NCBI GenBank assembly: GCA_900538885.1 | Contig: UQAI01000001.1 | Span: 25,862 to 89,861, forward strand | Length of the DNA stretch: 64,000 nt | Reading direction: 5' to 3' | Source: an uncultured Mollicutes bacterium | GTDB lineage: Bacteria; Bacillota_I; Bacilli_A; ML615J-28; CAG-313 | Shown here: piece by piece, positions 1 through 64,000 of the stretch | How the letters are laid out: the number at the start of each line of letters is the position of its first letter | How positions within the stretch are numbered: the first letter of the stretch is position 1 | Translations under genes and position numbers: made by a program | The notes under the pieces: model-generated | Seen by the model: the letters and a program-made list of their open reading frames with translations, nothing else | The model's database searches: none | What the model was told of the DNA's origin: nothing

Positions 1-1774
1 AGGATGCAATATAAAAATTCCTAAAGAAAATTTTGATAATTTTACAAATAACATTTTTAAGACAATTATTGGAAATGATGAATTTACCTCAAACTTCTTG
101 TTTAATGATCCTACAGCGTTTGGACTTGAACGATATGAACCATCACTTCCAACTCCAGGTAAAACTCAAGCCTTAGGAGTATTGATCATTAATTTATATT
201 TTGGTCAGGTAAAAAATTTTGATTATGATGAATTAAATGAAGACCAACAAATGACTTATGATGTTATTGTAGATTTGTTAGATAATATCAATGCGAAAAC
301 TTCAGAAATGAGTTATTTAAGCAATAATTATTTAGGTTCATACCTAGGCTATCAAGCTCAACTTCCCTTACTTCTTGTTGAATATCATTTTAAAGATAAA
401 CTAGATGTTGATAATTACTTTAAGTATTTAGACTTAGTACCTGAAACTTTTAAGAAGTATGTAGACTTTGAAATTGAAAAAGCTGATAACGGGTATGGCA
501 TGCCTGACTTTGTCATTGATAAAGTAGTTGAGCAATGTGTTAACTTTATTGGTAAGGCAAGTGAAGAAGATCATTTTATGATAAAAGTAGTAAATGACAA
601 AATCGATAAACTAGAATTCTTAAGTGAGGAAGAAAAAGAAACGTATAAAGAATTAAATAAAGAAAAAGTAAAAGGCCCATTAATTGAGGGATATGCATAT
701 GTTCGTGATCATTTACCACTATTAAAGGGTAAAGCAACAAATAACATGGGACTTGCCCATTATTATACAACAAATGAAGATACAAATGAAAAAATAAATA
801 TTGGTCAAAAATATTATGAACTTTCATTTCAAAAAGCTGTTGGTTATAATATTAGTGTGGAAGAAGCCATTGCTTATGTAGAATCAAAATTAAATACTTA
901 TACAAAAGAACTTGAAACATTTAGAAAACTCGCGAAAGATGACTCAACTTTCCTTACAAGAGTGTCAGAAACCAAGTTTATGAGTCAAACTCCTGAAGAG
1001 CAACTTGCGTTATATCAAAGAATTATTTATAGTGATTTTCCAACACTTAATTTAGAAAATGATTTAAATGTTGAGATTAAGTATATTGATAAAGCAATGG
1101 AAGAAAACTTTAGCCCTGCTGCCTATATGACTTCACCAATTGATGAGTTTAAAAATGAATATATTTATTTAAATAATAAATCAATTTTAATAGATCAAGA
1201 AGATAGTGAAGGTAATGTTACAAAAGTTTATGATTATAATTATTTGTTTACAACCCTTGCTCATGAAGGCTATCCAGGACATTTATATCAAAACGTATAT
1301 TTCAAAAACAAACAAACAAATGTTTTAAGAAAAGTGCTTAAAAGTTCTGGATATATGGAAGGTTGGGCAACTTATGTTGAAAACTATATGTATAATTTTT
1401 TAGAAGGTTTTGATCAAGATATAATTGATTACTATCTTTTCCAAGAAAACTACCAAGCCGCAATCTATTCTCGTCTTGATATGGGAATCCATTATAATGG
1501 TTGGACACTAGAGGAAACATATGATTATTTATCAAAATATTATAATGTAACTCTAGAAAGTACAAAATCCATTTATGAAAGATTAATTGAAGTTCCTAAT
1601 AACTGTCAGTATTATTACTTTACTTACTTTAAACTTTGTGATATGTATGATAAAGTAAAAACAGCATTAGGCAATAAGTTTGATCCAGTTGAATATCATA
1701 AGCGAATTCTTGACTGTGGACCACTTCCACTAAGATTTGTGGAAAAAAGAGTTTTAGCTTCATACGGATTATAA
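1..1774 (+). CDS. DUF885-family protein (HEGYPGH motif), 5' end truncated by window edge
   Basis: ORF open to position 1 in same frame as 98..1774; HEGYPGHLYQ motif typical of DUF885 peptidase-like proteins. Confidence 0.55.
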   Translation, partial: GCNIKIPKENFDNFTNNIFKTIIGNDEFTSNFLFNDPTAFGLERYEPSLPTPGKTQALGVLIINLYFGQVKNFDYDELNEDQQMTYDVIVDLLDNINAKTSEMSYLSNNYLGSYLGYQAQLPLLLVEYHFKDKLDVDNYFKYLDLVPETFKKYVDFEIEKADNGYGMPDFVIDKVVEQCVNFIGKASEEDHFMIKVVNDKIDKLEFLSEEEKETYKELNKEKVKGPLIEGYAYVRDHLPLLKGKATNNMGLAHYYTTNEDTNEKINIGQKYYELSFQKAVGYNISVEEAIAYVESKLNTYTKELETFRKLAKDDSTFLTRVSETKFMSQTPEEQLALYQRIIYSDFPTLNLENDLNVEIKYIDKAMEENFSPAAYMTSPIDEFKNEYIYLNNKSILIDQEDSEGNVTKVYDYNYLFTTLAHEGYPGHLYQNVYFKNKQTNVLRKVLKSSGYMEGWATYVENYMYNFLEGFDQDIIDYYLFQENYQAAIYSRLDMGIHYNGWTLEETYDYLSKYYNVTLESTKSIYERLIEVPNNCQYYYFTYFKLCDMYDKVKTALGNKFDPVEYHKRILDCGPLPLRFVEKRVLASYGL

Positions 1775-1845
1775 AAGCAAAATGAAAGCAATAATTTAGA
1801 TAATTTGATATAATATGTAAGATTAGTAAAGGAGAATTTATTCAT

Positions 1846-3165
1846 ATGAGTGAATCAAAAGTAAAAGTAGAAAATATTTCAAATAGTAAAGTTAAATTAA
1901 CAATTAAAGTAAGTGCTGAAGAATTTGATAAAGCCCTAGATATGGCTTTTGAAAAGGTAATTAAAAAAGTAAAAATTGATGGTTTTAGAGAAGGTAAAGC
2001 TCCTAAAAACGTATTTATTAACCACTATGGTTGGGAAAGCTTATATCAAGATGGTATTGAGTATGCATTACAACTTACTTACTATCCAGCTGTTCAAAAA
2101 GCGAGTGTTGTTCCAGTAAGTGATCCTAAAATTGATTTAGATTTCTCTAAAATTAAAAAAGGCAGTGGTTTCACTTATACTGCTGAAATTGAAATTTGGC
2201 CAACACCAGAACTTGGACAATATAAGGGTTTAACAGTTAAAGCTAAATCAACAAGAGTAACTAAAAAGATGGTTGAAGAATATATTAAAGAACAACTAAA
2301 GAATAAAGCTGAAATCGTTGTAAAAGATACTCCTGCTGCTTTAGGTGATACTGTTGTAATCGACTTTGAAGGCTTTGTAAATGGTGAAGCATTTGAAGGT
2401 GGAAAAGCTGAAAATTATCCATTAGAGCTTGGCTCTCATGCTTTTGTTCCAGGATTTGAAGATCAACTAGTAGGAACTAAAACTGGTGATGAACTAGATG
2501 TTAACGTTATTTTCCCTGAAAATTATCATGAATCATTAGCTTCAAAACCTGCAACATTTAAAGTTAAAGTTCATGAAGTAAAAGGCCGTGAAGAAGCCGA
2601 ATTAAACGATGATTTAGTTGCTGAAATGGAAATTGAAGGCGTTAAAACTGTAAAAGAATATAATGAATATGTTAAAAAACTTTTACAAAATCAAAAAGAA
2701 CAAGAAAACGAAAACTACATTATGGATACGCTAATGAAGAAAATTGAAAAAGATTCTAAAATAGTTGTTCCACAAACTGTAATTGACGAAGAATTAAATA
2801 AACAAGTTGAAAGAATTGAAAACCAAGCTAAACAATATAAAGTACCAACTGAAGTTTTATTACAATATAGTGGATACGCTAATATGGAAGCTTACAAAAA
2901 GGCTGGAGCAGAATACATTAAACGTCAAATTACTGAAGAAGTAATCATTGAAGAAATTGTAAAAGCTGAAAAGTTTGAAGTTTCAAAAGAAGAAATTGAA
3001 GCAGAATATGCAAAACTTTGTGGTGATAAACCTGAAGAAACAGAAACTGACAAAGCTAAGAGATTAGAAGACATTAAAAAGAGATACAGTGCAGAACAAG
3101 TAGAACATCATCTAAAGATGACAAAAGCTGTCAACTTAATTAAAGATAGTGCTGTAATTCAATAA
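1846..3165 (+). CDS. tig: trigger factor (ribosome-associated chaperone, PPIase)
   Basis: 439 aa; N-terminal ribosome-binding and FKBP-like region; conserved tig-clpX-lon gene order; RBS AAGGAG upstream. Confidence 0.9.
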   Translation: MSESKVKVENISNSKVKLTIKVSAEEFDKALDMAFEKVIKKVKIDGFREGKAPKNVFINHYGWESLYQDGIEYALQLTYYPAVQKASVVPVSDPKIDLDFSKIKKGSGFTYTAEIEIWPTPELGQYKGLTVKAKSTRVTKKMVEEYIKEQLKNKAEIVVKDTPAALGDTVVIDFEGFVNGEAFEGGKAENYPLELGSHAFVPGFEDQLVGTKTGDELDVNVIFPENYHESLASKPATFKVKVHEVKGREEAELNDDLVAEMEIEGVKTVKEYNEYVKKLLQNQKEQENENYIMDTLMKKIEKDSKIVVPQTVIDEELNKQVERIENQAKQYKVPTEVLLQYSGYANMEAYKKAGAEYIKRQITEEVIIEEIVKAEKFEVSKEEIEAEYAKLCGDKPEETETDKAKRLEDIKKRYSAEQVEHHLKMTKAVNLIKDSAVIQ

Positions 3166-3189
3166 TTATTTTGATTAAATTAATAAATT

Positions 3190-3212
3190 CGCTCCATAAT
3201 AAATATGGAGCG
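3190..3212 (+). terminator. perfect 9-bp stem-loop between tig and clpX (cgctccata-N6-tatggagcg), weak T tail; possible attenuator/terminator overlapping clpX RBS
   Basis: inverted repeat seen directly in sequence. Confidence 0.35.
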
Positions 3213-3220
3213 TGATTATT

Positions 3221-4399
3221 ATGGAAAAAGTGTATTGTTCGTTTTGTGGTAAAGAAATAACCTGGGATAACCTAGGTGTTGAAGGAAATAAAGCTTGGAT
3301 TTGTCAAGACTGCCTAAAAATATACTATGATATATTAAATATTGAACAAAAAGAATTGTTTAATAAACAATTTATCAAAAACTTTAAGGATGAAGTTATA
3401 AGTCCTAAAGTAATATATGATAAGCTTGATGAATGTGTTATAAGCCAAAAACAAGCAAAAAAAGTCTTATCGGTAGCGTTATATCAACATTACAAAAGAA
3501 TAACTTGTCCGGATTTAAAAGATTTAGAAAAGCCTAATATTTTAATGATTGGCCCAACGGGGGTTGGCAAAACATTACTTGCGAAAACCATGGCATCAAT
3601 CTTGAATTTGCCACTAGCTATTTGTGATGCGACAGTATATACTCAAGCAGGATATGTTGGCGAAGATGTTGAAAATATCTTATTAAAACTTCTTCAAAAT
3701 GCTGATTATGATTTAGAACTTGCCGAAAAAGGCATTGTGTTCATCGATGAATTTGATAAACTTGCCCGTAAAAGCGAGAATGTTTCAATCACAAGAGATG
3801 TCTCCGGAGAAGGTGTTCAAAACTCTTTATTAAAAATAATTGAAGGAAATATTATTAATGTACCTCCACAAGGTGGAAGAAAGCATCCATATCAAGAGTA
3901 CATTAAATTTGATACATCAAAAGTCTTATTTATTTGTGCAGGAAGTTTTGAAGGACTCGATGATAATAAAACTAAGCCAATGGGATTTGAAAATAAAAAA
4001 GTGGAAGACATATTACTAGATACTAAAAAACTTCAAAAATTTGGAATCATTCCAGAAATTTTAGGTAGACTTCCCGTAACAGTTAGACTTGAAAGACTAA
4101 CCCTTGAAGATCTAGAAAAAATCCTAACAGTTCCTAAAAAAGCCATAATCAAAGAATATCAAAAATTATTTAATAGCGACAAAATTGAACTAATATTTAA
4201 TAAAGAAACAATCAAGATGATTGCGAGAAAAGCATATGACGAAGGAACGGGGGCGAGAGCTTTACGTAAGATTCTTGAAGAAAGAATGCTTGATTTGATG
4301 TTTAAACTTCCATATGATGAAAGTGTTAGATCAATTGAAGTAAATGAAAATGAAGAAATATACAATGAAAAAAGTGAGGAAGTAATTCCTAGTGCTTAG
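3221..4399 (+). CDS. clpX: ATP-dependent Clp protease ATP-binding subunit ClpX
   Basis: N-terminal C4 zinc-binding CSFCGK...CQDC, Walker A GPTGVGKT, ClpX-type AAA+ body; ATG 3221 preferred over GTG 3212 (GGAG 11 nt upstream). Confidence 0.85.
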   Translation: MEKVYCSFCGKEITWDNLGVEGNKAWICQDCLKIYYDILNIEQKELFNKQFIKNFKDEVISPKVIYDKLDECVISQKQAKKVLSVALYQHYKRITCPDLKDLEKPNILMIGPTGVGKTLLAKTMASILNLPLAICDATVYTQAGYVGEDVENILLKLLQNADYDLELAEKGIVFIDEFDKLARKSENVSITRDVSGEGVQNSLLKIIEGNIINVPPQGGRKHPYQEYIKFDTSKVLFICAGSFEGLDDNKTKPMGFENKKVEDILLDTKKLQKFGIIPEILGRLPVTVRLERLTLEDLEKILTVPKKAIIKEYQKLFNSDKIELIFNKETIKMIARKAYDEGTGARALRKILEERMLDLMFKLPYDESVRSIEVNENEEIYNEKSEEVIPSA

Positions 4400-4411
4400 A
4401 AAGGAGTAAAT

Positions 4412-6739
4412 ATGTTTGAGTTAAATGAACAGGTAACAGAACAATTACCAGCAATAGTTGTAAGTGACATTGTACCGCTTCCAAATAATGAAATTAGAGT
4501 AGAAATAAATAGACCTGAAGATATTAAGGCTTTAAAAAGTGCTGAGCAATATCGAAACTATATATTTTTAATGTTACCATCAAAAAACGATACTCAAAAT
4601 GAGGTTATTGACAACTATTATAAAAGGGGAGTAGTAGCGAAAATTGTCTTAAATATGACCAATCCTAACGGGTCTAGAAGAGTTAAATTACAAACTATTG
4701 TACGTGCTGATGTAGAAGAGTTTGTATTAACCAGTCCCCATTTACTAGTAAAATTTACAACCCAACCATCAATTAGTAGTGATAGTGATAAAGAAATCGC
4801 AACTTTAGAATTAATTAAGCAAGAATTAGTATCAAATAATAAAATGATGCCAGTTCTAGAAAATAAAGATGCTATTCTTAATAGTTTAAGAAAAGGTATC
4901 TCATCAGCTGAATTTTCTGATGTTATCGCTATTAATATTATAGGTGATTTTAAATCACATCTTAAGTATTTATTTGAACTTGATATTACTAAACGTTTAC
5001 TTATGATTTTAGAAGACTTAAGAAAACAAAAGTATTTTGCAAGTCTTGAAAGTAAAATCGATGAAGAAGTAAAACGTAGCATTAATGAAGCTCAAAAAGA
5101 GTACTACCTAAGAGAAAAAATGAAAGCCATCCAGGATGAACTTGGTGATAAGGCTAAAAAAGAAACAGACATTGATGTATTAAGAAAGAAAATTAAAGAA
5201 GCAAAAATGCCAAAAACAGTAGAAGAAAAAGCTTATAATGAATTAAACCGTTATATGTCAACACCAAGCACTTCGCCTGAATCTGGTATTATAAGAACAT
5301 ATCTAGATTTTCTTATTGCATTACCATGGAACACACAATCAGTTGATTCTGATGACATTAAGAAAGCTAAAAAAATTCTTGATGAAGATCACTATGGACT
5401 TGATAAAGTTAAAGAAAGAATTCTTGAATATCTTGCTGTAAAAATTATGACACAAAAGAATCCACAAGCCATTCTATGTCTTGTTGGTCCTCCAGGTGTT
5501 GGTAAAACTTCACTTGCAAAGTCAATCGCAAGAGCTCTTAATAAGAAGTTTGTTAAACTTTCTTTAGGTGGTGTCAAAGATGAATCGGAAATTAGAGGCC
5601 ATCGTCGTACTTATCTTGGAGCTCTACCTGGTAGAATTCTTCAAAATTTAAAACGCGCAGGCACAAATAATCCAGTATTCCTACTTGACGAAATTGATAA
5701 GATGAGTAGTGATTATAAGGGAGACCCTACAAGTGCAATGCTTGAAGTATTAGATGGTGAACAAAATCAATTTTTCAGTGATAATTATTTAGAAGAACCA
5801 TTTGATTTATCCCATGTTTTCTTTATCGCAACTGCCAATTATTTAGGTAATATTCCTGAACCATTACGTGACCGTATTGAAATAGTTGAAGTGTCAAGTT
5901 ATACTGAATATGAAAAATTCGAAATTGCTACACACCACTTACTAAAAAAACAACTTTTAGCAAATGGACTTGATGAGTCCCAATTTAGTATTAGTGATCA
6001 AGCAATTTACTCAATTATTCAAAACTACACACGTGAAGCCGGTGTGCGTGAATTAGAAAGATTGTTAAGTTCAATTATTCGTAAAGCCATTAAAAATATT
6101 TTATTAAATGGTGCATCAAAAATTGAAATTACTGTTGATAATTTAGAAGAATATTTAGGAAAACCTAAATTTACTAATAACAAAACCGAAGAAAATGATT
6201 TAGTAGGAATTGTTACTGGACTTGCTTATACACAGTTTGGCGGAGATACTTTATCAATTGAGGCAACTCACTATAAAGGTGAGGGGAAACTTCTACTTAC
6301 TGGTCAATTAGGCGATGTAATGAAAGAATCGGCTCAAGCAGCTTTCAGTTATGTTAAAAGCAATGTAGAAAAATTCAACATTAATATTAAGGATATCAAA
6401 GAATCTGATGTTCACATCCATGTTCCTGAAGGGGCAATTCCAAAAGATGGACCTTCAGCAGGTGTTACAATTACAACAGCCTTAATATCAACATTTACTA
6501 ATCGCCCAGTTCATCATGAAATTGGTATGACTGGAGAAGTTACATTACGTGGTCAAGTTCTTCCAATTGGTGGATTAAGAGAAAAATCAATTGCTGCTCA
6601 TCGTAGCGGACTTAAGAAAATTATTATTCCATATGATAATTTAAAAGATATTGATGAGATTCCTGAAAGCGTGAAAAACAGTCTTGAAATTATTCCAGTT
6701 AAATCAGTAGAAGAGATTGTTGATATAGTCCTTAAGTAA
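4412..6739 (+). CDS. lon: Lon protease (endopeptidase La)
   Basis: 775 aa; LON N-domain, AAA+ GPPGVGKTS, C-terminal protease with PKDGPSAG catalytic serine motif. Confidence 0.92.
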   Translation: MFELNEQVTEQLPAIVVSDIVPLPNNEIRVEINRPEDIKALKSAEQYRNYIFLMLPSKNDTQNEVIDNYYKRGVVAKIVLNMTNPNGSRRVKLQTIVRADVEEFVLTSPHLLVKFTTQPSISSDSDKEIATLELIKQELVSNNKMMPVLENKDAILNSLRKGISSAEFSDVIAINIIGDFKSHLKYLFELDITKRLLMILEDLRKQKYFASLESKIDEEVKRSINEAQKEYYLREKMKAIQDELGDKAKKETDIDVLRKKIKEAKMPKTVEEKAYNELNRYMSTPSTSPESGIIRTYLDFLIALPWNTQSVDSDDIKKAKKILDEDHYGLDKVKERILEYLAVKIMTQKNPQAILCLVGPPGVGKTSLAKSIARALNKKFVKLSLGGVKDESEIRGHRRTYLGALPGRILQNLKRAGTNNPVFLLDEIDKMSSDYKGDPTSAMLEVLDGEQNQFFSDNYLEEPFDLSHVFFIATANYLGNIPEPLRDRIEIVEVSSYTEYEKFEIATHHLLKKQLLANGLDESQFSISDQAIYSIIQNYTREAGVRELERLLSSIIRKAIKNILLNGASKIEITVDNLEEYLGKPKFTNNKTEENDLVGIVTGLAYTQFGGDTLSIEATHYKGEGKLLLTGQLGDVMKESAQAAFSYVKSNVEKFNINIKDIKESDVHIHVPEGAIPKDGPSAGVTITTALISTFTNRPVHHEIGMTGEVTLRGQVLPIGGLREKSIAAHRSGLKKIIIPYDNLKDIDEIPESVKNSLEIIPVKSVEEIVDIVLK

Positions 6740-6753
6740 AACATTTGCAATAA

Positions 6754-6782
6754 ATCTCGTTATATGATATAATTATAACGTT
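6754..6782 (+). promoter_or_regulatory. sigma-A type promoter TTGCAA-17bp-TATAAT upstream of secG
   Basis: near-consensus -35/-10 hexamers with 17-bp spacer, seen in sequence. Confidence 0.5.
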
Positions 6783-6813
6783 ATAGTATCAAAATATAAA
6801 TTAGGAGGCCCAT

Positions 6814-7053
6814 ATGAGTGCTTTAAGTTGGTATGATTATATATTATTAGTCGTTTCAATTATTATGATTTTAATAGTAGTGTTACAATCATCTAAAGAA
6901 GATGGTATGAGTGCATTTACTGGTGAAAAGTCAGATCTTTTCGCAAATCAAAAACAAAGAGGTTTAGAAAAAGCTATTAATACTACAACAACAGTATTAT
7001 CAGTAGTATTTTTCGTATTAACAATCTTAGCGGCTGTATTACCAAGATATTAA
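6814..7053 (+). CDS. secG: preprotein translocase subunit SecG
   Basis: 79 aa, two TM helices; conserved position upstream of rnr-smpB. Confidence 0.75.
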   Translation: MSALSWYDYILLVVSIIMILIVVLQSSKEDGMSAFTGEKSDLFANQKQRGLEKAINTTTTVLSVVFFVLTILAAVLPRY

Positions 7054-7057
7054 AAAT

Positions 7058-7085
7058 TAGGGCTTAAATGCCCTTTTTTCATATT
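7058..7085 (+). terminator. rho-independent terminator (agggc-ttaaat-gccct + T7)
   Basis: GC stem plus T run immediately after secG stop. Confidence 0.7.
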
Positions 7086-7100
7086 TTAATGGAGGGGAAA

Positions 7101-9233
7101 ATGAAAGAACAAATAGTCAAATTATTAAATACGCCTAAACATCAATTATTAAAAGCTGATGAAATATATAAAGAATTAGGCCTTACGACTGAAGAAGAAT
7201 ACGATATATTAGGAAATGCTTTAGAGGAATTAGAAAATGAATTTATAATTACGCATAATAAACAAAATGCTTTCGCCTTACTACCTTATTTTCAAATGCT
7301 AAAAGGCGTGATAAATATTAAAGAGGGTGGATATGGTTTTGTTGATGGTGATGATTTTAGTGTACATGTTGAAGAAGGAAAAACCGGAACCGCTATTTCT
7401 GGTGATACGGTTATTGTAAAGTTTGCAAAATTAAAAAAAGCAAGTTATGAAGGGGAAGTAACAAGAATAGTAAAAAGATGCACTGAAACCATTGTTGGTC
7501 CATTAATTAAAAGAAAAGGACGTTATTTTGTAAAAGCAACTATTAATAAGAACACTATCTGGTGTGTGATCCGTGACCATAAAAACGCGAAAACTCATAA
7601 TGTTGTAAAAGTAAAAATCACAAAATATTATGCTTTCAACCAAGTTGAAGGTAATGTAATCGAGGTATATGGTGATGAATCAGAAGTAGGTATGGATATT
7701 ACTATGCAAGTTCTTGCAAGTGGCATAAAATATCAATTTGATAAGGAAACTTGTGATGAAGCTGCATCTTTACCTCAAGTGGTTGACTTAACCAAATATA
7801 AAAAACGTAAAAATTTAAGTGACGAATTAATTATAACAATAGATGGTGATGATGCGAAAGACTTTGATGATGGTGTTAACGTAAAAAAACTTAAAAATGG
7901 TAATTATCTCTTAACTGTATGTATAGCTGATGTTAGTGAGTACGTTAAAGAAAATAGTTATTTAGATCTTGAAGCATATATGAGAGGAACTAGTGTTTAT
8001 TTGCCAGATCGTGTAATTCCAATGTTGCCGTTTGAACTTTCCAATGGTATATGTTCACTAAATGAAGGAGAGTATCGTCTCGTAATGGTTGCGGAAATGG
8101 AATTTGATCATCTTGGCAATTTAGTAAATAGTGATCACTATGAAGGAATTATCAAAAGTGCTCACCGTATGACATATCAAAATGTAAACAAAATACTAGA
8201 AGAAAAAGATAAAAAATTAATTAGCCAATATCAAGATATTTATGAAATGCTTATTGACATGCAAGACCTTGCTAAAATATTATATGATAAGCGAATTAAA
8301 CGAGGTTCATTTGATTTTGAGACAAGTGAGGCCAAATTAAATTTAAACCCAGATGGTACTGTTAAAAGTATTGAATTAAGGGAAAGACGTACTGCTGAAA
8401 AATTAATTGAAGAGTTTATGCTTGTTGCCAATGAAAGTGTTGCTGAAAAAATGTCATGGCTTGATGTACCATTTTTATACCGCGTTCACGATGAACCAGA
8501 TGAAGCAAGATTAAATCTATTTATGAATCGTTTAAAAACATTGAAACAAGAGTTTTCATACAAAAATAAAACTGCTCTACCCAAAGCTTTACAGCAATTC
8601 TTATTAGATACCAATGCAGAAGAAAATACGCTCGAAAAAACTACCAAAAGTGTTATTAGTAATACCCTACTTAGAACCATGGCAAAAGCAAAGTACCAGG
8701 AGATTAACATTGGCCACTATGGCTTAGCTAGTAAGTGTTATACGCACTTCACTTCACCAATCAGAAGATATCCAGATTTGCTTGTTCATAGATTAATGAA
8801 ACAATTTTTATTTAACCATCAAGAAACAACCGAAGTTGACCCTGTAGGTTACTTTACAATTAAAGTTCATGAAACTGGCCTTTCCTCAAGTGCTAGTGAA
8901 AAAACGGCAGAAAATTTGGAGCGTAGTACTGTTGATATGAAAAAATGTGAATATATGGAAAAGTATATTGGAAATGTATTTACAGGCATGATTTCATCAG
9001 TGGTAAACTGGGGATTATATGTTACATTAGATAATACTGTTGAAGGATTAGTTAGATTTGATGATTTACCACATGATTACTATGAAGTTGATGAAACTGC
9101 CGGTATAATTTATGGATCTAATAAGAGTCATATCTTTAAATTAGGTGATATTGTACGTGTAAAATTAGTTGATGTAAACCAAAGCAAAAAACAAATCACA
9201 TTTAGAATGATGAGGAAATTAGAAAATGAATAA
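7101..9233 (+). CDS. rnr: ribonuclease R (RNB-family 3'-5' exoribonuclease with C-terminal S1 domain)
   Basis: RNB catalytic region, C-terminal S1; start moved to ATG 7101 behind GGAGGGG RBS (ORF-track start 7068 lies inside secG terminator). Confidence 0.88.
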   Translation: MKEQIVKLLNTPKHQLLKADEIYKELGLTTEEEYDILGNALEELENEFIITHNKQNAFALLPYFQMLKGVINIKEGGYGFVDGDDFSVHVEEGKTGTAISGDTVIVKFAKLKKASYEGEVTRIVKRCTETIVGPLIKRKGRYFVKATINKNTIWCVIRDHKNAKTHNVVKVKITKYYAFNQVEGNVIEVYGDESEVGMDITMQVLASGIKYQFDKETCDEAASLPQVVDLTKYKKRKNLSDELIITIDGDDAKDFDDGVNVKKLKNGNYLLTVCIADVSEYVKENSYLDLEAYMRGTSVYLPDRVIPMLPFELSNGICSLNEGEYRLVMVAEMEFDHLGNLVNSDHYEGIIKSAHRMTYQNVNKILEEKDKKLISQYQDIYEMLIDMQDLAKILYDKRIKRGSFDFETSEAKLNLNPDGTVKSIELRERRTAEKLIEEFMLVANESVAEKMSWLDVPFLYRVHDEPDEARLNLFMNRLKTLKQEFSYKNKTALPKALQQFLLDTNAEENTLEKTTKSVISNTLLRTMAKAKYQEINIGHYGLASKCYTHFTSPIRRYPDLLVHRLMKQFLFNHQETTEVDPVGYFTIKVHETGLSSSASEKTAENLERSTVDMKKCEYMEKYIGNVFTGMISSVVNWGLYVTLDNTVEGLVRFDDLPHDYYEVDETAGIIYGSNKSHIFKLGDIVRVKLVDVNQSKKQITFRMMRKLENE

Positions 9234-9690
9234 TGAAAAAATAGTTTGTCAAAACAAAAGAGCATATCATGATTATTTTATCGAAGAAGAACTAGAAGCA
9301 GGTCTTGTGTTAACAGGCACAGAAATCAAATCAATTAGAATGGGAAAAGCTAGTATTCAAGAAGCTTATTGTGATATTAAAGAAGGTGAACTTTTTGTAG
9401 TGGGAATGAGCATTTCACCATATGAAAAAGGAAATATCTTTAATCACCAAGAAAAAAGTAACCGTAAACTTTTAGTTCACAAAAAAGAAATCTTAAAATT
9501 AAGTAATAAAGTAATGCGTGAAGGTTACACAATTATTCCTTTAAGAATTGTACTAAGAAATGGAATTGCGAAAATGGATATTGCCATTGCGAAAGGTAAA
9601 AAATTGTATGATAAAAGAGAAGACATGAAAAAGTCAAGCGATTTAGAGTACATAAAGAAAACAACAAAGGAGTCAAGATATGCTGACTAA
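9226..9690 (+). CDS. smpB: SsrA-binding protein SmpB
   Basis: 154 aa, full-length SmpB fold; follows rnr as in Bacillota. Confidence 0.92.
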   Translation: MNNEKIVCQNKRAYHDYFIEEELEAGLVLTGTEIKSIRMGKASIQEAYCDIKEGELFVVGMSISPYEKGNIFNHQEKSNRKLLVHKKEILKLSNKVMREGYTIIPLRIVLRNGIAKMDIAIAKGKKLYDKREDMKKSSDLEYIKKTTKESRYAD

Positions 9691-11587
9691 ACACATGGAA
9701 GCTATAGATACCCTTAAAAATGGAGAATATGAAGAAGCATATAAAAAATTCTCTAGAATATATGAGAATGATAAAAATGACTATTTGGCTTTATTTTACC
9801 GAGCAGTAACAGCATTTACGCATTTTCCAAGTAAGATAGAACAAACTATTAATGACTTTGAAAGATTAATTGCGATTAATTCTCCTTTTAAATATCAATC
9901 AATGGCATATTTAGTAATGATTTATTGCAATAATGAAGCAGAAAAAGCAATTAAGTATGCAGATGAAGCAATCAAGCACAATCCTGAATTATATATAGAC
10001 TTAAATTTTGCACTATCAAGAGCATATTTTGAATATGGTGATGATGCATCATTACGTAAATCACTTGAGTATATTGATAAGTGTATCGAAAAAGATGAAG
10101 GAGAAACTTCGGACTTTTACATCTGTAAAGTAGAAATTCTGATAACACTTGGTAAATTTGAACAAGCAGAAGAAATTCTTGATCTTGTTTATACAAAATT
10201 TGGTGGTTCTCTTAATTACTATTATTTAACCGCAAAACTTAAGATTGCAATCTACAATAAAATAAATGATGCTAGTTTCCTTGATCAAGCTCTTTCTGAT
10301 TTAGCGCTTGCTAACCAATATGAAGAAAATAATTGTAGCGTTGTTTTACTAAAGGTAGAAATTTATGCATTAAAAAAAGAAAAAGAAAAAGCTTTAAAAG
10401 AACTTGAAAAAGCAAAAGAATTTTTTGATGATGATTCTTACCTAGTTGAACAATTCAAAATATATGAAGAGTTAGGTGAAGATGACATCATAGTTAAAAT
10501 AGCTTATGAGTATTTGAAAGAACATGAGTCATGGCGTATTTACTATTCACTAGGATTCTTTCTTGCGAAAACGGCAAAAAGTCTGATTGAAATAGAAGAA
10601 TTAAAATCAGTATACTTAAAAGCATACAACTTAAACAAAGAAATATTTATTTTTGATGAAATCTATCGTCTTAATTTTATCTTATCATGTGATTATGAAA
10701 ATTTAGAATTACTAGAAGATTTAATAAAACTTCATCCTGAAGATGGTCGTTTGCGTTTTCTTTTAGGTGAAACTAAGCACCGCTTAAATTATAATTATGA
10801 TGATGTCTTAAATGAGTTTAATGCTTCATATGAACTTAAGTATTTAGATGAGTTTAAATACTTAACCTTGATAATGCCATTAACAATAGAACCTAAAAAA
10901 ACAGCAAAAAAACTAAAAAAATACCAGAAAAAGGATTTCCATCCATCTGATATTTGGCTATTACGTAAACTTGGAATAATGTATCTATATGGTGAAGATG
11001 GCTTTAAGCAAATGCCTAATTTTGCTGAATCAATTCTTGAATACTGCAATAACATAGTTACTGAAGAAGCTTGCATGAAAACTGCCCTTGGTAGAGCACA
11101 TGAACTTAATCACTCAAGTATGGCTGCCTTTAAATGTTATGAAGAAGCTTATCAGGCAGAACTTGCTGAAGCATTACCTGTTTGTAATTGTGCAAATGGT
11201 TATTTAGCTCATGCTTACATAAATGGTATTGGAACTAATGTTGATGAAGAAAAGGCTAAAAAATTAATACTTGAAGGAATATCTTTCCTAAAAGAAAAGT
11301 CTAGTAATATCGTAATATACCTTTATGCATATTTTGCCTTAAAAGGAGATAAACGATTTAGCTTAAGTACTGCACTTTCTTATTTAGAGACAAAATATCC
11401 ATTTTATCGTTATGAAATATCAAGAGCAATAATGATTAATATTATTCGTAAAAAACTTAGTTTATCAACTAAAAATAGTCAAGAATATATCAAACAATGT
11501 TTAAAACAAGGCAATAAAACAGCAAAACTTTATTATAAAGAAAATAAAAATAAAGAGTTAATTTATCCATTATTTAATAACTACTAA
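9680..11587 (+). CDS. tetratricopeptide-repeat (TPR/Sel1-like) protein
   Basis: 635 aa alpha-helical repeat protein with repeated A/Y/L-rich helical pairs; no catalytic motif. Confidence 0.55.
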   Translation: MLTKHMEAIDTLKNGEYEEAYKKFSRIYENDKNDYLALFYRAVTAFTHFPSKIEQTINDFERLIAINSPFKYQSMAYLVMIYCNNEAEKAIKYADEAIKHNPELYIDLNFALSRAYFEYGDDASLRKSLEYIDKCIEKDEGETSDFYICKVEILITLGKFEQAEEILDLVYTKFGGSLNYYYLTAKLKIAIYNKINDASFLDQALSDLALANQYEENNCSVVLLKVEIYALKKEKEKALKELEKAKEFFDDDSYLVEQFKIYEELGEDDIIVKIAYEYLKEHESWRIYYSLGFFLAKTAKSLIEIEELKSVYLKAYNLNKEIFIFDEIYRLNFILSCDYENLELLEDLIKLHPEDGRLRFLLGETKHRLNYNYDDVLNEFNASYELKYLDEFKYLTLIMPLTIEPKKTAKKLKKYQKKDFHPSDIWLLRKLGIMYLYGEDGFKQMPNFAESILEYCNNIVTEEACMKTALGRAHELNHSSMAAFKCYEEAYQAELAEALPVCNCANGYLAHAYINGIGTNVDEEKAKKLILEGISFLKEKSSNIVIYLYAYFALKGDKRFSLSTALSYLETKYPFYRYEISRAIMINIIRKKLSLSTKNSQEYIKQCLKQGNKTAKLYYKENKNKELIYPLFNNY

Positions 11588-11874
11588 AATCTTTGATTAT
11601 TCTTTCGCATTAATTCATTAATCTGTTGTTGTAGATTGTTAATATCTTGATAAGTTGGTCGCTTAATTTGCCCACTACCCTGAGCGTTGAAGGTTAAAAT
11701 TAATTGTCCAACTAGCTCAAGCCAATTTCCGAGTGAATTTTGTTGACTTATGGTTAGGTTACATGATAAAATATATCCGATGATCACACCTAGAGTCGCA
11801 AACTCAAAGGGGGTTAATGTCATTAGCCAATCCGCGAATGATCCGATATCTTGACAAGAATCTTGATAATTCAT
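11584..11874 (-). CDS. small hypothetical membrane protein
   Basis: 96 aa with one hydrophobic helix; convergent with TPR gene; weak support. Confidence 0.35.
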   Translation of the reverse strand: MNYQDSCQDIGSFADWLMTLTPFEFATLGVIIGYILSCNLTISQQNSLGNWLELVGQLILTFNAQGSGQIKRPTYQDINNLQQQINELMRKNNQRF

Positions 11875-11952
11875 ATGATTTCCCCCTTATATAATAATAC
11901 TAACTAAATATCAAAATAATTCATAAAACAAAAAGGTTTTAAAAGGTGTAGT

Positions 11953-12444
11953 ATGAAAGTATTAAAAAAACAATATAATAGTAAAATGTGCATTATATGT
12001 GGAATGAACAATGAAGCAGGTCTTAAGGCTCCATTTTATGAAATGGAAAATAATACAGTCGTAACCATTGTGACTTTTCGTCAAATTCATCAAAGTTATC
12101 CCGAAAGAACCCATGGGGGAATGATTTCAACATTACTTGATGAAATAATTGGTCGTGCCATTTGGATTGAAGAACCAACTTCTTGGGGTGTAACCATGGA
12201 CATTCATGTTAAATTTAGAAAACCAGTTCCTCTAGATACACAAGTAATGGCATATGGTAAGATAACGAGAAATACTTCCAAATTCTTTACAGGAGTTGGA
12301 GCCATTATGACAATGGATGGTGAAATACTTGCAGAAGGAACCGCAAACTATATTAAGTTAAAAACAAATCAAATTGCAACTACAGACATTCACGATGATG
12401 TAAATGTTTATGTTGAAGATAATGTTACCGAGATAAATATCTAG
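11953..12444 (+). CDS. PaaI/hotdog-fold acyl-CoA thioesterase
   Basis: 163 aa; hotdog-fold thioesterase pattern with HGG motif. Confidence 0.7.
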   Translation: MKVLKKQYNSKMCIICGMNNEAGLKAPFYEMENNTVVTIVTFRQIHQSYPERTHGGMISTLLDEIIGRAIWIEEPTSWGVTMDIHVKFRKPVPLDTQVMAYGKITRNTSKFFTGVGAIMTMDGEILAEGTANYIKLKTNQIATTDIHDDVNVYVEDNVTEINI

Positions 12445-12453
12445 GTAACTCTT

Positions 12454-12539
12454 GCAGCAATGGCGGAATGGTAGACGCGCTACTTTGAGGGGGTAGTATA
12501 CGAACGTATGTGTGAGTTCAAATCTCATTTGCTGCACCA
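12454..12539 (+). tRNA. tRNA-Leu (anticodon GAG), class II with long variable arm
   Basis: manual cloverleaf: acceptor GCAGCAA/TTGCTGC, 3-bp D stem, anticodon stem CTACT/GGTAG, loop TTGAGGG, variable-arm hairpin ATACG/CGTAT, T loop TTCAAAT, discriminator A + CCA. Confidence 0.85.
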
Positions 12540-12552
12540 TATTAGTAGAATA

Positions 12553-12583
12553 GGTTTGATACAATGTTATCAAGCCTTTTTTT
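12553..12583 (+). terminator. tRNA-Leu rho-independent terminator hairpin (GGTTTGATACAATGTTATCAAGCC + T7); also candidate attL core
   Basis: 9-bp imperfect palindrome plus T7; near-identical copy without T tail at 62709-62731. Confidence 0.7.
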
Positions 12584-12687
12584 GTAGTTAGAATAGGTGC
12601 GAACTCAGAAAATAAGGTTATTCTGGGTTCTTTTTTCATTTATATATAGATAGTTATTATAAGGGTATTTAGAAGCTCATAGTCATA

Positions 12688-12766
12688 CTTACACGATTAC
12701 ATCAAAGGGTGCTAAAAATTTTACACGATTTGAAGTAGGGGTGCTAACGGTTTACACGATTTGCTA
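12688..12766. repeat. about 2.5 tandem copies of a ~30-bp repeat (TTACACGATT-N8-GGGTGCTAAAAATT), repeat set A
   Basis: direct tandem repetition seen in sequence; same family at 62594-62680 and partial inverted copy at 22645-22670. Confidence 0.8.
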
Positions 12767-12850
12767 CAGAGCATACTTCGTATCAATAGACAAAATGAGA
12801 AAAAAGTGTTATAATTATTGCATAATTTATTCGTTTTCGGAGGGCATAAT

Positions 12851-13042
12851 ATGGATTACGCATCTGCTATAAAGAAATTAAGAAATAAAATGATTCTTAC
12901 ACAGACTGAATTTGCAAAAGAACTCGGTGTTTCTTTTGGAGCTGTTAATAGATGGGAGTCAGGGAAATTTAAACCTACCACTAAAACGAAAAGAAAAATA
13001 GCTGAACTATTTAAGAAATACAATATAGAAGTGGAGGATTAA
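12851..13042 (+). CDS. XRE-family helix-turn-helix transcriptional regulator (possible controller of the R-M operon)
   Basis: HTH_3 pattern TQTEFAKELGVSFGAVNRWESG; start at ATG 12851 behind GGAGGG RBS. Confidence 0.6.
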   Translation: MDYASAIKKLRNKMILTQTEFAKELGVSFGAVNRWESGKFKPTTKTKRKIAELFKKYNIEVED

Positions 13043-13045
13043 TTT

Positions 13046-16000
13046 ATGGCAAGTGGTTTTAATGAAGCAACTAGAGTTCAAATGCCTGCTCTAGTTCATT
13101 TACAAAGATTAGGCTATACATACGTCGGAAAAATAACCGAAGATCAAGCTGGTGTTGTTTATGATCCTGACACCAATATTTTAATCAAAGTCTTTAAAGA
13201 ACAATTTTGTAAGTTGAATCCTGGTCATGAAGGTGAAGCAGAACAAGTACTGAAAGATATTAGAATAGAATTGGATAATGATGATCTAGGTCGTTCATTC
13301 TTTAAAAGAATGCAAATGGTATCACCAGTAAAAATCATAGATTTTGATAATATTCAAAATAACGTATTCCACTATACTGCTGAATTTACATGCAAAAGAG
13401 ATCAAGATGAATTTAGACCTGATATTACATTATTTGTTAATGGATTACCTTTATGTTTTATAGAAGTTAAAAAGCCAAACAATAAAGGTGGATTGATCGC
13501 TGAAAGTAATAGAATGAACAATCAGAGATTTCCAAATAAGAAATTTAGAAGATTCATTAACATTACCCAACTTATGATTTTCTCGAATAATATGGAATAT
13601 GATACTCTTGGAGGAATTGTACCAGTTCAAGGTGCTTTTTATTGTACTGCTTCAAGAAATAAGTCTTTTTTCAGTTGCTTTAGAGAAGAGAATCCTGGCA
13701 ATGCCTCAGTTGCGCCATACAATAAAAATTATCCTTATGAAGAGATTGATGCTGTTGTAGAAAAGAAGATTTTATCTGATTTCAATTGCCAAGTAATTCA
13801 TACATCTCCAGAATATCAAACAAACCTAAATATCAATACACCTACAAATAGAATTTTAACTTCTATGTGCAGTAAAGAACGTCTTATGTTCTTGCTAAAA
13901 TATGGAATCGCATATGTTAAAAGTGAACGTGAAGTTGATGGTAAAATTGAGAGTACAGACCAAAAACATATTATGCGTTATCAACAGATGTTTGCTGCTT
14001 TGGCCATTAGAGAAAAATTAGATAAAGGATTGACAAGCGGTGTTGTTTGGCATACTCAAGGTAGTGGAAAAACCGCACTATCTTATCATCTTAACCATGT
14101 ATTAACTGATTACTTTGCAAAGCAAAATAAAGTAGCAAAATTTTATTTTATCGTTGATAGACTTGATTTATTAGAACAAGCTTCTCAGGAATTTGAAGCC
14201 AGAGGATTGGTTGTAAAAACTGCGAACAGTAGATCAGAATTGATGGCGCAATTTAGAACTAACCAGTCTTTAGAGGGTAATAGTGGTGCCAATGAAGTAA
14301 CTGTTGTTAATATCCAAAGGTTCGAAGAAGATAAAGAGAAAGTTACACTTCCTGATTATGCTACGAATTTACAAAGAATTTTTATAATTGACGAAGCTCA
14401 CAGAGGATATAAGCCAGAGGGTAGTTTTTTAGCTAATCTATTCGATGCTGATCCTAATTCTGTCAAAATCGCATTAACAGGTACACCTTTATTGAAGGAA
14501 GAACGTTCATCTTGGAAAGTATTCGGTACATATTACCATACATATTACTATGATAAATCGATTCAAGATGGATATACATTAAAGGTATTAAGAGAGCCTG
14601 TTGAAACATCATATAAAGAAAAATTATCTGAAATATATGAAAAATTAGAAACACTAGTTCAAAAGAAGGATGTCCAAAGAACACAAATAATTGAGCATGA
14701 TGTTTATGTTAAAGAACTTTTGAGATATATCATTTCAGATTTAAAACAGTTTAGACAAATCCAAGGTGACGATACTCTTGGAGGCATGATCATTTGTGAA
14801 ACAAGTGAGCAAGCAAGAAAATTATTCGCTTTCTTTGATAGCATTCAAAAAGAACTAAATGAGAATGCGTCGTTAAAGAGTTATTTTAAGGCTGGATTAA
14901 TATTGCATGACAGCGATGATAAAGAAACTAGAAAAAAGACTGTTACAAATTTCAAGAAGAACATGACAATCGATATTTTAATCGTATTTAATATGCTATT
15001 AACAGGCTTTGATGCTCCAAGACTTAAGAGATTATATTTTGGCAGAAAATTAAAAGATCACAATTTATTACAAGCTATTACGCGTGTGAATAGACCATAT
15101 AAAGAAAATAGATATGGTTATGTAGTTGATTTTGCTGATATTAAGAAAAATTTCGATGAGACTAACGAAGCTTATATGAAGGAATTAAACCGATTCAATG
15201 ATCCTGGCGAAGTTGGCGAAGGAAACGAGACTGACACATTCAAACAAGTTATAGAAGATAAAGACGCATTGATTCAACAGATGCAAGAGGTAAAGCAAAT
15301 TTTATTTGCTTATACAACGGATAATGCAGAGGAGTTTAGTTCTGAAATCTCTACGATTGAGGATAAAGAAGAACTTTTGAAATTGAAAAAAGCACTGGTA
15401 TCAGCTAGAGATTGTTGCAACATTGTAAGAACATTTGGTGATGATGAATTAAAAGCTAAATTTGCAGCAATGGAGATTACTAAACTTCCTTCATTAATAT
15501 CAGAAGTGCAACATCACATTGACAGCATAAATCAAAAAGAAGCATTAGCTGAAAGTGACTCAACAAAGCAATTAATTAATGAAGCAATGCAAGATATTAC
15601 TTTCAAGTTTCAAATGTTGACAGAAGAAGAAATGAAAATTATTTCAGGAGGCCAGGAGTTAGAAGATAAGTGGAAGAAGACAATTCGTTCATTTACTGAA
15701 AACGAGGACCAAGAAGATCCAGAATACATTACTTTACGTCAAGCATTTATTGAAAGATTCAAAGAACATGGTTTTGTTGTTGAAAGTGTAAGCCAATTTG
15801 AAAATTATACAAAGGAGCTAGATGAAATATTAAAGAAGCTAGCTGAATTGCAAAAGAAGAATAGTGCACTGTTGAAAAAGTACAATGGTGATGCTAAGTA
15901 TGCGCGTGTCCATAAGAGAATTAAAGAAGAAAACGAAAGCAGAAAAGCTAAAGGTGAGAAGCCACTAATTTCTGAATATGATGTCGATATTATGAATGCG

Positions 16001-16213
16001 CTAAAAATTATTAAAGATGAGATAGACCAAAAAGTTTACGATAGGCATGATATCTTGAGAAAAGATGTTTACTTTGAGCAAACAGTTATGGTACATATCA
16101 ATAATGGTATTGATAGATTAGGCTTTGAAAATACTAGGGAAGATAGATTGTTTATTCAATCAAGACTAAGCACCCAGTATTTAAATCAATACCATAATAC
16201 ATATGCAGCATAA
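13046..16213 (+). CDS. hsdR: Type I restriction enzyme R subunit (HsdR)
   Basis: HsdR N-terminal nuclease domain, SF2 helicase motifs TQGSGKT and IIDEAHRG, 1055 aa. Confidence 0.9.
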   Translation: MASGFNEATRVQMPALVHLQRLGYTYVGKITEDQAGVVYDPDTNILIKVFKEQFCKLNPGHEGEAEQVLKDIRIELDNDDLGRSFFKRMQMVSPVKIIDFDNIQNNVFHYTAEFTCKRDQDEFRPDITLFVNGLPLCFIEVKKPNNKGGLIAESNRMNNQRFPNKKFRRFINITQLMIFSNNMEYDTLGGIVPVQGAFYCTASRNKSFFSCFREENPGNASVAPYNKNYPYEEIDAVVEKKILSDFNCQVIHTSPEYQTNLNINTPTNRILTSMCSKERLMFLLKYGIAYVKSEREVDGKIESTDQKHIMRYQQMFAALAIREKLDKGLTSGVVWHTQGSGKTALSYHLNHVLTDYFAKQNKVAKFYFIVDRLDLLEQASQEFEARGLVVKTANSRSELMAQFRTNQSLEGNSGANEVTVVNIQRFEEDKEKVTLPDYATNLQRIFIIDEAHRGYKPEGSFLANLFDADPNSVKIALTGTPLLKEERSSWKVFGTYYHTYYYDKSIQDGYTLKVLREPVETSYKEKLSEIYEKLETLVQKKDVQRTQIIEHDVYVKELLRYIISDLKQFRQIQGDDTLGGMIICETSEQARKLFAFFDSIQKELNENASLKSYFKAGLILHDSDDKETRKKTVTNFKKNMTIDILIVFNMLLTGFDAPRLKRLYFGRKLKDHNLLQAITRVNRPYKENRYGYVVDFADIKKNFDETNEAYMKELNRFNDPGEVGEGNETDTFKQVIEDKDALIQQMQEVKQILFAYTTDNAEEFSSEISTIEDKEELLKLKKALVSARDCCNIVRTFGDDELKAKFAAMEITKLPSLISEVQHHIDSINQKEALAESDSTKQLINEAMQDITFKFQMLTEEEMKIISGGQELEDKWKKTIRSFTENEDQEDPEYITLRQAFIERFKEHGFVVESVSQFENYTKELDEILKKLAELQKKNSALLKKYNGDAKYARVHKRIKEENESRKAKGEKPLISEYDVDIMNALKIIKDEIDQKVYDRHDILRKDVYFEQTVMVHINNGIDRLGFENTREDRLFIQSRLSTQYLNQYHNTYAA

Positions 16214-16225
16214 GGAGAGAAATAT

Positions 16226-17848
16226 ATGAATATTAAACAAAAAACAATTGACTTAATTGATGCATTGAAAGCCACTTGTCAAACATACGGAATGGGTAAT
16301 GATGGAAATGAATATAAAATTATTACACAAGTATTTTTGTATAAGTTTTTAAATGATAAATTTGGACATGAGATTAAAGAAAAGTCAGTAAAAATTGCTA
16401 AAGCAGCTAAATGGGAAGAAGAATATGAAAGCATGAGTAATGAAGAAAGGTTGGATTTATTTGATAAGCTTTCTCCTGATATTCCTCGATTATATCCTGA
16501 ACACCTTATATCGTTTTTATGGAATCAACAAAGTAAAGGTGAATTTGACTTAATTTTCGATAGCACAATGATAGATATAGCTGAGAAGAACATTGATATC
16601 TTCTCGACTATGACAGATGAAAAAACTAGAATTCCTTTATTTGAAAAATTAACCGTATTTGTTACTGATGAAGCTAAAAGAGCGCCATTTGCACGTGCTT
16701 TAGTTGATAAATTAGCAAACTTCTCTTTTGAAGAGGCGTTTTCAGAACACTATGACTTTTTTGCAACAATTTTTGAATATTTGATTAAGGATTACAATAC
16801 AGCAGGCGGTGGAAAGTATGCTGAATATTATACTCCACACTCAATTGCTACAATTATGGCTAGACTATTAGTTGGAGAAACTGATAATTTGCATGACATA
16901 GAAGTATATGATCCATCTGCTGGCACAGGAACATTATTGATGGCTCTTGCACATAAAGTTGGTGAAGATAAGTGCACCATTTATTCTCAAGACATTTCAC
17001 AAAGAAGTAATAAGATGTTGAAATTAAATTTAATATTAAATAATTTAGTTTCATCACTTGATCATGCTATTCAAGGTGATACTTTGGTTTCACCATTTCA
17101 TAAAAATGATGATGGCACTGAGTTAAAACAATTTGACTTTGTTGTTTCTAATCCACCATTCAATATGGATTTTTCTGACACCAGAGATATAATCGCAGCA
17201 AAGACAACTAGATTCTGGGCAGGCGTTCCAAATATTCCAAAGAAAAAACTTGATGGTATGCCAATATATACATGTTTTATACAACATGTTGTTAATTCTT
17301 TAAAGAAAACTGGAAAGGCAGCTATCGTTGTACCTACGGGTTTTTTATCATCTAAAAGTGGTGTTGAAGGTACCGTTTTATCAAAATTAGTGGAAGAGAA
17401 GATAGTATATGGATGTATAAGCATGCCTTCAAACGTTTTTGCTAACACCGGAACTAATGTGTCAGTTTTATTTTTAGATGGTTCTAAATCAAGTACAGAT
17501 GTTATGCTTATAGATGCTTCAAAATTAGGTGAAGAATATAAGGAAGGAAAGAATCAAAAGAGAAGATTAAGAGATTTTGAAATTAATCAGATAGTTGATT
17601 CATTTATTAATAAAGTATCAAATGACGGCTTTTCTATTAACGTTAGTTTGGATAAGGTAAAAGAAAAGAAAAATTCATTATCAGCTGGAATGTATTTTAA
17701 AGTCAAAACTGATAATCCAACTATATCTACCTCAAAATATAATGAAATCGTCTGTGATTATATTACAGCATTGGATGAATACAAGCTAAATGCAGATAAT
17801 TTTGTTGAGTGGGCGAAAGATAGTTTATTAAAGAAGAATGATAAATAG
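16226..17848 (+). CDS. hsdM: Type I restriction-modification N6-adenine DNA methyltransferase subunit (HsdM)
   Basis: HsdM N-terminal domain, SAM motif DPSAGTGTLL, catalytic NPPF motif (VVSNPPFNMDF). Confidence 0.9.
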   Translation: MNIKQKTIDLIDALKATCQTYGMGNDGNEYKIITQVFLYKFLNDKFGHEIKEKSVKIAKAAKWEEEYESMSNEERLDLFDKLSPDIPRLYPEHLISFLWNQQSKGEFDLIFDSTMIDIAEKNIDIFSTMTDEKTRIPLFEKLTVFVTDEAKRAPFARALVDKLANFSFEEAFSEHYDFFATIFEYLIKDYNTAGGGKYAEYYTPHSIATIMARLLVGETDNLHDIEVYDPSAGTGTLLMALAHKVGEDKCTIYSQDISQRSNKMLKLNLILNNLVSSLDHAIQGDTLVSPFHKNDDGTELKQFDFVVSNPPFNMDFSDTRDIIAAKTTRFWAGVPNIPKKKLDGMPIYTCFIQHVVNSLKKTGKAAIVVPTGFLSSKSGVEGTVLSKLVEEKIVYGCISMPSNVFANTGTNVSVLFLDGSKSSTDVMLIDASKLGEEYKEGKNQKRRLRDFEINQIVDSFINKVSNDGFSINVSLDKVKEKKNSLSAGMYFKVKTDNPTISTSKYNEIVCDYITALDEYKLNADNFVEWAKDSLLKKNDK

Positions 17849-17859
17849 GAGCTGTAAAT

Positions 17860-19116
17860 ATGAAACTAAGAAATATATGTAAAATAGTTACAGACTCAAT
17901 TAATCCAAAAAAACAAAAAAATAAGCTTTTCGAGCTATATAGTTTGCCCGCTTTCGATGATTTCAAAAGGCCTGAAAATGTATATGGCTCAGATATCGAG
18001 AGCAATAAGTATTTGGTTCCAGAAAAAACAATATTGTTTAATAAATTAAATGTTAGATTCAAACGTATATGGAGGATCACCAACAATAACCAGGATAATA
18101 AAATATGCTCAACTGAGTTTCTACCAATAATTGTTGATGAAAAAATAGCCGATTTTGATTATGTTTATTTTTTATTGATGTCAGATCAAGTCACAGAATA
18201 CTTATGTGCACCAACAACTAATACTTCTGGAAGTCATAAGAGAATAGATCCAGATTTTCTACTTGATATGGAAATATCCTTGCCTGAATTAGACGAGCAA
18301 GTTCGCGTTGCAAGAAAACTAAAAACGCTAGATGATGAGGTTCAGTGTTGTTTTGATTTTGAAACTAAATCATTTAAATTTTTAAAAGATACATATGATT
18401 ACTGGTTTGTTTCTTATAACTTTCCTAACAATAATGGTGATGCATATAGTGAAAATGGTGGAACATTTGTAGAGGACAAAGAAACAGGTATTAATTATCC
18501 AACAAAATGGAGTTTTAATAAGATCGGACAGTATTTTAATGTTGTGAGAGGTGTAAGTTATAAGCCTGAAGATACTTCGGAAATAGAAACCGATATTCAT
18601 ATGCCGTTATTAAGATCAAATAATATTTACGACGAGAGATTAATACATGAAGATATAGTGTTTGTTGATAAAAAAAGGGTAAGTGAAGAACAAATATTAC
18701 ATGCAAATGATGTGTTTATTTGTATGTCTAATGGCAGTAAAAATTTAATTGGTAAAAATACAATTATTCCATATGATACAGAATATGCCTTTGGAGCTTT
18801 TTGTGCTAAAATTAAGAATATAGATTGCGATTATTTAGGCTTTATAAACTTATTCTTTAAGAGTAATTATTATAAAGCTTATATCGCACAAATATGTGCA
18901 AACACTAGTATAAATAATATCGGAAATGAAATGTTAACTGACTTAAAATATCCATTACCTCCGCTAAATATCGCTAAAAAGTTTAATGAAATATATTTAA
19001 AAGTAATGTCTGAAGTCGGGAATGCGCATAAATTTATGTTATCGACAAGAACATTATTAGAAAAACATATATTTATGGACATGAATGGAGTACTCATAAA
19101 TAGTTCAGAAGATTAA
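17860..19116 (+). CDS. hsdS: Type I restriction-modification specificity subunit (HsdS), two target-recognition domains
   Basis: 418 aa, duplicated TRD/conserved-helix architecture, immediately downstream of hsdM. Confidence 0.85.
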   Translation: MKLRNICKIVTDSINPKKQKNKLFELYSLPAFDDFKRPENVYGSDIESNKYLVPEKTILFNKLNVRFKRIWRITNNNQDNKICSTEFLPIIVDEKIADFDYVYFLLMSDQVTEYLCAPTTNTSGSHKRIDPDFLLDMEISLPELDEQVRVARKLKTLDDEVQCCFDFETKSFKFLKDTYDYWFVSYNFPNNNGDAYSENGGTFVEDKETGINYPTKWSFNKIGQYFNVVRGVSYKPEDTSEIETDIHMPLLRSNNIYDERLIHEDIVFVDKKRVSEEQILHANDVFICMSNGSKNLIGKNTIIPYDTEYAFGAFCAKIKNIDCDYLGFINLFFKSNYYKAYIAQICANTSINNIGNEMLTDLKYPLPPLNIAKKFNEIYLKVMSEVGNAHKFMLSTRTLLEKHIFMDMNGVLINSSED

Positions 19117-19156
19117 AAAAGCGACTTAGCTCAATTACGAGTTAAGTCGCTATTTT

Positions 19157-19357
19157 TTATTCTGGAATATATTCCATTATATCTTTGAAGTCACAACTAA
19201 GTGTCTTGCAAATTTTGCAAAGCACATCAGTAGTTACATTTTGACCTTTGGTCATTTTAGCAATTGAAGAGGAACTAACACCAGAGAGCTTAATAAGCTC
19301 TTTTTTGTTTAGGTTCTTATCGATTAATAATTTCCATAATTTGTTATAACTTATCAT
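19157..19357 (-). CDS. XRE/Cro-family HTH protein, last gene of the minus-strand three-component operon
   Basis: 66 aa HTH_3 (ELIKLSGVSSSSIAKMTKGQNVTTDVLCKICKTL); 1-bp gap to upstream ATPase gene. Confidence 0.55.
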   Translation of the reverse strand: MISYNKLWKLLIDKNLNKKELIKLSGVSSSSIAKMTKGQNVTTDVLCKICKTLSCDFKDIMEYIPE

Positions 19358-19358
19358 T

Positions 19359-21188
19359 TTATGCTTTCCTTACATTCTTTAAGAAGCCGTATCTACCTTT
19401 GTTTTCTTTTTGAGTGAACTTGTAGATAACAACATCATCGTTAATTTCTAATTCAGGCAATTCGCTGTATTTTGTGTTTTCAATTATAACGATCTGGTCT
19501 GCTGTTTCAAGATTTATTAAATAATCAAAGAATCCTTTTCTAACGTTATCTGAATCCTCATCTTTATCTTCAGGAACTGATAATCCCTTAAGTGGTGAAT
19601 CTAAGAACCAGAAGCAGCCTTTGTTGGCACTTTTTTCTTCTATGTACTTCCTTAAAAGAAGAATAAGCATGGAGTTGGTGAACGCTTTATATCCTTTACC
19701 ACGTCTGATCTTATTCTTATTGTTAACTATTAAATCTAACTTGGTTTCAGTAAAGTCAATAGTACTGATATTTGGGTATTTAACGTCAGTAAAGATTTGA
19801 ACACCGTTATCAATTACATATTGACCTATGATTGAGAATAGAATTTTCTTTGCTTCAAATTTTAGTTTAGGTACATCATCACCTTTTTGGTATTTCTTTA
19901 AGTCTTCTTCAAGATCAACGTCATTTGCTCCTAGTTCATCAATCGCAGACTTAAGTCGAATATACTCTTCATAACTTTGAATTTTTTTCGCAAGTTCTGT
20001 TCTCTTAGGAGTAAGGACTTCATTGATTTTTGTTTTGTTGATTTCTATTGTTTCTTTATAGACAGCAATTAGATCCCCATCATCATCCAATGTATCTTTT
20101 AGCATTGCTGATGTCTCATCTAGTTCATTAAGATTGTTAACAACATTTCTTAGTTCGACTTTTGCAGCTTCGATATAAGAAGTAGGGTTTTTTGGAGTCA
20201 TTTCATGGTCACAGTAAGGGCATTTAGATTTTGTTGTCTTGTGGCCTATAGAGACTTCATTATTAACGATAAATGTTAATCTATTAATTTCCTTTTGATA
20301 GTCACTTTTTAATTCTTCATATTTAGAGAATATTAATTCATTTTTTTGTTGTTTCTTTTGAAGAGTCATTAAGTTAAATGATGTAGTGGTATTTTCAGAT
20401 GTTAAGCGTTCAATCTCATCGTTTAACTTTATAAGACTCTCATTTAGTTCTTGAATAACAGTTTCTAATGAAGCTAGGTCAATGCCTGATTGCTTTAGTT
20501 TATCTTCTAAAACTTCCTTCTTTTTAGACATAGCTATTCTATGTTCTGAAATGTAGGCGATTACTGCATTTCTTTTTGCTTTTTTGATTTCGTCAGATTC
20601 ATCTTTTTTTAGATAGTCTTCTAGCGTATTTCCAGTAAGGAAATATATTAATGCAGCAAGATATGTGGTCTCTCCATTTTGTTGAAGAAGTACGGATTTA
20701 GGCTTGTCAGCTTTATCTTCATCAATTAGGAATGTTTTTTTAATCGTTCTCCAAGAAAATCTTTCTGGATCGCCATCAATATTAGAAGGAATCTTAAGGT
20801 CATCCTTTAATCCTAATATCTTAAGCATCAATTTATCTATCGTTTTATTATTTTTTTTACCTTCCTTAAGAACATATTCGCCGCTTTCAATTTCAGGATT
20901 GTCACAAGAAACTGTGGTTTTAGAAGTGCCTTGTACTCTGGTTAGTGTGATGTCACCGTATTGAGTTTCAATTATTAGGGTGATGGTATCAAACCCATCT
21001 GACTCATCGAATGGAGCATGATCGTCATCGTTTTTAGCACCAAGTACATAATCAACGCATTTATAAATACAGGATTTACCAGTATCAGAAGGTCCAGCGA
21101 TAATGGTTAGTTTATTTCCGAATTCAATTTCTGATGGTTCAGCATTTGGTCCGGTAGCAATAAGCTTTTTAAGTTTAATAAAACCCAT
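19359..21188 (-). CDS. Rad50/SMC-like ABC ATPase with central coiled coil and CxxC zinc-hook (LmuB / ABC-3C ATPase-like)
   Basis: Walker A GPSDTGKS at N-terminus, ~250-aa heptad-rich coiled coil with CPYC at its midpoint, C-terminal Walker B/D-loop FWFLDSPLKGLS. Confidence 0.6.
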   Translation of the reverse strand: MGFIKLKKLIATGPNAEPSEIEFGNKLTIIAGPSDTGKSCIYKCVDYVLGAKNDDDHAPFDESDGFDTITLIIETQYGDITLTRVQGTSKTTVSCDNPEIESGEYVLKEGKKNNKTIDKLMLKILGLKDDLKIPSNIDGDPERFSWRTIKKTFLIDEDKADKPKSVLLQQNGETTYLAALIYFLTGNTLEDYLKKDESDEIKKAKRNAVIAYISEHRIAMSKKKEVLEDKLKQSGIDLASLETVIQELNESLIKLNDEIERLTSENTTTSFNLMTLQKKQQKNELIFSKYEELKSDYQKEINRLTFIVNNEVSIGHKTTKSKCPYCDHEMTPKNPTSYIEAAKVELRNVVNNLNELDETSAMLKDTLDDDGDLIAVYKETIEINKTKINEVLTPKRTELAKKIQSYEEYIRLKSAIDELGANDVDLEEDLKKYQKGDDVPKLKFEAKKILFSIIGQYVIDNGVQIFTDVKYPNISTIDFTETKLDLIVNNKNKIRRGKGYKAFTNSMLILLLRKYIEEKSANKGCFWFLDSPLKGLSVPEDKDEDSDNVRKGFFDYLINLETADQIVIIENTKYSELPELEINDDVVIYKFTQKENKGRYGFLKNVRKA

Positions 21189-21190
21189 AA

Positions 21191-21628
21191 TTATTTCTTA
21201 ACTCCTTTCGTTCTATCTTTTAATTTTTGTATCGTAATAGGCTTCATTTCATCTATGATGTTAGAAGCGAATTTTTTATATTCTATAGAGTAATCATCGT
21301 TCATTTCTGACACATATGCCTTACCAGAATCGGTAATTGCGTATATAAAACCTCTATCTGGATTGTTCGTTACAGTAGCAAGACCTCTGAATAATAGTTC
21401 TTTTAGCGAGTTCTTTATAAGCTTGCGCTGTATTGTGAACTCGTTAAGTGGAAATGAGCAGACACCGTTTAAGTTTGATTCACCAAATCCATAATGTTCA
21501 GCATATATGGCAAAGAAGTCCAGACGCGCTATTTCATCTTCGTTTAGATAACTTTGTTTATCTAAAATCATAAGAAGGCGCATAGAAACTTCAAATTCAG
21601 TATTAAAAAGCTTTGTCATTATAGCCAC
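21191..21628 (-). CDS. small alpha-helical middle component (LmuC-like) of the three-gene ATPase system
   Basis: 145 aa, overlaps upstream gene by 10 nt and sits 2 nt from ATPase gene; size and position match the middle component of ABC three-component systems. Confidence 0.4.
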   Translation of the reverse strand: MAIMTKLFNTEFEVSMRLLMILDKQSYLNEDEIARLDFFAIYAEHYGFGESNLNGVCSFPLNEFTIQRKLIKNSLKELLFRGLATVTNNPDRGFIYAITDSGKAYVSEMNDDYSIEYKKFASNIIDEMKPITIQKLKDRTKGVKK

Positions 21629-22581
21629 CTTACCTTTCCGTCATTAACAAGCATGTGGACCATGCCCATTTTCTCTTCAGTTCCTACCATACCATTGCCA
21701 GCAGTAGTGAAATAACTTTTTGAAAAGGTAATAACCATCACTTTATCCATTGTCTTATTTAATTTTTCATAAGCATCAGGAACCATTGAATTTGTATAAA
21801 GTCTTATTGCTTTATAAATCTCGTCTTTCATAGATGAAAATTCCTGTTCACCATCGTAGAAGAAATTTCTAACTTGTCTTAGCACCGTTTCAGCACTATA
21901 AAAGGCTTCACGATGTATTTGTAATTCCATTTGATAAACTGGATGACCATCCAAATCACCTATCGATGATATTGATTCACCAGTCTTTTGCGAGTAAACA
22001 GATAATAGTGCAGTTACATATTCACTTTCCATATCGTCGGGATTATCTGGGACAGTAAGTGCTGGTGGTAGAGTGTATTCAGTTCCACCAATTCTAACTT
22101 TATTGCCTGGAAGGAACACAGCTTTTTTAATAGATGTTTTTCTATTCTTCTCTGAACGCTCTTGAAGTAAATCTGCAAAGACATTAGCTAATTCTTCAGG
22201 TAAGTCAATACCTGCAAGAGTGACTCCTTTCTTAGCAAAGTTATCAATAAGTAAGCCTATGGCTTCATCAGTCAATTCAGCTGCATCATATACATCTTGA
22301 AAGTACTCTGATGTTATTTTACTTTTTAAATATCTGGCATCCTTAATTGGCATGTCGGTGTCATTTGTTTCATTAAGCAATTTTTCACAGTAGTTTTCAG
22401 ACTTCATTGTTATGTCATTAAGAATTTTATTATCGATTAATGAAATATCTGTAAACCAAGTTATTACATCTTGGTAAATAAGACGTGCACTTAATCTATG
22501 TGTTTCAGGATCGACTTGTATTTGGCTGGCAAATGCATTCTTAATTAAGTTTATAAACTCGTATATTTTCATTATTATCAC
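21619..22581 (-). CDS. first gene of the three-gene operon; candidate sensor/effector (LmuA-like position) with no recognisable catalytic motif
   Basis: 320 aa, translationally coupled to the next gene; no nuclease/TIR/Sir2/protease signature visible by eye. Confidence 0.4.
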   Translation of the reverse strand: MIIMKIYEFINLIKNAFASQIQVDPETHRLSARLIYQDVITWFTDISLIDNKILNDITMKSENYCEKLLNETNDTDMPIKDARYLKSKITSEYFQDVYDAAELTDEAIGLLIDNFAKKGVTLAGIDLPEELANVFADLLQERSEKNRKTSIKKAVFLPGNKVRIGGTEYTLPPALTVPDNPDDMESEYVTALLSVYSQKTGESISSIGDLDGHPVYQMELQIHREAFYSAETVLRQVRNFFYDGEQEFSSMKDEIYKAIRLYTNSMVPDAYEKLNKTMDKVMVITFSKSYFTTAGNGMVGTEEKMGMVHMLVNDGKVRWL

Positions 22582-22644
22582 TTCCTTTAGAATCGGACTA
22601 AATGGGTTAGTCCGAGTACGACCGAGTCAAAAATATGACATTTT

Positions 22645-22670
22645 ATATAATGTAATCGTCAAATCGTGTA
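22645..22670. repeat. single inverted partial copy of the TTACACGATT repeat family (repeat set B), at the junction between defence island and prophage
   Basis: reverse complement CCTTACACGATTTGACGATTACAT matches the left end of repeat set A. Confidence 0.6.
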
Positions 22671-22974
22671 AGGCAATTAGCAGCGCAGCTAACGCCATTA
22701 TTCCTTTTGATAATTATACCAAATTCCAGGCATTTTTGCAAACCAAACAAGCTGCAAACTATGGCTGGTCTCAAATTAAAAGTTTGTGATGAGTATATTT
22801 CTTATCGTGTTAAGTAAGTTGACATAGCAGAAGATATCGCTGCGTCCCACATGTCACTTATGATACACACAATATCTGCAGAAAACTGTGGGAGTGGACT
22901 GCAACATCGAAACGGAAGTTCTAGTTTAGGACTGCCTATCTTTTGTTGCACCCAAAATTCGGTTAGCTCTGCAT

Positions 22975-23012
22975 GAAGGACCTCCGTTTCGCTAAAGAAA
23001 TTTAACATTCGG
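22975..23012 (+). terminator. terminator-like hairpin (cctccg...cggagg + T6) whose 3' arm is the GGAGG Shine-Dalgarno of the downstream gene; candidate attenuator
   Basis: inverted repeat and T run seen in sequence; ATG at 23023. Confidence 0.4.
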
Positions 23013-23022
23013 AGGTTTTTTA

Positions 23023-23682
23023 ATGAGATTACTTAAGACGCCTGCAAACAAGAGATTCAGGCAAGAAGAAGATGGTACTAAGACACCAATATTCACTATC
23101 TATTTTGATAACGGTGACAAGGTCATCTACGAGCCAGGTAAGGCTACCACAGTTTATGCCAAAGGTGGTAGCTGGGTTCAAATCGAAGAAGGCATAACAG
23201 AACTAACAATCAAGCAACTCTACAACGATGAAGACAATGAGATTAAACAAAACATAAGGGATTCACATTGTGAAACTGCTGGTATGGAAAAAGAAAGACA
23301 AGCTAAAAGAGCAGAATGGGCTAAGGCGCATCCTGATGCTGATGACAGCGAAAATCCATACAACGCTACTCATAAGCTAGTCAGCTTGGACTACCAACCA
23401 TCTGAAGATTTCGATTCAGATCATTCAGAGCTAGAGCTTGAAATAGCCAAGAAGCAACAAGACGAAGAGGATAGTGGCGATGATGAAAGAGATCAATACA
23501 TAGAAATGATACGCGCATACGTAGCCACATTGCCTAAGAGTCAACAAGAGCTATATCAACTTTATTACATAGAAGGCTTAAGCCAAACGCAAATCTGTGA
23601 AAAGTTGCATCTATCGAAAAGCACCGTATCAGAACGCTGCAAGACGCTAGAACAAAAACTTTTCAAAAAATTTAAGAAATAA
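23023..23682 (+). CDS. prophage regulator with C-terminal sigma-70 region 4 HTH (ECF-sigma-like early activator)
   Basis: C-terminal LPKSQQELYQLYYIEGLSQTQICEKLHLSKSTVSERCKTLEQKL matches sigma70_r4 pattern; acidic central region. Confidence 0.5.
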   Translation: MRLLKTPANKRFRQEEDGTKTPIFTIYFDNGDKVIYEPGKATTVYAKGGSWVQIEEGITELTIKQLYNDEDNEIKQNIRDSHCETAGMEKERQAKRAEWAKAHPDADDSENPYNATHKLVSLDYQPSEDFDSDHSELELEIAKKQQDEEDSGDDERDQYIEMIRAYVATLPKSQQELYQLYYIEGLSQTQICEKLHLSKSTVSERCKTLEQKLFKKFKK

Positions 23683-23690
23683 AAATAAAA

Positions 23691-23732
23691 CCCCGAACTT
23701 TTGGTGCAGAAGTCGGTCCTAAGACTTGAGGA
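23691..23732 (+). promoter_or_regulatory. ECF-sigma-type promoter-like element CCGAACTT-N16-TCCTAAGACTTGAGGA (copy 1)
   Basis: GAACTT -35-like and TCCTAA -10-like with 16-nt spacer; near-identical copy at 57340-57380. Confidence 0.4.
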
Positions 23733-23769
23733 AGTAAAGATCCTCGAAAATCAATAGGAGGTAACGCTT

Positions 23770-23979
23770 ATGTTAAACAAACACAAAGTTCGCATCAACA
23801 TAGCGAACAGCAGTGGCGTTAATGCCCAGGTGCTTGAAAGCGTAACAGAGTGTATCCCTAAGAAACTATTCAATAAATGGTTCGGTGATAAGAAGCGAAA
23901 AGTCCTAATCATCGCACCTGCTGAGTCAGTGGCTGAAGTGGAAATACATGAAGTTAAAGCCGATAAGCAAGGAGGGTAG
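23770..23979 (+). CDS. hypothetical small prophage protein
   Basis: 69 aa ORF with GGAGG RBS; no homology recognised. Confidence 0.3.
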   Translation: MLNKHKVRINIANSSGVNAQVLESVTECIPKKLFNKWFGDKKRKVLIIAPAESVAEVEIHEVKADKQGG

Positions 23980-23982
23980 AAC

Positions 23983-24729
23983 ATGCCACCATCATTACAT
24001 TGTTTACTAACGGCTAGTGGTAGCAAGGTCTGGTTGTATGAATGTAAGGCCATGCCAAACCTATGCAGAGGTTTACCGAGTGAAACATCAGAAGCTGCTG
24101 AAATGGGTTCTGAATGCCACTTATACAGTGAATCTCTAATAAGGGAAGCATTGCACATCATTGATTATGACGAGCCTATAAGAAGCCCGGCCGAAGTAAA
24201 GAAGACATTAAAGTACTACAGCCCAGAGCTAGTAGCCATAGCACAAGAGTACGTTAACAAGATCATCGAGGTTGTTAATTACGAAACCAAGAGAACTGGT
24301 AATAAACCTCTAGTGCTATTAGAGCAGCGACTTGAAATGGACTACGCTCCCGATAGCTTTGGAACCCTTGACTTTGGCTGCATCTCATCTGATGGGATGA
24401 ACCTTACGATTGGAGACCTAAAAGCGGGAAGGATGTCCGTAAGTAAAGATACGCCTCAAACCAAAATTTATGCTCTTACGGCTTACAAACTTTACTCAAA
24501 AGTGTATCCGATAAGATTCATTAGAATCTTTATCTGTCAGCCAAGAGCAGGTGGCATAAAGGAGCTTGTCCTAACACCTGAAGAGTTACTTACCTTTGAA
24601 AGGGAAGTATTGATACCAGGAGCTAAGGCTGCACTGGAAGCCACAGAAGATGATGCTACACCATGCGATTACTGCAAGTGGTGCTTAGCTGCCAAATACG
24701 GCAAATGTAAAAAATACAAAGGAGAATAA
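23983..24729 (+). CDS. Cas4/RecB-like PD-(D/E)XK nuclease with C-terminal cysteine cluster (DUF2800-like phage exonuclease)
   Basis: D..D.K motif LDFGCISSDGMNLTIGDLKAG and C-terminal CDYCKWC...C. Confidence 0.45.
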   Translation: MPPSLHCLLTASGSKVWLYECKAMPNLCRGLPSETSEAAEMGSECHLYSESLIREALHIIDYDEPIRSPAEVKKTLKYYSPELVAIAQEYVNKIIEVVNYETKRTGNKPLVLLEQRLEMDYAPDSFGTLDFGCISSDGMNLTIGDLKAGRMSVSKDTPQTKIYALTAYKLYSKVYPIRFIRIFICQPRAGGIKELVLTPEELLTFEREVLIPGAKAALEATEDDATPCDYCKWCLAAKYGKCKKYKGE

Positions 24730-24731
24730 AA

Positions 24732-25697
24732 ATGTTAAATATCAGTGAAGGTGTTAAGAAGACACCACTTAAAGTAGTAATTTACGGTCCCGAATCAATC
24801 GGTAAGACCACATTAGCATCTCAATTTCCATACGCATTAATCGTGGATGTTGAGAACGGTAGTAATTCACTAAACGTTAGACGTATCCGCTGCGATAAGT
24901 CGTGGGAAGAGTTACTTGAAACATTAAAGGAAATCGTAGCTACACCAAATGTGTGTAAGACAGTGGTAGTTGATACTGCTGACTGGGCTGAATACCTATG
25001 TTCCAAGTATGTCTGTGAGAAGTTCAAGAAACAAAACATAGACGACTTTGGCTATGGCAAGGGATACACATACCTAACAGAAGAGTTCAAGAAGCTTCTT
25101 GATGTGTTAGATGAAGCAATCGACGCAGGAATCAATGTTGTTGTTACAGCACACGCTAAGCCTCGTAAGTTCGAGTTACCTGAAGAGATGGGTGCATTCG
25201 ATAGATATGAGCTTAAGCTAACCAAGAACACAGCACCAATCGTTAAGGAATGGTGTGATGCATTGCTATTCTGTAACTTCAAGACTTATGTCATCACAGA
25301 TGAAGCAAATAAGAAGAAGGCTCAAGGCTCTAGAAGAACTATCTATACGACTCACAGCGCTGTCTATGACGCAAAGAATAGACACAACCTTCCAGAAGAA
25401 ATGGATATGACATTCGATAACCTTAAACCATTATTCGAAGAAGTAAAGACTGCAGCACCAGCTGAAGCAGCACCTGCTCCTATCAATGAAAAGAGAGCGA
25501 TGATCGTCAATTTAGAGAAGATGATTGCTGAAGCAGGTATCACAACCGATGAACTTCAAGAAGTAGTAGCCTCACGTGGCCACTATGGAAAAGAAGTGGA
25601 AATTGCAGCTTATTCAGATGATTTCATTGCACGTTGGGTAATGCCTAACTGGAGCAAGATCGTAGCAACAATCAATAAGACAAAGGCAGGTAATTAA
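24732..25697 (+). CDS. Sak4-like RecA-fold recombination ATPase
   Basis: Walker A YGPESIGKTTLA near N-terminus, Walker B VVVDTAD; typical phage position before an SSB-like gene and helicase. Confidence 0.55.
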   Translation: MLNISEGVKKTPLKVVIYGPESIGKTTLASQFPYALIVDVENGSNSLNVRRIRCDKSWEELLETLKEIVATPNVCKTVVVDTADWAEYLCSKYVCEKFKKQNIDDFGYGKGYTYLTEEFKKLLDVLDEAIDAGINVVVTAHAKPRKFELPEEMGAFDRYELKLTKNTAPIVKEWCDALLFCNFKTYVITDEANKKKAQGSRRTIYTTHSAVYDAKNRHNLPEEMDMTFDNLKPLFEEVKTAAPAEAAPAPINEKRAMIVNLEKMIAEAGITTDELQEVVASRGHYGKEVEIAAYSDDFIARWVMPNWSKIVATINKTKAGN

Positions 25698-25698
25698 T

Positions 25699-26154
25699 AT
25701 GGAATACAACAACAATAATGAGACTTTCTCATTTGATTCAGTAATTGAAAATGAAGGTGACTCTTTTGTTATCTTACCAGAAGGTGACTACATGTTCGTG
25801 GTTAAGGACTTCCAACGTGGTAACTTTCCAGGTAGTAACAAGATACCACCTTGCCTAAAGGCAATGATTACAGTTGAGGTAATAACTGAAGCTGGCAAGG
25901 CAACAGTTAAGTTTGACCTTATGCTAGCGAAGATCATGGAATGGAAGCTATGCGCATTCTTCCGTTCAATCGGACAAAAGAAGCATGGTGAGCCATTAAA
26001 GCCTAACTGGGCTAAAGTAGTAGGTTCTATTGGTAAAGCCCACTTCAAGCAAAGAGAATGGACTAATGACAAGGGCGAAACAAAGGTAGCTAATGACTTA
26101 GATTACTTCATTGACTTCAACCCTGTCGATGATGATCCAGATCTTCCTTTCTAA
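25699..26154 (+). CDS. DUF669-like phage protein ending in an SSB-type acidic tail (DDDPDLPF)
   Basis: C-terminus mimics the SSB DDDIPF tail; conserved position after the Sak4-like ATPase. Confidence 0.4.
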   Translation: MEYNNNNETFSFDSVIENEGDSFVILPEGDYMFVVKDFQRGNFPGSNKIPPCLKAMITVEVITEAGKATVKFDLMLAKIMEWKLCAFFRSIGQKKHGEPLKPNWAKVVGSIGKAHFKQREWTNDKGETKVANDLDYFIDFNPVDDDPDLPF

Positions 26155-26166
26155 GAGGTGAGCATC

Positions 26167-27744
26167 ATGGAACTAAGACCATATCAAACAGAAGCTGTTA
26201 GTTCCATCCTTTCAACATGGGAAAGTGGAGTCGATAAGGCTCTACTTTCTGTGTTCACAGGAGGAGGCAAGACTATCATCTTCGCTAAAGTCATTGAGAA
26301 CAGAATAGCTGATGGTTCACACACATTGGTGCTAGCCCACAGAGAGGAATTACTATCACAAGCCAGCGACAAGATCAACTTCGTCACAGGATTAGATACA
26401 GCACTAGAGAAGGCTGAATCAACAGCAGTAGGCAGCGGTAAGAATATCGTTGTCGCATCAGTTCAAACATTATCCAACGATAAGAGATTAAGCAAGTATC
26501 CACGTGATTACTTCTCAACAATCATCATAGATGAAGCTCATCACACACTTGCTGACTCATACATGAAAATCCTTAAGTATTTCGATTGCGCTAAGGTGCT
26601 AGGCGTAACTGCGACAATCGATAGAGGTGATAAGAGAAACCTTTCTGAATATTACGAAACAATCGCATATGAAATCAATATGCGTAGAGGTATTAAAGAA
26701 GGGTATCTTGTACCAATCAAGGCTCAAATGATCCCGCTTGAATTAGATATCTCCAATGTATCTATCTCAAAAGGTGATTATGCGTTAGGCGAAGTAGGAA
26801 ATGCGCTAGAGCCATACCTTAACCAAATAGCACTTGAAATGGTGAAATACTGCAAGGGCAGAAAGACAGTGGTGTTCCTACCTTTGGTTAAGATCTCACA
26901 AGACTTCTGCGAGCTATTGAACCTTCATGGATTAAATGCCGTAGAGGTGAATGGCAACTCCAAAGACAGAGAGAAGATTCTAAAGCAATTTCACGATGGG
27001 GAATACGATGTGTTATGTAACTCAATGCTCTTGACTGAGGGTTGGGATGAGCCAGCAGTCGATTGCATCGTTGTACTAAGACCTACTAAGGTTCGTGGTC
27101 TTTATCAACAAATGGTTGGAAGAGGCACCCGCCTTTGTGAAGGTAAGAAGGACCTATTATTACTAGATTTCCTATGGATGACGCAAAAGCATGACCTTTG
27201 CCACCCATCAAGCTTAATATGCGAGTCAGACAACCTAGCAGATAGAGTGCTAGAGAAGATAACAAACACAGCTGGCGAAGTGGATATCCTTGAAGCTGAA
27301 GACGACGCTAAACGCGACGTAATCAAAGAAAAAGAAGAAGCTTTAAAACGAGAACTTGAAGAAAACAAGAAGAAGGCACGTAAGATGGTTGATCCAATTG
27401 AATACGGCTTATCAATCAATGATGAAGATTTAGTCGATTATGAGCCAACTATGTTATGGGAACAAGCTCCAGCATCTCAAAAGCAATTAGAAGCCTTAGA
27501 GAAGTGGGGTATCGATACATCAGGCATTACTTGTGCTGGTTTAGCTTCAACTATTCTTGACCGCTTATTCAGCAGAAAGAATCTAGGTTTAGCTACACCT
27601 AAGCAAATAAGAGCATTAGAGAAGTATGGTTTCTATCACGTTGGTGAATGGAGCTTTGATGCTGCTAGCAAGATGATAAACCTTATAGCTGGCAACAACT
27701 GGAAGACACCATATTGGATTGACGTTAAATCATACAGACCATAG
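26167..27744 (+). CDS. SF2 DEAD/DEAH-box helicase
   Basis: motif I TGGGKT, motif II IIIDEAHH, helicase C domain; duplicated C-terminal repeats. Confidence 0.75.
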   Translation: MELRPYQTEAVSSILSTWESGVDKALLSVFTGGGKTIIFAKVIENRIADGSHTLVLAHREELLSQASDKINFVTGLDTALEKAESTAVGSGKNIVVASVQTLSNDKRLSKYPRDYFSTIIIDEAHHTLADSYMKILKYFDCAKVLGVTATIDRGDKRNLSEYYETIAYEINMRRGIKEGYLVPIKAQMIPLELDISNVSISKGDYALGEVGNALEPYLNQIALEMVKYCKGRKTVVFLPLVKISQDFCELLNLHGLNAVEVNGNSKDREKILKQFHDGEYDVLCNSMLLTEGWDEPAVDCIVVLRPTKVRGLYQQMVGRGTRLCEGKKDLLLLDFLWMTQKHDLCHPSSLICESDNLADRVLEKITNTAGEVDILEAEDDAKRDVIKEKEEALKRELEENKKKARKMVDPIEYGLSINDEDLVDYEPTMLWEQAPASQKQLEALEKWGIDTSGITCAGLASTILDRLFSRKNLGLATPKQIRALEKYGFYHVGEWSFDAASKMINLIAGNNWKTPYWIDVKSYRP

Positions 27745-27755
27745 GAGGATTGCCA

Positions 27756-29795
27756 ATGGAACTAATATTAGAAGCTTTAAATTACATAAACGCTGCTGAC
27801 TGCACCTACCAAGAATGGGTGCAGGTTGGCATGGCTTTAAAAGAAGAAGGCTATCCTGTATCGGTATGGGATAGCTGGTCCCGTAATGACACCAGATATC
27901 ATGAAGGCGAATGCAACAGCAAATGGGCTACATTCGGCGGTGGAGACATTAAAGGTGGAACCATCGTTCAAATGGCAAAAGACAGAGGCTTTGCAGTAAC
28001 TTCAGCTAAATCTGGTGTATTTGACTTTGATTACGAGATCAATGAAGCGGATAAATCATTACTAGCAGGTACAAACTCAGCTGGAATGTCTGGCATCAAT
28101 CAATTAATCAAATACCTAGAGACCTTATTCAAGCCAGATGAGTATGTTGGCTACGTGACAGATGATGTTTACCAAGATTCAGAAGGCAAGTTCAAACCTA
28201 GATACGGTATGTACAAATTCAAGCAAAAGGACATCATCGATAACCTTAAGTCGGCATTCGATATCCAAGATGCGGTAGGCGATTACAAACCAGAATGCGG
28301 TGCCTGGATTAGATATAATCCACTTGACGGTACAGGCATTAAGAATGAGAACGTCACCAGATTCGATTATGCGTTGGTTGAATGTGACGAGATACCAGTA
28401 GAAGACCAATATAAGGCTTATAAGAAGTTTAATCTTCCTATAGCTGCACTTGTCTCAAGCGGTGGTAAGTCGCTACATGCAATAGTTAAGGTCAATGCTC
28501 CTGATTACGATGAATACAAGAAACGTGTAGGCATACTTTATAACTATTTGACTGCTGGCGGATTGAAGCTAGATGTTGCAAATAAAAACCCATCAAGATT
28601 GTCACGAATGCCAGGTGTAACACGTAATGGTGTAGAACAAAAATTGCTAGCTACGAACATAGGTGCTGCTGACTGGAATGAGTGGCTATCTTATATGGAA
28701 GATCTAAACGATGAGCTATGCGACTTTGAATACATCAGTGATTTAATGGCTGATATGCCACCTTTGTCTCCAGAGCTTATTGGTGGCTTATTAAGAAGAG
28801 GTCACAAGATGATTGTATCAGGCGCATCTAAGGCAGGTAAGTCATTCTTCCTTTTGGAGCTAGCTATTGCGTTATCTGAAGGGCGTGAATTCTTAGGATT
28901 CAAGTGCCAAAAGAGCAATGTCCTTTATGTTAACTTTGAAATCGATAGAGCTTCATGCGCTGACCGTATTAAGAAGATATATGAAGCTTTAGGCATAGCA
29001 ACACCAACTCCGCATGCATTCTCAATCTGGAATCTTCGTGGTCATGCCATGCCACTAGATAAATTGGTCCCTAGATTAATCAAGCGTTGCAAGGACAAGG
29101 GCTTTGACTGCATTATCCTAGATCCGATTTATAAGATCATAACCGGCGATGAGAACAATGCTTCAGAAATGGGCTATTTCTGCAACCAATTTGACTTTAT
29201 TTGCGACGGAACAGGAGCATCGGTAATTTATGCCCATCACCATTCAAAAGGCGCACAGGGCGGAAAAACGGCCCAAGACAGGGCTTCTGGAAGCGGTGTG
29301 TTCGCTCGTGATCCTGATGCAATCATAGATATAGTTGAATTGGAGCTTGACGATGAAATCAAGAACACAGTGTTGGACAGCCCATTAGACACAGGCTGGC
29401 AATTGGAGTTCATCACTCGTGATTTCGCAGAGCCTAAACCACGCAAGATTTGGTTTAAGTATCCAATCCACGTAATCGATGATAAGGGCATATTGAATAA
29501 ATCATTCTCTAGAGGCGATCCTAAGGGCAACCTTAAGCAATATAAGGATGGTTCAGCATTGACCGATGAAGAGAAGCTACAAATGCTAAATGAAGCCCTA
29601 GACATAGTTGGAATGGGCACTCGTGAAGCTAAAGTAACTGAAATCGTTAAATACCTAGAAGATGATCCTGCTAAGCAAGAGAACCGTCGCAAGAAGATTT
29701 ATGAATGGGTTAAGAAGATATTCCCTGGAAAATTCGTGATTGATAGAGGCGTTCTAAAGGACTTCAAAGCCGATGATTCAGGAGGTGAAGATTAG
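27756..29795 (+). CDS. phage DNA primase/helicase (PriCT_2 + primase-polymerase + RecA-fold AAA_25 ATPase)
   Basis: N-terminal PriCT-2-like W..VG.AL...GY..W..WS region, Walker A GASKAGKS; AGGAGG RBS before ATG 27756. Confidence 0.7.
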   Translation: MELILEALNYINAADCTYQEWVQVGMALKEEGYPVSVWDSWSRNDTRYHEGECNSKWATFGGGDIKGGTIVQMAKDRGFAVTSAKSGVFDFDYEINEADKSLLAGTNSAGMSGINQLIKYLETLFKPDEYVGYVTDDVYQDSEGKFKPRYGMYKFKQKDIIDNLKSAFDIQDAVGDYKPECGAWIRYNPLDGTGIKNENVTRFDYALVECDEIPVEDQYKAYKKFNLPIAALVSSGGKSLHAIVKVNAPDYDEYKKRVGILYNYLTAGGLKLDVANKNPSRLSRMPGVTRNGVEQKLLATNIGAADWNEWLSYMEDLNDELCDFEYISDLMADMPPLSPELIGGLLRRGHKMIVSGASKAGKSFFLLELAIALSEGREFLGFKCQKSNVLYVNFEIDRASCADRIKKIYEALGIATPTPHAFSIWNLRGHAMPLDKLVPRLIKRCKDKGFDCIILDPIYKIITGDENNASEMGYFCNQFDFICDGTGASVIYAHHHSKGAQGGKTAQDRASGSGVFARDPDAIIDIVELELDDEIKNTVLDSPLDTGWQLEFITRDFAEPKPRKIWFKYPIHVIDDKGILNKSFSRGDPKGNLKQYKDGSALTDEEKLQMLNEALDIVGMGTREAKVTEIVKYLEDDPAKQENRRKKIYEWVKKIFPGKFVIDRGVLKDFKADDSGGED

Positions 29796-29799
29796 CATT

Positions 29800-29975
29800 T
29801 GTCTTCCCGTCCCGCCCGCCTATATATAGAAAAAGACAAGACAAAAAAATAGGACAAGGTAAAACGGCATATGCTCATAGCACTCCTGGCTTAAAACAGC
29901 CTGGAGTTGCTTATGACGCATAGCCTACTTTACCAGAAGCGAAAAGACAAAGAAAAAAAGATGCTAAGACAAATA
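29800..29975. repeat. intergenic region with GC-rich run (CCCGTCCCGCCCGCC) and AGACAA iteron-like repeats; candidate replication origin
   Basis: several AAGACAA/GGACAAGG copies and an imperfect hairpin seen in sequence. Confidence 0.3.
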
Positions 29976-30394
29976 TGAAAATATTCTTATTACTAGATCC
30001 ACCTACAGCAACGGCACAAATGAAGAAAATTGGAATAGCACATGGTAAGCCTTATGTGTATACACCTGAAAATGTGCAAGCCGCTAAAGATGAAATAATA
30101 AAGCACCTTAGACCATTCAAACCTTCAACACCATTTACTGGACCAGTTGAGTTGCATGTCATATGGAGATTTCCTAAGGGCAAACGTCACAAACATTACG
30201 AGTGGCGAATAACCAAGCCGGATACTGATAACTTGGAAAAGCTCCTAAAGGACTGCATGACATATCTCGGATTCTGGGAAGATGACGCACAGGTCGTTAA
30301 AGAAATAGCAGAGAAGATATGGTCTGATGAACCAACAGGAATATCCATTGAAATAAACGTATTAGACAAGTTCTATAAGGAGGAATCAACATGA
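29975..30394 (+). CDS. rusA: RusA-family Holliday junction resolvase
   Basis: 139 aa; KPDTDNLEKLLKDCMTYLGFWEDDAQV matches the RusA catalytic Asp region. Confidence 0.7.
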   Translation: MKIFLLLDPPTATAQMKKIGIAHGKPYVYTPENVQAAKDEIIKHLRPFKPSTPFTGPVELHVIWRFPKGKRHKHYEWRITKPDTDNLEKLLKDCMTYLGFWEDDAQVVKEIAEKIWSDEPTGISIEINVLDKFYKEEST

Positions 30395-30816
30395 CAGCTA
30401 AAGAATATCTAGAGCAAGTCGGAAAGCTTGAATATAAAATTAATGCCATGAAGCTTCGCTCTGATTACTATGAACAAATGAGCCATTCAATCCCTGGTCA
30501 GGATTTCACTAGGGAAAGAGTGCAAACGACTCCAAACTATGAAGCACCATTCGTTAAGTGGCTAATCAAGAAGGATGAAATTGATCGTGAGATTAAAAGA
30601 AAAGAGGAAAAACTAGCTAACCTTAAAGCTGAGATACTACTTCAAATAGAATCATGGGATAACGAAGACTATAAGAATGTCATTGTGATGAGATACTTAA
30701 AACGCTGGGGTTGGTCTAAGGTAGCTAAGCAATGTTTCTGCTCAATTGCATCCATTTACCGTTGGCATGATGCTGCTTTGGAATTAATCGTTGTACCTTC
30801 AAAAAATGATAGTTAA
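30391..30816 (+). CDS. phage late-gene transcriptional activator (ArpU/RinA/DUF1492-like, sigma-70 region 4-like)
   Basis: 141 aa, positioned just before HNH-TerS-TerL; C-terminal HTH-like YLKRWGWSKVAKQ. Confidence 0.45.
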   Translation: MTAKEYLEQVGKLEYKINAMKLRSDYYEQMSHSIPGQDFTRERVQTTPNYEAPFVKWLIKKDEIDREIKRKEEKLANLKAEILLQIESWDNEDYKNVIVMRYLKRWGWSKVAKQCFCSIASIYRWHDAALELIVVPSKNDS

Positions 30817-30956
30817 TGATAGTTCGTGATAGTAGCAGATAGTTTGAAAAATCGTCAAGGGTATGATATCATTATAATAGGCGAAAGCTTTAGAAAATCA
30901 GGTCAACAGAGTAACATCTGCTGGCCTTTTTTCATGCTCAAAAAGGAGGAGCAATT

Positions 30957-31307
30957 ATGCCAACAAAACCAAAGAAACCATGCGCATATCCTGGCTGTCC
31001 TAACCTAACCTTTGATGTTTATTGTGAAGAGCACGCTGCCTTAAGAAGAAAGCAGTACGACAAGTACAACAGGTCTCCAAACCACGATAAGAAGTATGGT
31101 AACAACTGGAGACGTATTAGAGGGCTTTATGTTAAGAAGCATCCGCTTTGTGAACGCTGCTTGGAAGAAGGAAGAATCACACCTGTTGAAGAGGTTCATC
31201 ATATCATACCTCTTTCTCGTGGAGGAACTAATCAGTTCAGTAATCTTATGTCGTTGTGTCAGAGTTGTCATACGAAGATTCATTACGAACTTGGCGATAG
31301 GAAATAG
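30957..31307 (+). CDS. HNH homing endonuclease (terminase-associated)
   Basis: CERC...HHIIPLSRGG...CQSCH HNH motif; adjacent to small terminase as in cos-type siphoviruses. Confidence 0.8.
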   Translation: MPTKPKKPCAYPGCPNLTFDVYCEEHAALRRKQYDKYNRSPNHDKKYGNNWRRIRGLYVKKHPLCERCLEEGRITPVEEVHHIIPLSRGGTNQFSNLMSLCQSCHTKIHYELGDRK

Positions 31308-31448
31308 GGGTAGGGGAGTCAAAATCTCTACAACTAAAAATAAGAAGACCGAGCCTGGGGTTTCGTGTGCAAAAATTGGAGTTCAAACGGGGTAATAGCC
31401 AAATGAACTCTTTTTAATTATTCAAAATTGAAAAAGGAGGATGATGTA

Positions 31449-31994
31449 ATGGCAAAAGATGGAACGATGCGTGGTGGTCCTAGACCAAATACAGGGCCAA
31501 AAAAGAAAGCCTTAGCTGATAAATTGCTCGAAGGAAAAGCAGAACTAGACAATGGCGCTGTGGTACTTCCTGAGCCAGTCGAAATTGAAGGTGTGGATAT
31601 GCCACCAATCAAGGACTTTTTAAAAGCAAAACAGAAAAACGGAAAAGATATGTGCGCTGAGGAAGTTTATAAAAGTACATACCTTTGGTTAAAAAAGAGA
31701 CATTGCGAAAAGCTGGTATCAACTCAGCTGCTAGAACAATATGCGATGTCAGTTTCTCGTTGGGTTCAATGTGAAGAAGCAATATCAGAATTTGGATTTT
31801 TAGCAAAGCATCCTACAACTGGAAATGCCATGCAAAGTCCATACGTGGCGATGAGCCAAAATTATATGAAACAGGTCAATCAGGTCTGGTTTCAAATTTA
31901 TCAAGTTGTGAAGGATAACTGCTCTTCTGATATAAGCGGTGCTAATCCTCAAGATGACTTGATGGAAAGATTGCTACAAGCAAGAAAGAGGTAA
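31449..31994 (+). CDS. phage terminase small subunit (P27-family-like)
   Basis: basic N-terminus GGPRPNTGPKKK, ~180 aa, upstream of the large terminase; start at ATG 31449 behind AAGGAGGA RBS. Confidence 0.6.
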   Translation: MAKDGTMRGGPRPNTGPKKKALADKLLEGKAELDNGAVVLPEPVEIEGVDMPPIKDFLKAKQKNGKDMCAEEVYKSTYLWLKKRHCEKLVSTQLLEQYAMSVSRWVQCEEAISEFGFLAKHPTTGNAMQSPYVAMSQNYMKQVNQVWFQIYQVVKDNCSSDISGANPQDDLMERLLQARKR

Positions 31995-32000
31995 TTAAAT

Positions 32001-32783
32001 ATGTTTGAAAAAGTAAATCCATGTCACCCAGATAAGGTGGCTGATAGAATTGCTGGTGCTTTAGTCGACTTAGCATACAAGCAAGAAGAAAACCCAAGAA
32101 TTGCAGTTGAAGTTTTAATTGGTCATGGCAAGTGTCATATCATTGCAGAAACTTCCGCATTCCTTGATATAAATGATATTTCAAAAGCGGTTCATAGAAT
32201 TGCTGGAGATATTCAAGTTGACTGTGTAATTGTGCCTCAAGATAGACACTTATCTGATAACCAAGAGGGCGCAATTAGATGTGGTGATAATGGTATCTTC
32301 AAAGGAGTACCATTAACAAAAGAACAAAAAGAACTAACACAAATTGCACATAAAATATTTGCTGCTTATTCTTGTGATGGAAAATATATCTTAAATGGCG
32401 ATAGGTTAATCATCTGCCAAAGTAATGCTACAACTGAAGAATTAAAGAAAGAGTATCCAAATTCAGAGATTAATCCATTAGGTTATTGGACAGGAGGAAC
32501 TGATGTCGATACTGGTGCAACCAATAGAAAACTAGGTTCTGATATGGCTGATTCAGTAACTGGTGGTGGACTTCATGGAAAAGATCTATCCAAAGCAGAT
32601 GTCAGTGTAAATATCTACGCTTGGTTAAAAGCTCAAGAGACAGGGGTTCCAGTTGAACTTTGCTGTGCTATTGGTGATGAGTACATTGACAATAGGCCAT
32701 ATGAAGAAATCGTAGCTATTGCACGTGAGTTTATCTTTGACTTAGGAGGATTTGAAAAATTCGCTGAATGGGGGTTGGTATAA
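32001..32783 (+). CDS. minimised S-adenosylmethionine synthetase (MetK) homologue, 260 aa
   Basis: N-terminal CHPDKVADRIAGALVD (MetK GHPDKIADQISDAVLD), GDNGIF (MetK GDQGLMFGY), GGGLHGKDLSKADVS (MetK GGGAFSGKDPSKVDRS); about 120 aa shorter than bacterial MetK. Confidence 0.6.
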   Translation: MFEKVNPCHPDKVADRIAGALVDLAYKQEENPRIAVEVLIGHGKCHIIAETSAFLDINDISKAVHRIAGDIQVDCVIVPQDRHLSDNQEGAIRCGDNGIFKGVPLTKEQKELTQIAHKIFAAYSCDGKYILNGDRLIICQSNATTEELKKEYPNSEINPLGYWTGGTDVDTGATNRKLGSDMADSVTGGGLHGKDLSKADVSVNIYAWLKAQETGVPVELCCAIGDEYIDNRPYEEIVAIAREFIFDLGGFEKFAEWGLV

Positions 32784-34072
32784 TGAAGACTACAACTGAA
32801 ATGACTTTGATTTCTATTGATAAGCTCATCCCTTATATAAACAATGCACGCACACATAGTCCTGAGCAAATAACAAAACTAAGGTCATCTCTTCGTGAGT
32901 TTGGATTTGTAAATCCTGTATTAATTGATAGGAACTATAATATCATCGCTGGTCATGGAAGATATGAAGCTGCTAAAGCAGAAGGCTATAGTGAGGTTCC
33001 ATGTGTATATGTAGACCATTTATCTGAAGCTCAAAAGAAAGCATACATCATTGCTGATAACCGAATGGCAATGGATGCTGGATGGGATGAAGAATTATTA
33101 AAAGTTGAATTAGAGGCTCTCGAAGGAGAGTCTTTTGATTTATCTCTTACTGGTTTTGATGAAGACGAACTTGCAGATCTTTTTAAATCCGATGAAGCAC
33201 CTATTGAAGATGATGATTACGATTTAACTGAAGCATTAGAAAAGGCAGCATTCGTTGAAAGAGGCGATCGTTGGATAGTAGGAAGACACGTTCTTTATTG
33301 TGGTGATGCTACAAATAAAGATGATGTTGATAAATTAATGGATGGTAAAAGAGCAAACCTAGTTCTTACCGATCCACCCTACGGTGTTTCATTTAAGTCA
33401 AGTTCTGGCTTAACTATTAAAAATGACTCAATGAAGAATGATGAGTTCTACAACTTCTTAAAATCTGCCTTTGATAATATGGTGGCTCACTGTGAGAAAG
33501 GGGCTGCTGGATATGTATTCCACGCTGATACAGAAGGCTTGAACTTTAGAAAAGCATTCATTGATTCTGGTTTTCATCTTGCAGGATGTTGCATCTGGGT
33601 TAAAGATAGCTTGGTTTTAGGACGTTCAGATTATCAATGGCAACATGAACCTGTGCTTTATGGATTTTTACAAAACGGAAAACATAACTGGTATTCAGAT
33701 AGAAAACAAACAACTATCTGGAACTTCAAAAAGCCAAAGAGAAATGAAAATCATCCTACTTCAAAACCTCTAGACCTTTTATCTTATCCTCTTCAAAACA
33801 GCACAAGAGAGAATGCTATTGTTATTGATACATTTGGTGGTTCTGGTTCAACTCTTATGGCTTGCGAACTATCAAATAGAATCTGCTACACAATGGAACT
33901 TGATGAAAAGTACGCATCAGTAATCCTTAGACGTTACGTTGATAATGGAGGAGATCCTTCAGAAGTTTACTGTTTTAGAAATGGTGAAAAAGTAATGTAC
34001 GCTGATGTAGCTAAGGAAGTTGAAAAAAGAGATGGGAACCTTGAAGAAACACCATCAAATGACTTGATATAA
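32783..34072 (+). CDS. ParB-like nuclease domain fused to N6/N4 DNA methyltransferase (orphan phage methylase)
   Basis: N-terminal ParB/Srx GHGRYEAA region; methylase motif IV LTDPPYG and motif I FGGSGST. Confidence 0.8.
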   Translation: MKTTTEMTLISIDKLIPYINNARTHSPEQITKLRSSLREFGFVNPVLIDRNYNIIAGHGRYEAAKAEGYSEVPCVYVDHLSEAQKKAYIIADNRMAMDAGWDEELLKVELEALEGESFDLSLTGFDEDELADLFKSDEAPIEDDDYDLTEALEKAAFVERGDRWIVGRHVLYCGDATNKDDVDKLMDGKRANLVLTDPPYGVSFKSSSGLTIKNDSMKNDEFYNFLKSAFDNMVAHCEKGAAGYVFHADTEGLNFRKAFIDSGFHLAGCCIWVKDSLVLGRSDYQWQHEPVLYGFLQNGKHNWYSDRKQTTIWNFKKPKRNENHPTSKPLDLLSYPLQNSTRENAIVIDTFGGSGSTLMACELSNRICYTMELDEKYASVILRRYVDNGGDPSEVYCFRNGEKVMYADVAKEVEKRDGNLEETPSNDLI

Positions 34073-34120
34073 ATCGCCTTTAGAGTGATATATACATAGC
34101 ACAGAAGGAGGTTTATAAAT

Positions 34121-34330
34121 ATGACGAAAGTTGAATCATTAAGACTTGAACTTGAAAGAATTTGTAATGAAACTCAAACCAGATTATCTGGAATGCAAAA
34201 GCTAGTGGAGTACTACATCAGCTCACTTGGTTGGTCTGAAGAAAAAGCACTCCAATATGCACTTGCATTATTTCATAATGGCACAGTTACACAAATCAAA
34301 TTATTAGGAAAAGATGGTGAGGAACTATGA
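34121..34330 (+). CDS. hypothetical small protein
   Basis: 69 aa ORF, translationally coupled to the next ORF. Confidence 0.35.
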   Translation: MTKVESLRLELERICNETQTRLSGMQKLVEYYISSLGWSEEKALQYALALFHNGTVTQIKLLGKDGEEL

Positions 34331-34542
34331 GAAAAGCTGAACTTGAATCATTGAGAGTCCAATATCCAAAAGGTACTCGAGTAGAATTAGTGAAGATGGA
34401 TGATGTCCAAGCACCACCTGTTGGAACTAAAGGAACAGTAATTGGAGTTGATGACATTGGATCAATTATGGTTAATTGGGATAATGGAAGTTCACTCAAT
34501 GTTGTTTATGGTGAAGATGTTGTGAAGGTTCTAAAAGACTAG
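34327..34542 (+). CDS. hypothetical small protein (DUF4314-like)
   Basis: 71 aa beta-rich ORF. Confidence 0.35.
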   Translation: MRKAELESLRVQYPKGTRVELVKMDDVQAPPVGTKGTVIGVDDIGSIMVNWDNGSSLNVVYGEDVVKVLKD

Positions 34543-34669
34543 AGTTTATATATCAAAGATATATAAAAATAGTTAAAAAATATACACAAAATGACTTGCT
34601 ATTATGTCCTTTTAGAGTGATATATATACACGACGAAGGGAAGAAAAAACCTTCAAGGAGGACAAAGAA

Positions 34670-35629
34670 ATGAAGAACACAGAAAACCAAATCAACAATA
34701 TGAAACAACAAACCATCGGAGTAGAAATTGAAATGAATTCAATTACAAGACAAAAGGCAGCAAGATTAGTTGCTGAGCACTTCGGAACAACAGCCTGGAA
34801 CGCAGCAAGTGAATACGGATATTGCAGTTGGGCTTGCAAGGACCAACAAGGTAGAGTTTGGAAATTTCAAAAGGATGTATCAATTGCAGGACCAGACGAT
34901 GAAAAATGCGAACTTGTAACACCAATCCTTACTTACAGCGACATTGAAGATTTACAAGAGATTGTTAGAATCCTTAGAAAAGCAGGAGCAAAAAGCGATG
35001 CTTCAAGAATGTGTGGAGTTCACATTCACATTGGTGCAAAAGGACATACACCAAAAACAATGAGAAACCTTACAAACATTATGGCAAGCCACGAAGACCT
35101 TCTTGCAGAAGCCTTGGATTTAGATAGAAACAGAATTTCAAGATACTGCAGAACAGTTGATCCAAGATTCCTTAAGGAAGTCAACAAGAAGAAACCTCAA
35201 ACAATGAGCCAATTTGCAGACGTTTGGTACAAAAGCCAAGGCGAAGATTATGCAAGAAGCCACCATTACAATGGTTCAAGATACCACATGCTTAACTTCC
35301 ACGCTACCTTCACAAAAGGAACAATTGAATTCAGATTATTCCAATTTGATGAACCAAAGGATGGAAAAGCAAACGGACTTCACGCAGGACAACTTAAGAG
35401 CTACATTCAATTATGCTTAGCCCTTAGCCAACTTGCAAAGGATGCAAAAAGCGCATCAGCAAAACCTCAACAACATGAAAATCCAAAATACGCAATGAGA
35501 ACTTGGTTATTAAGATTAGGTTTCATTGGCGAGGAATTCAAGACAGCAAGAGACTTCTTAACAAGAAGACTTAGCGGTGACTGCAGTTTCAGAAGTGGGG
35601 TAAGACCTGCTTCTCAAGCAGCAATGTAG
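34670..35629 (+). CDS. amidoligase (glutamine-synthetase-like fold, Amidoligase_2 family)
   Basis: N-terminal IGVEIEM acidic strand and CGVHIHIG histidine motif characteristic of phage amidoligases. Confidence 0.55.
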   Translation: MKNTENQINNMKQQTIGVEIEMNSITRQKAARLVAEHFGTTAWNAASEYGYCSWACKDQQGRVWKFQKDVSIAGPDDEKCELVTPILTYSDIEDLQEIVRILRKAGAKSDASRMCGVHIHIGAKGHTPKTMRNLTNIMASHEDLLAEALDLDRNRISRYCRTVDPRFLKEVNKKKPQTMSQFADVWYKSQGEDYARSHHYNGSRYHMLNFHATFTKGTIEFRLFQFDEPKDGKANGLHAGQLKSYIQLCLALSQLAKDAKSASAKPQQHENPKYAMRTWLLRLGFIGEEFKTARDFLTRRLSGDCSFRSGVRPASQAAM

Positions 35630-35639
35630 GGAGGTGAGA

Positions 35640-36116
35640 ATGATGAGCAAATATTATTTAGCATATGGAAGTAACCTTAACATTAGACAAATGGCTTATA
35701 GATGCCCAACCGCCATTCCAGTAGGCATAGCAGTAATAAAGAACTATCGCTTGAAATTTAAAGGTAGCAAAACTGGTTCATACCTAACAATCGAAAAAGC
35801 AAAAGGGTATGAAGTTCCTGTAGCTGTATGGAAAGTTGAAGATGATGATGAACTTCATCTAGATTGCTATGAGGGTTATCCTACCTTTTACTACAAGAAG
35901 GAAATCGAGATAGATTTCATTAGCATCAAAAGAAAATTACCGCATCACGCTAAAGCATTTGTATACATAATGCATGAAGATAGAAAACTAGGAATACCAA
36001 CAAAGCGTTATATTGATGTTTGTTTAGAAGGATATAAAGCATTTGGTTTTAACCCAGTAAGATTATTTGAAGCCATTAATTTATCAAAGGAGGATGTCAA
36101 AAATGGAAACAACTAA
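35640..36116 (+). CDS. gamma-glutamyl cyclotransferase (GGCT/AIG2-like)
   Basis: YLAYGSNL N-terminal signature of GGCT/AIG2 proteins; GGGAGG RBS. Confidence 0.6.
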   Translation: MMSKYYLAYGSNLNIRQMAYRCPTAIPVGIAVIKNYRLKFKGSKTGSYLTIEKAKGYEVPVAVWKVEDDDELHLDCYEGYPTFYYKKEIEIDFISIKRKLPHHAKAFVYIMHEDRKLGIPTKRYIDVCLEGYKAFGFNPVRLFEAINLSKEDVKNGNN

Positions 36117-36291
36117 GATTTGTCCTAAATGTGGAAAAACTTATCGAGGACACCCTGCAATATCAAGGGTAGATAACGAAACGCCAATATGCCCAGAATG
36201 CGGAACAAGAGAGGCTCTTGAAGGACTAGGAATACCGCCTGAGGAAATTGAAAATATCATTCATACAATTCCAAAAGTTGAAGATAAATAA
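36103..36291 (+). CDS. small zinc-ribbon protein (two CxxC pairs)
   Basis: CPKCGK...CPECG; AAGGAGG RBS 8 nt upstream of ATG 36103. Confidence 0.4.
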   Translation: METTKICPKCGKTYRGHPAISRVDNETPICPECGTREALEGLGIPPEEIENIIHTIPKVEDK

Positions 36292-36344
36292 AATGTTGAA
36301 GTCGGCTACGGTCGGCTTTTTCTTATGACAAGGAGGAGGAATTT

Positions 36345-37946
36345 GTGAGAAAACTAAAAAAATATGTTCCAACAAAGTTCAAAGCAAAAGACTCCACTTA
36401 CGATAAAGAAGCAGCTGATTTTGCAGTGAACTTCATTGAATGTTTATGTCATACAAAAGGAACGTGGGCTGGTGAGCCTTTTGAATTAATCGACTGGCAA
36501 GAACAAATAATAAGAGATCTCTTTGGAATTCTAAAACCAAATGGATATAGACAATTCAATACTGCTTATATTGAGATTCCAAAGAAACAAGGTAAGTCAG
36601 AACTTGCTGCAGCAGTAGCTTTACTCCTTACCTGTGGTGATGGTGAGGAAAGAGCTGAAGTTTATGGCTGTGCAGCCGATAGACAACAAGCATCAATCGT
36701 ATTTGAAGTTGCAGCGGATATGATAAGGATGTGTCCAGCTCTTAATAAAAGATGCAAAATACTAGCTGCAACAAAGAGAATAGTGTATTTACCTACAAAT
36801 AGTTTTTATCAGGTTTTGTCAGCTGAAGCATACTCGAAACATGGATTTAATATTCATGGTGTTGTCTTTGATGAGCTTCACACTCAACCAAATAGAAAAT
36901 TATTTGATGTTATGACTAAAGGTTCAGGCGACGCACGTATGCAACCTTTATATTTTTTAATAACAACTGCAGGAACTGATACTAAATCAATATGCTATGA
37001 AACACACCAAAAGGCAAAAGATATCATTGAAGGTAGAAAAAAGGACCCGACTTTCTATCCAGTAATATATGGAGCAGAGGTTGATGATGATTGGACTGAT
37101 CCTAAGGTTTGGAAGAAGGCAAATCCTAGTCTAGGAATAACAGTAGGTATTGATAAAGTTAAAGCTGCATGTGAGTCGGCAAAACAGAATCCAGCAGAAG
37201 AGAATTCATTCAGACAGCTTCGTCTAAACCAATGGGTAAAGCAAGCAGTCAGGTGGATGCCTATGGAAAAATGGGATGCTTGCTGCTTTGATTTTAATCC
37301 AGATGATTTAAAAGGTAGAGTTTGTTATGGCGGATTAGACTTATCATCAACAACCGATATTACAGCCTTTGTCTTAGTCTTTCCACCGACTGAAGAAGAT
37401 GAGCATTATTATGTCTTACCTTATTTCTGGATACCTGAGGATAATATGGATTTGAGAGTTGCAAAAGACCATGTTCCTTATGACTTATGGAATACACAAG
37501 GTTTCATTGAAACAACTGAAGGAAACGTAATTCATTATGCTTATATCGAACATTTCATTGAAGAATTAGGTCTTAAGTACAACATTAAAGAGATAGCTTT
37601 CGATAGATGGGGTGCTACAATGCTCGTTCAAAATCTAGAAGGTTTAGGATTTACTGTTGTTCCATTCGGTCAGGGCTTCAAAGATATGAGTCCACCAACG
37701 AAGGAACTAATGAATTTAGTTTTATCAAAAGAACTAAGACATAATGGTCAACCAGTCTTAAGGTGGATGATGGACAATGTGTGTGTAAGAACTGATCCTG
37801 CAGGAAATATCAAAATGGACAAGTCGAAGTCCACAGAAAAAATCGATGGTGCTGTGGCAACAGTTATGGCTCTAGATAGAGCAATAAGAAATAAAAATGG
37901 GACTTCTGATTCGGTATACGATTCAAGAGGTCTTTTATTTATCTAG
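36345..37946 (+). CDS. phage terminase large subunit
   Basis: 533 aa; ATPase Walker A/B (VFDELH) and C-terminal RNaseH-like nuclease; followed by the portal gene. Confidence 0.9.
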   Translation: MRKLKKYVPTKFKAKDSTYDKEAADFAVNFIECLCHTKGTWAGEPFELIDWQEQIIRDLFGILKPNGYRQFNTAYIEIPKKQGKSELAAAVALLLTCGDGEERAEVYGCAADRQQASIVFEVAADMIRMCPALNKRCKILAATKRIVYLPTNSFYQVLSAEAYSKHGFNIHGVVFDELHTQPNRKLFDVMTKGSGDARMQPLYFLITTAGTDTKSICYETHQKAKDIIEGRKKDPTFYPVIYGAEVDDDWTDPKVWKKANPSLGITVGIDKVKAACESAKQNPAEENSFRQLRLNQWVKQAVRWMPMEKWDACCFDFNPDDLKGRVCYGGLDLSSTTDITAFVLVFPPTEEDEHYYVLPYFWIPEDNMDLRVAKDHVPYDLWNTQGFIETTEGNVIHYAYIEHFIEELGLKYNIKEIAFDRWGATMLVQNLEGLGFTVVPFGQGFKDMSPPTKELMNLVLSKELRHNGQPVLRWMMDNVCVRTDPAGNIKMDKSKSTEKIDGAVATVMALDRAIRNKNGTSDSVYDSRGLLFI

Positions 37947-37956
37947 GAGGTAGCAA

Positions 37957-39273
37957 ATGGGATTATTTAAAAATCGATTTAAAGCAAGAGATCATCCTAA
38001 CGTAGAAAATAAAACAGTTGGAAGCTCCTATTCATTTTATATGGGTGGTTCAACTGCTGGTAAAAGCGTGAATGAACGAAGTGCAATGCAAATGACTGCT
38101 GTGTATGCTTGCGTGAGAATACTTTCTGAGGCAGTAGCAGGACTTCCATTACATTTATACCGCTACAAAGAAGATGGCGGAAAAGAAAAAGTAATCAATC
38201 ATTGTTTGTATCATCTTTTACATGATGAACCAAATAAAGAAATGAGTTCATTTATCTTTAGAGAAACATTAATGACTCACTTGCTTTTATGGGGTAATGC
38301 TTATGCACAAATCATCAGAAATGGAAAAGGTGAGATTATAGCTCTTTATCCGCTAATGCCAAATAAGATGAAAGTTGATAGAGGTGAAGATGGTGAACTT
38401 TACTATATTTATTCAAGAAGTACTGATGAAGCAAATGCCAAAGAAGATTCAACCGTTGTTTTAACTCCTCGTGAAGTATTGCACATTCCAGGACTTGGCT
38501 TTGATGGACTAGTTGGTTATTCACCAATTGCAATGGCTAAAAATGCAATAGGACTTGCAATTGCCACTGAAGAGTATGGTGCAAAATTCTTTGCAAATGG
38601 TGCAGCACCAAGTGGTGTACTAGAACATCCTGGAACCATAAAAGATCCTGCAAGATTAAGAGAAAATTGGAACTCCACCTTCGGTGGTTCTGCAAATTCT
38701 GGTAAGGTTGCAGTGCTTGAAGAAGGAATGAAATATACACCGATTTCTATATCTCCAGAACAAGCTCAGTTCTTGGAAACTAGAAAATTTCAAATAAACG
38801 AGATAGCTCGAATTTTTAGGATACCACCTCATATGGTTGGTGACCTTGAGAAGTCGAGCTTTTCTAATATAGAACAACAGTCTTTGGAGTTTGTGAAATA
38901 TACATTAGATCCTTGGATTATTCGTTGGGAACAAAGCCTATCTAGGTCTTTATTAACCCCAGATGAAAAGAAGACATACTTTTTCAAGTTCAATCTAGAA
39001 GGCTTGCTTCGTGGTGATTATGCATCTCGTATGAATGGATATGCAACCGCAAGACAAAATGGATGGATGTCAGCAAATGACATAAGAGAACTTGAGAACT
39101 TAGATAAGATTCCTGCTGAACTAGGTGGGGATTTATACCTAATTAACGGCAATATGCTTCCGCTTAATAACGCAGGAGCTTATGCAAATACAAATAAGGA
39201 GGAGGAAGCCGATGAAGAAGTTTTGGAATTGGAAAAATCAAGCGGAAACAGGCGAAAGAGTACTCGAACTTAA
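37957..39273 (+). CDS. phage portal protein (HK97/SPP1-like)
   Basis: 438 aa, position between TerL and prohead protease; portal-like conserved core. Confidence 0.85.
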   Translation: MGLFKNRFKARDHPNVENKTVGSSYSFYMGGSTAGKSVNERSAMQMTAVYACVRILSEAVAGLPLHLYRYKEDGGKEKVINHCLYHLLHDEPNKEMSSFIFRETLMTHLLLWGNAYAQIIRNGKGEIIALYPLMPNKMKVDRGEDGELYYIYSRSTDEANAKEDSTVVLTPREVLHIPGLGFDGLVGYSPIAMAKNAIGLAIATEEYGAKFFANGAAPSGVLEHPGTIKDPARLRENWNSTFGGSANSGKVAVLEEGMKYTPISISPEQAQFLETRKFQINEIARIFRIPPHMVGDLEKSSFSNIEQQSLEFVKYTLDPWIIRWEQSLSRSLLTPDEKKTYFFKFNLEGLLRGDYASRMNGYATARQNGWMSANDIRELENLDKIPAELGGDLYLINGNMLPLNNAGAYANTNKEEEADEEVLELEKSSGNRRKSTRT

Positions 39274-39916
39274 TGGAACGATAGCGGAGGAGTCATGGTT
39301 TGATGATGATATTACTCCACGAATGTTCAAAGAGGAACTCTTGTCAGGAAGTGGCCCAGTAACAATCTGGATTAATAGTCCTGGCGGAGACTGTATTGCT
39401 GCTTCACAGATTTATTCAATGCTAATGGATTATAAGGGTGAGATTACTGTCAAGATTGATGGTATTGCTGCAAGTGCTGCATCAGTAATTGCTATGGCAG
39501 GAACGAAAGTCATAATGGCACCTACTGCACTCTTAATGATTCACAATCCATCTACCACAGCTATGGGAGACCACAGAGATATGCAAAAGGCAATTGAGCT
39601 ATTAGATCAAGTAAAAGAATCAATCATCAATGCCTATGAAATCAAGACTGGAATGTCAAGAATTACCCTTAGTCACTTAATGGATGCGGAAACGTGGATG
39701 AATGCAAACAAAGCCATCGAGCTTAAATTTGCAGATGAAATTTTAGAGGACGATAAGAAGAAATCCTCTGATGTTAGTTTTGCATTTTCAGCTCATGAGT
39801 TTGCTACAAACTTGCTAAATAAAATCGCAAGTAAGGAAAGTACAGAGCCTATAAAGACTGGCAGAAAAGTCAGTGAGCTTAAAAACGAGCTTGCAAAAAT
39901 CAAAAAATTAATTTAA
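39212..39916 (+). CDS. ClpP-family prohead protease
   Basis: INSPGGDCIAASQIY...AASAASVIAMAG ClpP motifs; start ATG 39212 behind AAGGAGGAGG RBS. Confidence 0.8.
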   Translation: MKKFWNWKNQAETGERVLELNGTIAEESWFDDDITPRMFKEELLSGSGPVTIWINSPGGDCIAASQIYSMLMDYKGEITVKIDGIAASAASVIAMAGTKVIMAPTALLMIHNPSTTAMGDHRDMQKAIELLDQVKESIINAYEIKTGMSRITLSHLMDAETWMNANKAIELKFADEILEDDKKKSSDVSFAFSAHEFATNLLNKIASKESTEPIKTGRKVSELKNELAKIKKLI

Positions 39917-39931
39917 TGGAGGATAACGAAG

Positions 39932-41137
39932 ATGACTTTAAATGAAATGTTAGAGAAAAGAAAAAATCTCTTAAACACAATGGATGGGTTCTTAGAAACT
40001 CATAAAAACTCAAATGGTGCTTTATCTGTTGAGGATGATGCAACCTACTCAAAAATGGAAAAGGAATTCGATGAATTAACTGCTTCCATCACTCGTGCTC
40101 AAAGACGTGCAAATATGGAAATGGAAATGAACAAACCAGTAAATGCACCTATTACAGCAAAGCCTATGGTAATGACTGAACCAGAAGATAGTACAGGTAG
40201 AGCTTCAAAAGGCTATAAAAAGAACTTCTGGAATGCAATGAGAAGAAAACAAATGACACCAGAAATGGTAAATGCTCTTCAAATTGGAACTGATTCAGAA
40301 GGTGGATATCTTGTCCCTGATGAATATGAAAAGACTTTAGTTGAAGCATTGGAAGAAGAAAATATCTTCAGAAAATTAGCACACGTTATTAGTACTTCAT
40401 CTGGTGACCGTAAGATTCCAGTTGTTGCTTCTAAAGGTAGTGCTTCTTGGGTTGATGAAGAAGGAACAATTCCAGATAGCGATGATGCATTCAATCAAGT
40501 ATCTATTGGTGCGTATAAGCTTGGTACATTAATCAAAGTTTCAAATGAACTTTTGAACGACTCTGTATTTAATTTAGAATCATACATTTCAAAGGAATTT
40601 GCTAGACGTATTGGTTCTAAAGAAGAGGATGCATTCTTCAATGGTAATGGTACAGGAAAACCTGTAGGTATCTTCAACGCTACTGGTGGTGCTGAAGTTG
40701 GTGTTACAGCAGCAAGTGCTACAGCAATCACAGCAGATGAGATTATCGATTTATTCTATTCATTAAGAGCACCATATAGAAAGAATGCCGTATGGATTTT
40801 AAATGATGCAACTATCAAGGCGATTAGAAAACTTAAAGATAATAATGGTAACTACTTATGGCAACCATCATTAACTGCTGGTACACCAGATACTATTTTA
40901 GGTAGACCAGTTTATACTTCAAGCTATGTTCCAACTATAGCTGCTGGTGCAAAGACTATTGCTTTTGGTGATTTCTCATATTATTGGATTGCAGATAGAG
41001 CAGGTAGAAACTTCAAGAAATTAACTGAACTTTATGCAGCAAATGATCAAACTGGATTTGTTGCAACACAAAGAGTTGATGGTAAGTTAATCCTTCCTGA
41101 AGCAATCAAAGTTTTAAAGATGAAGGCAACTGCCTAA
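39932..41137 (+). CDS. major capsid protein (HK97 fold)
   Basis: 401 aa after the prohead protease; HK97-family MCP-like. Confidence 0.8.
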   Translation: MTLNEMLEKRKNLLNTMDGFLETHKNSNGALSVEDDATYSKMEKEFDELTASITRAQRRANMEMEMNKPVNAPITAKPMVMTEPEDSTGRASKGYKKNFWNAMRRKQMTPEMVNALQIGTDSEGGYLVPDEYEKTLVEALEEENIFRKLAHVISTSSGDRKIPVVASKGSASWVDEEGTIPDSDDAFNQVSIGAYKLGTLIKVSNELLNDSVFNLESYISKEFARRIGSKEEDAFFNGNGTGKPVGIFNATGGAEVGVTAASATAITADEIIDLFYSLRAPYRKNAVWILNDATIKAIRKLKDNNGNYLWQPSLTAGTPDTILGRPVYTSSYVPTIAAGAKTIAFGDFSYYWIADRAGRNFKKLTELYAANDQTGFVATQRVDGKLILPEAIKVLKMKATA

Positions 41138-41144
41138 TTAGTAA

Positions 41145-41477
41145 GTGGAGGTAGCAGTTATGACTGAAAATGAATTATTACAACAGGTGAAGGATAACTT
41201 AATCATTACATTCAACGACGATGACAGTCTGATTCAAAAGTTCATAGCTGCTGCCATCACCTATGCAGAGGAATATCAGCATAAAGACTCAGGTTATTAT
41301 AAGGAAAATGAAATGAGTGAAACTACTAGACAAGCAATCATTATGCTTGCAAGTCATTTTTATGAAAGTAGAGATGGTTCAACTGGTGGTTTCTTTGCCG
41401 ATAATACTAATGCAGCAAACAATGTATGGTTAACAGTCAATAGATTACTACTTTTGAATAAGGAGTGGAGGGTATGA
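41145..41477 (+). CDS. head-tail connector (gp6-like)
   Basis: 110 aa, conserved position after the capsid gene. Confidence 0.55.
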   Translation: MEVAVMTENELLQQVKDNLIITFNDDDSLIQKFIAAAITYAEEYQHKDSGYYKENEMSETTRQAIIMLASHFYESRDGSTGGFFADNTNAANNVWLTVNRLLLLNKEWRV

Positions 41478-41808
41478 GTTTAGGATTAATGAACAAGCCT
41501 GCAAAACTCTATGAGAAGGTTCCTAATATCGATTCTGAGGGCTTTTCTGGGCGCACTGTGGCCTTTGTTTCTGATATTCGAGTGTTTTTGAAGGAAGGCA
41601 TGGAAGCGAACGTTGGGCGAATTTAGCGGCTTTCTCGGAAGCAACTGAACTCTTTAGATTTAGAGCAATTCCAGGAGTTGAAGTTACTACTAAACATTTC
41701 ATCCTTTATGGAGGTAATGAATACAACATTCTATCTGTTGAAAATGTAAAAGGTAGGAATATGTATGTTGAAGTTTTAGCAAAAAGGGTGGTGGCATCCA
41801 ATGGCTAA
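41474..41808 (+). pseudogene. head-tail adaptor / head-closure protein (Phage_H_T_join-like) split by a frameshift
   Basis: 51-aa fragment stops at 41624-41626; a second fragment in another frame reads through to the stop at 41806-41808 and carries the conserved WA...RFR...YNILSVEN family motifs. Confidence 0.45.
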
Positions 41809-42214
41809 GTGTATTTGTAAGATGCCAGAAGATCTTTTGAAAAAACTATCAAGGCTTGGAAACAAGATGGATTCTATAACTGAAGAGGTTCTTCAAGTGG
41901 GCGGTGAGGTTGTCTTGGATAAAGTCAAATCTAATCTCGAAGGAGTGCTAAGCGGTGAATCAACTGGTGAACTTGCTTCATCATTAGGTCTATCAAAAGT
42001 ACTTATCGGTAAAGATGGTAATGCCAATATTAAAGTTGGTTTTGTTGAGCCAAGAAGTGACGGAAAGTCCAATGCAATGATAGCCAACATCATCGAATAT
42101 GGAAAAGCAGGACAACCTGCTAAGCCGTTTTTAAAGCCTGCGAAAACATCATCAAAAAAGCCATGCATTGATGCAATGACTAAAAAACTAGAGGAGGAAA
42201 TAAAGAAGGCATGA
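41801..42214 (+). CDS. tail-component protein (HK97 gp10-like)
   Basis: 137 aa in the head-tail joining module. Confidence 0.45.
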   Translation: MAKCICKMPEDLLKKLSRLGNKMDSITEEVLQVGGEVVLDKVKSNLEGVLSGESTGELASSLGLSKVLIGKDGNANIKVGFVEPRSDGKSNAMIANIIEYGKAGQPAKPFLKPAKTSSKKPCIDAMTKKLEEEIKKA

Positions 42215-42561
42215 ACATATTAGCTCAAGTTAACTTACTCTTATCTAGATTAAGCATTCCTGTAGAAACAGGATCAATGAAACAGGCTACAAGTGACAAA
42301 TATATTGTGCTTGTACCTTTAGCTGATTCTTACCCAGTTTCTGCTGATAATTTACCTATCGCAGATGTGCAAGAATTAAGAATCACGATTTTCTCTAAAG
42401 AGAATTATATAAAACTTAAAAACCAGATTATTTCAATACTTCTAAGCAATGATTTTTGCATAACGGAGAGAAAATACAATGGTTATGATGCTGATACAGG
42501 CTACTATCAGTACACAATAGACGTAGCCAAAAATTATGAAATTGAGGAGGATATTTACTAA
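42211..42561 (+). CDS. tail completion / tail terminator-like protein
   Basis: 116 aa, immediately upstream of the major tail gene. Confidence 0.4.
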   Translation: MNILAQVNLLLSRLSIPVETGSMKQATSDKYIVLVPLADSYPVSADNLPIADVQELRITIFSKENYIKLKNQIISILLSNDFCITERKYNGYDADTGYYQYTIDVAKNYEIEEDIY

Positions 42562-43151
42562 TGGCAACAATTGGTTTAGACAAATTATTTTATGCTTCCA
42601 TCACTGAAGATAAGGATGGAAACGAAACATACGGTACTCCAGTTCAACTTGCAAAGGCTATCTCTGCTGATTTAAGTGTTGAACTTAATGAAGCAACTTT
42701 ATTTGCTGATGATGGCCAAGCTGAAGCTGTAAAAGAGTTCAAGAGCGGTACTTTATCATTAGGAGTTGATGATATTGGTACTGAGGCTGCTGCAGGATTA
42801 GTTGGCGCAACAGTCGATAAAAATGGTGTATTAGTCTCTGGGGGAGAGGATGCAGCAAAGCCTGTAGCTATTGGTTTCAGAGCAAAAAAATCAAATGGAA
42901 AATATAAGTACTATTGGCTTTATAAAGTCTTGTTTGGTGTTCCTGCTACAAACCTTGCTACTAAAGGTGATTCCATTACTTTTTCAACTCCAACAATTGA
43001 AGGAACAATCTTCAGAAGAAATAAGGTTGATGGTAAGAATAATCATCCTTGGAAAGCAGAGGTCACTGAATCCGACACTAATCAAAGTGTAATCAGCAAA
43101 TGGTACACAGAAGTTTATGAACCTGTTTATACGGACGGAGGTAGCATCTAA
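42561..43151 (+). CDS. major tail protein
   Basis: 196 aa, followed by the chaperone pair and tape measure gene (canonical order). Confidence 0.65.
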   Translation: MATIGLDKLFYASITEDKDGNETYGTPVQLAKAISADLSVELNEATLFADDGQAEAVKEFKSGTLSLGVDDIGTEAAAGLVGATVDKNGVLVSGGEDAAKPVAIGFRAKKSNGKYKYYWLYKVLFGVPATNLATKGDSITFSTPTIEGTIFRRNKVDGKNNHPWKAEVTESDTNQSVISKWYTEVYEPVYTDGGSI

Positions 43152-43531
43152 TGGCTGATGAAAGAAGTGCAGTTATCAAAATTGGTGATAATGAATATGA
43201 GTTGCTTTTAACCACTAAGGCAACAAAAGAGATTGCTAAAAAGTATGGTGGTCTTGCAGATTTAGGTGATAAGCTCATCAAAAATGAAAAATATGAGGAT
43301 GCAATTAATGAAATTGTATGGCTTATTGTAACTTTAGCTAATCAACCAATACTAATTCATAACTTCAAAAATAAAGACGATATAAAACCACTTTTAACAG
43401 AGGATGAAGTTGAACTATTAACTACACCTACCGATTTGGCTCTATATAAAAATGCGATCACAGAAGCACTTTATAAAGGCACAAAAAGGAATGTTGAGAG
43501 TGAAGAAACAAAAAACGCAGTGGGCGAGTAA
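43151..43531 (+). CDS. tail assembly chaperone (G-like)
   Basis: 126 aa between major tail and tape measure genes. Confidence 0.6.
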   Translation: MADERSAVIKIGDNEYELLLTTKATKEIAKKYGGLADLGDKLIKNEKYEDAINEIVWLIVTLANQPILIHNFKNKDDIKPLLTEDEVELLTTPTDLALYKNAITEALYKGTKRNVESEETKNAVGE

Positions 43532-43719
43532 GTGACGAAGAGTTGTTTACTCGTCTTTTATATTACGGCTTGAGTCAACTTCATTTATCGCAAGATGAGA
43601 TTTGGTTCATGCCTTTTGGTCTGCTTTTAGATTTATGGGAATGCCATAAACAATATAACGGTATTTCAAAACCTAAAGTAGAACATTTTATTGATGATGT
43701 TATACCAGATGGAATTTAA
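43151..43719 (+). CDS. tail assembly chaperone frameshift product (G-T-like) via programmed -1 frameshift at A_AAA_AAC (43510-43516)
   Basis: slippery heptamer in the zero frame 15 nt before the stop; the -1 frame stays open for 62 more codons to TAA 43717-43719. Confidence 0.55.
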
Positions 43720-43734
43720 AAGGAGGTGAACGCA

Positions 43735-46338
43735 ATGGCAGATAATTTTGGATTGAAAATCGGTCTTGAAGGTGAAAAGGAGTTCAAGGCTTCACTTGCT
43801 CAAATCAACCAGTCTTTCAAAGTTCTAGGTTCAGAAATGAAACTTGTCGATTCTCAATTTGATAAAAACGACACCTCAGTTCAAGCACTTACTGCTAGAA
43901 ATGGTGTACTTGAAAAATCAATAGAATCACAAAAAGCAAAAATAGATGTATTGCGTTCAGCTTTAAATAATGCAGCTGAGTCATTTGGTGAGAATGACAA
44001 AAGAACTCAAAACTGGCAAATTCAACTAAATAACGCTCAAGCAGAACTTAACAAAATGGAAAAAGAACTCAAAGAGAATAAATCGGCTCTTGAGTCGACT
44101 GGTGATGAAATGGATAAAACCAAGAAATCAGCAGATAAAATGGGCGATGAAATTGAAGATGCTGGGGAACAAGCAGATGATTCATCTTCAAAAATGGAAG
44201 CGTTAGGCTCTGTTTGTAAGGCAGCGAGTGTTGCTATGGCTGCGGCATTTGCGGCGGTTACAGCGGCTGCTGTGGCGGCAGGGAAGGCCTTAGTTGATAT
44301 GACTAAAGAAGGCGCAACTTATGCTGATTCAGTTTTAACTCAAAGTACAGTTACAGGTATTTCAACTGAGAAACTGCAAGAATATATGTATGCAGCAGAA
44401 CTTGTGGATGTCTCTGTAGAAACTCTTACAGGTTCGATGAAGAAAAATATCAACGCTATGAAAAAAGCTCAAGAAGGCTCATCTACTTATGTTGAAGCCT
44501 ATGAGAAACTTGGCGTTGAGGTAATGAATGCTGATGGAACTTTACGCGATAGTGAAGAAGTCTACTGGGAGATTATTGAAGCATTAGGAAAAGTTGAAAA
44601 CGAAACTGAACGTGATGCGCTTGCTATGGCTCTTCTTGGAAAGTCTGCGACTGACCTTAATCCATTGATTGAGGCTGGCTCAGAAAAGATGGAAGAGTTA
44701 GCTGATAAAGCACATGATGCAGGATACGTAATGAGTGATGAGATGTTATCAGCTTATGGAAAATTAGATGATCAGCTTCAATATTTAAGTGTTGGAACCA
44801 CAGCTATGAAGAATGCACTAGGTACCATTTTGCTACCTATTCTTACTGATTTGGCAACTGATGGTGTATCTTTACTAGGTGAGTTTACCAATGGTATAAG
44901 AGAATGTAATGGCGATATTTCAAAGATGTCAGGTGTCATCAGTGAGGTTTTACCAAAATTTCTGAATATGATTTTACAATATATCCCTCAAATAATGGAC
45001 CTTGCTATGAGCATAGTCTCATCAATTGGAACAGCTATAATGGATAACCTTGATATCATAATTGACACTGCTTCAAAGATCGTTTTATCACTATTAAATG
45101 GATTGATTTCAGCTTTACCAAAAATAGCAGAAGGAGCATTAAAACTAGTACTTACTTTAGTAAAAGGACTGATTGCTAATCTTCCAAAAATACTTCAAGC
45201 AGCAGTTCAAGTAGTAGTAACTTTAGCAAAAGGAATAGCGGATGCTTTACCAGAACTAGTTCCAACTATTGTGAGTGTAGTTGTTGAACTATGTCAAACA
45301 TTGGTGGACAATCTTCCGCTTATTTTAGATGCAGCATTGCAACTTATTACAGGACTTGCTGAGGGATTATTAGAAGCAATACCAATATTATTAGAGGCTC
45401 TTCCTGAGCTGATTATTTCTATTGTGGATTTCTTAGTTGGTTCAATTCCTCAGATTATCGAAACTGGTATCACGCTATTTACAAGTATAATTGATGCTCT
45501 TCCTGAGATTATTCAAACAATCAATACAGCAATTCCTCAAATTATTAATGGAATAATAACTGCTATTGTTGAGAGTTTGCCACTTATCATTCAAGCTGGA
45601 ATGAATCTATTTACTTCTTTAATTCAAGCCTTACCAGAGATTATTGAAATGATACTAACTGCAATACCTACGATTATTAGTTCAATAATCAATGCATTAA
45701 TAAGCAATTTGCCACTTTTAATAAATGCTGGTATTCAACTTTTTACCTCATTAATAACTAACTTACCAACGATTATTATTGAAATAGTTAAGGCAGTACC
45801 ACAAATCTTATCTTCTATAATAAACGGCTTTGCTGCAGGCTTTTCTCAAATGGCTGATGTGGGTAAAAACCTCGTCAAAGGTCTATGGGAAGGTATCCAA
45901 AGTTTAGCAGGTTGGATATGGGATAAAGTTTCAAGTTGGGCTTCTGACTTATGGAGTGGAATTAAAAACTTCTTTGGTATTCACTCTCCTTCAAAGAAGA
46001 TGTCATGGATTGGTGACATGTTAATGGAAGGTTTAGCTGGAGGTATTGATGAAAGTGCATCAGATGTTATTGATTCAGCAAACGCAATGACAAAGGATCT
46101 TAATTCTGTTTTTAATGATTTATCAGCAGATATGAGTGGTGTTCCTACTAACTTCAATGTTTCAAGCACTACAGGAACAATAAGAGAAGGTTTGAATCAA
46201 GCATCAGGTGGTTTAACTTTGCAATTATCTATTGAGAATTTTAACAACTATTCTAGTGAGGATATTAATAGCCTTACAGAAGAAATAATGGAAACTGCAG
46301 CAAGTTTTACAAGAAGGAAAGGAGTGATATACGGATGA
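43735..46338 (+). CDS. tail tape measure protein
   Basis: ~870 aa, coiled-coil N-terminus, long A/I/L-rich repeats; AAGGAGG RBS. Confidence 0.85.
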   Translation: MADNFGLKIGLEGEKEFKASLAQINQSFKVLGSEMKLVDSQFDKNDTSVQALTARNGVLEKSIESQKAKIDVLRSALNNAAESFGENDKRTQNWQIQLNNAQAELNKMEKELKENKSALESTGDEMDKTKKSADKMGDEIEDAGEQADDSSSKMEALGSVCKAASVAMAAAFAAVTAAAVAAGKALVDMTKEGATYADSVLTQSTVTGISTEKLQEYMYAAELVDVSVETLTGSMKKNINAMKKAQEGSSTYVEAYEKLGVEVMNADGTLRDSEEVYWEIIEALGKVENETERDALAMALLGKSATDLNPLIEAGSEKMEELADKAHDAGYVMSDEMLSAYGKLDDQLQYLSVGTTAMKNALGTILLPILTDLATDGVSLLGEFTNGIRECNGDISKMSGVISEVLPKFLNMILQYIPQIMDLAMSIVSSIGTAIMDNLDIIIDTASKIVLSLLNGLISALPKIAEGALKLVLTLVKGLIANLPKILQAAVQVVVTLAKGIADALPELVPTIVSVVVELCQTLVDNLPLILDAALQLITGLAEGLLEAIPILLEALPELIISIVDFLVGSIPQIIETGITLFTSIIDALPEIIQTINTAIPQIINGIITAIVESLPLIIQAGMNLFTSLIQALPEIIEMILTAIPTIISSIINALISNLPLLINAGIQLFTSLITNLPTIIIEIVKAVPQILSSIINGFAAGFSQMADVGKNLVKGLWEGIQSLAGWIWDKVSSWASDLWSGIKNFFGIHSPSKKMSWIGDMLMEGLAGGIDESASDVIDSANAMTKDLNSVFNDLSADMSGVPTNFNVSSTTGTIREGLNQASGGLTLQLSIENFNNYSSEDINSLTEEIMETAASFTRRKGVIYG

Positions 46339-47063
46339 GCTACTTCATTTATAACGGAATAAAATCATCGGACTTGGGTGTATTTATTCAAAATAAAAAT
46401 ATATTTTCAAGTCCTAAATATGATGCAAGTTTTGTATCTATCCCAGGGAAAAATGGAGATTTGATTTCTTCAAATAGTAGGTATCTTAATTCATCTGTTT
46501 CCTATACTTGTTTTATTGCTGCAAAATCCATAGAAGAATTAGCTAATAAAGTTACTCTAGTGAAGAATTGGCTATATAAGGAGCCAGATAAATACCACGA
46601 TTTAAGAGATAGCTATGATGTAAGTTTCAAACGAAAAGCTGTCTTTAATAGTAAATTAGATATTTCTGATGAGGTGAATAAAATAGGAACATTTACTGTT
46701 GTTTTTTCTTGTAAACCTCAAAGATATCTTATTTCAACTCTTGAAAAAGAAACTTATACTGAAGAATTTGTTGTTAACAACCCATATTCGCTTAGTGCAA
46801 AACCATATTTGAAGATTTATGGTAGTGGAGACATTACTCTTACGATAAGCTCTCCTGGAATCAATAAGATCTGGATAATGAAAGATGTTGAAGACTTTAT
46901 TGAATGCGATTCTGAAACTATGAACTTTTATAAGGATACCGAACTACAAAATAGCAAAGTGACTGGTGATGATTTTCCAGAATTATATACTGGCGAAAAC
47001 TCCATAGCCTGGAAAGGTGAAGTAACTAAGGTTGAAATCATCAAAAGGCTGGTGAGCTTATGA
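46335..47063 (+). CDS. distal tail protein (Dit)
   Basis: 242 aa directly after the tape measure gene. Confidence 0.55.
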   Translation: MSYFIYNGIKSSDLGVFIQNKNIFSSPKYDASFVSIPGKNGDLISSNSRYLNSSVSYTCFIAAKSIEELANKVTLVKNWLYKEPDKYHDLRDSYDVSFKRKAVFNSKLDISDEVNKIGTFTVVFSCKPQRYLISTLEKETYTEEFVVNNPYSLSAKPYLKIYGSGDITLTISSPGINKIWIMKDVEDFIECDSETMNFYKDTELQNSKVTGDDFPELYTGENSIAWKGEVTKVEIIKRLVSL

Positions 47064-48886
47064 TACCTATTTTGTTTAATGAAACAGCGACTGATTTTAC
47101 TACATTTGGAATTGGTGTCTTAAGGGAATGTACAAGCTGTGAAGTAACTGAAGAAAGAAACGGATCATTTGAATTAACACTAAAATATCCAACTAGTGGT
47201 GACCTATTTTCATATTTAAAAAATGAAAGAATAATCGTCGCTAAACCAAATGATCTATCTAAAAACCAGGCTTTTAGAATCTATAAAGTAACCACTCCTT
47301 TGAGGGGTGAAGTTACTGTTTATGCACAACATATCTCTTATGATTTAGCAACAATTGGTGTAATGCCTTTTGATATAGAAAATGCTAGTCCAAAATATGC
47401 AATGGACCAAGTATTGCTTCATTCATCAATTCCTAATAATTTCTCGTTTCAATCGGATTATCTAACTGTAAAGCAATTCAAAGTATCTAAGCCTGTAAGC
47501 ATTAGAAGTTTGCTTGGAGGAAGTGAAGGCTCGATTCTTGATAGTTGGGGTGGTGAGTATGAATGGGACAATTTCAAAATCAAACACCACACCCATAGAG
47601 GCAGTGATAATGGCGTGGTTATTGCCTATGGAAAAAACCTAACCAAACTAGAACACGAGTCAGATATCACTGATATTTATACACATATCTTGCCTTATGG
47701 AGTAATTAAAGACGATAACGATAAGGAAACAGTAGTAACTCTTCCTGAATGTGTCTTGCCATTAACATCAACTATTCTTAAAAATGGAAAAGTTTATATT
47801 AGAGATTTCACTGATGATTTCAAAGAAGATGAAAGAATAACAGAATATGAGCTTAGAACAAAAGCAAATGTCTGGATTAAGAATCATCCGCTTGGAGTTG
47901 AAAATTCAAGTATTGAAGTATCTTTTGAACCCTTATGGAATCAAAGCGAATATGCTGCAATTCATGAAAGATTATCGCTATGTGATACGGTCACAGTAAA
48001 GCACTCTAATCTAGGCGTAACTGCAAAGATGAAGGTGGTAAAAACAGTATATGATTCATTGAAAGAAAAATATAAATCCATTACCTTAGGAACATTAAAA
48101 GCAAGTTTAACTTCAAAGATAAACGACCTAGAAAATGTTGTAACAGACACAAAAAAATCTGTGGATCGATTACCTAGCCTGCTTAATTCTGCAATCGATA
48201 GTGCTACAAAACAAATAACTGGTAATACTGGTGGTTCTGTAGTCCTTCATTCAAATTCAAATGGAACACCATACGAACTTTTGATAATGGATACAGAAGA
48301 TATTAATAGTGCGGTGAATGTGTGGAGATGGAACTTAGGTGGCTTAGGATTTTCAAGTCATGGCTATAATGGCCCATATGAAACTGCGGTTACTGGTGAT
48401 GGTGCAATCGTTGCGGATTTTATTACTGCTGGTTCACTAGTAGCAAATATCATAAAAGCAGGAACATTATCAAGTAACGATGGTAGTTCTTATTGGAATC
48501 TAGAAAGTGGCGAAGTAGTACTAAGGGCTTATGCTACAACAGCCTCAGTAGAAGAACAAACAAATAGAATTGATAACATAGAAGAACAAAAAATGTATCG
48601 CTTAGTTATCAGTTCTTCAAATGGTAATATCTTCAAAAATGGAAATATATCAACAATGCTTACTGCTACAGTTTTTTCTTGGGATAAGGATGTCACTGAT
48701 GAACTCGATGATAATCAGTTTATATGGACAAGAGTATCCTCAGATACTGAAGCAGATAAGGCTTGGAATTCAGCTCATTTTGGTGGAACAAAATCCATCA
48801 CAATCACAAATGATGATGTCAAGGTTAGAGCTACCTTTTATTGTGACCTCATCGATACATCAACAAGAGAAAGCCTACTAGGCTAA
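47060..48886 (+). CDS. tail-associated lysin / tail endopeptidase (Tal-like)
   Basis: 608 aa following Dit. Confidence 0.55.
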   Translation: MIPILFNETATDFTTFGIGVLRECTSCEVTEERNGSFELTLKYPTSGDLFSYLKNERIIVAKPNDLSKNQAFRIYKVTTPLRGEVTVYAQHISYDLATIGVMPFDIENASPKYAMDQVLLHSSIPNNFSFQSDYLTVKQFKVSKPVSIRSLLGGSEGSILDSWGGEYEWDNFKIKHHTHRGSDNGVVIAYGKNLTKLEHESDITDIYTHILPYGVIKDDNDKETVVTLPECVLPLTSTILKNGKVYIRDFTDDFKEDERITEYELRTKANVWIKNHPLGVENSSIEVSFEPLWNQSEYAAIHERLSLCDTVTVKHSNLGVTAKMKVVKTVYDSLKEKYKSITLGTLKASLTSKINDLENVVTDTKKSVDRLPSLLNSAIDSATKQITGNTGGSVVLHSNSNGTPYELLIMDTEDINSAVNVWRWNLGGLGFSSHGYNGPYETAVTGDGAIVADFITAGSLVANIIKAGTLSSNDGSSYWNLESGEVVLRAYATTASVEEQTNRIDNIEEQKMYRLVISSSNGNIFKNGNISTMLTATVFSWDKDVTDELDDNQFIWTRVSSDTEADKAWNSAHFGGTKSITITNDDVKVRATFYCDLIDTSTRESLLG

Positions 48887-48903
48887 AATAGGAGGAATGG
48901 AAC

Positions 48904-49983
48904 ATGTCTAAAGCTCAAGGACAATTTACAATTATTGATTATAATGATGCCTTAACCTTAACAGGTTATATAGGTTCAAATTTAGCAAAAACTCAGATGT
49001 TCAATCCAGATAATAGTACTTATTCACCTGATTGGTCATCAACGAATTTAGTATTAACTCCTAGTTTGTACGTAATAGGTACAACTACGGACCAAATCAC
49101 ATCTACCAATGTTCAATCAGTTAAATGGTATGTTGGTTCATCCACAACAGCTATTACAACTGGTGGTAATTACTCTTTATCTGGAACAAAAAATCATATC
49201 CTAACAGTTAAAGGAAATACAATGGCAGGACTTCCTGGAATTGATTATAGATGTGTTATCACTTATAAGGATTCATCTACTGGTCTTGAAATTACTCATC
49301 CACTTACGATTTCATTTTCAAGAGTAGTGAATGGTGGCGGTATTGTTGATTTACTTGTTACTACACCTTTAGGAAATGTATTCAAAAATTCTGAAGTAGC
49401 AACCTTAACAGCAAAAGGTGAACTATGGAGAGGTTCTAGTGTAGATACGACTAATGTCACATATAAATGGGCAATTATGGACTCTTCAGTTTCATCATCT
49501 TCATCAGCTGGATATGATGCAGACTTCGGTACTGGTTGGTATAAATTAGCAGATACAACTGGTAAATATACGGGAACTTCAACAGCGACAATCACCGTTT
49601 ATGCTTCAGCAGTTGAATCATATGCTGTATTTAAGTGTTGTTGTAAGGATACTGATTCAGCATCTGCAACTTATAATTCAAAATTTTATGATGTTGCAAC
49701 CTTCATCGATAATGCAGATCCTCTACAAGTACAAATAACATCAACTGGTGGAGATGTATTTAAAAATGGAGTGGGTAGCACTGTTTTAAAAGCAGTGGTT
49801 TATCAAGCAGGAGTTGAAGTAGATGCTGCTGGTTCAGGAACTTATACTTGGACGAAATATAACAAAGATGGTGCTATTGATACTAGCTGGGGAACAAGTG
49901 GAAAGAAGACAGGTAAAACATTATCTGTTTCAAGTTCTGATGTTGCAACAAAAGCTACTTTTATGGTTGAAGTAGTTATTTAA
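48904..49983 (+). CDS. tail fibre / receptor-binding-like structural protein
   Basis: N-terminus [11 protein letters not shown] resembles that of the next fibre gene ([11 protein letters not shown]); S/T-rich beta protein. Confidence 0.4.
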
Positions 49984-49996
49984 GGAGGAAGGTTCT

Positions 49997-52288
49997 ATGA
50001 AGTCACAGAATCAATTTACAATCTATTCATTGAATGATGTGGCGACTCAATCAACTGCTCCAGAAAATCCATATAAAGGTCAATTATGGGTGGATACTTC
50101 AAAAACTCCACCAGTAACAATGGTCTATAATGGCACAAAATGGGTTGAACAGAATGGAACTGATACTATTAGATCATCAGTAAAAACAGTTGAAGAAAAG
50201 CAAGCAGAGTTCAAGACAAATCTCGATGGATTAACAAGTACAGTGGGTACTCAAACTAAAACAATAGAGACCATTGAATCTAATATTGATGGAATACAAG
50301 AAGATGTGACTTCTATTGAAAGTGAAGTATCAACTCTAAAACAAACTGCGACTAACATTTCTGCAGAGGTATCAAAGAAAGCTGATAGCGCATATGGTAA
50401 CTCAAGCTCATCATTTGGATGGAAACTTGATAGTAGCAGTTTTGAACTTTATTCAAACAAGAAAACAGTAATGAAAGCCACCTCAACAGGGCTTGATGTG
50501 ACAGGTAAAATTACCTCAACTGAAGGTTCTATTGGTGGCTTTACTATTTCAGATAAAGGAATATATAAAGGCGTAACATCTTTTAGTGATACAAGCCATA
50601 ATGGTGTATATGTTGGAACAGATGGTATTAGAGTAGGTCCTAATTTTACAGTAGATCCTACAGGAACTGTCACTGCAGTAGGCCTAAAGATTAACCTAAC
50701 AGATACACAAAAGACTGAACTAAAAGGCGAAAAGGGCGATACTGGTGCAACTGGTAGTCAAGGTCCTAAAGGAGATAAAGGTGATACTGGTGCAACTGGT
50801 GCTACGGGCTCACAAGGACCAAAAGGCGATAAAGGGGACAAAGGAGCAACAGGAAGTCAGGGACCAAAAGGAGATACAGGATTAACTGGTCCACAAGGCC
50901 CAACTGGTGCAACAGGGCCACAGGGTCCTACTGGTCCACAAGGTCCAACTGGTGCTACAGGACCGCAAGGTCCAGCTGGTTCAGATGCAACTGTTAATTG
51001 GACTAATATTTGTAGTGCTTTAGCAGGTTCAAAAAACTCTGAAGGTGCATCAAGAGGCATATATACAAGTGGTGGATATGTGTATGTTTTGGCAGATGCT
51101 ATTGATGCTACATGGGTGAATTCAGGTATTCTTTCTGCTCTCCAAGGAAAAATTGGTGGTTTCACTATTGACTCAAATAGACTTTATGCAGGAACTCCTG
51201 GCTCAAGCAGTGGAATTGAGTTATCTTCAGTTGGCTTAATTGCATATAAGTCAAACAACCAAGGAGTAGCTTCGTCATATGCAGTAAGCAAAATAACAGT
51301 CAATAAAGCAACAAATCTTACTGTTTATATTCGTTCTTATGCTGAGTCTAGCTATGACTATACAATGATTTCAAATCCAAATGCTTCATCGTATCCTACT
51401 TCTTATTCAAGTAGTTATGTAAAAGCTCATACAAGATCAAATCAAAACAGTAGTTCAGCCTTAGCTGGTTATACAAAAGTTGAGTACTATGGTTTGAAAC
51501 AAAACGACTATATTTATATCGTTTATAGGAAAGATGGAAGTGCAGATTCTGGAACTGATACTGGCTATCTTTTGATTCCAGAAACAACAGATATCTCAAT
51601 TTCAAATGTTGGCGCTACTCATTATTTTGTAAGAGATTCGGCATTTGATATTAAAGGTGCATCAATTAAGGTAGGTGCAAATTTTAGCGTTGATAGTACT
51701 GGCGCAATTAAATCAACTAGTGGAACTATTGGAAATCTAAGCATTACAGGTAGCGGTTTAACTTACAACGGTTCTTGGGCGTCTCATTTTAGTATCGGTT
51801 CGGAATCATCTGATTCAAGAATGCCTACTTATGCAATATTTGCAAGAACGCAAAGAATCGATGACTGTATTATGGGATTTAAGAATACCTCTTATGGTGA
51901 AAACTTCTGGGTTGAATTCAAACCAGATGGATATTGCACATACATGTCTAGTGATGCTGAAGATGCAGTAATGACAGGTAAGATACCATATAACTATCTA
52001 GATAAAGTCTGTTGGTTGCATTCACCTCTTGGATCATCACATACTGGAAGCGATGCAACTTGCCCTCAAATAATCGTCTTTAATGCTTCTGTAAGTAATG
52101 GAAGTTATCAAACTTACGATTTATCTGCCTATGGAATACATGAGATTATTGGAGCTCAACTAACTGAAAGAGATACGCCATCAACTGGTTCAAATAACCA
52201 ATGGTTCTCAGTAAGTGGGACAAGCATTACTGTTAGAAATACCACTGGTGGTAAAAAGACATATTCATTATTAGTCATCGCAGTTTAG
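49997..52288 (+). CDS. tail fibre protein with collagen-like triple-helix repeats
   Basis: ~30 consecutive G-X-Y triplets ([25 protein letters not shown]...GPQGPAGS). Confidence 0.65.
50700..50990 (+). repeat. collagen-like GXY-coding tandem 9/27-bp repeats inside the tail fibre gene
   Basis: periodic ggt/gga-nnn-nnn codon structure visible in DNA. Confidence 0.8.
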
Positions 52289-52297
52289 GAGGTACGT

Positions 52298-52648
52298 ATG
52301 AAGAAAGTAAAAATAAACAAAGACGGCTTTTTAGAAAGCATATACATTAATGATGCCACCATTGAGATCGAGGTGGATGATGAACTTTATGAAACACTCA
52401 TGTGCTGTAAAATCGGCAAGAATTGGAAACAAGAAGACGGTGAGTTTCATATGGTAGAACTTTTAGATGAACAGGTTATTAGAGAAAGAAGAGAGGTTGA
52501 ATGCTTTAACTTAATCGATAATCGATCACCTCTTTGGTGGAGTCATTTATCTGAAGAAAGGCGAAAAGAGCTAGATGCTTGGTATGAGGCTTGGCTAGTT
52601 GCAACCAAAACTAAAATCATACCTGAAAAACCTACGTGGTTAAATTAG
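52298..52648 (+). CDS. hypothetical phage protein
   Basis: 116 aa, GGAGG RBS. Confidence 0.3.
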   Translation: MKKVKINKDGFLESIYINDATIEIEVDDELYETLMCCKIGKNWKQEDGEFHMVELLDEQVIRERREVECFNLIDNRSPLWWSHLSEERRKELDAWYEAWLVATKTKIIPEKPTWLN

Positions 52649-52656
52649 GAGGACTT

Positions 52657-52923
52657 ATGGATTTAGCACAAACAATTATTACTATTTCATCTGTTATAAC
52701 GGCTCTTGGAGTAATATTCGGAGTCGTTTTTACTATCTATAGATGGTATCTCAAAAACGAGAAACAAGATGATTCAATAAAAGAAATAAAGGCGGAACAA
52801 AGCATTCTTACAAAGGGTGTACTTGCATGCCTTAAAGGGCTTCATGAACAAGGGTGCAATGGACCTGTCACTCACGCAATTGAGGAAATTGAAGAACACA
52901 TAAATAAACAAGCTCATAAATAG
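52657..52923 (+). CDS. small membrane protein, possible holin-like
   Basis: single N-terminal TM helix followed by a charged C-terminus; located in the lysis region. Confidence 0.35.
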   Translation: MDLAQTIITISSVITALGVIFGVVFTIYRWYLKNEKQDDSIKEIKAEQSILTKGVLACLKGLHEQGCNGPVTHAIEEIEEHINKQAHK

Positions 52924-52935
52924 GAGGTATTCAAA

Positions 52936-53310
52936 ATGAATGAGATTTTACTTAATGTTTTATCGGTTTTACTAACTGCAGTTATTTTGCCTTTGATATC
53001 TATTGCAGGAACTCAACTTATAAAATTCATCAATTCAAAAATCAAGAATAATGAATTAGTTAAACAGCTAACAACAGCAACTACTATCGTGACAAATGCT
53101 GTAAGAGCGGTATTTCAAACTTATGTTGATAGCCTTAAGAAGAGTGGTAACTTTGGAAAAGAAGCTCAAATTGAGGCTCTAAACAAGGCTAAAGAGCTAA
53201 CACTTGCTCAGCTAAGTGAAGAGGTTAAAGAGTACATCACTAAGAACTATGGCGACATCAATACTTGGCTTACAACTCAGATTGAAGCAACAATTAACTT
53301 GATAAAATAA
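52936..53310 (+). CDS. holin (LL-H / phi-LC3-like family)
   Basis: 124 aa; N-terminal TM helix then long amphipathic hydrophilic tail; last gene before the terminator. Confidence 0.5.
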   Translation: MNEILLNVLSVLLTAVILPLISIAGTQLIKFINSKIKNNELVKQLTTATTIVTNAVRAVFQTYVDSLKKSGNFGKEAQIEALNKAKELTLAQLSEEVKEYITKNYGDINTWLTTQIEATINLIK

Positions 53311-53319
53311 ACAAATTAA

Positions 53320-53356
53320 TCCCTGATTTCCTTTTTGGAGTCAGGGACTTTTTTTG
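53320..53356 (+). terminator. rho-independent terminator (tccctga-N14-tcaggga + T8)
   Basis: seen in sequence after the holin gene. Confidence 0.75.
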
Positions 53357-53432
53357 TTTGCAGATTTATTTTTGGACTGCTAAGTAGTATAATATAGGTG
53401 AAAGATAAATTAGAATTTGTGAGGATGATAAG

Positions 53433-53927
53433 ATGGTCAATATAACAGATGTAAGACAGATTCTTCAATTCGCAATAGATGCGGAGATTAAAGTCTTTCT
53501 TGATGGCGGCTGGGGTGTAGATGCACTTCTTGGATATCAGTCAAGAAGCCATAACGATATTGATATTTTTGTAGAAAAGAAAGATTATCAGAATTTTATA
53601 GAGATAATACAAGCTAATGGATTTTATGAAATTAAGATGGAATATACAACATTGAATCATACTGTATGGGAAGATGCGAAAAACAGAATTATTGATTTGC
53701 ATTGTTTTGAATATACAGGCAAAGGTGAAATTCTTTATGAGGGGGATTGCTTTCCGTTAGAAATTTTTTCAGGTAAAGGAAAAATTGAGGAGATAGAGGT
53801 TTCCTGTATTGAACCATATAGTCAAGTAATGTTCCATCTCGGATACGAGTTTGATGAAAATGATGTACATGATGTGAAGTTATTGTGTGAGACATTTCAT
53901 ATCGAAGTTCCAAATGAGTATAGATAA
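53433..53927 (+). CDS. Lnu(A)/ANT(2'')-family nucleotidyltransferase (candidate lincosamide/aminoglycoside nucleotidyltransferase)
   Basis: FLDGGWGVDALLGYQSRSHNDIDIF matches Lnu(A) WLDGGWGVDVLTGKQQREHRDIDIDF and AadB GGGWAIDARLG...HDDIDL; C-terminal FHLGYEFDENDVHDVKLL matches Lnu(A) FHSGYDLTETDHFDIKNL; 164 aa. Confidence 0.6.
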   Translation: MVNITDVRQILQFAIDAEIKVFLDGGWGVDALLGYQSRSHNDIDIFVEKKDYQNFIEIIQANGFYEIKMEYTTLNHTVWEDAKNRIIDLHCFEYTGKGEILYEGDCFPLEIFSGKGKIEEIEVSCIEPYSQVMFHLGYEFDENDVHDVKLLCETFHIEVPNEYR

Positions 53928-53957
53928 CGACAAATTCCTATTTAACGAGCAGTTATT

Positions 53958-53992
53958 CCCTCAATCCTTAATTGGAAAGAGGGGTCTTTTTT
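53958..53992 (+). terminator. rho-independent terminator (CCCTC-AATCCTTAATTGGAAA-GAGGGG + T6), copy 1 of an identical pair
   Basis: 27-bp core identical to 56802-56828. Confidence 0.75.
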
Positions 53993-54105
53993 ATTTATCT
54001 CCAATATTATTGGATTATTGGATTTTTTGGATAATTTGTGATATAATGATTTAACTAAAACCGATTTTATGATTTTAGCTAATATAATAATTCGGAGGCA
54101 CGATT

Positions 54106-56784
54106 ATGAAAAAAATTGGTAGATTTATTGTTTTATCTATTTTTATGATGTCAGTTATCTTTATGACTGGTTGTAGCAACAACACTCCTTATATTGGAGA
54201 AAATGGAAACTGGTGGGTTGGCGAGTCTGACACTGGGGTTCCGGCACAAGGTGAAAAAGGTGATAGTGGCGAAAAAGGTGACAAAGGAGATAAGGGTGAC
54301 AAAGGAGATAAAGGTGACACTGGGGATTCAGTAACTGTTGTTTCAGTTAAAAAAACAGGAACTGAAGAAAACGTCGATACATATACAATCACTTTCTCTG
54401 ATGGAAATACTTCAACATTTACTGTTACAAATGGTGCTGATGGCGAATCAGTTAATGTTGAATCAGTAACTAAGATTGGTTCTGATGGATTAGTTGATAC
54501 TTATAAAATAATGTTTTCTGATGGTACTGAATATACTTTTACAGTAACTAACGGAGCTGATGGCGAGTGCATAACAATTGAATCAATTGAAAAAACTGGT
54601 TCAGATGAATTAGTTGATACTTACACAATTACATTATCTGACGGAAACAAATTCACATTTACCGTTACTAATGGAAAAGACGGATTAACTCCTTATATTG
54701 GTCCTAATGGCAACTGGTGGATTGGCGATGAAGATACTGGCGAATTCGCTTCTTATAACTATGAAACTAGAGATATTACTGATGGATTAACATTTACACC
54801 TATGACCATAAATGGAAAAGGTGGTTTTGTTGTTACTGGTTTTGATCCTGTTGTTGCATACGGCAGTGAAATTTATAATCTTTTAGATAACTATCCAGAA
54901 CAATACGCGTCAACTTATGGAATTATTAATATTCCTGATTATTTAGGTACAACTCCTGTTATTGGAATCAAAGCTGAAATGTTTAAAAACGTTGATTATA
55001 TCGGCAAAGTTTCACTTTCAAGAAATACAGTTTATCTTGGAGATAATGTTTTTAATACTTGCTCAAATTTACAAGAAATTGATTTTAATGGAGCACCATT
55101 AGAAAAACTTCCAGACTATGCTTTTTATAAAACAAAACTTCAAAGCATTGATTTACCTGAAACTTTAGAAACTTTAGGTGCATATTCTCTTGCAAATACT
55201 AAATTAAAATCTATTGAATTACCAAATTCATTAACGAGATTAGAAAGTCATGCTTTATATGGAAATACTATAAAAGATATTGATATTAATAATGTTACTT
55301 ATTTTGCAGATTATTCATTATATGGAATTCATGGTAATCCTATTTATTTAACGAATGATGTTGAATATGTTGGTAGTTACGCTTTTGCTGGAACTTATGT
55401 TTATATCGAACAGGAAACAATCCCTACAACTTGGGAAAGCAATATTGCAGGTACTAGTACGTATTATGGTGGAATTGTTACTCCTAATTGTTTAATTAAT
55501 GATGAGTATATTTACTCTAAGAACGGAAATGAAATAACAGTATTAAATTATATAGGAACTGATAAACGAATTGAAATTCCTAGTTTAATTGATTCTCTAC
55601 CAGTTACAAAAATTGGATACGGTTTCAACTCTGTTAGTGAAATTGGACTTAATGTTTATGATAATATTTATACTGAAGAAAGTGGCGAAAACTATTTCAG
55701 TTATATGGTAAGAGCAGAACAAGTAGTAATTCCAAATTCAGTAAAAGCAATTGATTTAGGAGCATTCAATAATTTATTTACTACAATTTATATTCCTTCA
55801 AGCGTAGAAAAAATAAGCACTTATGCTTTAATCATTGACAATGATGACTTGTCATCAAACTTTATGATTTTTGAAGCTAATTCATATCCTACATTGATTA
55901 AAGGTTGGGTAGATGGCGAAAATGAAGGCGAAATTGATGGTGCACTATGGTTTGATGACGAAAACTATATTTGCTATTATCGCAATATCAAAAATACAAA
56001 ATGGGAAGATGTTTATTTTAATGAAGAAACAAATTCATACTATATTAAAGATTTATTTGGTTATACTTTAATTGCTTATATGAACCATGAAGTTGGTAGT
56101 AAAATTGTAATCGAATCAACTTTCAATAACGAAACTGTTCATACTATTAGAAAAGGTGCTGTTTATGGATTCTTTAATCCTAAATCCTTAATCATAGAAG
56201 ATGGAATTAAAAAGATTCAAAAGTATGCGTTTATGATGTGTGCAGACTTCAATTATGCTTATATTCCTAGCAGTGTAACAACAATTAATGCCTATGGATT
56301 TGCTGATGTTTGTTATAGATTCTATACAAATCACACATCAAAACCAGATGAATGGGATACACAATGGGCTGGTTCTTCATCTAGTTATACAATTACTTAT
56401 AAAACTGAATTAGGTGAGATTCCTACAATATCTTTTGATGGAAAGTATGAATATGCAGTTCTTGATGATGGAACAGTAAGTCTAGTTAAGTATTTGGGTT
56501 CTTCATCAACATCTACAATTAAAGTTCCAAGAACAATTGATGGATATACAGTAACTGAAGTAAAGAGCAATTGTTATTCAATTTCATACTCTTCTACAGT
56601 TTACATTTATATTCCTAAATCAATTCTTGTGTTAGAAGAAAATGCATTTTATCGCTCTTACACTTATTATACAACTTATGTTTATTTTGAAGCTGAATCT
56701 GCTTTACCTGGCTATCACTCAAAATTCACCAATACATCTTCTAGCTATTTAACTAAATACTGGAATAGAAGTATCGGATACTAA
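54106..56784 (+). CDS. surface lipoprotein with collagen-like GDK repeats, three tandem ~45-aa repeats and a BspA/internalin-type leucine-rich-repeat domain
   Basis: signal peptide plus lipobox [30 protein letters not shown], repeated TYTITFSDGN.TFTVTNGADGE units, C-terminal LRR periodicity. Confidence 0.7.
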   Translation: MKKIGRFIVLSIFMMSVIFMTGCSNNTPYIGENGNWWVGESDTGVPAQGEKGDSGEKGDKGDKGDKGDKGDTGDSVTVVSVKKTGTEENVDTYTITFSDGNTSTFTVTNGADGESVNVESVTKIGSDGLVDTYKIMFSDGTEYTFTVTNGADGECITIESIEKTGSDELVDTYTITLSDGNKFTFTVTNGKDGLTPYIGPNGNWWIGDEDTGEFASYNYETRDITDGLTFTPMTINGKGGFVVTGFDPVVAYGSEIYNLLDNYPEQYASTYGIINIPDYLGTTPVIGIKAEMFKNVDYIGKVSLSRNTVYLGDNVFNTCSNLQEIDFNGAPLEKLPDYAFYKTKLQSIDLPETLETLGAYSLANTKLKSIELPNSLTRLESHALYGNTIKDIDINNVTYFADYSLYGIHGNPIYLTNDVEYVGSYAFAGTYVYIEQETIPTTWESNIAGTSTYYGGIVTPNCLINDEYIYSKNGNEITVLNYIGTDKRIEIPSLIDSLPVTKIGYGFNSVSEIGLNVYDNIYTEESGENYFSYMVRAEQVVIPNSVKAIDLGAFNNLFTTIYIPSSVEKISTYALIIDNDDLSSNFMIFEANSYPTLIKGWVDGENEGEIDGALWFDDENYICYYRNIKNTKWEDVYFNEETNSYYIKDLFGYTLIAYMNHEVGSKIVIESTFNNETVHTIRKGAVYGFFNPKSLIIEDGIKKIQKYAFMMCADFNYAYIPSSVTTINAYGFADVCYRFYTNHTSKPDEWDTQWAGSSSSYTITYKTELGEIPTISFDGKYEYAVLDDGTVSLVKYLGSSSTSTIKVPRTIDGYTVTEVKSNCYSISYSSTVYIYIPKSILVLEENAFYRSYTYYTTYVYFEAESALPGYHSKFTNTSSSYLTKYWNRSIGY
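54376..54705 (+). repeat. three tandem ~135-bp intragenic repeats in the lipoprotein gene
   Basis: near-identical protein units; DNA periodicity visible. Confidence 0.7.
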
Positions 56785-56802
56785 TTAAAATGTGGATCAA
56801 AC

Positions 56803-56836
56803 CCCTCAATCCTTAATTGGAAAGAGGGGCTTTTTT
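56803..56836 (+). terminator. rho-independent terminator, copy 2 of the identical pair
   Basis: CCCCTC-AATCCTTAATTGGAAA-GAGGGG + T6. Confidence 0.8.
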
Positions 56837-56986
56837 AATGATTAGCAAAAAAATAAAGAAAATGTTTTCATAGATGTTTTGCCTAGAGTTTGAGAAAAAT
56901 CAGCCTATTTTGGGATAGTATTACAGCTCTCAGGTTAACAGCTTTTTTCTTTTTTCTCAAAAAATGAAGTGCTCTTCAAGAGGTCG

Positions 56987-57016
56987 ATTTGACACCTAAA
57001 AATTAAGTGATATACT
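56987..57016 (+). promoter_or_regulatory. sigma-A-like promoter TTGACA-16-TATACT upstream of the 57071 gene
   Basis: consensus -35 and near-consensus -10 seen in sequence. Confidence 0.45.
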
Positions 57017-57070
57017 ACAGGTGTAATTACAAAAAAAGTAGGCTTACTTTAGAAAAGGAGCGTTGGAAAA

Positions 57071-57265
57071 ATGAAAACATTAAATCTTACTGAACAACAG
57101 GTTATTGATCTATTATCATTGGTTGAAGAAGAAATCAGATACCTTACAAATGAGGCTATTCCTTCATGTGATGATGATCCAGAAGATTTGGCCATTATTG
57201 ATAGAGAAGGATTCATTAAGTCATTAAAGGGTATGGAAGATATCAAGAAGCAACTTTCTGAATAA
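57071..57265 (+). CDS. hypothetical small acidic protein
   Basis: 64 aa, AAGGAG RBS; terminator hairpin 57291-57323 follows. Confidence 0.35.
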   Translation: MKTLNLTEQQVIDLLSLVEEEIRYLTNEAIPSCDDDPEDLAIIDREGFIKSLKGMEDIKKQLSE

Positions 57266-57339
57266 ATTAAGTAATAATTAATCATTTTATTAAGCTTTAG
57301 AGTGAAATCTAGAGCTTTTTTTATTTTCTGAATTCAAAT

Positions 57340-57380
57340 CCCGAACTTTTGACACGATTTTCGGTCCTTAGACTTGAGGA
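57340..57380 (+). promoter_or_regulatory. ECF-sigma-type promoter-like element CCGAACTT-N16-TCCTTAGACTTGAGGA (copy 2)
   Basis: about 35/42 identity to 23691-23732; spacer contains TTGACACGATTT also found in the junction repeat family. Confidence 0.4.
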
Positions 57381-57391
57381 GGTATGAACCT

Positions 57392-57634
57392 ATGAATTTA
57401 AAAGAACAAATAAGAACCTTAAGTCAAAAGGGTTATGGCTATAAGAAGATAGCTAAAGAATTGAACATTTCAATTGGATCAGTAAGAAACGCTTTAGTTG
57501 AGACACCAAGCGATGAGGTGTGCAAGAACTGCGGAAAGAAGCTAAAGTTTGTTGTTGGTAAGAAAAAGAAGACATTCTGCTGTGATAGCTGTAGATACGA
57601 TTACTGGAACAAACAAAGAAGGGGTGGCAAGTAA
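57392..57634 (+). CDS. small HTH plus C4 zinc-ribbon DNA-binding protein preceding the recombinase pair (possible regulator or directionality factor)
   Basis: YGYKKIAKELNISIGSVRNAL HTH and CKNCGKK...CCDSC; GGAGG RBS. Confidence 0.45.
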   Translation: MNLKEQIRTLSQKGYGYKKIAKELNISIGSVRNALVETPSDEVCKNCGKKLKFVVGKKKKTFCCDSCRYDYWNKQRRGGK

Positions 57635-57635
57635 T

Positions 57636-57851
57636 ATGACTCCTTTGGAAAGATATATGGCTTCAGTTAAGGTTCTTGAGAAGATGGTTAAGGAAGGCTT
57701 GATTGATGAAAAAGAGTACATGAAAGTCGAATCGTTCCTAGCTAAAAAACACTGTATCAAACCTGACAGCATTTACCGTTCAAATCACTTGCTATTTCAG
57801 AGAAATAGAGTGATAGATAGTAATGCAAAAAAGGAGGCAAATAATGGATAG
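57636..57851 (+). CDS. small protein with SHOCT-like C-terminal motif
   Basis: 72 aa; GLIDEKEYMKVESFLAKK resembles the SHOCT motif. Confidence 0.3.
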   Translation: MTPLERYMASVKVLEKMVKEGLIDEKEYMKVESFLAKKHCIKPDSIYRSNHLLFQRNRVIDSNAKKEANNG

Positions 57852-59187
57852 AAACATAATCAAAATTGATGCAGAAAAGCAATTGAAATCCAGAATTAGG
57901 GTTTGCGCTTATGCTCGTGTTTCAAGAGATAAGGATGCGATGTTTCAATCGCTGTCAGCTCAGGTTAGCCATTACAACAAGATGATTAACAGCAACCCAG
58001 AATGGCAGTTCAAGGGAGTCTATGCGGATTATGCATTTTCAGGAACAAAGGAAGATAGACCGGAATTCCAAAAGATGCTGGAAGCCTGCAAAGCTGGTGA
58101 GATTGATTTAATTATCACAAAATCAATTTCAAGGTTCGCCAGAAACACAGAAACAGTGCTTAAAGTAGTTAGGGAATTAAAGGCTAGGGATGTAGATGTT
58201 TACTTCGAGGAACAAAAGATCCATACGATATCATCGGATGGTGAGTTCATGCTTAGCGTGCTTGCTGCTTATTACCAAGAGGAAGCCAGGTCGGTTTCAG
58301 AAAATATGAAATGGCGAATTAAGAAAGATTTCAGTCAAGGCATCATGTGGGGTGGCAAAGATAACTACGGTTACAAATATGACATCGATAAGAAGACGTT
58401 CATTGTAGTTCCTGAAGAGGCTGCTGTAGTTAAGCGAATCTTCGAACTATACATTGCTGGAGCAGGATTTCAAAAGATATCCAGCATCCTGAACTTGGAA
58501 GGCATAAAACCAATGACTGCAAATGAGTGGAGCAAGAATAACGTGACAGCCGTCATAAGCAACTCAAACTACACAGGCGACCTAATCCTTCAGAAGACAT
58601 ACCGCAAGGATTACCTATCAAAGAAAAAATGCAAGAACAACGGTGAGCTTCAGAAATACCTTGTCGAAGAGAACCATGAGCCAATAATCACTAAAGAGAT
58701 GTTTGAAAAGGCACAGAAAATCAGAAATGAGAGAATTATGAAGTATGACATTAAAACCAGAAAGGCAAAGAATAACTACCCTTTCACAGGCATTCTTAGA
58801 TGCGGATGCTGCGGTGGAGCATATCATCACAAGACGACAAGGTACAACTTAATCTGGATTTGCAGAACCTACAACACCAAAGGGAAAGGCTTCTGCTCAA
58901 GAAGCAAGCAAATAGATGAACGCAAGCTTTATGATGCGATTAACCAATACTTCGGTTGGGATAAGTTCAAACAAGATAAGTTCCTAGAGAAGGTTGAGAA
59001 GATTATAGCTAATCCAGGGAATGAGCTAGAGATTCACCTTAAGGATGGAACGGTTGACAAAATCTATTGGAATGACAGAAGCCGAAGCGAGGCATGGACT
59101 GATGATATGAAATCTAAAGCTAGAGCTAAGGCATTTAAACAAAACGAATTAAGAGGAGGGAACAACAGATGGCAAAAGTCAAAGTAA
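57844..59187 (+). CDS. large serine recombinase (CcrA-like size)
   Basis: N-terminal resolvase domain with catalytic-serine region VCAYARVSRD, recombinase domain, C-terminal Cys-rich zinc ribbon; about 448 aa. Confidence 0.8.
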   Translation: MDRNIIKIDAEKQLKSRIRVCAYARVSRDKDAMFQSLSAQVSHYNKMINSNPEWQFKGVYADYAFSGTKEDRPEFQKMLEACKAGEIDLIITKSISRFARNTETVLKVVRELKARDVDVYFEEQKIHTISSDGEFMLSVLAAYYQEEARSVSENMKWRIKKDFSQGIMWGGKDNYGYKYDIDKKTFIVVPEEAAVVKRIFELYIAGAGFQKISSILNLEGIKPMTANEWSKNNVTAVISNSNYTGDLILQKTYRKDYLSKKKCKNNGELQKYLVEENHEPIITKEMFEKAQKIRNERIMKYDIKTRKAKNNYPFTGILRCGCCGGAYHHKTTRYNLIWICRTYNTKGKGFCSRSKQIDERKLYDAINQYFGWDKFKQDKFLEKVEKIIANPGNELEIHLKDGTVDKIYWNDRSRSEAWTDDMKSKARAKAFKQNELRGGNNRWQKSK

Positions 59188-60740
59188 TACCACAAACGAT
59201 AAATCCGATGACAATGTCAGTTATTGGCTCAACTCAAAAAAGAAAAGTTGCTGCTTATGCCAGAGTAAGCACCGAGAATGAAGAACAACAATCATCATAT
59301 GAAGCACAGGTCAAATACTACACTGAGCATATAGCAACCAGACCAGACTGGGAATTCGTGAAGGTGTATTCTGATGAAGGTATATCAGGAACCAACACAA
59401 AAAGAAGAGTTGGCTTTAGATCGATGATACAGGATGCAGTTGATGGGAAGATTGACCTAATTCTAACCAAATCAATATCGAGATTTGCCAGAAACACCTT
59501 AGACAGCATATCCTACATTAGACAATTGAAAGCTGCTGGAACTGAGGTCTATTTTGAAAAGGAAAATTTATGGACATTCGATTCAAAGTCTGAAATGGTG
59601 CTGTCTATGCTTAGTGCTATTGCTCAAGAGGAAAGCCGAAGCATCTCAGAGAACGTTAAGATGGGCAAGAGATGGCAAATGAAGGAAGGAAAGGTTACAA
59701 TTCCTTGTAAGGCGTTCTTAGGATACCAAAATATAGATGGTAAGATTACGATTGATAAGGATGAGGCAATCATCGTTAGAAGAATTTACTCAATGTTCTT
59801 AAAGGACGGTATGACAAGAAAGGCTATAGCAGATACTCTGAAGGCTGAGGGAATTCCTACTCCATCAAAGAAAGGCTGCAACTGGACCGTCAACAACATT
59901 CAGTCGATACTCACCAACGAGAAGTACAAAGGCGATGCATTGCTACAAAAGGTCTATTGCGACGATTATCTTGAGCACAAGGTAAAGAAGAACAACGGTG
60001 TGTTACCTCAATATTACGTTGAGAATTCGCATCCTGGAATCATCAACAAAGAAGAATGGACAATGGTTCAGGAGGAGCTTAAGAGAAGAGAAGGCATCAG
60101 ATACTCATACCAAACAAGCAATCCTTATTTAGCAAAGCTTAGATGCTCGGAATGCGGACACTTCTTCGGAATCAAGGTATGGCATTCCAACTCAATCCAC
60201 AGAAAAGAGGTATTGCAATGCAACGGCAAATACAAATGCGGATGCAAGTCACCTAATCTTAGCCAAGATGAAGTCAACAGGAAGTTCATAGAAGCCTACA
60301 ACCAAGTGATGGACAACAAGAAAGGCTTGATAGAAGACACCAAAGAGGTCATAGAAATGCTAACCTCAACTGAGAAAATAGACGCGAAGGTACAAGCATT
60401 AACGAATGAGATGGAGGAGGTTCAGCTATTGGTAGAGAACCTAATTCACGACAATGCCAGAAGGAACCAAGACCAAGAAGAGTACGAAAGACACTATCAA
60501 GAGTTGGTAAGTCAATTCAATGCAGCTAAAGCTAAAATGAAATCCTTGCTAGAGGAAAAACAATCCAAACTAGACAGGATTGAAATACTTAATGCTTTCA
60601 TTGTTTCCTTAGAAGATAAAGAAGCCGTCATAGATGAATTCTCAACTGATCTATGGAACTTAATGATTCAAGATGCATTAGTCAGCGAGGATGGAACAAT
60701 TAAGTTTGTATTCAAGAATGGAACAGAAATTACAATGTAA
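59169..60740 (+). CDS. large serine recombinase (CcrB-like size), overlapping the upstream recombinase gene by 19 nt
   Basis: AAYARVSTENEEQQSS catalytic region, recombinase domain, zinc ribbon CSECG...C, C-terminal coiled coil; 523 aa. Confidence 0.8.
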   Translation: MAKVKVIPQTINPMTMSVIGSTQKRKVAAYARVSTENEEQQSSYEAQVKYYTEHIATRPDWEFVKVYSDEGISGTNTKRRVGFRSMIQDAVDGKIDLILTKSISRFARNTLDSISYIRQLKAAGTEVYFEKENLWTFDSKSEMVLSMLSAIAQEESRSISENVKMGKRWQMKEGKVTIPCKAFLGYQNIDGKITIDKDEAIIVRRIYSMFLKDGMTRKAIADTLKAEGIPTPSKKGCNWTVNNIQSILTNEKYKGDALLQKVYCDDYLEHKVKKNNGVLPQYYVENSHPGIINKEEWTMVQEELKRREGIRYSYQTSNPYLAKLRCSECGHFFGIKVWHSNSIHRKEVLQCNGKYKCGCKSPNLSQDEVNRKFIEAYNQVMDNKKGLIEDTKEVIEMLTSTEKIDAKVQALTNEMEEVQLLVENLIHDNARRNQDQEEYERHYQELVSQFNAAKAKMKSLLEEKQSKLDRIEILNAFIVSLEDKEAVIDEFSTDLWNLMIQDALVSEDGTIKFVFKNGTEITM

Positions 60741-60745
60741 AAAAT

Positions 60746-60780
60746 AAAACCAGCCGCTTTATAAAATGGCTGGTTTTTTA
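60746..60780 (+). terminator. rho-independent terminator (ccagcc...ggctgg + T6) after the recombinase pair
   Basis: seen in sequence. Confidence 0.7.
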
Positions 60781-60787
60781 GTGCTAT

Positions 60788-60830
60788 ATCGTTAACATTT
60801 TATTAACGATGTGATATACTATTAACGATA
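60788..60830 (+). promoter_or_regulatory. promoter (TTAACA-17-TGaTATACT) overlapped by a perfect inverted repeat ATCGTTAA-N7-TTAACGAT plus a third TTAACGAT half-site; operator-like
   Basis: palindrome and hexamers seen directly upstream of the SymE-like gene. Confidence 0.45.
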
Positions 60831-60848
60831 TCCGGAGGACGTTAATAA

Positions 60849-61109
60849 ATGAATAGAAAGCTTAAAGTCTATGAACAATCTATGGGTGGGGGAAACTACA
60901 CTCAAGTTCCAACGATTTTATTAAAGGGAAAGTGGCTTGAAGAAGCTGGGTTTAAAGCCGGCGAGTACGTTGAGGTTGTTTGCGATGGTGACAAGATTAT
61001 TCTTACGAAAACTAGTGCACCAGAGCCAAGAAAGTCACTCGAAGATAGAATCAAGAATTTAAGCGAAAGTCAAAAAAAGAAACTGTCTGAGATGATTGAT
61101 AAATTATAG
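60849..61109 (+). CDS. SymE-like (AbrB/SpoVT-fold) toxin-family protein
   Basis: LKGKWLEEAGFKAGEYVEVVCDGDKIILTK matches the SymE core motif L.G.WL..AGF..G..V.V. Confidence 0.5.
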   Translation: MNRKLKVYEQSMGGGNYTQVPTILLKGKWLEEAGFKAGEYVEVVCDGDKIILTKTSAPEPRKSLEDRIKNLSESQKKKLSEMIDKL

Positions 61110-61123
61110 AAGGGAGTCCAAAT

Positions 61124-62095
61124 ATGAGCCAAAAAGAAGAAATTTTAAGACTTCTAAAAGAAAATAATTCAATGACTCAAGGTGACCTATCTATTGCAAT
61201 TTATGGTGATAATAAGCATATGCCAAATATCTACGGTGCTTTAATGTCACTTGTTGACGCTGGAGTTGTTGTAAGAACTGGTTCGCAGCCTTCTTATTAT
61301 TCATTAAGTGGTGTTGAACCTGCAATTCAAGTGCAAGAAGAAGCAAATATTAATGTACATCCAAAAATTAAATATGGTAGTCAATTACAACTTGACAATG
61401 TTCTTAATTCATTAGTTACTCGAAATAATATAGAAATGGATAGAACGAATAACCTTGTTAAATTAACAAAGTCTAATTCGAGAATTATTGAAGATTTAAT
61501 TAGAAATGATTATGGATATATTCCTTTTGCCAATATGATTTACAAACAATTATGCAGTGAAAATAGTGGCTCTTTTCCAAATACTACATATGCATGGTCT
61601 GCTTTGGTTAGAATAATTGACCTTGATAACTCCACCCAAGTTTGGAGATTCCATAGACCAGATTTTCATAAAATCATAGATTATATTGTTGATCCTTCTA
61701 ATAACTTCATCGATAGATTGTCACGAGGTGATGTGTCTCTAGTGGATGAGATTAAGAATAGTATGCAACCAGTCGATATCAAGAGTCTTCCAAGTAAGAT
61801 TTGTAAATATACATCAGAGTACATGAACTTCGGTGACAATTATTTTATAAATGATTATTACGTTAGAAGCATGCTTCCTTTTTACTTGGATTATTATCAT
61901 GTTGATTGTAGCAATATTTGTATTAGGAGTTGTTTTGAAACGAAGACACATAGAGAAGCATTGCCTTATCAAGTATTGTTCGATTTATTAGATGCTTTAT
62001 TAGTAAAAATTAATGAAACAGAGCAAGAACCACTAACTAAAAATGAGTTGGATCATATTATATGGTATTGCTATAAAAGTTACAGTAGGGATTAG
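61124..62095 (+). CDS. hypothetical protein with N-terminal winged-helix-like domain; first gene of an AT-rich two-gene cassette
   Basis: 323 aa; N-terminal LRLLKENNSMTQGDLSIAIYG...LVDAGVVVR wHTH-like; remainder unrecognised. Confidence 0.35.
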   Translation: MSQKEEILRLLKENNSMTQGDLSIAIYGDNKHMPNIYGALMSLVDAGVVVRTGSQPSYYSLSGVEPAIQVQEEANINVHPKIKYGSQLQLDNVLNSLVTRNNIEMDRTNNLVKLTKSNSRIIEDLIRNDYGYIPFANMIYKQLCSENSGSFPNTTYAWSALVRIIDLDNSTQVWRFHRPDFHKIIDYIVDPSNNFIDRLSRGDVSLVDEIKNSMQPVDIKSLPSKICKYTSEYMNFGDNYFINDYYVRSMLPFYLDYYHVDCSNICIRSCFETKTHREALPYQVLFDLLDALLVKINETEQEPLTKNELDHIIWYCYKSYSRD

Positions 62096-62593
62096 GTGAT
62101 TGCTATGGCTAATATGAATAATGAACAAAAATTAATAAATGATTTACTTAAAAAAAATGCAAGTTTATCACCTGCACCATTAAAAATATTGTCATCATGT
62201 GTAGCGGCTAAGAAAAATTGTGATGTGGAATTCACAGGAACAATTCCTGGTATGCTTGTTCAAAATCAATTTTGTTTGGAGGCTAAATCTGATAAAGCTA
62301 CTAATAAAAGTAATAATGTACTGCTTATCTTCGGTGATATATTAAAAGATAGAAAACTAAATGGATTGTCCAATGTTTCTTATGGTGCGTTGTTAGAGTA
62401 CCACTCATCTCAAGGAATGAAGAGTTTTTTTATAGATCAAATTCAAAAATACATCGATTCTGTTGACTGGGATAATTTTGGTTCAACTTATGGATGCGAT
62501 TATATTTTCTTCTATGACGATTCAACACATGAGTTATTCTATTCAGAATGGACAGGCTTCGTTACTGCAAAATCAATAAAAAAGTGGTTCTAG
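62096..62593 (+). CDS. hypothetical protein, second gene of the cassette
   Basis: 165 aa, starts at the stop of the upstream gene (coupled); no motif recognised. Confidence 0.3.
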   Translation: MIAMANMNNEQKLINDLLKKNASLSPAPLKILSSCVAAKKNCDVEFTGTIPGMLVQNQFCLEAKSDKATNKSNNVLLIFGDILKDRKLNGLSNVSYGALLEYHSSQGMKSFFIDQIQKYIDSVDWDNFGSTYGCDYIFFYDDSTHELFYSEWTGFVTAKSIKKWF

Positions 62594-62680
62594 GGGTGCT
62601 AAAAGTTGACACGATTTGAAGCAAGGGTGCTAAAAATTTTACACGATTTAAAAGTAGGGGTGCTAAAATTGTATTAAAAC
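62594..62680. repeat. about 2.5 tandem copies of the ~30-bp GGGGTGCTAAAA-TTGACACGATTTGAAG repeat (set C)
   Basis: same family and orientation as 12688-12766. Confidence 0.8.
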
Positions 62681-62708
62681 ATTTCTACTTTGACATAAGA
62701 AAAGCAAA

Positions 62709-62731
62709 GGTTTGATACAAGTATCAAGCCC
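62709..62731. mobile_element. attR-like duplicate of the tRNA-Leu terminator hairpin (GGTTTGATACAAGTATCAAGCCC), right boundary of the ~50-kb accessory segment
   Basis: 22/24 identity to 12553-12576; flanks diverge on both sides. Confidence 0.55.
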
Positions 62732-62793
62732 GTTAGGGATAAAATTCCCGTATAAAAATAGCGTAGTTACAAACAGGTTAATTCCTGAATGTG

Positions 62794-64000
62794 CTACGCT
62801 TTTTCATTTGGCAAGTCGACTTTGCCGATACCATTATAGAAGATATCGATTCTCATTTGTCTATGGCCATCAACTTTCTCAGCCTTATGAACGATAACCT
62901 TCTCTATGAATTCTCGTGCTATTTCATGAGTAAGCTCATCAATTCTTGTGTATTTTTGGACTAGTTCCATGAAATGGGAAGTAGATGCTGTTTGCTCATT
63001 AATGGCTTTGATTTTGCCTTCTAACTCAGCAATCTTTTCTTTTAGAGAAGTTTGCTCCTGCTCATAATTCTCATTCATCTTTTTGAATCTATCTTCAGAG
63101 ACAATACCTGATATTTTATCCTCATAAAGGTTTTGGATGATTGAATCAAGTTTCTCGATTCTGGCTTTTGATGCGTTTAGCTCCTTATTGAGAAGATTAA
63201 GTGATTTCGTGATATTCGCTGTCGACTCACTGGACACAAGCTTTATGAATTCATCCTCGTGTTCCTTTGCAAACTCAATATGACGCTTGATATCTTCAAG
63301 GACGATTTCATCGATAATCTTAATTCTTATTTGATGAGCTGAGCACAATCCTTGTCTCTTACGGTAAGTAGAACAACAATAATAATATGATTCTGGTTGA
63401 AGTGATTTAGTTCTGCAAACATATAGTTTCTTGCCACAGTCCGCACAATATATCATTCCAGATAGAACAGGCATTTCACCCATTGGTGTATTAGCCCTTT
63501 TTCTACCTTCCTTTAGCCTTTGCACTATGTCAAATGTCTCTTGATCGATAATAGCTTCATGAGTGTCCTTGATAATTACCCATTTTGAAGGTGGGTTAAT
63601 AAAGGACTTTTTGTTTTTGTAGGACTTTCTGCCAGTTTTGAAATTAACCGTATGGCCTAAGTATTCTTGCCTTGATAGGATATCTGAAACGACTGACCAA
63701 TCCCACCAATAAGGGTCTATGTTGTCCTTGCTATGGGTGTTAGGTATTCCTTTAGCATTCTTGTAAGAAGTAACATTAAGCACCTTTCTATCAGTTAAGA
63801 TTGTCGCAATCTTAGATGGCCCATTTCCTTGTACTGCTAAGCGGAATATCTCTTTAACAACCTCGGCAGCCTCTTCATCGATAAGCCAGTTGTATTTGTT
63901 GTTAGGGTCTTTCTTATAGCCGAACACTGGAATAGGAGCGGTAGGTTTTCCTGAATCACTCTTAGCTTTGATAACGGCTCTAATCTTCTTTGAGGTATCT
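62794..64000 (-). CDS. large serine recombinase, N-terminal part beyond window edge
   Basis: recombinase domain plus zinc-ribbon (CADCGKK...C) and C-terminal coiled coil; reading frame remains open to position 64000. Confidence 0.8.
   Translation of the reverse strand, partial: DTSKKIRAVIKAKSDSGKPTAPIPVFGYKKDPNNKYNWLIDEEAAEVVKEIFRLAVQGNGPSKIATILTDRKVLNVTSYKNAKGIPNTHSKDNIDPYWWDWSVVSDILSRQEYLGHTVNFKTGRKSYKNKKSFINPPSKWVIIKDTHEAIIDQETFDIVQRLKEGRKRANTPMGEMPVLSGMIYCADCGKKLYVCRTKSLQPESYYYCCSTYRKRQGLCSAHQIRIKIIDEIVLEDIKRHIEFAKEHEDEFIKLVSSESTANITKSLNLLNKELNASKARIEKLDSIIQNLYEDKISGIVSEDRFKKMNENYEQEQTSLKEKIAELEGKIKAINEQTASTSHFMELVQKYTRIDELTHEIAREFIEKVIVHKAEKVDGHRQMRIDIFYNGIGKVDLPNEKA

Follow-up and report, generated by a model that had tools for sequence, protein, structure and literature searches.

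A temperate siphovirus-like prophage with a tandem pair of large serine recombinase genes, probably integrated at the CCA end of a tRNA-Leu gene in an uncultured gut bacterium

Large serine recombinases (LSRs) of phages such as phiC31, Bxb1, A118/LI, TP901-1 and SPbeta (SprA) combine Resolvase, Recombinase and zinc-ribbon domains, and use an imperfectly dyad-symmetric attP, about 50 bp long, and a 2-bp non-palindromic crossover, without duplication of the target. In canonical large serine integrases, the half-sites of attP and attB differ in the spacing of outer motifs. The locus described here shares the domains and the attP design of these systems, but it encodes two large recombinases in tandem instead of one, it targets a tRNA gene at its CCA end, its right-hand half-sites P' and B' closely resemble one another, and both arms are flanked by conserved iterated motifs of 32 nt; none of its genes was identified as a directionality factor. 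Serine-family integrases were stated in a widely used reference as not known to target tRNA genes (PMC4383910). Tyrosine-integrase islands (Islander), like our element, target tRNA 3' ends and restore the displaced part, but here there is neither a tyrosine integrase nor a duplicated tRNA fragment (PMC4383910). Tandem accretion, in which decayed or non-autonomous members retain att sites, links our locus with CIME accretion (PMC5704250).

Two further systems are close to it. In Dehalococcoides, serine-recombinase elements with two co-transcribed recombinase genes (DsiB/DsiA) occupy the 3' end of ssrA, which encodes a small stable RNA, with tandem arrays downstream, and members lacking recombinases were read as cis-mobilizable elements (PMC3146451). 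Their target lies in the T-loop of tmRNA, the direct repeat measures 20 bp, and the second recombinase of the pair, at about 200 aa, is small. Here, a complete phage with two large recombinases is found at tRNA-Leu, where the core consists of 2 bp of the CCA end. The CcrAB cassettes (SCCmec and the Enterococcus cassette chromosome) also have two large serine recombinase genes side by side, integrate where a conserved gene has its 3' end, and form arrays with some members devoid of recombinases; however, their target is rlmH, not a tRNA gene, and they are not phages, so that the likeness noted here is one of gene arrangement (PMC6222049).

The element studied here occupies positions 12540-62695 (50,156 bp) of the window, i.e., of the whole 64,000-nt stretch that was analysed, and we consider it very probable that it represents one temperate siphovirus-like prophage, carried by an uncultured Bacilli host from the human gut and inserted by conservative integration of the large-serine-recombinase type. 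The left boundary was located by comparing the window with eight other assemblies that carry an identical upstream thioesterase gene. All nine strains are identical through ..GCTGCACCA, the CCA end of the tRNA-Leu (12539), and unrelated directly after it. As exact look-ups of the right-end ORF and of the second recombinase (LSR2) returned the same genomic context only, diverged homologues were used for the right boundary. The terminal 40 nt are conserved in 30 contexts, and all 30 distinct downstream sequences diverge after TTTGACA (62695). The arm ending there (the P arm) is kept in phages whose LSR2 is 75% (L012) or 69% (L013) identical, in L015 and in 33 metagenome loci, and more than 25 loci share the final ~105 nt of the element at 90-93% identity. 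The left and right joints have nothing but the dinucleotide CA in common (12538-12539, 62694-62695), as would be expected of a serine recombinase rather than of target duplication. Moreover, the distal end of the element shares only CA(TA) with the tRNA end: what is repeated is the downstream flank, and no tRNA fragment is duplicated.

The target gene, tRNA-Leu(GAG), lies at 12454-12539 on the plus strand (ARAGORN; Rfam tRNA, 51.4 bits) and encodes its CCA; Rfam found only this tRNA in the window and L011. Its 3' end (~12513-12537) forms the B arm of attB. The left joint, attL (12513-12564, plus strand), thus consists of the B arm, CA and the P' arm TATTAGTAGAATAGGTTTGATACAA, and the right joint, attR (62669-62720, plus strand), of the P arm TTGTATTAAAACATTTCTACTTTGA, CA and the B' arm TAAGAAAAGCAAAGGTTTGATACAA. 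When the ends of the element are rejoined, they give a 52-bp site in which P agrees with P' at 18 of the 25 positions on either side of CA, a symmetry equalled by only 2 of 200,000 random pairs of 25-mers drawn from the window. P matches B at only 10/25 positions, so attP is distinct from attB. Judged from its sequence, the rejoined site has the shape of a large-serine-recombinase attP.

The predicted attB (the window up to 12539 joined to 62696 onward) occurs verbatim in two genomes, L007 and L136, the latter being the species-representative MAG 'Bacilli bacterium HGM10607', and the B' arm is identical to the sequence 3' of the tRNA in both. The comparison with empty sites proposed in the earlier note therefore supplied the expected junction, yet not an unoccupied one: the 'empty' site of both genomes is itself the head of a 1.3-kb cassette, and no truly virgin attB was seen. 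Independent insertions were found at a diverged tRNA-Leu(GAG), where L165 has the same phage, and at tRNA-Leu(CAA) in two further loci (L046 and L023). In all three, P' (xxxxAGTAGAAy followed by the hairpin described below) begins directly 3' of CCA; the P arm was checkable for all but L165. The same att pair is reused at no fewer than four different tRNA-Leu genes of uncultured gut and digester bacteria. At the level of sequence comparison, the following can be regarded as established: both boundaries and the 2-bp core that they share, the dyad symmetry that appears once the ends are rejoined, a natural counterpart of the predicted attB, and the reuse of the arm pair at other tRNA-Leu genes.

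The gene content of the element, assigned with Pfam, is that of a phage with two cargo slots. The left slot (12765-22889), with a promoter predicted by the promoter scan at 12787-12815, encodes an HTH protein (12851-13042), a type I R-M system hsdR/M/S (13046-19116) and, on the minus strand, another HTH protein (19157-19357) and an ABC-3C system (19359-22581). The phage core (22890-57300, plus strand) starts with a sigma-like protein of 219 aa (23023-23682), DUF2800, AAA_24, helicase, primase, RusA and HNH genes. These are followed by terS (31428-31994), a ParB-methylase gene, terL (36345-37946), genes for the portal, the ClpP protease and the capsid (39932-41137), the tape measure (43726-46338), tail proteins, a collagen-like fibre (49997-52288), a nucleotidyltransferase (53433-53927) and a BspA-LRR protein (54106-56784). 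The replication, packaging, head and tail modules are complete (terS, terL, portal, protease, capsid, tape measure and tail proteins), and no lysis module was identified among the Pfam-scanned ORFs of the element. The right slot (60849-62593, plus strand) holds a gene for a SymE-like toxin (60849-61109) and two ORFs without a family match (61124-62095 and 62096-62593); this position has other content or is empty in L013 and L012. With its 10 kb of cargo, the 50-kb element may exceed the length that can be packaged in the capsid.

Could the segment consist of two tandem elements, with a defence island between att sites of its own (12540-~22900) next to an independent prophage (~22900-62695)? 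The GC content steps from about 0.31 to 0.37-0.41 (0.36-0.41 over the phage core versus 0.28-0.32 in the host flank), cassettes devoid of recombinase genes but with their own head and tail exist elsewhere (L012b, L046, L023), and in L005 and L008 such phages stand directly at the tRNA without an island. However, the window contains a single P arm, with no second one even when three mismatches are allowed, and neither a hairpin nor a head is present at 22582-23022. The sister prophage L165 speaks against two elements as well. Its phage backbone is 96% identical over 7.8 kb, its left slot carries an unrelated 9.5-kb cargo, and homology restarts at 22890, so that one pair of breakpoints encloses different cargo in the two prophages; L165, too, lacks an internal P arm. 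We thus regard two elements as improbable; the R-M/ABC-3C island of the window has no tail and is not a separate att-bounded mobilizable cassette. This bears out, for a single prophage, the part of the earlier attL/attR reading that placed one site-specifically integrated element of ~50 kb at the 3' end of tRNA-Leu.

The recombination module (57374-60740, plus strand) directly precedes the right slot. It encodes an HTH/zinc-ribbon protein of 86 aa (57374-57634), a SHOCT protein of 71 aa (57637-57851), LSR1 of 447 aa (57844-59187) and LSR2 of 523 aa (59169-60740), an order common to L012, L013, L014 and L004. Both LSRs have the Resolvase, Recombinase and Zn_ribbon_recom domains (PF00239, PF07508 and PF13408), and their translations contain the catalytic serine motif (YARVSRDKD in LSR1, YARVSTENE in LSR2). 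The recombinase catalytic domain matched PDB 3g13 with an E-value of 2.9e-43, and the PDB matches comprise TP901-1 integrase, TnpX and the catalytic domain of a conjugative-transposon recombinase. No tyrosine integrase (PF00589) was found in the 46 ORFs scanned, which are almost all of those of at least 100 aa in the segment and three smaller ones. The two genes are preserved as a tandem pair in the window, L012, L013 and L004, and it is presumably this pair that catalyses integration.

The feature that first drew attention to the locus is a hairpin repeat, AGGTTTGATACAA…TATCAAGCC, whose two copies in the window (12552-12576 and 62708-62730) were both found again. Copy 1 (GGTTTGATACAATGTTATCAAGCC, 12553-12576, followed by T7) starts 13 nt 3' of tRNA-Leu(GAG); copy 2 is GGTTTGATACAAGTATCAAGCCC (62709-62731), and the identity of the two begins one base earlier, with an A at 12552 and 62708. 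They are identical in 22 of 24 aligned columns and differ solely by a 2-nt deletion in the loop; because of this indel, the ungapped repeat finder overlooked the pair. The 12-mer AGGTTTGATACA occurs three times in the window against 0.48 expected, a count attained in 1 of 100 shuffles. Its third occurrence, at 57753-57764 on the minus strand, was considered as an internal att site or an autoregulatory site and rejected: it lies in the coding region of SHOCT, where it spells codons C-I-K-P, and its conservation goes with that of the protein, so that it is probably a coding coincidence.

The fold of copy 1 is that of a genuine intrinsic terminator (-12.4 kcal/mol, z -4.4), in agreement with its proposed role at the tRNA, and copy 2 folds at -10 kcal/mol and has no T-run. 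As half-site arms the two are homologous, but they differ in origin. Copy 1 with its T7 (12552-12584, plus strand) is the phage-borne tRNA terminator, whose left arm TTTGATACAA forms the outer portion of the half-site P', and copy 2 (62708-62731, plus strand) belongs to B', i.e., to an earlier tRNA flank that was displaced and lost its T-run to the neighbouring element. The head of the prophage contains a second terminator-like hairpin (12601-12636, plus strand; -11.9 kcal/mol), and hairpins of this type stand at the equivalent position in the heads of L002, L003, L005, L007, L046 and L165.

Alternatively, the hairpin might be a common terminator family present independently at both places and unconnected with integration. 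The layout of a tRNA, about 12 nt and a GGTTTGATAC hairpin is indeed widespread. A genome scan with a gap of 17 nt gave 115 loci. When TGATAC was required 15-19 nt 3' of a tRNA end in species-representative genomes, GGTTTGATAC, with its four extra bases, was present in 38 of 116 hits, 34 of these 38 at tRNA-Leu, and each element brings its own hairpin variant. Still, the distance from hairpin to crossover is fixed in attL and attR, GATAC lies at +14..+26 in 20 of 30 independent arms, and copy 2, lacking a T-run, terminates nothing. Furthermore, the motif has a mirrored counterpart in the P arm, TTGTATTAAA, equally far from CA on its other side. An unconnected terminator family is, in light of this, very improbable, and TTTGATAC appears to be a recognition motif, more than part of a terminator.

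The opposite view follows the earlier note in taking the hairpin itself for the duplicated core, and would place the crossover in or at the terminator, as in tyrosine-integrase islands that duplicate part of their target. The near identity of the copies favours this, and so does the fact that it is the usual mode of tRNA-associated islands (PMC4383910). However, the 12-nt spacer between the tRNA and the hairpin switches along with the element in every strain compared, and all 30 right junctions break 13 nt 5' of the hairpin, which places the exchange 13 nt upstream of each copy. The loops of the copies differ in length, the scanned ORFs include no tyrosine integrase, and the distal end has no tRNA fragment. 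We therefore consider exchange within the hairpin extremely unlikely. Nor are the flanks of the copies unrelated, as had been stated: the 12 nt 5' of each hairpin are related (P' and B' match at 19/25 positions), and a second direct repeat is present at both ends. What stands of the proposed regeneration of the target is that the element supplies a replacement for the displaced flank; duplication of a crossover core does not. Finally, a passive hotspot, at which conserved genes on either side recombine homologously, could account for the very different content between the same flanks across strains, and such recombination probably does account for the turnover of the cargo slot of the prophage itself, but as the source of the variation at the locus it is hardly credible, given breakpoints that are base-exact at the 2-bp core, ends that stay conserved where the tRNA-Leu genes of the hosts differ and their flanks are unrelated, and the symmetry of the rejoined ends.

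The second direct repeat just mentioned is a 32-nt unit, GGGTGCTAAAA..TTACACGATTT, found in direct orientation at both ends of the prophage. On the left, repeat analysis delimited iterated motifs ACACGATT / GGGTGCTAA with a period of 31-32 nt (12685-12770, plus strand); the window, L046, L023 and L012b all have them at +143..+225 relative to the crossover. On the right are three GGGTGCTAAAA units (62594-62670, plus strand), the last of which merges into the P arm. The motifs were also considered as sigma-70 promoters, a reading that was rejected after the promoter scan gave it no support. Elements bounded by the att arms but devoid of recombinase genes were found in L012b (6.5 kb), L046 (4,975 bp), L023 (2,411 bp) and L042 (1,041 bp); in related loci, such defence cassettes share the ends of the prophage and stand in tandem arrays. 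Cassettes of 1-5 kb without a recombinase gene still retain the iterated motifs, which presumably act in cis. That the motifs are 'arm-type' accessory sites of a two-recombinase LSR system and, jointly with a P' arm which restores an attB-like site, define a cassette economy is a tentative idea that seems rather doubtful.

Other mobile DNA also adjoins the prophage in tandem, as had been suggested. The window ends within the left part of a conjugative element (62732-64000, minus strand) with DUF6017, DUF3801, TraG and Maff2, as seen in L009-L011, which extend the window. The serine recombinase that had been described as beginning ~60 bp to the right of copy 2 belongs to this element. Its gene (DUF4368; 62794 to beyond 64000) is on the minus strand and has its end, not its start, near copy 2; it is 5'-truncated, and in its translation about the first 70 codons of the catalytic domain are missing. 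The joint of copy 2 with the conjugative element recurs in L028, behind another phage and spacer.

We propose the following course of integration. The attP, TTGTATTAAAACATTTCTACTTTGA[CA]TATTAGTAGAATAGGTTTGATACAA, would recombine with an attB made of the tRNA-Leu 3' end up to the CA of CCA, the 12-nt spacer and the left arm of the terminator hairpin, and exchange at CA would give attL (tRNA and P' arm) and attR (P arm and old flank). As P' is a near copy of B', including the hairpin and T-run, the tRNA would retain a terminator and attL would again be attB-like, which would permit further insertions, shift older elements to the right and generate arrays. A point against this scheme is that P' and B' bear TTTGATAC in the same register, whereas the outer motifs of canonical attP and attB half-sites are spaced differently. 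Excision would be expected to leave the joints ..TTTGACATATTAGTAG.. and ..CACCATAAGAAAAGC.., outside the hairpin; the predicted joints are ..AACATTTCTACTTTGACATATTAGTAGAATAGGTTTG.. for attP and ..TTTGCTGCACCATAAGAAAAGCAAAGGTTTG.. for attB. A search for the circular form called for earlier yielded no excised attP junction in public contigs, IMG/VR or GenBank phage records. The exact predicted junction was absent from IMG/VR, where a shorter P-arm pattern added solely a chance match inside a coding region (L166), and the right end of the element had no match in 50,697 GenBank phage records. In tblastn with the window proteins, none of the P-arm loci had phage early genes 3' of the junction, hence none is a proven free attP. 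P-CA-P'-like joints are carried by L018 and L033, but an equally good reading is that these lie inside tandem arrays.

If only the ordinary part of this interpretation holds, the result is a well-delimited prophage and a corrected crossover point. Beyond that, an att pair at the CCA end of tRNA-Leu has been defined to the base, by comparison alone, for a conserved pair of LSRs, which provides a natural recombinase/att set ready for testing, of the kind sought for genome engineering. It also suggests a route to a defence-gene hotspot at a tRNA, by means of a target-mimicking left arm that regenerates the site, swappable cargo and ends common to cassettes. If the cassette reading were true, phage LSR pairs would capture, stack and move recombinase-less defence cassettes at tRNA-Leu in Mycoplasmatota, Bacilli and Clostridia, a cassette economy that would be functionally integron-like but built on serine recombinases and tRNA ends.

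The 24-nt hairpin GGTTTGATACAATGTTATCAAGCC at 12553-12576, which lies 13 nt past the tRNA-Leu(GAG) gene (12454-12539) and is followed by T7, recurs as the near copy GGTTTGATACAAGTATCAAGCCC at 62709-62731, as the earlier note had reported; the two copies differ by a 2-nt loop deletion. Copy 1 folds as a good intrinsic terminator, and copy 2 folds as well, but without a T-run. Three copies of AGGTTTGATACA are present in the window, versus an expectation of 0.48. The third of these, a half-copy of the hairpin (GTATCAAACCT), is within a coding region, in codons C-I-K-P of the SHOCT gene (57741-57830).

The left boundary was compared between the window and eight loci with an identically encoded thioesterase just upstream of the tRNA, a gene found on many human-gut metagenome contigs. 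These loci contained window-like content (n = 1), other R-M/defence islands (n = 2), a related phage directly at the tRNA (n = 2), a small element whose orthologous pair of large serine recombinases (LSRs) adjoins the tRNA (n = 2), or were nearly empty (n = 1, L007). All of them were identical through GCTGCACCA and diverged from the very next base. Each occupant carries its own 12-nt A-rich spacer, TGATAC hairpin variant, second hairpin and iterated motifs; therefore, the left-side hairpin travels with the element. At the right end, phages of two other loci (L012 and L013), whose LSR2 proteins are 75% and 69% identical to that of the window, have the same 40-nt end, GGGGTGCTAAA(A)TTGTATTAAAACATTTCTACTTTGACA, and diverge from the window immediately past it. 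The phage arm P, present only once in the window, matched 1 IMG/VR contig and 33 metagenome loci; the 30 distinct downstream sequences all break after TTTGACA (30/30), and past the break there is again a ~12-nt spacer, with a GATAC-containing hairpin at +14..+26 in 20/30.

The joining of 62695 to 12540 yields TTGTATTAAAACATTTCTACTTTGA[CA]TATTAGTAGAATAGGTTTGATACAA, in which the rejoined 25-nt arms mirror each other at 18 of 25 positions, a symmetry matched by 2 of 200,000 random 25-mer pairs drawn from the window. What all joints, attL and attR alike, have in common is only CA, the final two bases of the encoded CCA. A shared CA alone is the signature of the 2-bp staggered cut of a serine recombinase and not that of a duplicated core. 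The reciprocal product, tRNA..CACCA followed by TAAGAAAAGCAAAGGTTTGATACAA, is the predicted attB and has exact matches in L007 and L136; the latter is the species-representative MAG 'Bacilli bacterium HGM10607' and reveals the identity of the host. The excision junction that the earlier note proposed as a check was not recovered: no excised attP joint was found in the public contigs searched, including IMG/VR, 50,697 GenBank phage records and the P-arm loci. Similarly, no virgin attB was found among the loci compared. Taken together, the first reading was right in outline, as a ~50-kb segment is bracketed by attL and attR at the tRNA-Leu 3' end, and wrong on the neighbouring gene and on the crossover point, which it had placed in the hairpin.

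Copy 1 forms the outer portion of the P' arm of the phage and doubles as the replacement tRNA terminator. Copy 2 belongs, again as the outer portion, to the B' arm, the pre-integration flank of the tRNA; its T-run was cut off by the neighbouring element. The DUF4368 serine recombinase gene of this neighbour, said to begin ~60 bp to the right of copy 2, is on the minus strand (62794 to beyond 64000), with its 3' end facing copy 2 and its N-terminus truncated. In two other contigs (L010 and L011) the protein has 445 aa, without the first ~70 catalytic-domain residues, among them the catalytic serine region; unrelated sequence replaces them (window 62794-64000, minus; L010 11626-12963; L011 12900-13700). 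The genes that follow encode DUF6017, DUF3801, TraG and Maff2 proteins; the neighbour is a conjugative element that inserted immediately past the hairpin, seen here at its decayed end. Its left end abuts the hairpin exactly at the expected T-run position, and L028 has the same joint.

The P arm carries, at an equal distance, TTGTATTAAA as the mirror image of motif TTTGATACAA (+16..+25). The motif is also similar, in the B arm, to the complement of the T-loop of the tRNA (GATTTGAAC), and is probably a recognition element. A scan of species-representative genomes in which TGATAC was required 15-19 nt past the tRNA end gave 116 matches, mainly in Acholeplasmataceae, Izemoplasmatales, other Mycoplasmatota, Bacilli and Clostridia MAGs; 86/116 were at tRNA-Leu, and 38/116 had the extra bases GGTTTGATAC. 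The arrangement of tRNA, spacer and TGATAC hairpin is widespread. In several Acholeplasmataceae and Izemoplasmatales genomes (L036, L074, L081, L093 and L125, Acholeplasma equifetale), the hairpin loop past the tRNA end carries ~20 nt (TTGTCAAGAGAAAGTAGACATG) resembling the P-arm reverse complement, and others carry a GCGATTTACTAATCGCC insert. Both inserts could be scars or nested sites.

The element starts with a head that comprises the second terminator-like hairpin, the 32-nt iterated motifs (12685-12770) and a strong promoter (12787-12815). Next come a small HTH gene, type I R-M genes (13046-19116) and, on the minus strand, an ABC-3C system (19359-22581), ahead of a complete siphovirus-type gene set (23023 to ~57000: replication, terS/terL, portal, protease, capsid, tape measure, tail and collagen-like fibre). 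The recombination module consists of HTH/zinc-ribbon and SHOCT genes, LSR1 (57844-59187) and LSR2 (59169-60740). A SymE-like toxin gene and two unknown ORFs occupy a second cargo slot between LSR2 and the right repeats, three further iterated-motif copies at 62594-62670. No tyrosine integrase was found in the 46 ORFs scanned (almost all ORFs of at least 100 aa). The GC content is ~0.30 in the host flank and left cargo versus 0.36-0.41 in the phage. The R-M/ABC-3C island lacks a separate tail, the window having a single P arm. In L165, the same phage carries 9.5 kb of different cargo (Eco57I-like R-M, AIPR, M78-like) between the same breakpoints, just past the left repeats and 133 nt ahead of a sigma-like gene (window 12765 and 22889); therefore, the island is a swappable slot inside the prophage, and the segment is one element, not two.

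Other genes of the phage include those for a collagen-repeat tail fibre (49997-52288), an aminoglycoside-2''-adenylyltransferase-like nucleotidyltransferase (53433-53927), an 892-aa BspA-type leucine-rich-repeat lipoprotein-like protein also with collagen-like GDK repeats (54106-56784), and an amidoligase and gamma-glutamyl cyclotransferase pair (34670-36116). The DUF2800 protein (23983-24729; 248 aa) covers only positions 1-234 of the 368 in the profile, a short form common to L164 and L165; its homologue in the phages of L005 and L008 has 379 aa and an extra PDDEXK_1 domain. Just downstream of the SHOCT half-copy, a 27-nt stretch resembling the tRNA T-arm, ATTTAYCGTTCAAATCACTTGCTATTT, shows almost no variation among the window, L012, L013 and L014. 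It makes an inverted repeat (ATCACTTGCTATTTC / GAAATAGAGTGAT) directly ahead of the LSR1 ribosome-binding site, which may regulate recombinase expression.

The iterated motifs are ~32-nt units, GGGTGCTAAAA..TTACACGATTT, in direct orientation at both sides of the element. Every element has its left set at a constant +143..+225 from the crossover, even the cassettes whose first genes are unrelated, and the right set, within the last ~105 nt, is 90-93% conserved in >25 loci. A promoter scan of the element ends revealed no promoter-like character of these motifs. They could serve either recombination, as accessory sites, or a phage regulator, as its operators. Single TTACACGATTT copies precede the HTH/SHOCT/LSR operon (57345-57362, plus) and, in its upstream intergenic region, the ABC-3C operon (22655-22675, minus). 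In the window and likewise in L165 (~9725-9745, minus), the cargo slot is closed by an inverted copy. This placement suggests an operator of a phage regulator.

The backbone shared with L165 (96% identity over 7.8 kb) resides there in a related host, at a tRNA-Leu(GAG) gene that has diverged, and its P' arm, identical to that of the window, begins right after CCA. In L046 and L023, a P' arm of the same type, xxxxAGTAGAAy plus hairpin, directly follows the CCA of a tRNA-Leu(CAA) gene, a different one in each locus, and the P arm is 4,975 bp and 2,411 bp downstream, respectively. The three loci are separate integration events with the same arm pair and the same CA, the P arm being checked in L046 and L023. 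Recombinase-less cassettes with the same head and tail carry methyltransferases (L012b, 6.5 kb), HTH plus R-M genes (L046), a Schlafen/AlbA_2-type protein (L023), or span 1 kb (L042). The tandem mobile DNA suspected at this site is supported, and stacked joints are seen in related loci: a recombinase-less cassette sits directly behind a phage in L012, a window-type P arm abuts the head of an L004-type element in L025, and a different phage plus spacer precede the window's hairpin/conjugative element joint in L028. Since attL (B + P') looks like an attB, incoming elements can integrate at the tRNA and displace earlier occupants rightwards.

Further arrangements were seen at such sites. The 'empty' site of L007 (10589-12110) holds a 1.3-kb cassette with one 289-aa gene and a hairpin head on either side, followed by a head with a truncated HTH gene and then a core yaaD-like gene. 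The cassette tail is of a different family (GTGTACGCA repeats, ending in AAATTGTATCAAAATAGGTATTCGCA[CA]); the outer TTGTATYAAAA motif is thus common to several att-arm families. In L045 (1-110), another element family ends in iterated GGGGTTGCA/GAACGATTA and then the tRNA-3'-end-like GAGTTTAAGTCCCATCGGTTGTACCA, joined directly to a window-type P' head; its right arm mimics a tRNA end. The ~7-kb element of L004 and L006 (10493-17650), at the same tRNA, encodes a DUF3987 primase, an HTH_17 excisionase-like protein and an orthologous LSR pair 49% and 46% identical to LSR1 and LSR2. Its recombinase genes adjoin attL, the opposite position relative to the att site, and BREX or type I R-M cassettes follow.

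The sequence comparisons show where the element begins and ends, its 2-bp core and the symmetry of its ends, as well as a natural attB and the reuse of the arms. In its working, the element agrees with phage large-serine-integrase systems in every sequence-level feature tested here, but differs from them in its conserved pair of large recombinases, a pairing also seen in CcrAB, in its target, the tRNA CCA end, in a P' arm that mimics B', and in its conserved flanking repeats. According to the Islander paper, tRNA genes are not known as targets of serine-family integrases (PMC4383910). Full-text literature searches retrieved no description of serine-integrase integration at tRNA-Leu, although absence there is not proof of novelty. 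Among described systems, the ssrA islands of Dehalococcoides are the nearest analogue: they have paired serine recombinases, their target is tmRNA, and they form tandem arrays (PMC3146451). The array pattern fits the accretion/cis-mobilizable-element model known from other integrases (PMC5704250, PMC3146451). We infer that LSR1, LSR2 or both would catalyse the integration, and that the cassettes would be mobilised in trans.

Follow-up and report, generated by a model that had tools for sequence, protein, structure and literature searches.

Close to a tRNA-Leu gene of an uncultured Mollicutes bacterium, and again far downstream of it, short sequences are repeated in tandem, and the question raised by this locus is what kind of DNA the repeats belong to and what kind of protein would read them. 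Throughout this work the window is the whole stretch of DNA that was analysed, 64,000 nt in length, and the features discussed below are collected in Table 1. The initial annotation had described tandem repeats of about 30 bp, with 2.5 units at each of two ends and in the same orientation, and both arrays are present as it described them.

Table 1. Features of the window, with positions counted from its first nucleotide
Feature	Position	Strand	Remarks
tRNA-Leu(GAG)	12454-12539	+	ARAGORN, Rfam; insertion takes place at its CCA end (B arm of the attachment site)
Left junction CAT/A	12538-12541	+	Element starts at 12541; six islands diverge here; same CATA at the right junction
Left terminal inverted repeat (P' half-site), AGTAGAATAGGTTTGATACAATGTT	12544-12568	+	
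Hairpin and T run	12552-12584	+	tRNA terminator supplied by the element; overlaps the P' half-site; 10 pairs in the scan
Second hairpin and T run (GAACTCAGAA...TTCTGGGTTC TTTTTT)	12602-12636	+	Read from the sequence
Left box array	12688-12762	+	Order B-A-B-A-B, 2.5 units
B boxes of the left array	12689-12699, 12721-12731, 12752-12762	+	
A boxes of the left array	12707-12717, 12739-12747	+	
Promoter of the first cargo operon, TAGACA-17-TGtTATAAT	12787-12815	+	11/12 consensus positions, TG extension
XRE-type HTH gene and type I restriction-modification genes (hsdR, hsdM, hsdS)	12851-19116	+	Pfam
B-box doublet (TTACACGATTTGACGATTACAT)	22645-22671	-	Upstream of the ABC-3C operon
Recombination module: small HTH gene, SHOCT-domain gene, two large serine recombinases	57374-60740	+	
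Right box array	62594-62668	+	Order A-B-A-B-A, 2.5 units
A boxes of the right array	62594-62604, 62625-62635, 62658-62668	+	
B boxes of the right array	62607-62617, 62639-62649	+	
Right terminal segment (P half-site), TTGTATTAAAACATTTCTACTTTGACAT	62669-62696	+	No second tail of this kind within the window
Left end of the older island that follows (AAGAAAAGCAAAGGTTTGATACAAG... hairpin)	62697-62734	+	Equals the sequence after CACCAT in L126, L122 and L127
Third large serine recombinase (Recombinase, zinc ribbon, DUF4368)	62794-64000	-	Pfam; gene runs off the window

A single integrative element at a tRNA-Leu gene

To locate the borders of the inserted DNA we collected nine assemblies of the same species via the thioesterase gene at 11953-12444. 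The flank is identical in all nine strains up to CACCAT (...TTTGCTGCACCAT; ...GCTGCACCAT) and is then followed by six different islands. After the tRNA of three of these strains (L126, L122 and L127) the sequence reads CACCAT and then AAGAAAAGCA(A/T)AGGTTTGATACAAA, and at the right junction in the window, GACAT/AAGAAAAGCAAAGG (the slash marks the junction), the element is followed by the same sequence with which the islands of L126 and L122 begin. Because the sequence across this junction, GACAT/AAGAAAAGCAAAGGTTTGATACAAG, matches the starts of islands in other strains, we conclude that the element was inserted between the tRNA gene and an older island that already stood there. When the left junction (CACCAT/ATTAG), the right junction (GACAT/AAGAA) and the pre-existing junction (CACCAT/AAGAA) are compared, the sequence common to them is CATA, so that the identity at the crossover amounts to at most 4 bp, and no 3' segment of the tRNA gene is duplicated.

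The window holds exactly one left terminal motif and exactly one right tail, and it therefore contains a single element, which extends from 12541 to 62696 (50,156 bp), combines a prophage with defence genes and is inserted exactly at the end of the tRNA-Leu gene. The three module junctions and the nested elements proposed earlier find no support in this pair of termini. The two ends are related as inverted repeats: the left terminal repeat matches the reverse complement of 62665-62689, the inverted repeat proper at the right end, at 20 of 25 positions, a score that was reached in none of 2000 shuffles and by none of 2000 random pairs from the window. Where the tail of one unit meets the P' half-site of the next in other loci (L017, L066 and L129), the junctions form dyads of about 52 bp. 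The circular junction expected of the excised element (...CATTTCTACTTTGACAT/ATTAGTAGAATAGGTTTGATAC...) was not found in one metagenome scan, which returned tandem island junctions only.

The hairpins at 12552-12577 and 62709-62734 had been taken for the two copies of a duplicated att site. The left hairpin is part of the element's own half-site and terminator, and the right one belongs to the neighbouring island, as its left end. Hairpins were also rejected as crossover sites, because unrelated terminators follow the tail in L021, L046, L092 and L099 and because the strains place the crossover at CCA/T. The two-hairpin layout of the left end recurs in L017, L040, L066, L075 and L079.

Within the element, the restriction-modification genes are followed by an ABC-3C defence operon on the minus strand and then by a prophage of higher G+C. 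The two large serine recombinases (LSRs) of the recombination module, at 57823-59187 and 59169-60740, carry Resolvase, Recombinase and zinc-ribbon Pfam domains and match PHROGs phrog_95 ('integrase'), while the HTH and SHOCT genes beside them carry no assigned function. After the recombinases comes a SymE-like gene and then a pair of unknown ORFs, of which the latter ends at the first A box. Homologues of the whole series HTH-SHOCT-LSR1-LSR2 are found in the viral contigs L003, L006, L007 and L009, and L001 carries one serine recombinase homologue. The module lies a few kb upstream of a standard right array in L003, L006 and L009, as does the recombinase in L001, and in L007 it sits upstream of a variant-type right module; it is present in CP017949.1 as well. 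The third LSR of the window is part of the neighbouring island, and pairs of serine recombinases on the minus strand adjoin the same tRNA gene in L124 and L128.

All recombinases found in and beside the element are LSRs. No Phage_integrase domain was found by Pfam in the end-proximal ORFs scanned, and a regular-expression search for the tyrosine recombinase signature (R..HxxR..Y) in the ORFs of about 107 array-bearing loci gave no tyrosine recombinase, only LSRs of at least 440 aa or fragments. A Phage_integrase gene in L122 and L127 lies between hsdS genes, which is the arrangement of a specificity-gene shufflon. The short crossover identity, the dyad-symmetric ends and the lack of a duplicated tRNA segment are together consistent with a serine recombinase and not with a tyrosine integrase. 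Judged by its sequence, the element fits the description of an LSR integrative element, with encoded LSRs, dyad half-sites and a crossover identity of a few bp, and the LSR pair at 57823-60740 fits as the candidate catalyst at the ends at 12541 and 62696.

Box arrays at the element ends and in other genomes

Each repeat unit consists of a B box (TTTACACGATTT) and an A box (GGGTGCTAAAA), and the units recur with a period of 31-33 nt (about 32 bp). In degenerate form the boxes are T(T/G)ACACGATT(T/A) for B and GGGTGCTAA for A. The starts of successive boxes are 16-18 nt apart from B to A and 13-16 nt apart from A to B, which together with the period keeps the boxes in helical phase. Tandem Repeats Finder reports the right array with a period of 32, 2.5 copies and a score of 107, and a stretch of 44 nt is common to the left and right arrays at 86% identity. 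With at most one mismatch, TTACACGATTT has 8 matches in the window against 1.96 expected, and the A box has 6 against 0.87 expected; neither count was reached in any of 100 shuffles. Because the box counts exceed those of every shuffle, the repeats are not due to chance.

Within the window the arrays are confined to the ends of the element. The first box of the left array lies 148 nt inside the left end (the box core at 151), and the right array begins at the stop codon of the ORF at 62096-62593 and abuts the terminal segment. The initial annotation had given the distances from the hairpins that it regarded as att copies, and both are correct: about 110 nt separate hairpin and boxes at the left end, and about 30-40 nt at the right.

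We searched for the pattern A-B-A in one genome per species, and 100 stretches were returned. Nearly all of these matches are in Acholeplasmataceae, Anaeroplasma, Izemoplasmatales, Mariniplasma, or metagenome-assembled genomes labelled 'Tenericutes/Mollicutes' or unclassified Bacilli. The complete genomes among them (CP017948.1, CP076021.1, OY775910.1 and OW818673.1) carry 1-3 arrays each, always at islands linked to a tRNA or tmRNA gene. The condition under which the initial annotation would have been refuted, a motif scattered over the chromosome irrespective of mobile elements, is therefore not what is observed. With so few arrays per genome, and with those of the window solely at the element ends, we rejected a dispersed repeat of the REP/BIME kind. 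A scan of viral contigs gave true tandem arrays in seven contigs, often at the contig ends. When the right end was compared by blastn with a phage collection there was no match, and a plasmid collection yielded a single one, to a 93-kb replicon from Tenericutes bacterium MO-XQ. For the prophage of MO-XQ no ends could be placed.

Two-box repeats of this kind stand at the ends of well over 100 related islands and small cassettes, and the same layout is seen in about 100 loci of Acholeplasma-like, Anaeroplasma-like and Izemoplasma-like hosts, which are wall-less gut and environmental bacteria. It consists of a tRNA or tmRNA gene, a terminal half-site, terminators, left boxes about 150 nt inside the end, a promoter, cargo, right boxes and a terminal segment of 28 nt. 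The cargo across these loci includes type I restriction-modification systems, AlbA_2/Schlafen-like proteins, a CadA-type ATPase, a MerA-like protein, ABC transporters and prophages. Most array-bearing loci have no recombinase within 8 kb, and several hold complete cassettes of 1-4 kb (1.3-4 kb) without a recombinase, each made up of a left module, one to three genes and a right module; such short units are stacked head to tail in L066, L067, L020, L038, L070 and L126.

The arrays from the genome search fall into two classes. The first, with 58 arrays in the common orientation, begins and ends with A. A conserved tail of 27-28 nt follows at a fixed offset after 51 of the 58 and is kept in about 55 loci; its consensus is TTGTATTAAA(A/C)C-N6-AC(C/T)TT(A/T)GACA(T/G), and the similarity between the sequences stops directly after ...ACAT. 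Of 70 distinct A-ended arrays, 56 have a last A box that starts 9-11 nt before TTGTAT. The second class, with 44 arrays, begins and ends with B and lies 140-190 nt after the CCA of a tRNA (Ser, Gly, Leu-CAA, Leu-GAG, Pro, Trp) or tmRNA gene. The DNA between that gene and the B-ended array always starts with N6-TAGAAYAGG-GGTYTGATAC, a hairpin and a T run, and the terminal hairpin motif is found upstream of 32 of the 37 left arrays with enough flank. A TGnTAnAAT promoter and the cargo genes follow the left arrays, at a distance from boxes to promoter of about 20-100 nt across loci.

The position of the boxes is kept even where their sequence is not. At the same tRNA gene, five other islands with unrelated boxes have the first box 141-148 nt from the end (193 nt in a sixth, L123), and in 16 other loci the first left box lies 150-171 nt from the end; among the islands at this tRNA the distance from boxes to promoter varies over 53-82 nt. 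The left boxes of these other islands are three copies of ACGGAACGA, four copies of AGCACGAA, AATCGTTAAA, or four B boxes without A. At right ends the variants GGGTACGAA, GGGGTGTAA, GGGTGCGCAA, GGGTGTTTCA and GGTGTACGCA occur in threes directly before the TTGTATYAA tail. The MO-XQ replicon contains a right module built of A boxes alone and a left module built of B boxes alone, both with a period of 20 nt, which indicates that the A type is the right-arm motif and the B type the left-arm motif. In other lineages the left boxes are of the type ..ACGAT and the right boxes of the type GGGTG..AA, and the lineage of the window interleaves both types at both ends. In 20 diverse modules the box cores are invariant and the spacers drift. 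The fixed register of the right boxes with the half-site and the fixed distance of the left boxes from the end imply that the boxes belong to the element ends.

Two further sites in the window had been assigned to the repeat family. The inverted partial unit placed between the defence genes and the prophage exists as a site; as an A+B unit it does not hold, and what it has on the minus strand is a perfect TTACACGATTT at 22661-22671 and, after that, another B box in degenerate form (GACGATTACAT), without an A box. This doublet looks like the double-B end that is seen in the left arrays of, for example, L007, L020 and L028, and a search of the window found neither a terminal half-site nor other features of a terminus near it; it is probably the relic of a left module. 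The 12-mer TTGACACGATTT is present at 57349-57360, in the spacer of a promoter-like element, and had been listed with the family. It is missing upstream of the homologous HTH gene in three related phages (L006, L007 and L009), and we rejected it as a regulatory site because it is not kept in their promoters; the match is probably due to chance.

Competing explanations for the boxes

In our assessment there is about an even chance that the boxes, which form the subterminal modules of one integrative element, serve recombination as accessory binding sites in helical phase. The idea of accessory sites bound by a protein was part of the initial annotation, and the behaviour of the boxes fits it, in that they are conserved in primary sequence, are phased, have a fixed position and form no RNA structure. 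It counts against the accessory-site reading that some 150 nt and two terminators separate the left boxes from the crossover and that a promoter follows them; the left boxes may instead have a purely regulatory role.

Several other candidates were rejected. For 20 right modules RNAalifold gives a consensus fold of -4.3 kcal/mol with 0 compensatory pairs, and Rfam yields no matches in the loci apart from tRNA, so that a structured RNA has neither a consensus structure nor covariation nor an Rfam match in its favour. The earlier statement that the arrays are not CRISPR is borne out: the boxes are only a few nt apart, as against unique spacers of at least 25 nt, and no cas gene is present among the ORFs scanned. 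Read as tandem sigma-70 promoters (TTTACA ... TGcTAAAAT), the boxes would have a spacer of 19 nt, and they were not called by the promoter scan. The XRE-type HTH protein encoded at 12851 had been named as a possible reader of the boxes, and this was rejected as well, because its recognition helix is unchanged in islands with B/A, B-only or ACGGAACGA boxes.

Transcription control is an explanation that we regard as unlikely, although several observations speak for it. The left boxes would then be operators or activator sites and the right boxes a roadblock or insulator, read by a regulator of the island or the host and unrelated to recombination. A strong TGnTAnAAT promoter and a first gene come after the left arrays in most loci, the first cargo gene is often an XRE HTH gene, and the doublet at 22645-22671 lies between a promoter-like site (TGGTATAAT) and the ABC-3C operon. 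However, it is the distance to the element end that is conserved and the distance to the promoter that varies, many left arrays precede genes that are not regulators, and the recognition helix of the HTH protein stays the same with different box types. Moreover, the right boxes keep their register with the half-site in miniature modules that have no cargo at all.

It is improbable, in our view, that the boxes act after excision as iterons or as a signal for packaging or partition, read on the circle by an initiator, a ParR/ParB-like protein or a helper terminase, with the cassettes being satellite-like. In favour of this, the arrays have 3-5 direct repeats with a 20-nt (two-turn) period beside AT-rich DNA, as iteron origins do, in the circular form they would both flank one region of about 200 bp, and their lineage-specific boxes would suit a helper-specific signal. 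Yet the recurrent families of ORFs that adjoin the cassette arrays include no linked Rep, Par or terminase gene, the terminase genes of the prophage are about 25 kb away, and the strict register of the last right box with the half-site is left unexplained.

The leading idea of the initial annotation, that the boxes are arm-type sites of the intasome of a lambda-like tyrosine integrase, is very improbable. Repeats on both arms at a tRNA gene are the classic layout of lambda attP, but the scanned end-proximal ORFs of the element encode no tyrosine recombinase and the array-bearing loci show no signature of one, the Phage_integrase gene of L122 and L127 stands in its shufflon-like setting, and at the junctions the identity is CATA only, with no tRNA 3' segment duplicated. 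The part of the idea that concerns accessory sites is thus kept, and the tyrosine integrase gives way to LSRs. We attach very little weight to the notion that the repeats have no function, having arisen by slippage or duplication from the recombinase site at the terminus or being just an intergenic repeat of a generic kind, for although the spacer with the A box (AGTAGGGGTGCTAAAAT) loosely resembles the left half-site (AGTAGAATAGGTTTGATACAAT) by eye, the cores do not drift as the spacers do across 20 modules, lineages with unrelated boxes keep the positions, and complete genomes hold just 1-3 arrays.

Precedents and a possible role in pairing the ends

Accessory sites for recombination are known from several systems. 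The lambda-type attP has protein sites on both arms, which are found in attP, attL and attR and not in attB, with three to four tandem Xis/Cox sites beside the core; here catalysis is not by a tyrosine recombinase, the identity in the overlap does not exceed 4 bp and the period of the boxes is 20-32 nt. In Sin, beta and Tn3 res a crossover site is combined with accessory sites, and the direct repeats of Sin site II impose selectivity on the synapse. Those enzymes are small resolvases that act on two identical res sites in one molecule, whereas the ends here are unlike each other and the reaction is integration at, and excision from, a tRNA gene. Plasmid iterons share with the boxes three to five direct repeats with a two-turn period, whereas here an integrated element has one array at either end and no initiator gene is linked to them.

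Closer likenesses are found among serine recombinases. In IS1535 (IS607 family) dimers of the serine transposase occupy four subterminal motifs of 9 bp, which are direct repeats in helical phase, and then capture the opposite end (PMC6188088). Short, direct and phased subterminal motifs, which in IS1535 are bound cooperatively and pair the ends, are what these termini have in common with ours. The boxes here are 9-12 bp long with a spacing of 20 nt or 32 nt, and they extend inwards for about 100 nt at the right end and about 220 nt at the left. The transposase itself is unlike the enzymes found here: TnpA of IS607 is a small enzyme that has its DNA-binding domain at the N terminus and hardly any target specificity, whereas the LSRs have 450-520 aa and a specific target. 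The element therefore shares with the IS607 type the phased short direct repeats, and it lacks a small transposase of low specificity.

The biology of the islands has its parallel in CcrAB-type islands, which include SCCmec, the Enterococcus cassette chromosome and the Dehalococcoides ssrA islands (PMC3146451, PMC6222049). Islands with CcrB-like serine recombinases stack in tandem at the tmRNA gene, some of them without a recombination module (PMC3146451). Paired LSRs, insertion at the 3' end of a conserved gene, tandem accretion in which some units have no recombinase, and a cargo of restriction-modification, metal-resistance and defence genes are common to both. They differ in that CcrAB-type islands target rlmH or one ssrA site, whereas the CCA ends of many tRNA genes and of tmRNA genes are used here; in that the direct repeat of 15-20 bp is not produced here; and in that phased box arrays lie inside both ends here, whereas we found none described for those systems. 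We regard IS1535 as the nearest precedent among serine recombinases, and the CcrB-like ssrA islands and cassette chromosomes as the nearest precedent for the biology of the islands.

For arrays of this kind on LSR ends at tRNA genes we found no description in the searchable literature, in which the motif strings, taken as sequence, gave only unrelated primer and miRNA matches. If the boxes are accessory sites for recombination, one or more lineage-specific proteins would bind them, at a period of 20 nt or, where the two types are interleaved, of 31-33 nt. The reader might be an accessory factor, a directionality factor or the serine recombinases themselves. Between phages, the identity of the LSR, HTH and SHOCT proteins tracks the box type, but it tracks overall relatedness equally, and it therefore cannot point to the box-reading protein. 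Once bound, the protein would build a nucleoprotein complex on both arms beside a simple LSR crossover site. Such an arm complex could mark attP, attL and attR as distinct from the bare tRNA target, could bring together the two ends that belong to one element where several islands with the same core sites stand in tandem, and might allow cassettes without a recombinase to move in trans. Action in trans is an assumption, made because most array-bearing loci have no recombinase nearby.

To our knowledge, the characterised large serine integrases have simple att sites of about 40-50 bp and no accessory DNA sites, and we know of none among them whose directionality factor binds DNA rather than the enzyme. 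LSRs are regarded, and have been engineered, as enzymes that need only short att sites and whose direction is set by protein-protein contacts. If our reading is correct, the phased arrays, which stand in register with the half-sites and are kept by cassettes without a recombinase, would imply an additional control at the DNA level over the pairing of ends, direction or mobilisation in trans.

A broader proposal, which we put forward tentatively and hold to be possible rather than probable, is that wall-less Bacillota (Acholeplasma-, Anaeroplasma-, Izemoplasma- and RF39-like) use their tRNA and tmRNA genes for a cassette system that is integron-like, in which the boxes supplement the simple LSR crossover site as a lineage-specific 'end code' and the protein that reads them pairs the correct left and right ends in a row of tandem islands and mobilises recombinase-free defence and resistance cassettes in trans. 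This would be the first case in which accessory DNA sites govern the reaction of a large serine recombinase. The two-box motif together with the 28-nt tail provides a sequence signature by which such islands can be found in poorly studied Mollicutes-like genomes, and the insertion history at this locus explains how one tRNA gene of a gut bacterium comes to carry a different defence island in almost every strain.

Islands at the tRNA-Leu(GAG) gene

The 3' end of tRNA-Leu(GAG) is a hypervariable hot spot for islands in this gut species. In a strain comparison of the window junction with the tRNA-Leu loci of same-species assemblies (L120-L128), the flank is identical in 9 assemblies, and six different islands follow it. 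Two of these are type I restriction-modification systems; the others are a Dcm plus LlaJI-type restriction-modification system, a phage-like replication module, a pair of serine recombinases together with a DUF3987 primase, and a small cassette. In a different island at this tRNA-Leu, that of L122 and L127, a tyrosine recombinase gene (about 9776-10849) has one hsdS gene on either side; this layout is a phase-variable type I specificity shufflon arrangement and bears no relation to the island ends.

Within the window, the ABC-3C defence operon is convergent with the type I restriction-modification operon, and its G+C content (0.30-0.33) is below that of the adjacent prophage (0.37-0.41).

Features of the window
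Feature	Position	Strand	Description
tRNA-Leu(GAG) 3' end	12540/12541		island junction
ABC-3C defence operon	19157-22581	minus	MC2 and CTD6 domain proteins, 609-aa AAA-like protein, Cro/C1-type HTH
Sigma-like protein	23023-23682
Direct repeats, 53 nt	34057-34109; 34589-34641		74% identity (AAATGACTTG...TTTAGAGTGATATATA)
Late ORF, first	49997-52288		putative tail-fibre gene
Late ORF, second	54106-56784		putative tail-fibre gene, 892 aa
Collagen-like tracts	50722-50980; 54246-54323		Gly-X-Y, 9-nt repeats
Terminator-like hairpins	53958-53994; 56803-56839		CCCTCAATCCTTAATTGGAAAGAGGGG and T run, 92% identical
Third large serine recombinase	62794-64000	minus	Recombinase, zinc ribbon and DUF4368 domains

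Late region of the window prophage

The collagen-like repeat tracts fall within two large late prophage ORFs, which are taken to be tail-fibre genes. The second of these ORFs is flanked by the two copies of the terminator-like hairpin, a possible sign that the tail-fibre region holds an exchangeable module here. The 53-nt direct repeats lie upstream of two gene blocks, immediately before the terminase region, and are candidate phage late promoters that may be read by the sigma-like protein.

Related modules in other genomes

Cargo-less miniature modules of about 200 bp are present in six loci from other genomes or viral contigs (L018, L043, L063, L090, L111 and L113) and at 70600-70800 of CP017949.1. 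Each consists of a half-site-like hairpin (GGACTGTATAGGGTAAATACAACAGTC), followed by ...CCCTTTGTTAAGCCATAATTTAGG and then by the right array of repeats and the terminal tail; some occur in tandem, and in this they are like MITEs. CP017949.1 (L117-L119) is a 93-kb replicon of Tenericutes bacterium MO-XQ that is labelled a "plasmid"; its annotated genes include those for pyruvate kinase, ClpB, PNPase and AdhE. Its prophage carries the HTH-SHOCT-LSR1-LSR2 module, as in the window, and a second serine recombinase pair adjoins tRNA-Cys. The replicon resembles a secondary chromosome, or a piece of an assembly, more than it does a plasmid.

The third large serine recombinase is the first gene of the neighbouring island, with its N-terminal part lying outside the window. 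At the same position, after the right tails, 127-aa fragments of serine recombinase genes are found in L001, L041, L059, L089 and L104, which carry a CadA/MerA module. The DNA around the right end of this module is near-identical in these five loci and in L029, L064 and L069, with the order CadA-type ATPase, right array, tail, reverse-complemented 3' tRNA fragment, serine recombinase fragment and MerA-like gene. The carriers are MAGs assigned to Acholeplasmataceae, Bacillota and Phytoplasma sp., Mycoplasmatota strain zrk7, Acholeplasma equifetale and a viral contig. This near-identity at the sequence level suggests a recent horizontal spread of the CadA/MerA module.

Follow-up and report, generated by a model that had tools for sequence, protein, structure and literature searches.

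The 64,000-nt stretch of Mollicutes DNA analysed here (the window) carries a minus-strand operon, lmuA-lmuC-lmuB-XRE, which is cargo at the arm of a prophage of ~40 kb. We read it as a prophage-carried 'short' zinc-hook type II Lamassu of the CTD6/MC2 subtype, equipped with its own promoter and acting by the mechanism proposed below, a reading to which we assign a probability of roughly 0.6. Since PADLOC contains a full-length LmuA model, the subtype is catalogued and not new, and, judged by its profile matches alone, the locus is an ordinary family member that Pfam and PADLOC already recognise. It raises three side questions, among them the role of a small effector domain of non-enzymatic appearance and the reason for a highly conserved XRE gene at the end of the operon.

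Gene structure and family of the operon

The four coupled minus-strand genes of the first-pass annotation were all found where it had placed them, and they form a confirmed set of real, tightly coupled genes. The first, lmuA (21619..22572), encodes a 317-aa protein. The N-terminal domain of this protein (aa 1-147, nt 22132-22572) is acidic and all-alpha, and a short linker in the form of a beta-hairpin (aa 148-181) joins it to CTD6, the ABC-3C coupling domain (aa 182-317, nt 21622-22029). The gene is followed by lmuC (21191..21619; 142 aa), encoding the ABC-3C middle component MC2, by lmuB (19359..21188; 609 aa), encoding a Rad50/SMC-like ABC ATPase, and by an XRE/Cro-C1 HTH gene (19157..19357; 66 aa), the last of the operon. 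The lmuA stop and the lmuC start overlap in TAATG, and the gaps that follow are 2 nt (lmuC-lmuB) and 1 nt (lmuB-XRE). Sizes of 320 and 145 aa had been given for the first two proteins, and both were revised on the basis of homologue alignments and junction sequences. The most likely start codon of lmuA is the ATG at 22572, which shortens the protein from 320 to 317 aa: all 29 aligned relatives begin at or near MK(I/V), five sequences having an N-terminal extension, and the exact 317-aa protein is present in public sequence collections. For LmuC, the ATG at 21619 is the most likely start, giving 142 aa instead of 145; the same collections record the exact 142-aa protein, while the 145-aa form is absent from them.

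The family is Lamassu/ABC-3C, as had been proposed, because independent curated Pfam and PADLOC models assign all three core proteins, the PADLOC matches spanning essentially the full length of each. LmuA matched Pfam CTD6 (1.3e-29, over aa 185-319 of the 320-aa ORF) and, along its full length, PADLOC LmuA (6.1e-50). LmuC matched Pfam MC2 (1.7e-30) and PADLOC LmuC PDLC03875 (9.6e-38, essentially full length), and LmuB matched PADLOC LmuB PDLC03867 (1.5e-151, over aa 5-607). These assignments also reproduce the predicted gene order, with the small lmuC between the effector gene and the ATPase gene, and place an ABC-3C C-terminal domain in LmuA.

The ATPase motifs pointed out earlier were verified in the 609-aa LmuB. 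Walker A, GPSDTGKS, lies near the N-terminus (aa 32-39, nt 21072-21095); CPYC occurs once, at the centre (aa 323-326, nt 20211-20222); and the C-terminal part holds GKG at the signature position (nt 19692-19700) and the Walker B/D-loop FWFLDSPLKGLS (aa 526-537, nt 19578-19613), with FWFLDS (aa 526-531) as Walker B. Coiled-coil family profiles were the sole matches to the region between the ATPase halves (~aa 195-440), and CPYC would correspond to the CxxC at the coiled-coil apex that forms the zinc hook of some, and only some, Lamassu clades. The central CxxC is kept in all 98 distinct full-length LmuB relatives and is, therefore, not a chance feature; C323, P324 and C326 are invariant. The closest PDB sequence relative of LmuB is the DUF3732 entry 9hqu (E 4.5e-5), and we take the DUF3732 entries nearest to LmuB to be Lamassu LmuB chains. 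The Walker B Asp is followed by S here and, among 95 relatives, by S in 76, T in 18 and M in one. Passages of 10.1101/2025.04.02.646746 describe short LmuB proteins as being about 600 aa long and having a Walker B hhhhD motif whose Asp precedes Q, S, T or E, and the length, Walker B and CxxC of the present protein match the 'short Lamassu' described there.

Weak head-domain matches to SMC and Rad50, and a lineage that reportedly derives from SbcCD, could point instead to a housekeeping repair ATPase of the Rad50/SbcC/RecN type, accompanied by two accessory proteins. However, the NCBIfam RecN, Rad50 and SMC models scored just 13-21 bits against cut-offs of 400-730 (RecN 12.9 against 408, Rad50 14.6 against 700, SMC 21.4 against 567), and the operon has no Mre11/SbcD nuclease partner. 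Moreover, the cassette is carried by a prophage, is absent from the same site in a conspecific genome (L168), and adjoins defence genes in related loci. We regard the housekeeping reading as effectively refuted. Wadjet JetC was likewise rejected as an identity for the ATPase, as the PADLOC match (E 0.58) covered the coiled-coil region only and the Jet partners are absent from the window.

The LmuA N-terminal domain and the proposed mechanism

The first protein had been described as unassigned and devoid of an effector motif, which holds for its N-terminal 147 aa and not for its C-terminal half, now identified as CTD6. Searches of Pfam, PADLOC and NCBIfam with the N-domain returned no known family, and none of the recognised effector classes (Cap4, Mrr, PDDEXK, HNH, Sir2, protease, lipase, FMO or SMEK) was seen in it. 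Fold searches found no match for the domain, those of BFVD with whole LmuA or the N-domain returning just three uncharacterised Siphoviridae proteins. The predicted structure has a confident fold in the N-domain and low confidence in the CTD, and the former is a real, conserved domain. It is acidic (pI 4.4-5.0 in 16 of 18 sequences), and its invariant residues among aligned relatives are F, K, P, A and L only, with F40, K64 and P75 (317-aa numbering) among the conserved positions; no conserved residues of catalytic type were found in this alignment. Being acidic, all-alpha and without such residues, the domain is most likely no nuclease, NADase or protease, and would instead act non-enzymatically, either binding or sequestering a protein or serving to recruit a partner.

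In CTD11 proteins, a homologous N-domain precedes an HNH-like Cys-rich module, so that the domain may be accessory and not the killing part. The same arrangement would suit a decayed Lamassu that has lost its nuclease (Mrr or HNH), leaving LmuA as an accessory helical domain plus CTD6, and that protects through binding of foreign DNA by LmuB and LmuC or through a nuclease supplied in trans. The absence of conserved catalytic-type residues is consistent with such a loss, and passages of 10.1101/2025.04.02.646746 describe a short-Lamassu clade that 'seemingly lost the effector domain' with LmuB and LmuC intact. In addition, the invariant LPPxL of CTD6 proteins aligns on the LCPKCH of HNH proteins, which would fit a degenerate HNH remnant, but this match is a weak one, from one MAFFT alignment at 13-18% identity. 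On the other hand, the N-domain is intact and has a confident predicted fold in relatives down to 30% identity, which argues for a selected function, and the genes flanking the cassette vary among related loci, with no conserved trans-effector gene beside it. We consider the loss of the effector an unlikely explanation.

LmuA proteins are modular, as actinobacterial relatives join CTD6 to Mrr_cat nucleases. These Lamassu-Mrr systems share CTD6 with the present one, arrange lmuA, lmuC and lmuB in the same order and have a LmuB of ~600 aa with CxxC at its centre. However, where they have Mrr_cat, the present LmuA has an acidic helical domain of 147 aa that lacks catalytic motifs, and the actinobacterial CTD6 relatives lack an XRE gene, whereas the present system is XRE-linked and prophage-borne. 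Lamassu-family systems with Mrr or other nuclease effectors act by abortive infection that depends on the SMC ATPase (10.1101/2022.05.11.491447). The Escherichia coli Lamassu-Lipase system, which is toxic when overexpressed, likewise combines a short, zinc-hook LmuB with an effector other than a nuclease. A catalytic His can be identified in this lipase effector, in contrast to the present LmuA, in which none was seen, and no XRE partner is reported for the system. The Vibrio cholerae DdmABC system (type II, Cap4) shares the three-component logic and an SMC-like LmuB, and its solved DUF3732 chains are presumably the best PDB match of the LmuB studied here. Yet a zinc hook is absent from the V. 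cholerae LmuB, in contrast to the CPYC of the present protein, and the LmuA of that system carries Cap4, whereas ours has no nuclease domain.

LmuA and LmuC have no sequence relative among PDB chains, nor detectable sequence similarity to any solved chain, and the assembly of the complex is, therefore, extrapolated from different CTD and MC families. From homology with solved Lamassu complexes, we infer the following course of events. A LmuB dimer joined through its CPYC hook would, together with LmuC, hold one LmuA inactive by way of CTD6. The LmuB heads would sense, in an ATP-dependent manner, either the DNA ends of an invading phage or plasmid or its replication intermediates, upon which LmuA would be released and self-associate, and the freed N-domain would exert its putative binding, sequestering or recruiting action. 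The template is the sequence of LmuA sequestration as a monomer, DNA-end sensing, release and tetramerisation set out in passages of 10.1101/2025.06.23.660979 and 10.1101/2025.04.02.646746.

Promoter, leader and the XRE gene

A promoter, P1, is predicted by consensus match only (10 of 12 positions plus TG) at 22713..22741 on the minus strand, where TTGCAA is separated by 17 nt from the extended -10 element TGgTATAAT. A TGnTATAAT box with a TTGTAA-like -35 lies ~120-150 nt 5' of lmuA in 19 out of 21 related loci, while in the remaining two the box is located at -72 or is missing. The lmuA leader of about 140 nt (22573..22712, minus strand) contains a conserved box, CCTTACACGATTTGAC (22658-22673), a -10-like box, TATATAAAAT (22640-22649), and the SD AAAGGAAG (22581-22588). 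No meaningful match was obtained in an Rfam scan of 19000-23100, and no known RNA family was found in the leader. A repeat array with a hairpin occupies 22593..22625 on the same strand: TCGGTC (22620-22625) is followed 10 nt downstream by TCGGAC (22610-22615), which is predicted to pair with an inverted copy, GTCCGA (22593-22598), in a 9-bp stem-loop ending 4 nt before the SD. Across related leaders the repeats take the form CGGA(C/G) at 10-nt spacing, with repeated 5-mers peaking at a lag of 10 nt (5 out of 19 and 10 out of 12 leaders; controls were flat), and the consensus hairpin has seven pairs, four of them with compensatory changes.

At the other end of the operon, a hairpin terminator (19115..19151) is common to the convergent XRE and hsdS genes; its 13 pairs lead into a T-run on the plus strand, and the minus strand has a T-run as well. 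A 46-nt terminator stretch is 96% identical to the terminator of a related locus (L149). Three other candidate features were rejected. A promoter-like site within lmuB (19483-19510; 11 of 12 matches) coincides with the coding sequence of the conserved DQI(V/I)IIEN segment, and relatives do not preserve it as a promoter; a 68-aa ORF at 22802-23008 is probably no gene, its reading frame not being kept in relatives; and an upstream ORF of 23 aa in the leader shows no conservation.

The XRE protein has a single Cro/C1-type HTH (Pfam HTH_26, 2.7e-18, over aa 6-66) and matches phage repressor families in PHROGs; an assignment to VanU was dismissed, with 77 bits falling below the 150-bit NCBIfam cut-off. 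Its gene directly follows lmuB in nearly all related loci with sufficient contig, L081 being the sole exception, and begins 1-15 nt downstream of lmuB in about 40 of them. XRE identity is 76-94% in most related loci and 65-70% in three (L005, L072 and L089), and the XRE gene is 76-97% identical among loci that have Lamassu proteins of just 31-65% identity. The gene also ends CTD11-MC7-DUF2326 cassettes, and all sampled XRE contexts are ABC-3C cassettes or remnants thereof. The XRE gene is a conserved cassette partner and not an incidental neighbour.

The XRE protein would most likely repress the promoter region of its own operon. Such repression would keep a potentially toxic system at a low and constant level, whatever cargo lies between promoter and XRE. 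Toxicity or reduced growth upon Lamassu expression is reported in parts of the literature on the family, and this cost would be a motive for tight control. Comparison of the leader and promoter regions of related loci identified no XRE operator; upstream of P1, just variable TCnCAA...TTGnGA inverted repeats with inconsistent spacing were seen. The leader repeats were considered as the binding site and set aside, as loci with identical recognition helices have either CGGAC or CGGAG and repeat arrays are also present in XRE-less relatives. A link between XRE and the leader repeats is unsupported, albeit not disproved.

Prophage context and wider meaning

The operon had been placed in a defence island beside a type I R-M system and a tRNA. 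The neighbours are there, with HSDR_N/SWI2_SNF2, N6_Mtase and Methylase_S genes and a tRNA-Leu at 12454-12539, while the island itself turns out to be the cargo arm of the prophage. R-M systems adjoin the cassette both here and in its relatives, and in the window and most long related loci the cassette lies divergently beside a phage replication module (sigma-like protein, DUF2800, AAA_24, helicase and primase). CTD11-MC7-DUF2326 cassettes are found in the same prophage slot. They belong to other families of ATPase (DUF2326), middle component (MC7) and coupling domain (CTD11), and their effectors share the helical N-domain but carry, between it and the CTD, the HNH-like module that the present LmuA lacks. 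Despite this difference in ABC-3C cargo, P1, the first ~70 nt of the leader, the XRE gene and the terminator are common to both kinds of locus at 93% DNA identity. The promoter and XRE gene form a conserved frame around interchangeable ABC-3C cargo. P2/P4-type prophage hotspots, in which passages of 10.1101/2022.05.11.491447 (citing Rousset et al. 2022) report Lamassu members, likewise combine conserved flanks, variable defence cargo and a fixed position in temperate phages. Here, in contrast, the flanks consist of a promoter and the gene of a small regulator, both within the cargo's own transcription unit, which suggests a built-in regulatory frame.

A constant XRE gene and promoter around changing cargo, a match to phage repressor families and a position divergent to the replication module could also mean that the cassette serves the prophage. 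The XRE protein would then be a phage regulator and Lamassu would ride on a transcript expressed in lysogeny, providing superinfection exclusion or informing the control of the prophage of DNA damage or replication, in an arrangement similar to lambda cI-rexAB. However, prophages of the same family at the same chromosomal site (L166 and L169) do without R-M, Lamassu and XRE, and XRE is, therefore, not a core phage regulator. The restriction of the sampled XRE contexts to ABC-3C cassettes and their remnants also speaks against this role, and superinfection exclusion is itself anti-phage defence, so that the proposal overlaps with our main reading. We judge it quite improbable that the cassette primarily serves the prophage.

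Returning to the Lamassu reading, a bolder form of it would join three claims: that the N-domain is a new non-enzymatic Lamassu output, which could be a released, oligomerising protein-binding module or a partner-recruiting adaptor; that the promoter and XRE gene form a self-regulating 'plug-in slot' in which temperate phages of gut Bacilli carry interchangeable ABC-3C systems; and that the leader repeats are a cassette-specific cis-regulatory element. We advance this combination tentatively, and it is doubtful that all three hold together. If the N-domain is an effector, a Lamassu system devoid of nuclease, NADase, lipase and protease could abort or block infection, and the range of outputs of SMC-based immunity would be widened. 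The conserved promoter-XRE frame, in which one ABC-3C cargo can be swapped for another, suggests a way for phages to carry toxic defence systems safely, and the highly conserved 66-aa XRE protein offers a simple search handle for further cargo.

Operon structure and family assignment

The first-pass annotation had placed four co-directional minus-strand ORFs in the operon (19157-22581). All four are present in the ORF listing, but the starts of the first two had to be moved downstream. From junction sequences and an alignment with 29 relatives, the most likely lmuA start (ORF listed at 22581-21619) is the ATG at 22572, for a protein of 317 aa, and the most likely lmuC start (ORF listed at 21628-21191) is the ATG at 21619, for one of 142 aa. 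Verbatim copies of the 317-aa LmuA and the 142-aa LmuC occur in public collections, and none of the 145-aa form of LmuC. The lmuA stop overlaps the lmuC start in a TAATG, 2 nt separate lmuC from lmuB (21188-19359), and 1 nt separates lmuB from the XRE gene (19357-19157; HTH_26). The predicted promoter P1, at 22713-22741 on the minus strand, has an extended -10, and a hairpin terminator is predicted 3' of the XRE gene at 19115-19151. A second candidate promoter, TTGAAA-16-TATAAT at 19483-19510 (-), in the lmuB 3' end ~125 nt before the XRE gene, was rejected: it is an 11/12 match, but no promoter is retained there in relatives, and it coincides with the conserved DQI(V/I)IIEN codons.

The proposed Lamassu / ABC-3C identity was confirmed. 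The C-terminal 135 aa of LmuA correspond to the ABC-three-component coupling domain CTD6 (Pfam, 1.3e-29), and LmuA matches the PADLOC LmuA model PDLC03857 (6.1e-50, aa 4-319 of the 320-aa ORF). LmuC matches the Pfam middle component MC2 (1.7e-30) and PADLOC LmuC (9.6e-38), and LmuB matches PADLOC LmuB PDLC03867 (1.5e-151, aa 5-607). Since PADLOC has full-length models, the subtype is already catalogued, and the window locus joins a known family that existing tools recognise. The scores of the ATPase on housekeeping families fall far under their cut-offs. A profile built from four LmuB orthologues retrieved, as its best solved-structure match, DUF3732 chains (9hqu, E 4.5e-5), which we take to be Lamassu LmuB, followed by SMC and Rad50 heads.

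With 609 aa, a Walker A GPSDTGKS, a Walker B hhhhD-S and one central CxxC, the window LmuB fits 'short Lamassu' as outlined in 10.1101/2025.04.02.646746. All of 98 distinct full-length LmuB proteins encoded in CTD6-linked loci have the central CxxC, and in this set the Walker B Asp is followed by S in 76, by T in 18 and by M in 1. At 19476-19499 (LmuB aa 564-571), the window protein and its three closest orthologues share an invariant DQI..(I/V)(E/D)N, with Asn where, judged by eye from the alignment, SMC/Rad50 have the H-loop histidine. A related lmuA-lmuC-ATPase block ends the record of the Streptococcus uberis prophage Javan630 (MK448997.1 1-3282, equivalent to 5549-8830 of the related locus L161); its products are annotated only as hypothetical proteins (333 and 150 aa) and an 'ATPase involved in DNA repair', at whose gene the record stops.

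The N-terminal domain of LmuA

The first protein had been described as unassigned, which holds for its N-terminal 147 aa, where no chemistry could be identified, and not for the CTD6 part. The LmuA family is small (47 clusters at 90% identity, nearly all 317 aa), and most of its conservation lies in CTD6, where R, E, R, D, N, E, H, N and W are invariant; in the N-domain, invariance is limited to F, K, P, A and L. Modelled alone, this domain forms eight helices (pLDDT 90.3, pTM 0.85), whose fold retrieved only three uncharacterised Siphoviridae proteins (TM 0.56-0.70) from a viral structure library. It is acidic, with a pI of 4.4-5.0 in 16/18 sequences.

An N-domain profile matched only 58 proteins among 1.84 billion representatives. 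The majority combine the N-domain with CTD6, as in LmuA, several carry it ahead of a Cys-rich or HNH-like module followed by the coupling domain CTD11 (homologues P0189, P0211, P0213, P0214 and P0219), and a few stand alone at ~140 aa. The N-domain is thus a genuine building block of effector proteins in ABC-3C systems. In actinobacterial CTD6 proteins, by contrast, Mrr_cat nucleases take the place of the helical domain. When the two groups are aligned together, the LPPxL that is invariant in the short linker of the CTD6 proteins (window 22030-22131) lies opposite the LCPKCH of the HNH-like proteins; by this weak alignment signal, the LmuA linker could have arisen by decay of an HNH finger. 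Both the lack of conserved catalytic residues and the acidic surface suggest that LmuA acts non-enzymatically or has an accessory role. The N-domain may be either the output or an accessory.

Promoter, XRE gene and leader repeats

A 66-79-aa HTH_26 gene lies within ~15 nt 3' of lmuB in nearly all related loci (L-handles) that reach past lmuB, L081 being the sole exception. The XRE proteins are 76-94% identical to that of the window in most loci and 65-70% in L005, L072 and L089, and the other components of the same loci fall far below (LmuA 31-65%, LmuC 32-53%, LmuB 31-58%); in L003, the values are 32, 33 and 34% for LmuA, LmuC and LmuB, and 94% for XRE. An XRE search returned >1000 clusters, of which the top 120 (P0048-P0167) are all 79-97% identical. 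Seven of these were traced to contigs, and each lies in an ABC-3C cassette of the CTD6-MC2-LmuB or CTD11-MC7-DUF2326 type or at a truncated lmuB remnant.

In a BLASTN comparison of the CTD11-type locus L155 with the CTD6-type locus L066, the promoter and early leader are 93% identical over 305 nt (L155 2613-2917 vs L066 1-305) and the XRE gene and terminator likewise 93% (L155 6004-6256 vs L066 3605-3854), with no similarity in the ~3.1 kb between these flanks. Their window counterparts are 22660-22800 and 19115-19357. The promoter and XRE are therefore a conserved frame around interchangeable ABC-3C cargo, and membership of this frame accounts for the hyper-conservation of XRE. Given the frame, the simplest reading is that XRE autoregulates the promoter. 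Neither a comparison of recognition helices with repeats nor a search upstream of P1 identified an XRE operator. Among the papers searched, we found no description of an XRE partner of Lamassu; both are mentioned in three papers, outside title and abstract. Some relatives carry an extra co-directional gene after XRE, DUF4357 or NucS_C/DUF5655 (L001 3642-4517 and L148-L152; L003 11432-12349 and L156 6245-7156). At least in L149, it lies between XRE and the conserved terminator, which in the window directly follows XRE.

The same BLASTN comparison places a repeat array in the cargo, outside the conserved frame. The leader spans ~140 nt, and its 3' part (22593-22625, -) consists of TCGGTC, 4 nt, TCGGAC, a loop and GTCCGA, that is, two direct copies and an inverted one able to form a hairpin, ending 4 nt before the lmuA ribosome-binding site. 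Such arrays of short motifs, of CGGA(C/G) type and repeated every 10 nt, also precede lmuA in related loci (L003, L004, L006, L010, L013, L024, L104 and L111), with locus-specific variants such as TCGGAG twice plus CTCCG, or AGGACC with GGTCCT. In a sister clade, CGGAC or CGGAG stands in direct repeat four times, exactly 10 nt apart, and relatives without XRE have other motifs, e.g. TTGGGATAAAC three times. The spacing of repeated 5-mers peaks sharply at a lag of 10 in 5/19 and 10/12 leaders, and its profile is flat in control regions and actinobacterial loci. Within the 317-aa family, the final direct copy pairs with the inverted one in a hairpin of 7 consensus pairs. Compensatory changes occur in 4 of these (one is C-G in 10 sequences, G-C in 7), and the closing pair is most often U-G. 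An Rfam scan of the leader region found no known RNA family. The array may serve as a set of DNA operators, as an RNA hairpin close to the ribosome-binding site or as the target of a repeat-binding factor.

A further block, GCGATATCTTCTGC...CTTAACAC (22800-22840), is conserved upstream of the promoter, also in L064, L066 and L155. The 68-aa ORF overlapping it (22802-23008) loses its reading frame in relatives and is probably not a gene, so the block probably acts as a regulatory, non-coding element of this divergent region.

Genomic setting and proposed mode of action

The window runs from chromosomal genes (RNase R, thioesterase) through a tRNA-Leu, a small HTH gene with a type I R-M system and Lamassu-XRE into a prophage (sigma-like protein, DUF2800, AAA_24, helicase, primase, TerL), and its layout closes with a serine recombinase (62794-63927). 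The tRNA and type I R-M system reported near the operon are thus both present. A 63-aa HTH_3-type ORF at 12851-13042 (+), 4 nt before the hsdR start and also called in L162, possibly encodes a controller protein of that R-M system. In most long related loci, lmuA meets the DUF2800-AAA_24-helicase-primase module at the same divergent junction; the opposite flank is variable, with type I, II or III R-M, DUF4357, NucS-like or SNF2 genes.

The site behind the 4HBT thioesterase gene and tRNA-Leu (12454-13046) is a strain-variable integration hotspot across L162-L169. After the same thioesterase gene, L162 is identical to the window, L168 is empty, L166 and L169 carry a prophage of this family that lacks R-M, Lamassu and XRE, and L163-L165 and L167 carry other defence islands. 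The alternatives include a type I R-M system with a shufflon-like integrase and GmrSD, an LlaJI-type system and a serine-recombinase element with BREX. From the variable occupancy and the recurrent phage-module junction, we conclude that the Lamassu cassette of this human-gut uncultured Bacilli/Mollicutes bacterium is accessory cargo carried on the arm of a prophage.

In the mechanism published for solved Lamassu systems, an inactive LmuA monomer sits on an LmuB2-LmuC core that senses DNA ends, upon which LmuA is released and tetramerises (10.1101/2025.06.23.660979; 10.1101/2025.04.02.646746). Our best guess, by homology, is that the same logic applies here: LmuA would be kept inactive on an LmuB2-LmuC core with a zinc-hook LmuB dimer, and the sensing of DNA ends would free it to tetramerise. 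Toxicity or reduced growth is reported upon Lamassu over-expression and fits tight control by XRE. The interest of the locus lies in its uncharacterised N-domain, the conserved promoter/XRE frame and the leader repeats, and the 66-aa XRE could act as bait for finding further cargo.

Follow-up and report, generated by a model that had tools for sequence, protein, structure and literature searches.

Two copies of a bipartite DNA element head the replication module and the recombinase module of a prophage in the 64-kb stretch of DNA analysed here, which we call the window. Comparison with sites in relatives makes it reasonably likely that a transcription factor private to the phage uses both copies as its cognate promoters, and that the modules behind them make up a delayed-early regulon. 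Direct observation covers the repeat and its conservation, the positions of the copies, the two-box anatomy and the covariation of the boxes; these are described below before the proposed mechanism is weighed against its rivals.

The duplicated element in the window

An exact search for CCCGAACTTTTG-N9-TCGGTCCTWAGACTTGAGGA returns two matches in the window, both on the + strand (23692-23732 and 57340-57380), and none in 100 dinucleotide-preserving shuffles, even at 3 mismatches. The 20-nt right half of the element alone is equally unique in the window. A preliminary description of this DNA had pointed out the duplication and given its register as CCGAACTT-N16-TCCT. Both points hold; the identity it quoted, ~35/42, was slightly high, as copy 1 and copy 2 agree at 32 of 41 positions. 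The nine mismatches comprise eight inside the central 9 nt and one A/T exchange within CCTWAGA. The search for further copies that it recommended was run with an nhmmer profile built from 12 homologous sites. The profile recovers both copies with E~1e-9 and none more in the window, where the next best match has E = 10. Pattern scans of relatives supply more than 100 sites. The parts of the two copies are as follows.

23692..23732 (+): copy 1 of the bipartite element; exact pattern match, homologues of which follow every sigma4-gene homologue examined
23692-23701 (+): -35-like box CCCGAACTTT of copy 1
23702-23712 (+): spacer of copy 1, of which only the last 9 nt (23704-23712) diverge from copy 2
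23713-23724 (+): -10-like region TCGGTCCTAAGA of copy 1, then CTTGAGGA
23726..23748 (+): hairpin TTGAGGA-N8-TCCTCGAA, directly past copy 1; the sole conserved helix among 14 aligned post-sigma4 sites
57340..57380 (+): copy 2 of the bipartite element; homologues precede the recombinase module in about 64 other loci
57340-57349 (+): -35-like box of copy 2
57361-57372 (+): -10-like region TCGGTCCTTAGA of copy 2

Copy 1 begins 10 nt past the stop codon of a 219-aa Sigma70_r4_2 gene, referred to as the sigma4 gene, and is separated by 38 nt from the 69-aa ORF that opens the replication module. Copy 2 begins 13 nt past an intrinsic terminator; 11 nt separate its end from the ATG of an 80-aa HTH/zinc-ribbon ORF, for which GAGGAGG at the 3' end of the copy is the ribosome-binding site. 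The genes and signals next to the two copies are these.

22800..23022 (+): conserved leader of the sigma4 gene, with a hairpin at 22974-23020 and an alternative partner of its 5' arm at 22908-22923
23023..23682 (+): 219-aa protein, candidate reader of the -35-like box, from Pfam, PDB profile, AF2 with Foldseek, and helix/box covariation
23770..23979 (+): 69-aa ORF, phrog_7234, first gene past copy 1
57292..57327 (+): intrinsic terminator with a 10-bp stem and a T-run, just 5' of copy 2
57392..57634 (+): 80-aa HTH and zinc-ribbon protein, first gene past copy 2
57636..57851 (+): small SHOCT_2 ORF (Pfam SHOCT_2, E=3e-6), with an inferred start; the mechanical ORF runs from 57549
57823-59187 and 59169-60740 (+): two overlapping large serine recombinase genes, both with Pfam Resolvase, Recombinase and Zn_ribbon_recom

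The replication module runs from 23770 to about 30.4 kb and comprises DUF2800, AAA_24, helicase, PriCT_2/AAA_25 primase and RusA genes. RusA is followed by a DUF1492 protein (30391) and then by HNH, terminase and structural genes. At the position of the SHOCT ORF, a syntenic gene of 69-77 aa is found in three related loci (L027-L029). Between the lysis region and the recombinase module lies an 892-aa lipoprotein-like protein with collagen-like GDK repeats (54106-56784). Beyond the recombinase pair there is a third serine-recombinase-like ORF (62794-63927, minus strand) with Recombinase, Zn_ribbon and DUF4368 matches and without the N-terminal catalytic domain.

On the other side of the sigma4 gene, housekeeping genes occupy 1-12.6 kb (trigger factor, Lon, RNase R, tRNA-Leu), followed by a type I restriction-modification system at 13.0-19.1 kb and an ABC-3C system at 19.4-22.6 kb on the minus strand. 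Defence genes thus fill 13046-22581, from tRNA-Leu to the sigma4 gene, with HsdR, HsdM and HsdS in the former system and MC2, CTD6 and an AAA_23-like ATPase (a weak, sub-threshold Pfam match) in the latter. Relatives carry other systems at the same position, namely an M78-peptidase protein, LlaJI, a HamA-containing (Hachiman-like) system or type I restriction-modification. Roughly 440 nt of non-coding sequence separate the ABC-3C system from the sigma4 gene.

Conservation and positions in relatives

In every homologous locus fetched, the same element is found just 3' of the sigma4 gene or overlapping its last codons, and the sigma4 proteins of these loci are 38-63% identical to that of the window. 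Counting all sigma4 genes examined (about 40 loci), each has a copy after or overlapping its 3' end, and the synteny of the locus, with the 69-aa ORF and the replication module, is kept throughout. The 19 non-identical sites align without gaps save for one spacer position. Their common layout starts with an A-rich flank and the box CCCGAACTTT; about 10 bases without conservation then lead to a G/C-rich 5-7-mer, after which comes CT(A/T)AGA, invariant throughout. The AAC is invariant in all 19, and its distance to CTWAGA is 19 or 20 nt, that is, it varies by 1 nt. The box lying 16 nt downstream of AAC reads CGGA, GGTC, CCGC or GGCC, not CGT, and is followed by the invariant CTWAGA.

Collection scans, which used the pattern of the commonest lineage only (CCCGAACTTN{13,14}CGGACTWAGA), gave 108 sites, 75 on metagenome contigs and 33 on viral contigs. 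On the metagenome contigs, 10 of the 75 sites are directly 3' of a sigma4 gene and ahead of the 69-aa ORF and DUF2800, and about 47 are ahead of a small ORF and two serine recombinases. A further 15 or so either lie past a terminator, roughly 140 nt 5' of an AAA_25 ATPase gene, or are on contigs too short to classify, and 3 are chance matches in GC-rich contigs. Of the sites on viral contigs, 16 follow a sigma4 gene, 17 precede the recombinase module and 0 lie elsewhere. The totals are therefore 26 sites after a sigma4 gene, about 64 ahead of the recombinase module, about 15 that are AAA_25-linked or unclassifiable, and 3 chance matches. All real sites are oriented toward the downstream genes. 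Terminators are also present 5' of the homologous sites in L001/L002, L027, L028 and of the island sites described below. One candidate site, in L003, was discarded as a chance match within a coding region of a GC-rich phage. Neither blastn of 22700-24800 nor tblastn of the 219-aa protein found a match among 50,697 phage records, and the searchable literature yielded no description of this system.

Two features vary between groups of sites. In a large clade (L021, L023-L026, L032-L035), the first box, CCCGAACTT, lies within the last sigma4 codons and encodes the C-terminal tail ...QPELL(R); in the window's clade, the sigma4 protein ends earlier and the first box is non-coding. Judged from these alignments, the DNA motif seems to dictate the tail of the protein. 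The spacer ACACGATTT of the recombinase-side copy is kept in three elements (window 57351-57360, L027, L028) with flanking proteins only about 60% identical, and the spacers of sigma4-side copies are unconserved. The conserved spacer suggests that an additional protein binds there; this extra regulator of the recombinase-side copies, binding between the boxes, may be the near-invariant HTH/zinc-ribbon protein.

Covariation of the boxes and the candidate reader

Both sites were recovered for three elements. The boxes proved to be element-specific and common to the two sites of an element, with spacers matching at 1-4 of 10 positions.

Window: -35-like box CCCGAACTTT at both sites; core 5' of CTWAGA, CGGTC; spacer identity 3/10
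Contig JBANSE010180819.1 (L016 and L027): -35-like box GTCAAACATT; core GCCGC; spacer identity 1/10
Contig Ga0209066_10000936 (L021/L091 and L029/L095): -35-like box CCCGAACTTT; core GCGGA; spacer identity 4/10

Given the low spacer identity between paired sites, simple sequence homogenisation is not the cause of the matching boxes. That each element holds both its boxes to a standard of its own suggests recognition by a trans-acting reader which is not the same from one element to the next. The recognition helix of the sigma4 protein varies in step with the -35-like box, the correspondence resting on two independent changes only.

Helix SKSTVSER: -35-like box CCCGAAC, in the window and most lineages
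Helix TKGTVSER: -35-like box CCCTAAC, in L030 and L031
Helix TRGTVSKR: -35-like box GTCAAAC, in L016

The box GTCAAAC was predicted for protein P0011 from its helix and then found in its contig (L038), which belongs to the same clade as L016. As the boxes co-vary both within elements and with the recognition helix, the element-encoded region-4 protein is the best candidate for the reader.

Two other proteins were considered in this role and set aside. The HTH/zinc-ribbon protein has a recognition helix, ISIGSVRNAL, that is near-invariant across elements while the boxes vary, and the motif is kept ahead of an ORF with the zinc ribbon only in 10 related loci; for both reasons it is a poor candidate. 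The DUF1492 protein (30391) had been named in the preliminary description as a second region-4-like protein that might act on the motif, a part of the proposal that we do not retain, since the nhmmer profile finds no motif copy near the late genes of the window. This protein belongs to DUF1492/phrog_36 and occupies the usual position of a late activator after RusA; it probably controls the late operon via a different site. The 23023 and 30391 proteins both match phrog_36 over the HTH region.

The 219-aa sigma4 protein

The 219-aa protein is composed of an N-terminal domain (residues 1-118), an acidic disordered linker (119-152) and a sigma region 4 (about 152-217). Region 4 is recognised by Pfam Sigma70_r4_2 at residues 161-202 (E=2e-9), and profile matches to PDB are confined to region 4 of FliA, SigF and SigW. 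In Foldseek comparisons, the C-terminal domain superposes on region 4 of SigF, SigL, SigE and SigW with an rmsd of 1-2 A.

The N-terminal domain has a different character. Profile searches give no Pfam or PDB sequence match for it, and no Sigma70_r2 match. The AF2 model of residues 1-118 (pLDDT 89) shows six strands and two long helices, and Foldseek finds best TM-scores of <=0.31 against PDB and 0.41 against BFVD, with no sigma factor among the matches. On this model, the domain is an orphan beta/alpha fold without region 2. As no region 2 is detectable, the protein cannot be a conventional sigma factor.

The family is rare, with 30 clusters among 5.8 billion proteins. Its genome-resolved members come from MAGs labelled Acholeplasmataceae, Erysipelotrichaceae, 'Tenericutes MO-XQ', 'uncultured Mollicutes' and 'Bacillales UBA6879'. 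No anti-sigma-like gene adjoins the 23023 gene, anti-sigmas being hard to recognise. The profile search finds no motif copy 5' of this gene either; a structured leader is present there instead. The adjoining 69-aa ORF finds no support as a possible region-2 partner, with no Sigma70_r2 or other significant Pfam match and no PHROGs region-2 similarity; its sequence appears non-helical on inspection.

RNA structures around the sigma4 gene

The sigma4 leader is ~200 nt long and ends in a strong hairpin whose 3' arm holds the ribosome-binding site, followed by a U-run and the ATG. The hairpin is seen in 20 distinct leaders, and all 9 leaders tested for it offer the 5' arm an alternative, co-varying partner about 85-100 nt 5' of the ATG, with pairings such as CGAAACGGA / TCCGTTTCG in the window and CTGAAATGGAG / CTCCTTTCAG elsewhere. 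The leader has no Rfam match. From its pairing pattern, the hairpin looks both terminator-like and RBS-sequestering, as in an attenuator or riboswitch-type design.

The shorter hairpin past copy 1 has arms that are compensatory between lineages (TAGAAGG/CCTTCTA, TTGAGG/CCTCAA, TTGAGGA/TCCTCGA). It is absent at copy 2, where the same bases form the ribosome-binding site. A start site within CTWAGA would put the hairpin at the very 5' end of the replication-module mRNA, a placement consistent with a role as a stabilising 5' stem-loop.

Promoter reading and proposed mechanism

The fixed positions of the element, its 1-nt spacing tolerance and the frequent terminator upstream are as expected of a promoter. 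A consensus scan for TTGACA-N16-18-TATAAT-like hexamers finds no sigma-70-type promoter at either copy, and in the candidate hexamer T(A/T)AGA(C/A/T) the last base is not a conserved T. From the combined evidence we infer promoter activity, a start site, the identity of the reader and possible modes of recognition of the -10-like region.

Upon induction, the 219-aa protein would be made from a gene that is itself presumably gated by the attenuator-like leader. Its C-terminal sigma region 4 would bind the -35-like box CCCGAACTTT of both promoters and recruit or programme RNA polymerase, which would start a few bases 3' of the -10-like region TCGGTCCT(A/T)AGA. Copy 1 would drive or boost the replication module from 23770, and copy 2 would drive the module of HTH/zinc-ribbon, SHOCT and two serine recombinase genes from behind the terminator. 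Replication and excision/integration functions would thereby be switched on together. The -10-like region might be read by the orphan N-terminal domain replacing region 2, by a partner or by a host sigma factor. Expression of the replication genes could also come from read-through of the sigma4 gene alone, as no terminator separates that gene from copy 1.

The preliminary description had suggested that an element-encoded sigma factor or activator drives both the early region and the recombination module. In outline this agrees with our results: a candidate two-box promoter heads both modules, and covariation singles out the 23023 protein as the likeliest reader, without the participation of 30391 that had been envisaged.

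Alternative explanations

The main rival keeps the same promoter architecture and assigns its reading to a host alternative (ECF-like) sigma or another host factor, which would tie prophage and island expression to host stress and leave the 219-aa protein otherwise employed. The AAC-N16-CGG-like spacing does resemble that of ECF promoters (PMC8103513), partial islands in which no sigma4 gene is seen carry the motif at both operons, and a host reader would likewise be expected to impose its own box variants on both sites in a host. A host reader is nevertheless rather unlikely, in view of a motif copy at the 3' end of every one of the about 40 sigma4 genes, box variants that track the sigma4 recognition helix, and the same C-type motif in hosts classed as Acholeplasmataceae, Erysipelotrichaceae and 'Tenericutes MO-XQ'. 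The remaining readings are less likely than this one. Operators for a prophage repressor or regulator (the HTH/zinc-ribbon protein or an asymmetric-site repressor), shutting both modules off together, could equally sit at the heads of two operons, and the retained ACACGATTT spacer of three diverged elements could be counted in their favour. Mycobacteriophage repressors with asymmetric operators exist (PMC1934351). However, there is no underlying sigma-70 promoter to control, the two boxes are dissimilar and show no dyad or direct-repeat symmetry, and a 1-nt change of spacing is tolerated. The HTH/zinc-ribbon protein is moreover poorly suited to this role as well, by its near-invariant helix beside varying boxes and by the 10 loci in which the motif accompanies a zinc-ribbon-only ORF, so that we regard an operator function as distinctly improbable. 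An inverted-repeat operator, CCGAA..TTCGG, was also considered and dropped, as its symmetry is not kept in other elements.

Action of the element as RNA appears very unlikely, whether for antitermination in the manner of a nut site, as a signal for processing or stability, or within a structured leader. Three points would suit an RNA element: the sigma4 mRNA probably runs on through copy 1 as its 3' tail, a conserved hairpin comes next, and in many relatives the first box is inside the sigma4 coding sequence. Yet the copies fold with unremarkable z-scores (-2.0 and -0.4), the consensus structure of 14 sites contains no pairs within or between the boxes, Rfam returns nothing for them at its gathering threshold or at E<=5, and elements B, L019 and L030 do not keep the apparent CCGAA/TTCGG stem. 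The structured RNA that the preliminary description had held out as an alternative is thus not seen across the boxes by any of these approaches. Copy 2 and the island sites, furthermore, are directly 3' of terminators and lack the hairpin, on which ground a lambda nut-type site was rejected. That the copies are attachment or recombination sites of the serine recombinases, or a functionless scar of module shuffling, is extremely unlikely. One copy is indeed tightly linked to recombinase genes in about 64 loci, and a module boundary is marked by the sequence 5' of copy 2, which is not the same in close relatives. Such sites would fit poorly with the missing dyad symmetry around a central dinucleotide, with boxes unrelated in either orientation, with conservation limited to two boxes around a free spacer, and with an orientation that is always fixed and a start codon close downstream; recombination between the direct copies would delete most of the phage.

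Comparison with known systems

Among known systems, ECF sigma factors such as E. coli sigma-E and B. subtilis SigW offer the closest likeness in the DNA-binding part. The region 4 at the C-terminus of the 219-aa protein falls in the ECF-type Pfam family and can be superposed on that of SigW, SigE and SigL, and the element resembles ECF promoters in the AAC of its upstream box (a hallmark of the class; PMC8103513) and in a G/C-rich box about 16 nt further on. ECF systems are distinguished by AAC/CGT promoters, a protein made of sigma2 and sigma4 only, a co-transcribed anti-sigma and autoregulation (PMC8103513). Of these four hallmarks only AAC and region 4 are found here, and the ECF reading of the preliminary description stands to that extent alone. 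Region 2 is replaced by 118 N-terminal residues with an orphan beta/alpha fold, the downstream box is CGG/GCC-like and followed by the invariant CTWAGA instead of being CGT, and no adjacent anti-sigma was recognised. The motif is moreover downstream and not upstream of the sigma4 gene, which argues against classical autoregulation.

Phage sigma-like factors with private promoters are already known, for example Xpf (PMC10141391) and RinA-type proteins (PMC3152322). Xpf of the B. subtilis prophage PBSX is listed as a group IV factor with sigma2 and sigma4 (PMC10141391). Like the 219-aa protein as predicted here, it is a member of the sigma family encoded by the prophage itself, and it activates a set of phage genes once induction has occurred. 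Xpf differs in possessing both sigma domains and in acting on late genes; the 219-aa protein lacks region 2, and its presumed targets are the modules for replication and recombinases. In SigO-RsoA of B. subtilis, a region-4 polypeptide needs a separate small partner for region-2 function (PMC8103513). A small conserved ORF, of 69 aa, likewise adjoins the sigma4 gene, but it has no region-2-like match, and the 219-aa protein has a large N-terminal domain of its own. RinA is a small phage protein with a region-4-like HTH that binds a dedicated promoter (PMC3152322). The phrog_36 matches of the 23023 and 30391 proteins over the HTH connect both with the RinA/ArpU/Alt/DUF1492 group, whose members sit just 5' of terS and activate packaging and lysis genes; this description fits 30391 and not 23023. 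By the profile search of the window, the motif is absent from the late region, and the 23023 gene heads the replication module instead.

At the middle promoters of phage T4, which depend on MotA and AsiA, the -35 element gives way to a box peculiar to the phage and recognised by one of its proteins, and the -10 element is left to another component. The present system has no sequence or fold relationship to MotA/AsiA, and its -10-like region, with C, A or T at the last position, is unlike the -10 element of host sigma-A. What sets the present case apart is the combination of region 4 with an orphan domain and no region 2, and a regulon of replication and recombinase genes, not late genes. Also unusual are the attenuator-like leader ahead of the factor gene and the occurrence of the same promoter in islands that show no sigma4 gene.

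Defence islands and a second motif

Four islands (L056, L068, L077 and L108) carry the motif at two sites, with no sigma4 gene seen in the recovered, incomplete sequence; further islands of the same type are L057, L063, L067, L082, L084 and L098. Their layout is defence cargo, terminator, motif, AAA_25 ATPase, DUF6933, motif, a 133-aa HTH/zinc-ribbon gene and two serine recombinases. The cargo comprises BREX PglZ/BrxL, type I restriction-modification and UvrD-PDDEXK with an endonuclease. With the motif present and no sigma4 gene seen, the reader could be a host factor or could be supplied in trans. From their gene content, the islands may be satellites that respond to a phage factor.

A second bipartite motif, CCGGCAAAA-N12/13-YGCCATTWAAC, was found at 48 sites in the loci examined and at 0 in the window (e.g. 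L108 6810, L056 5148 and 7672, L011 2937). In islands it occurs in tandem with the first motif, about 65 nt 3' of the AAA_25-side copy and about 57 nt 5' of the recombinase-side copy. In the phage contigs L009 and L011, it stands alone ahead of the HTH/zinc-ribbon gene. It may be a promoter for a different factor.

A wider and more speculative scheme, which we regard as doubtful, would make the 219-aa protein the founder of a new class of sigma-like initiation factors in phages, with the orphan beta/alpha domain standing in for region 2 in core binding or in reading the -10-like region. The islands would have copied its promoters and would sense phage infection or induction, replicating and excising like satellites, and the tandem second motif might hear a second phage family.

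Implications

If the two copies are promoters of the 219-aa protein, they would belong to a compact regulatory cassette, open to testing, of temperate phages whose hosts, Acholeplasma- and Erysipelotrichaceae-like bacteria, are little studied. The cassette would consist of a leader switch, a region-4 factor and two private promoters, and a single factor would couple phage replication to excision. It raises the mechanistic question of how region 4 together with an orphan domain alone specifies a -10-like element. The factor-promoter pairs, with their natural specificity variants CCCGAAC, CCCTAAC and GTCAAAC, are potential orthogonal expression parts. On the same premise, the islands that share the motif and show no sigma4 gene would add a new instance of mobile defence islands that take their cue from a phage.
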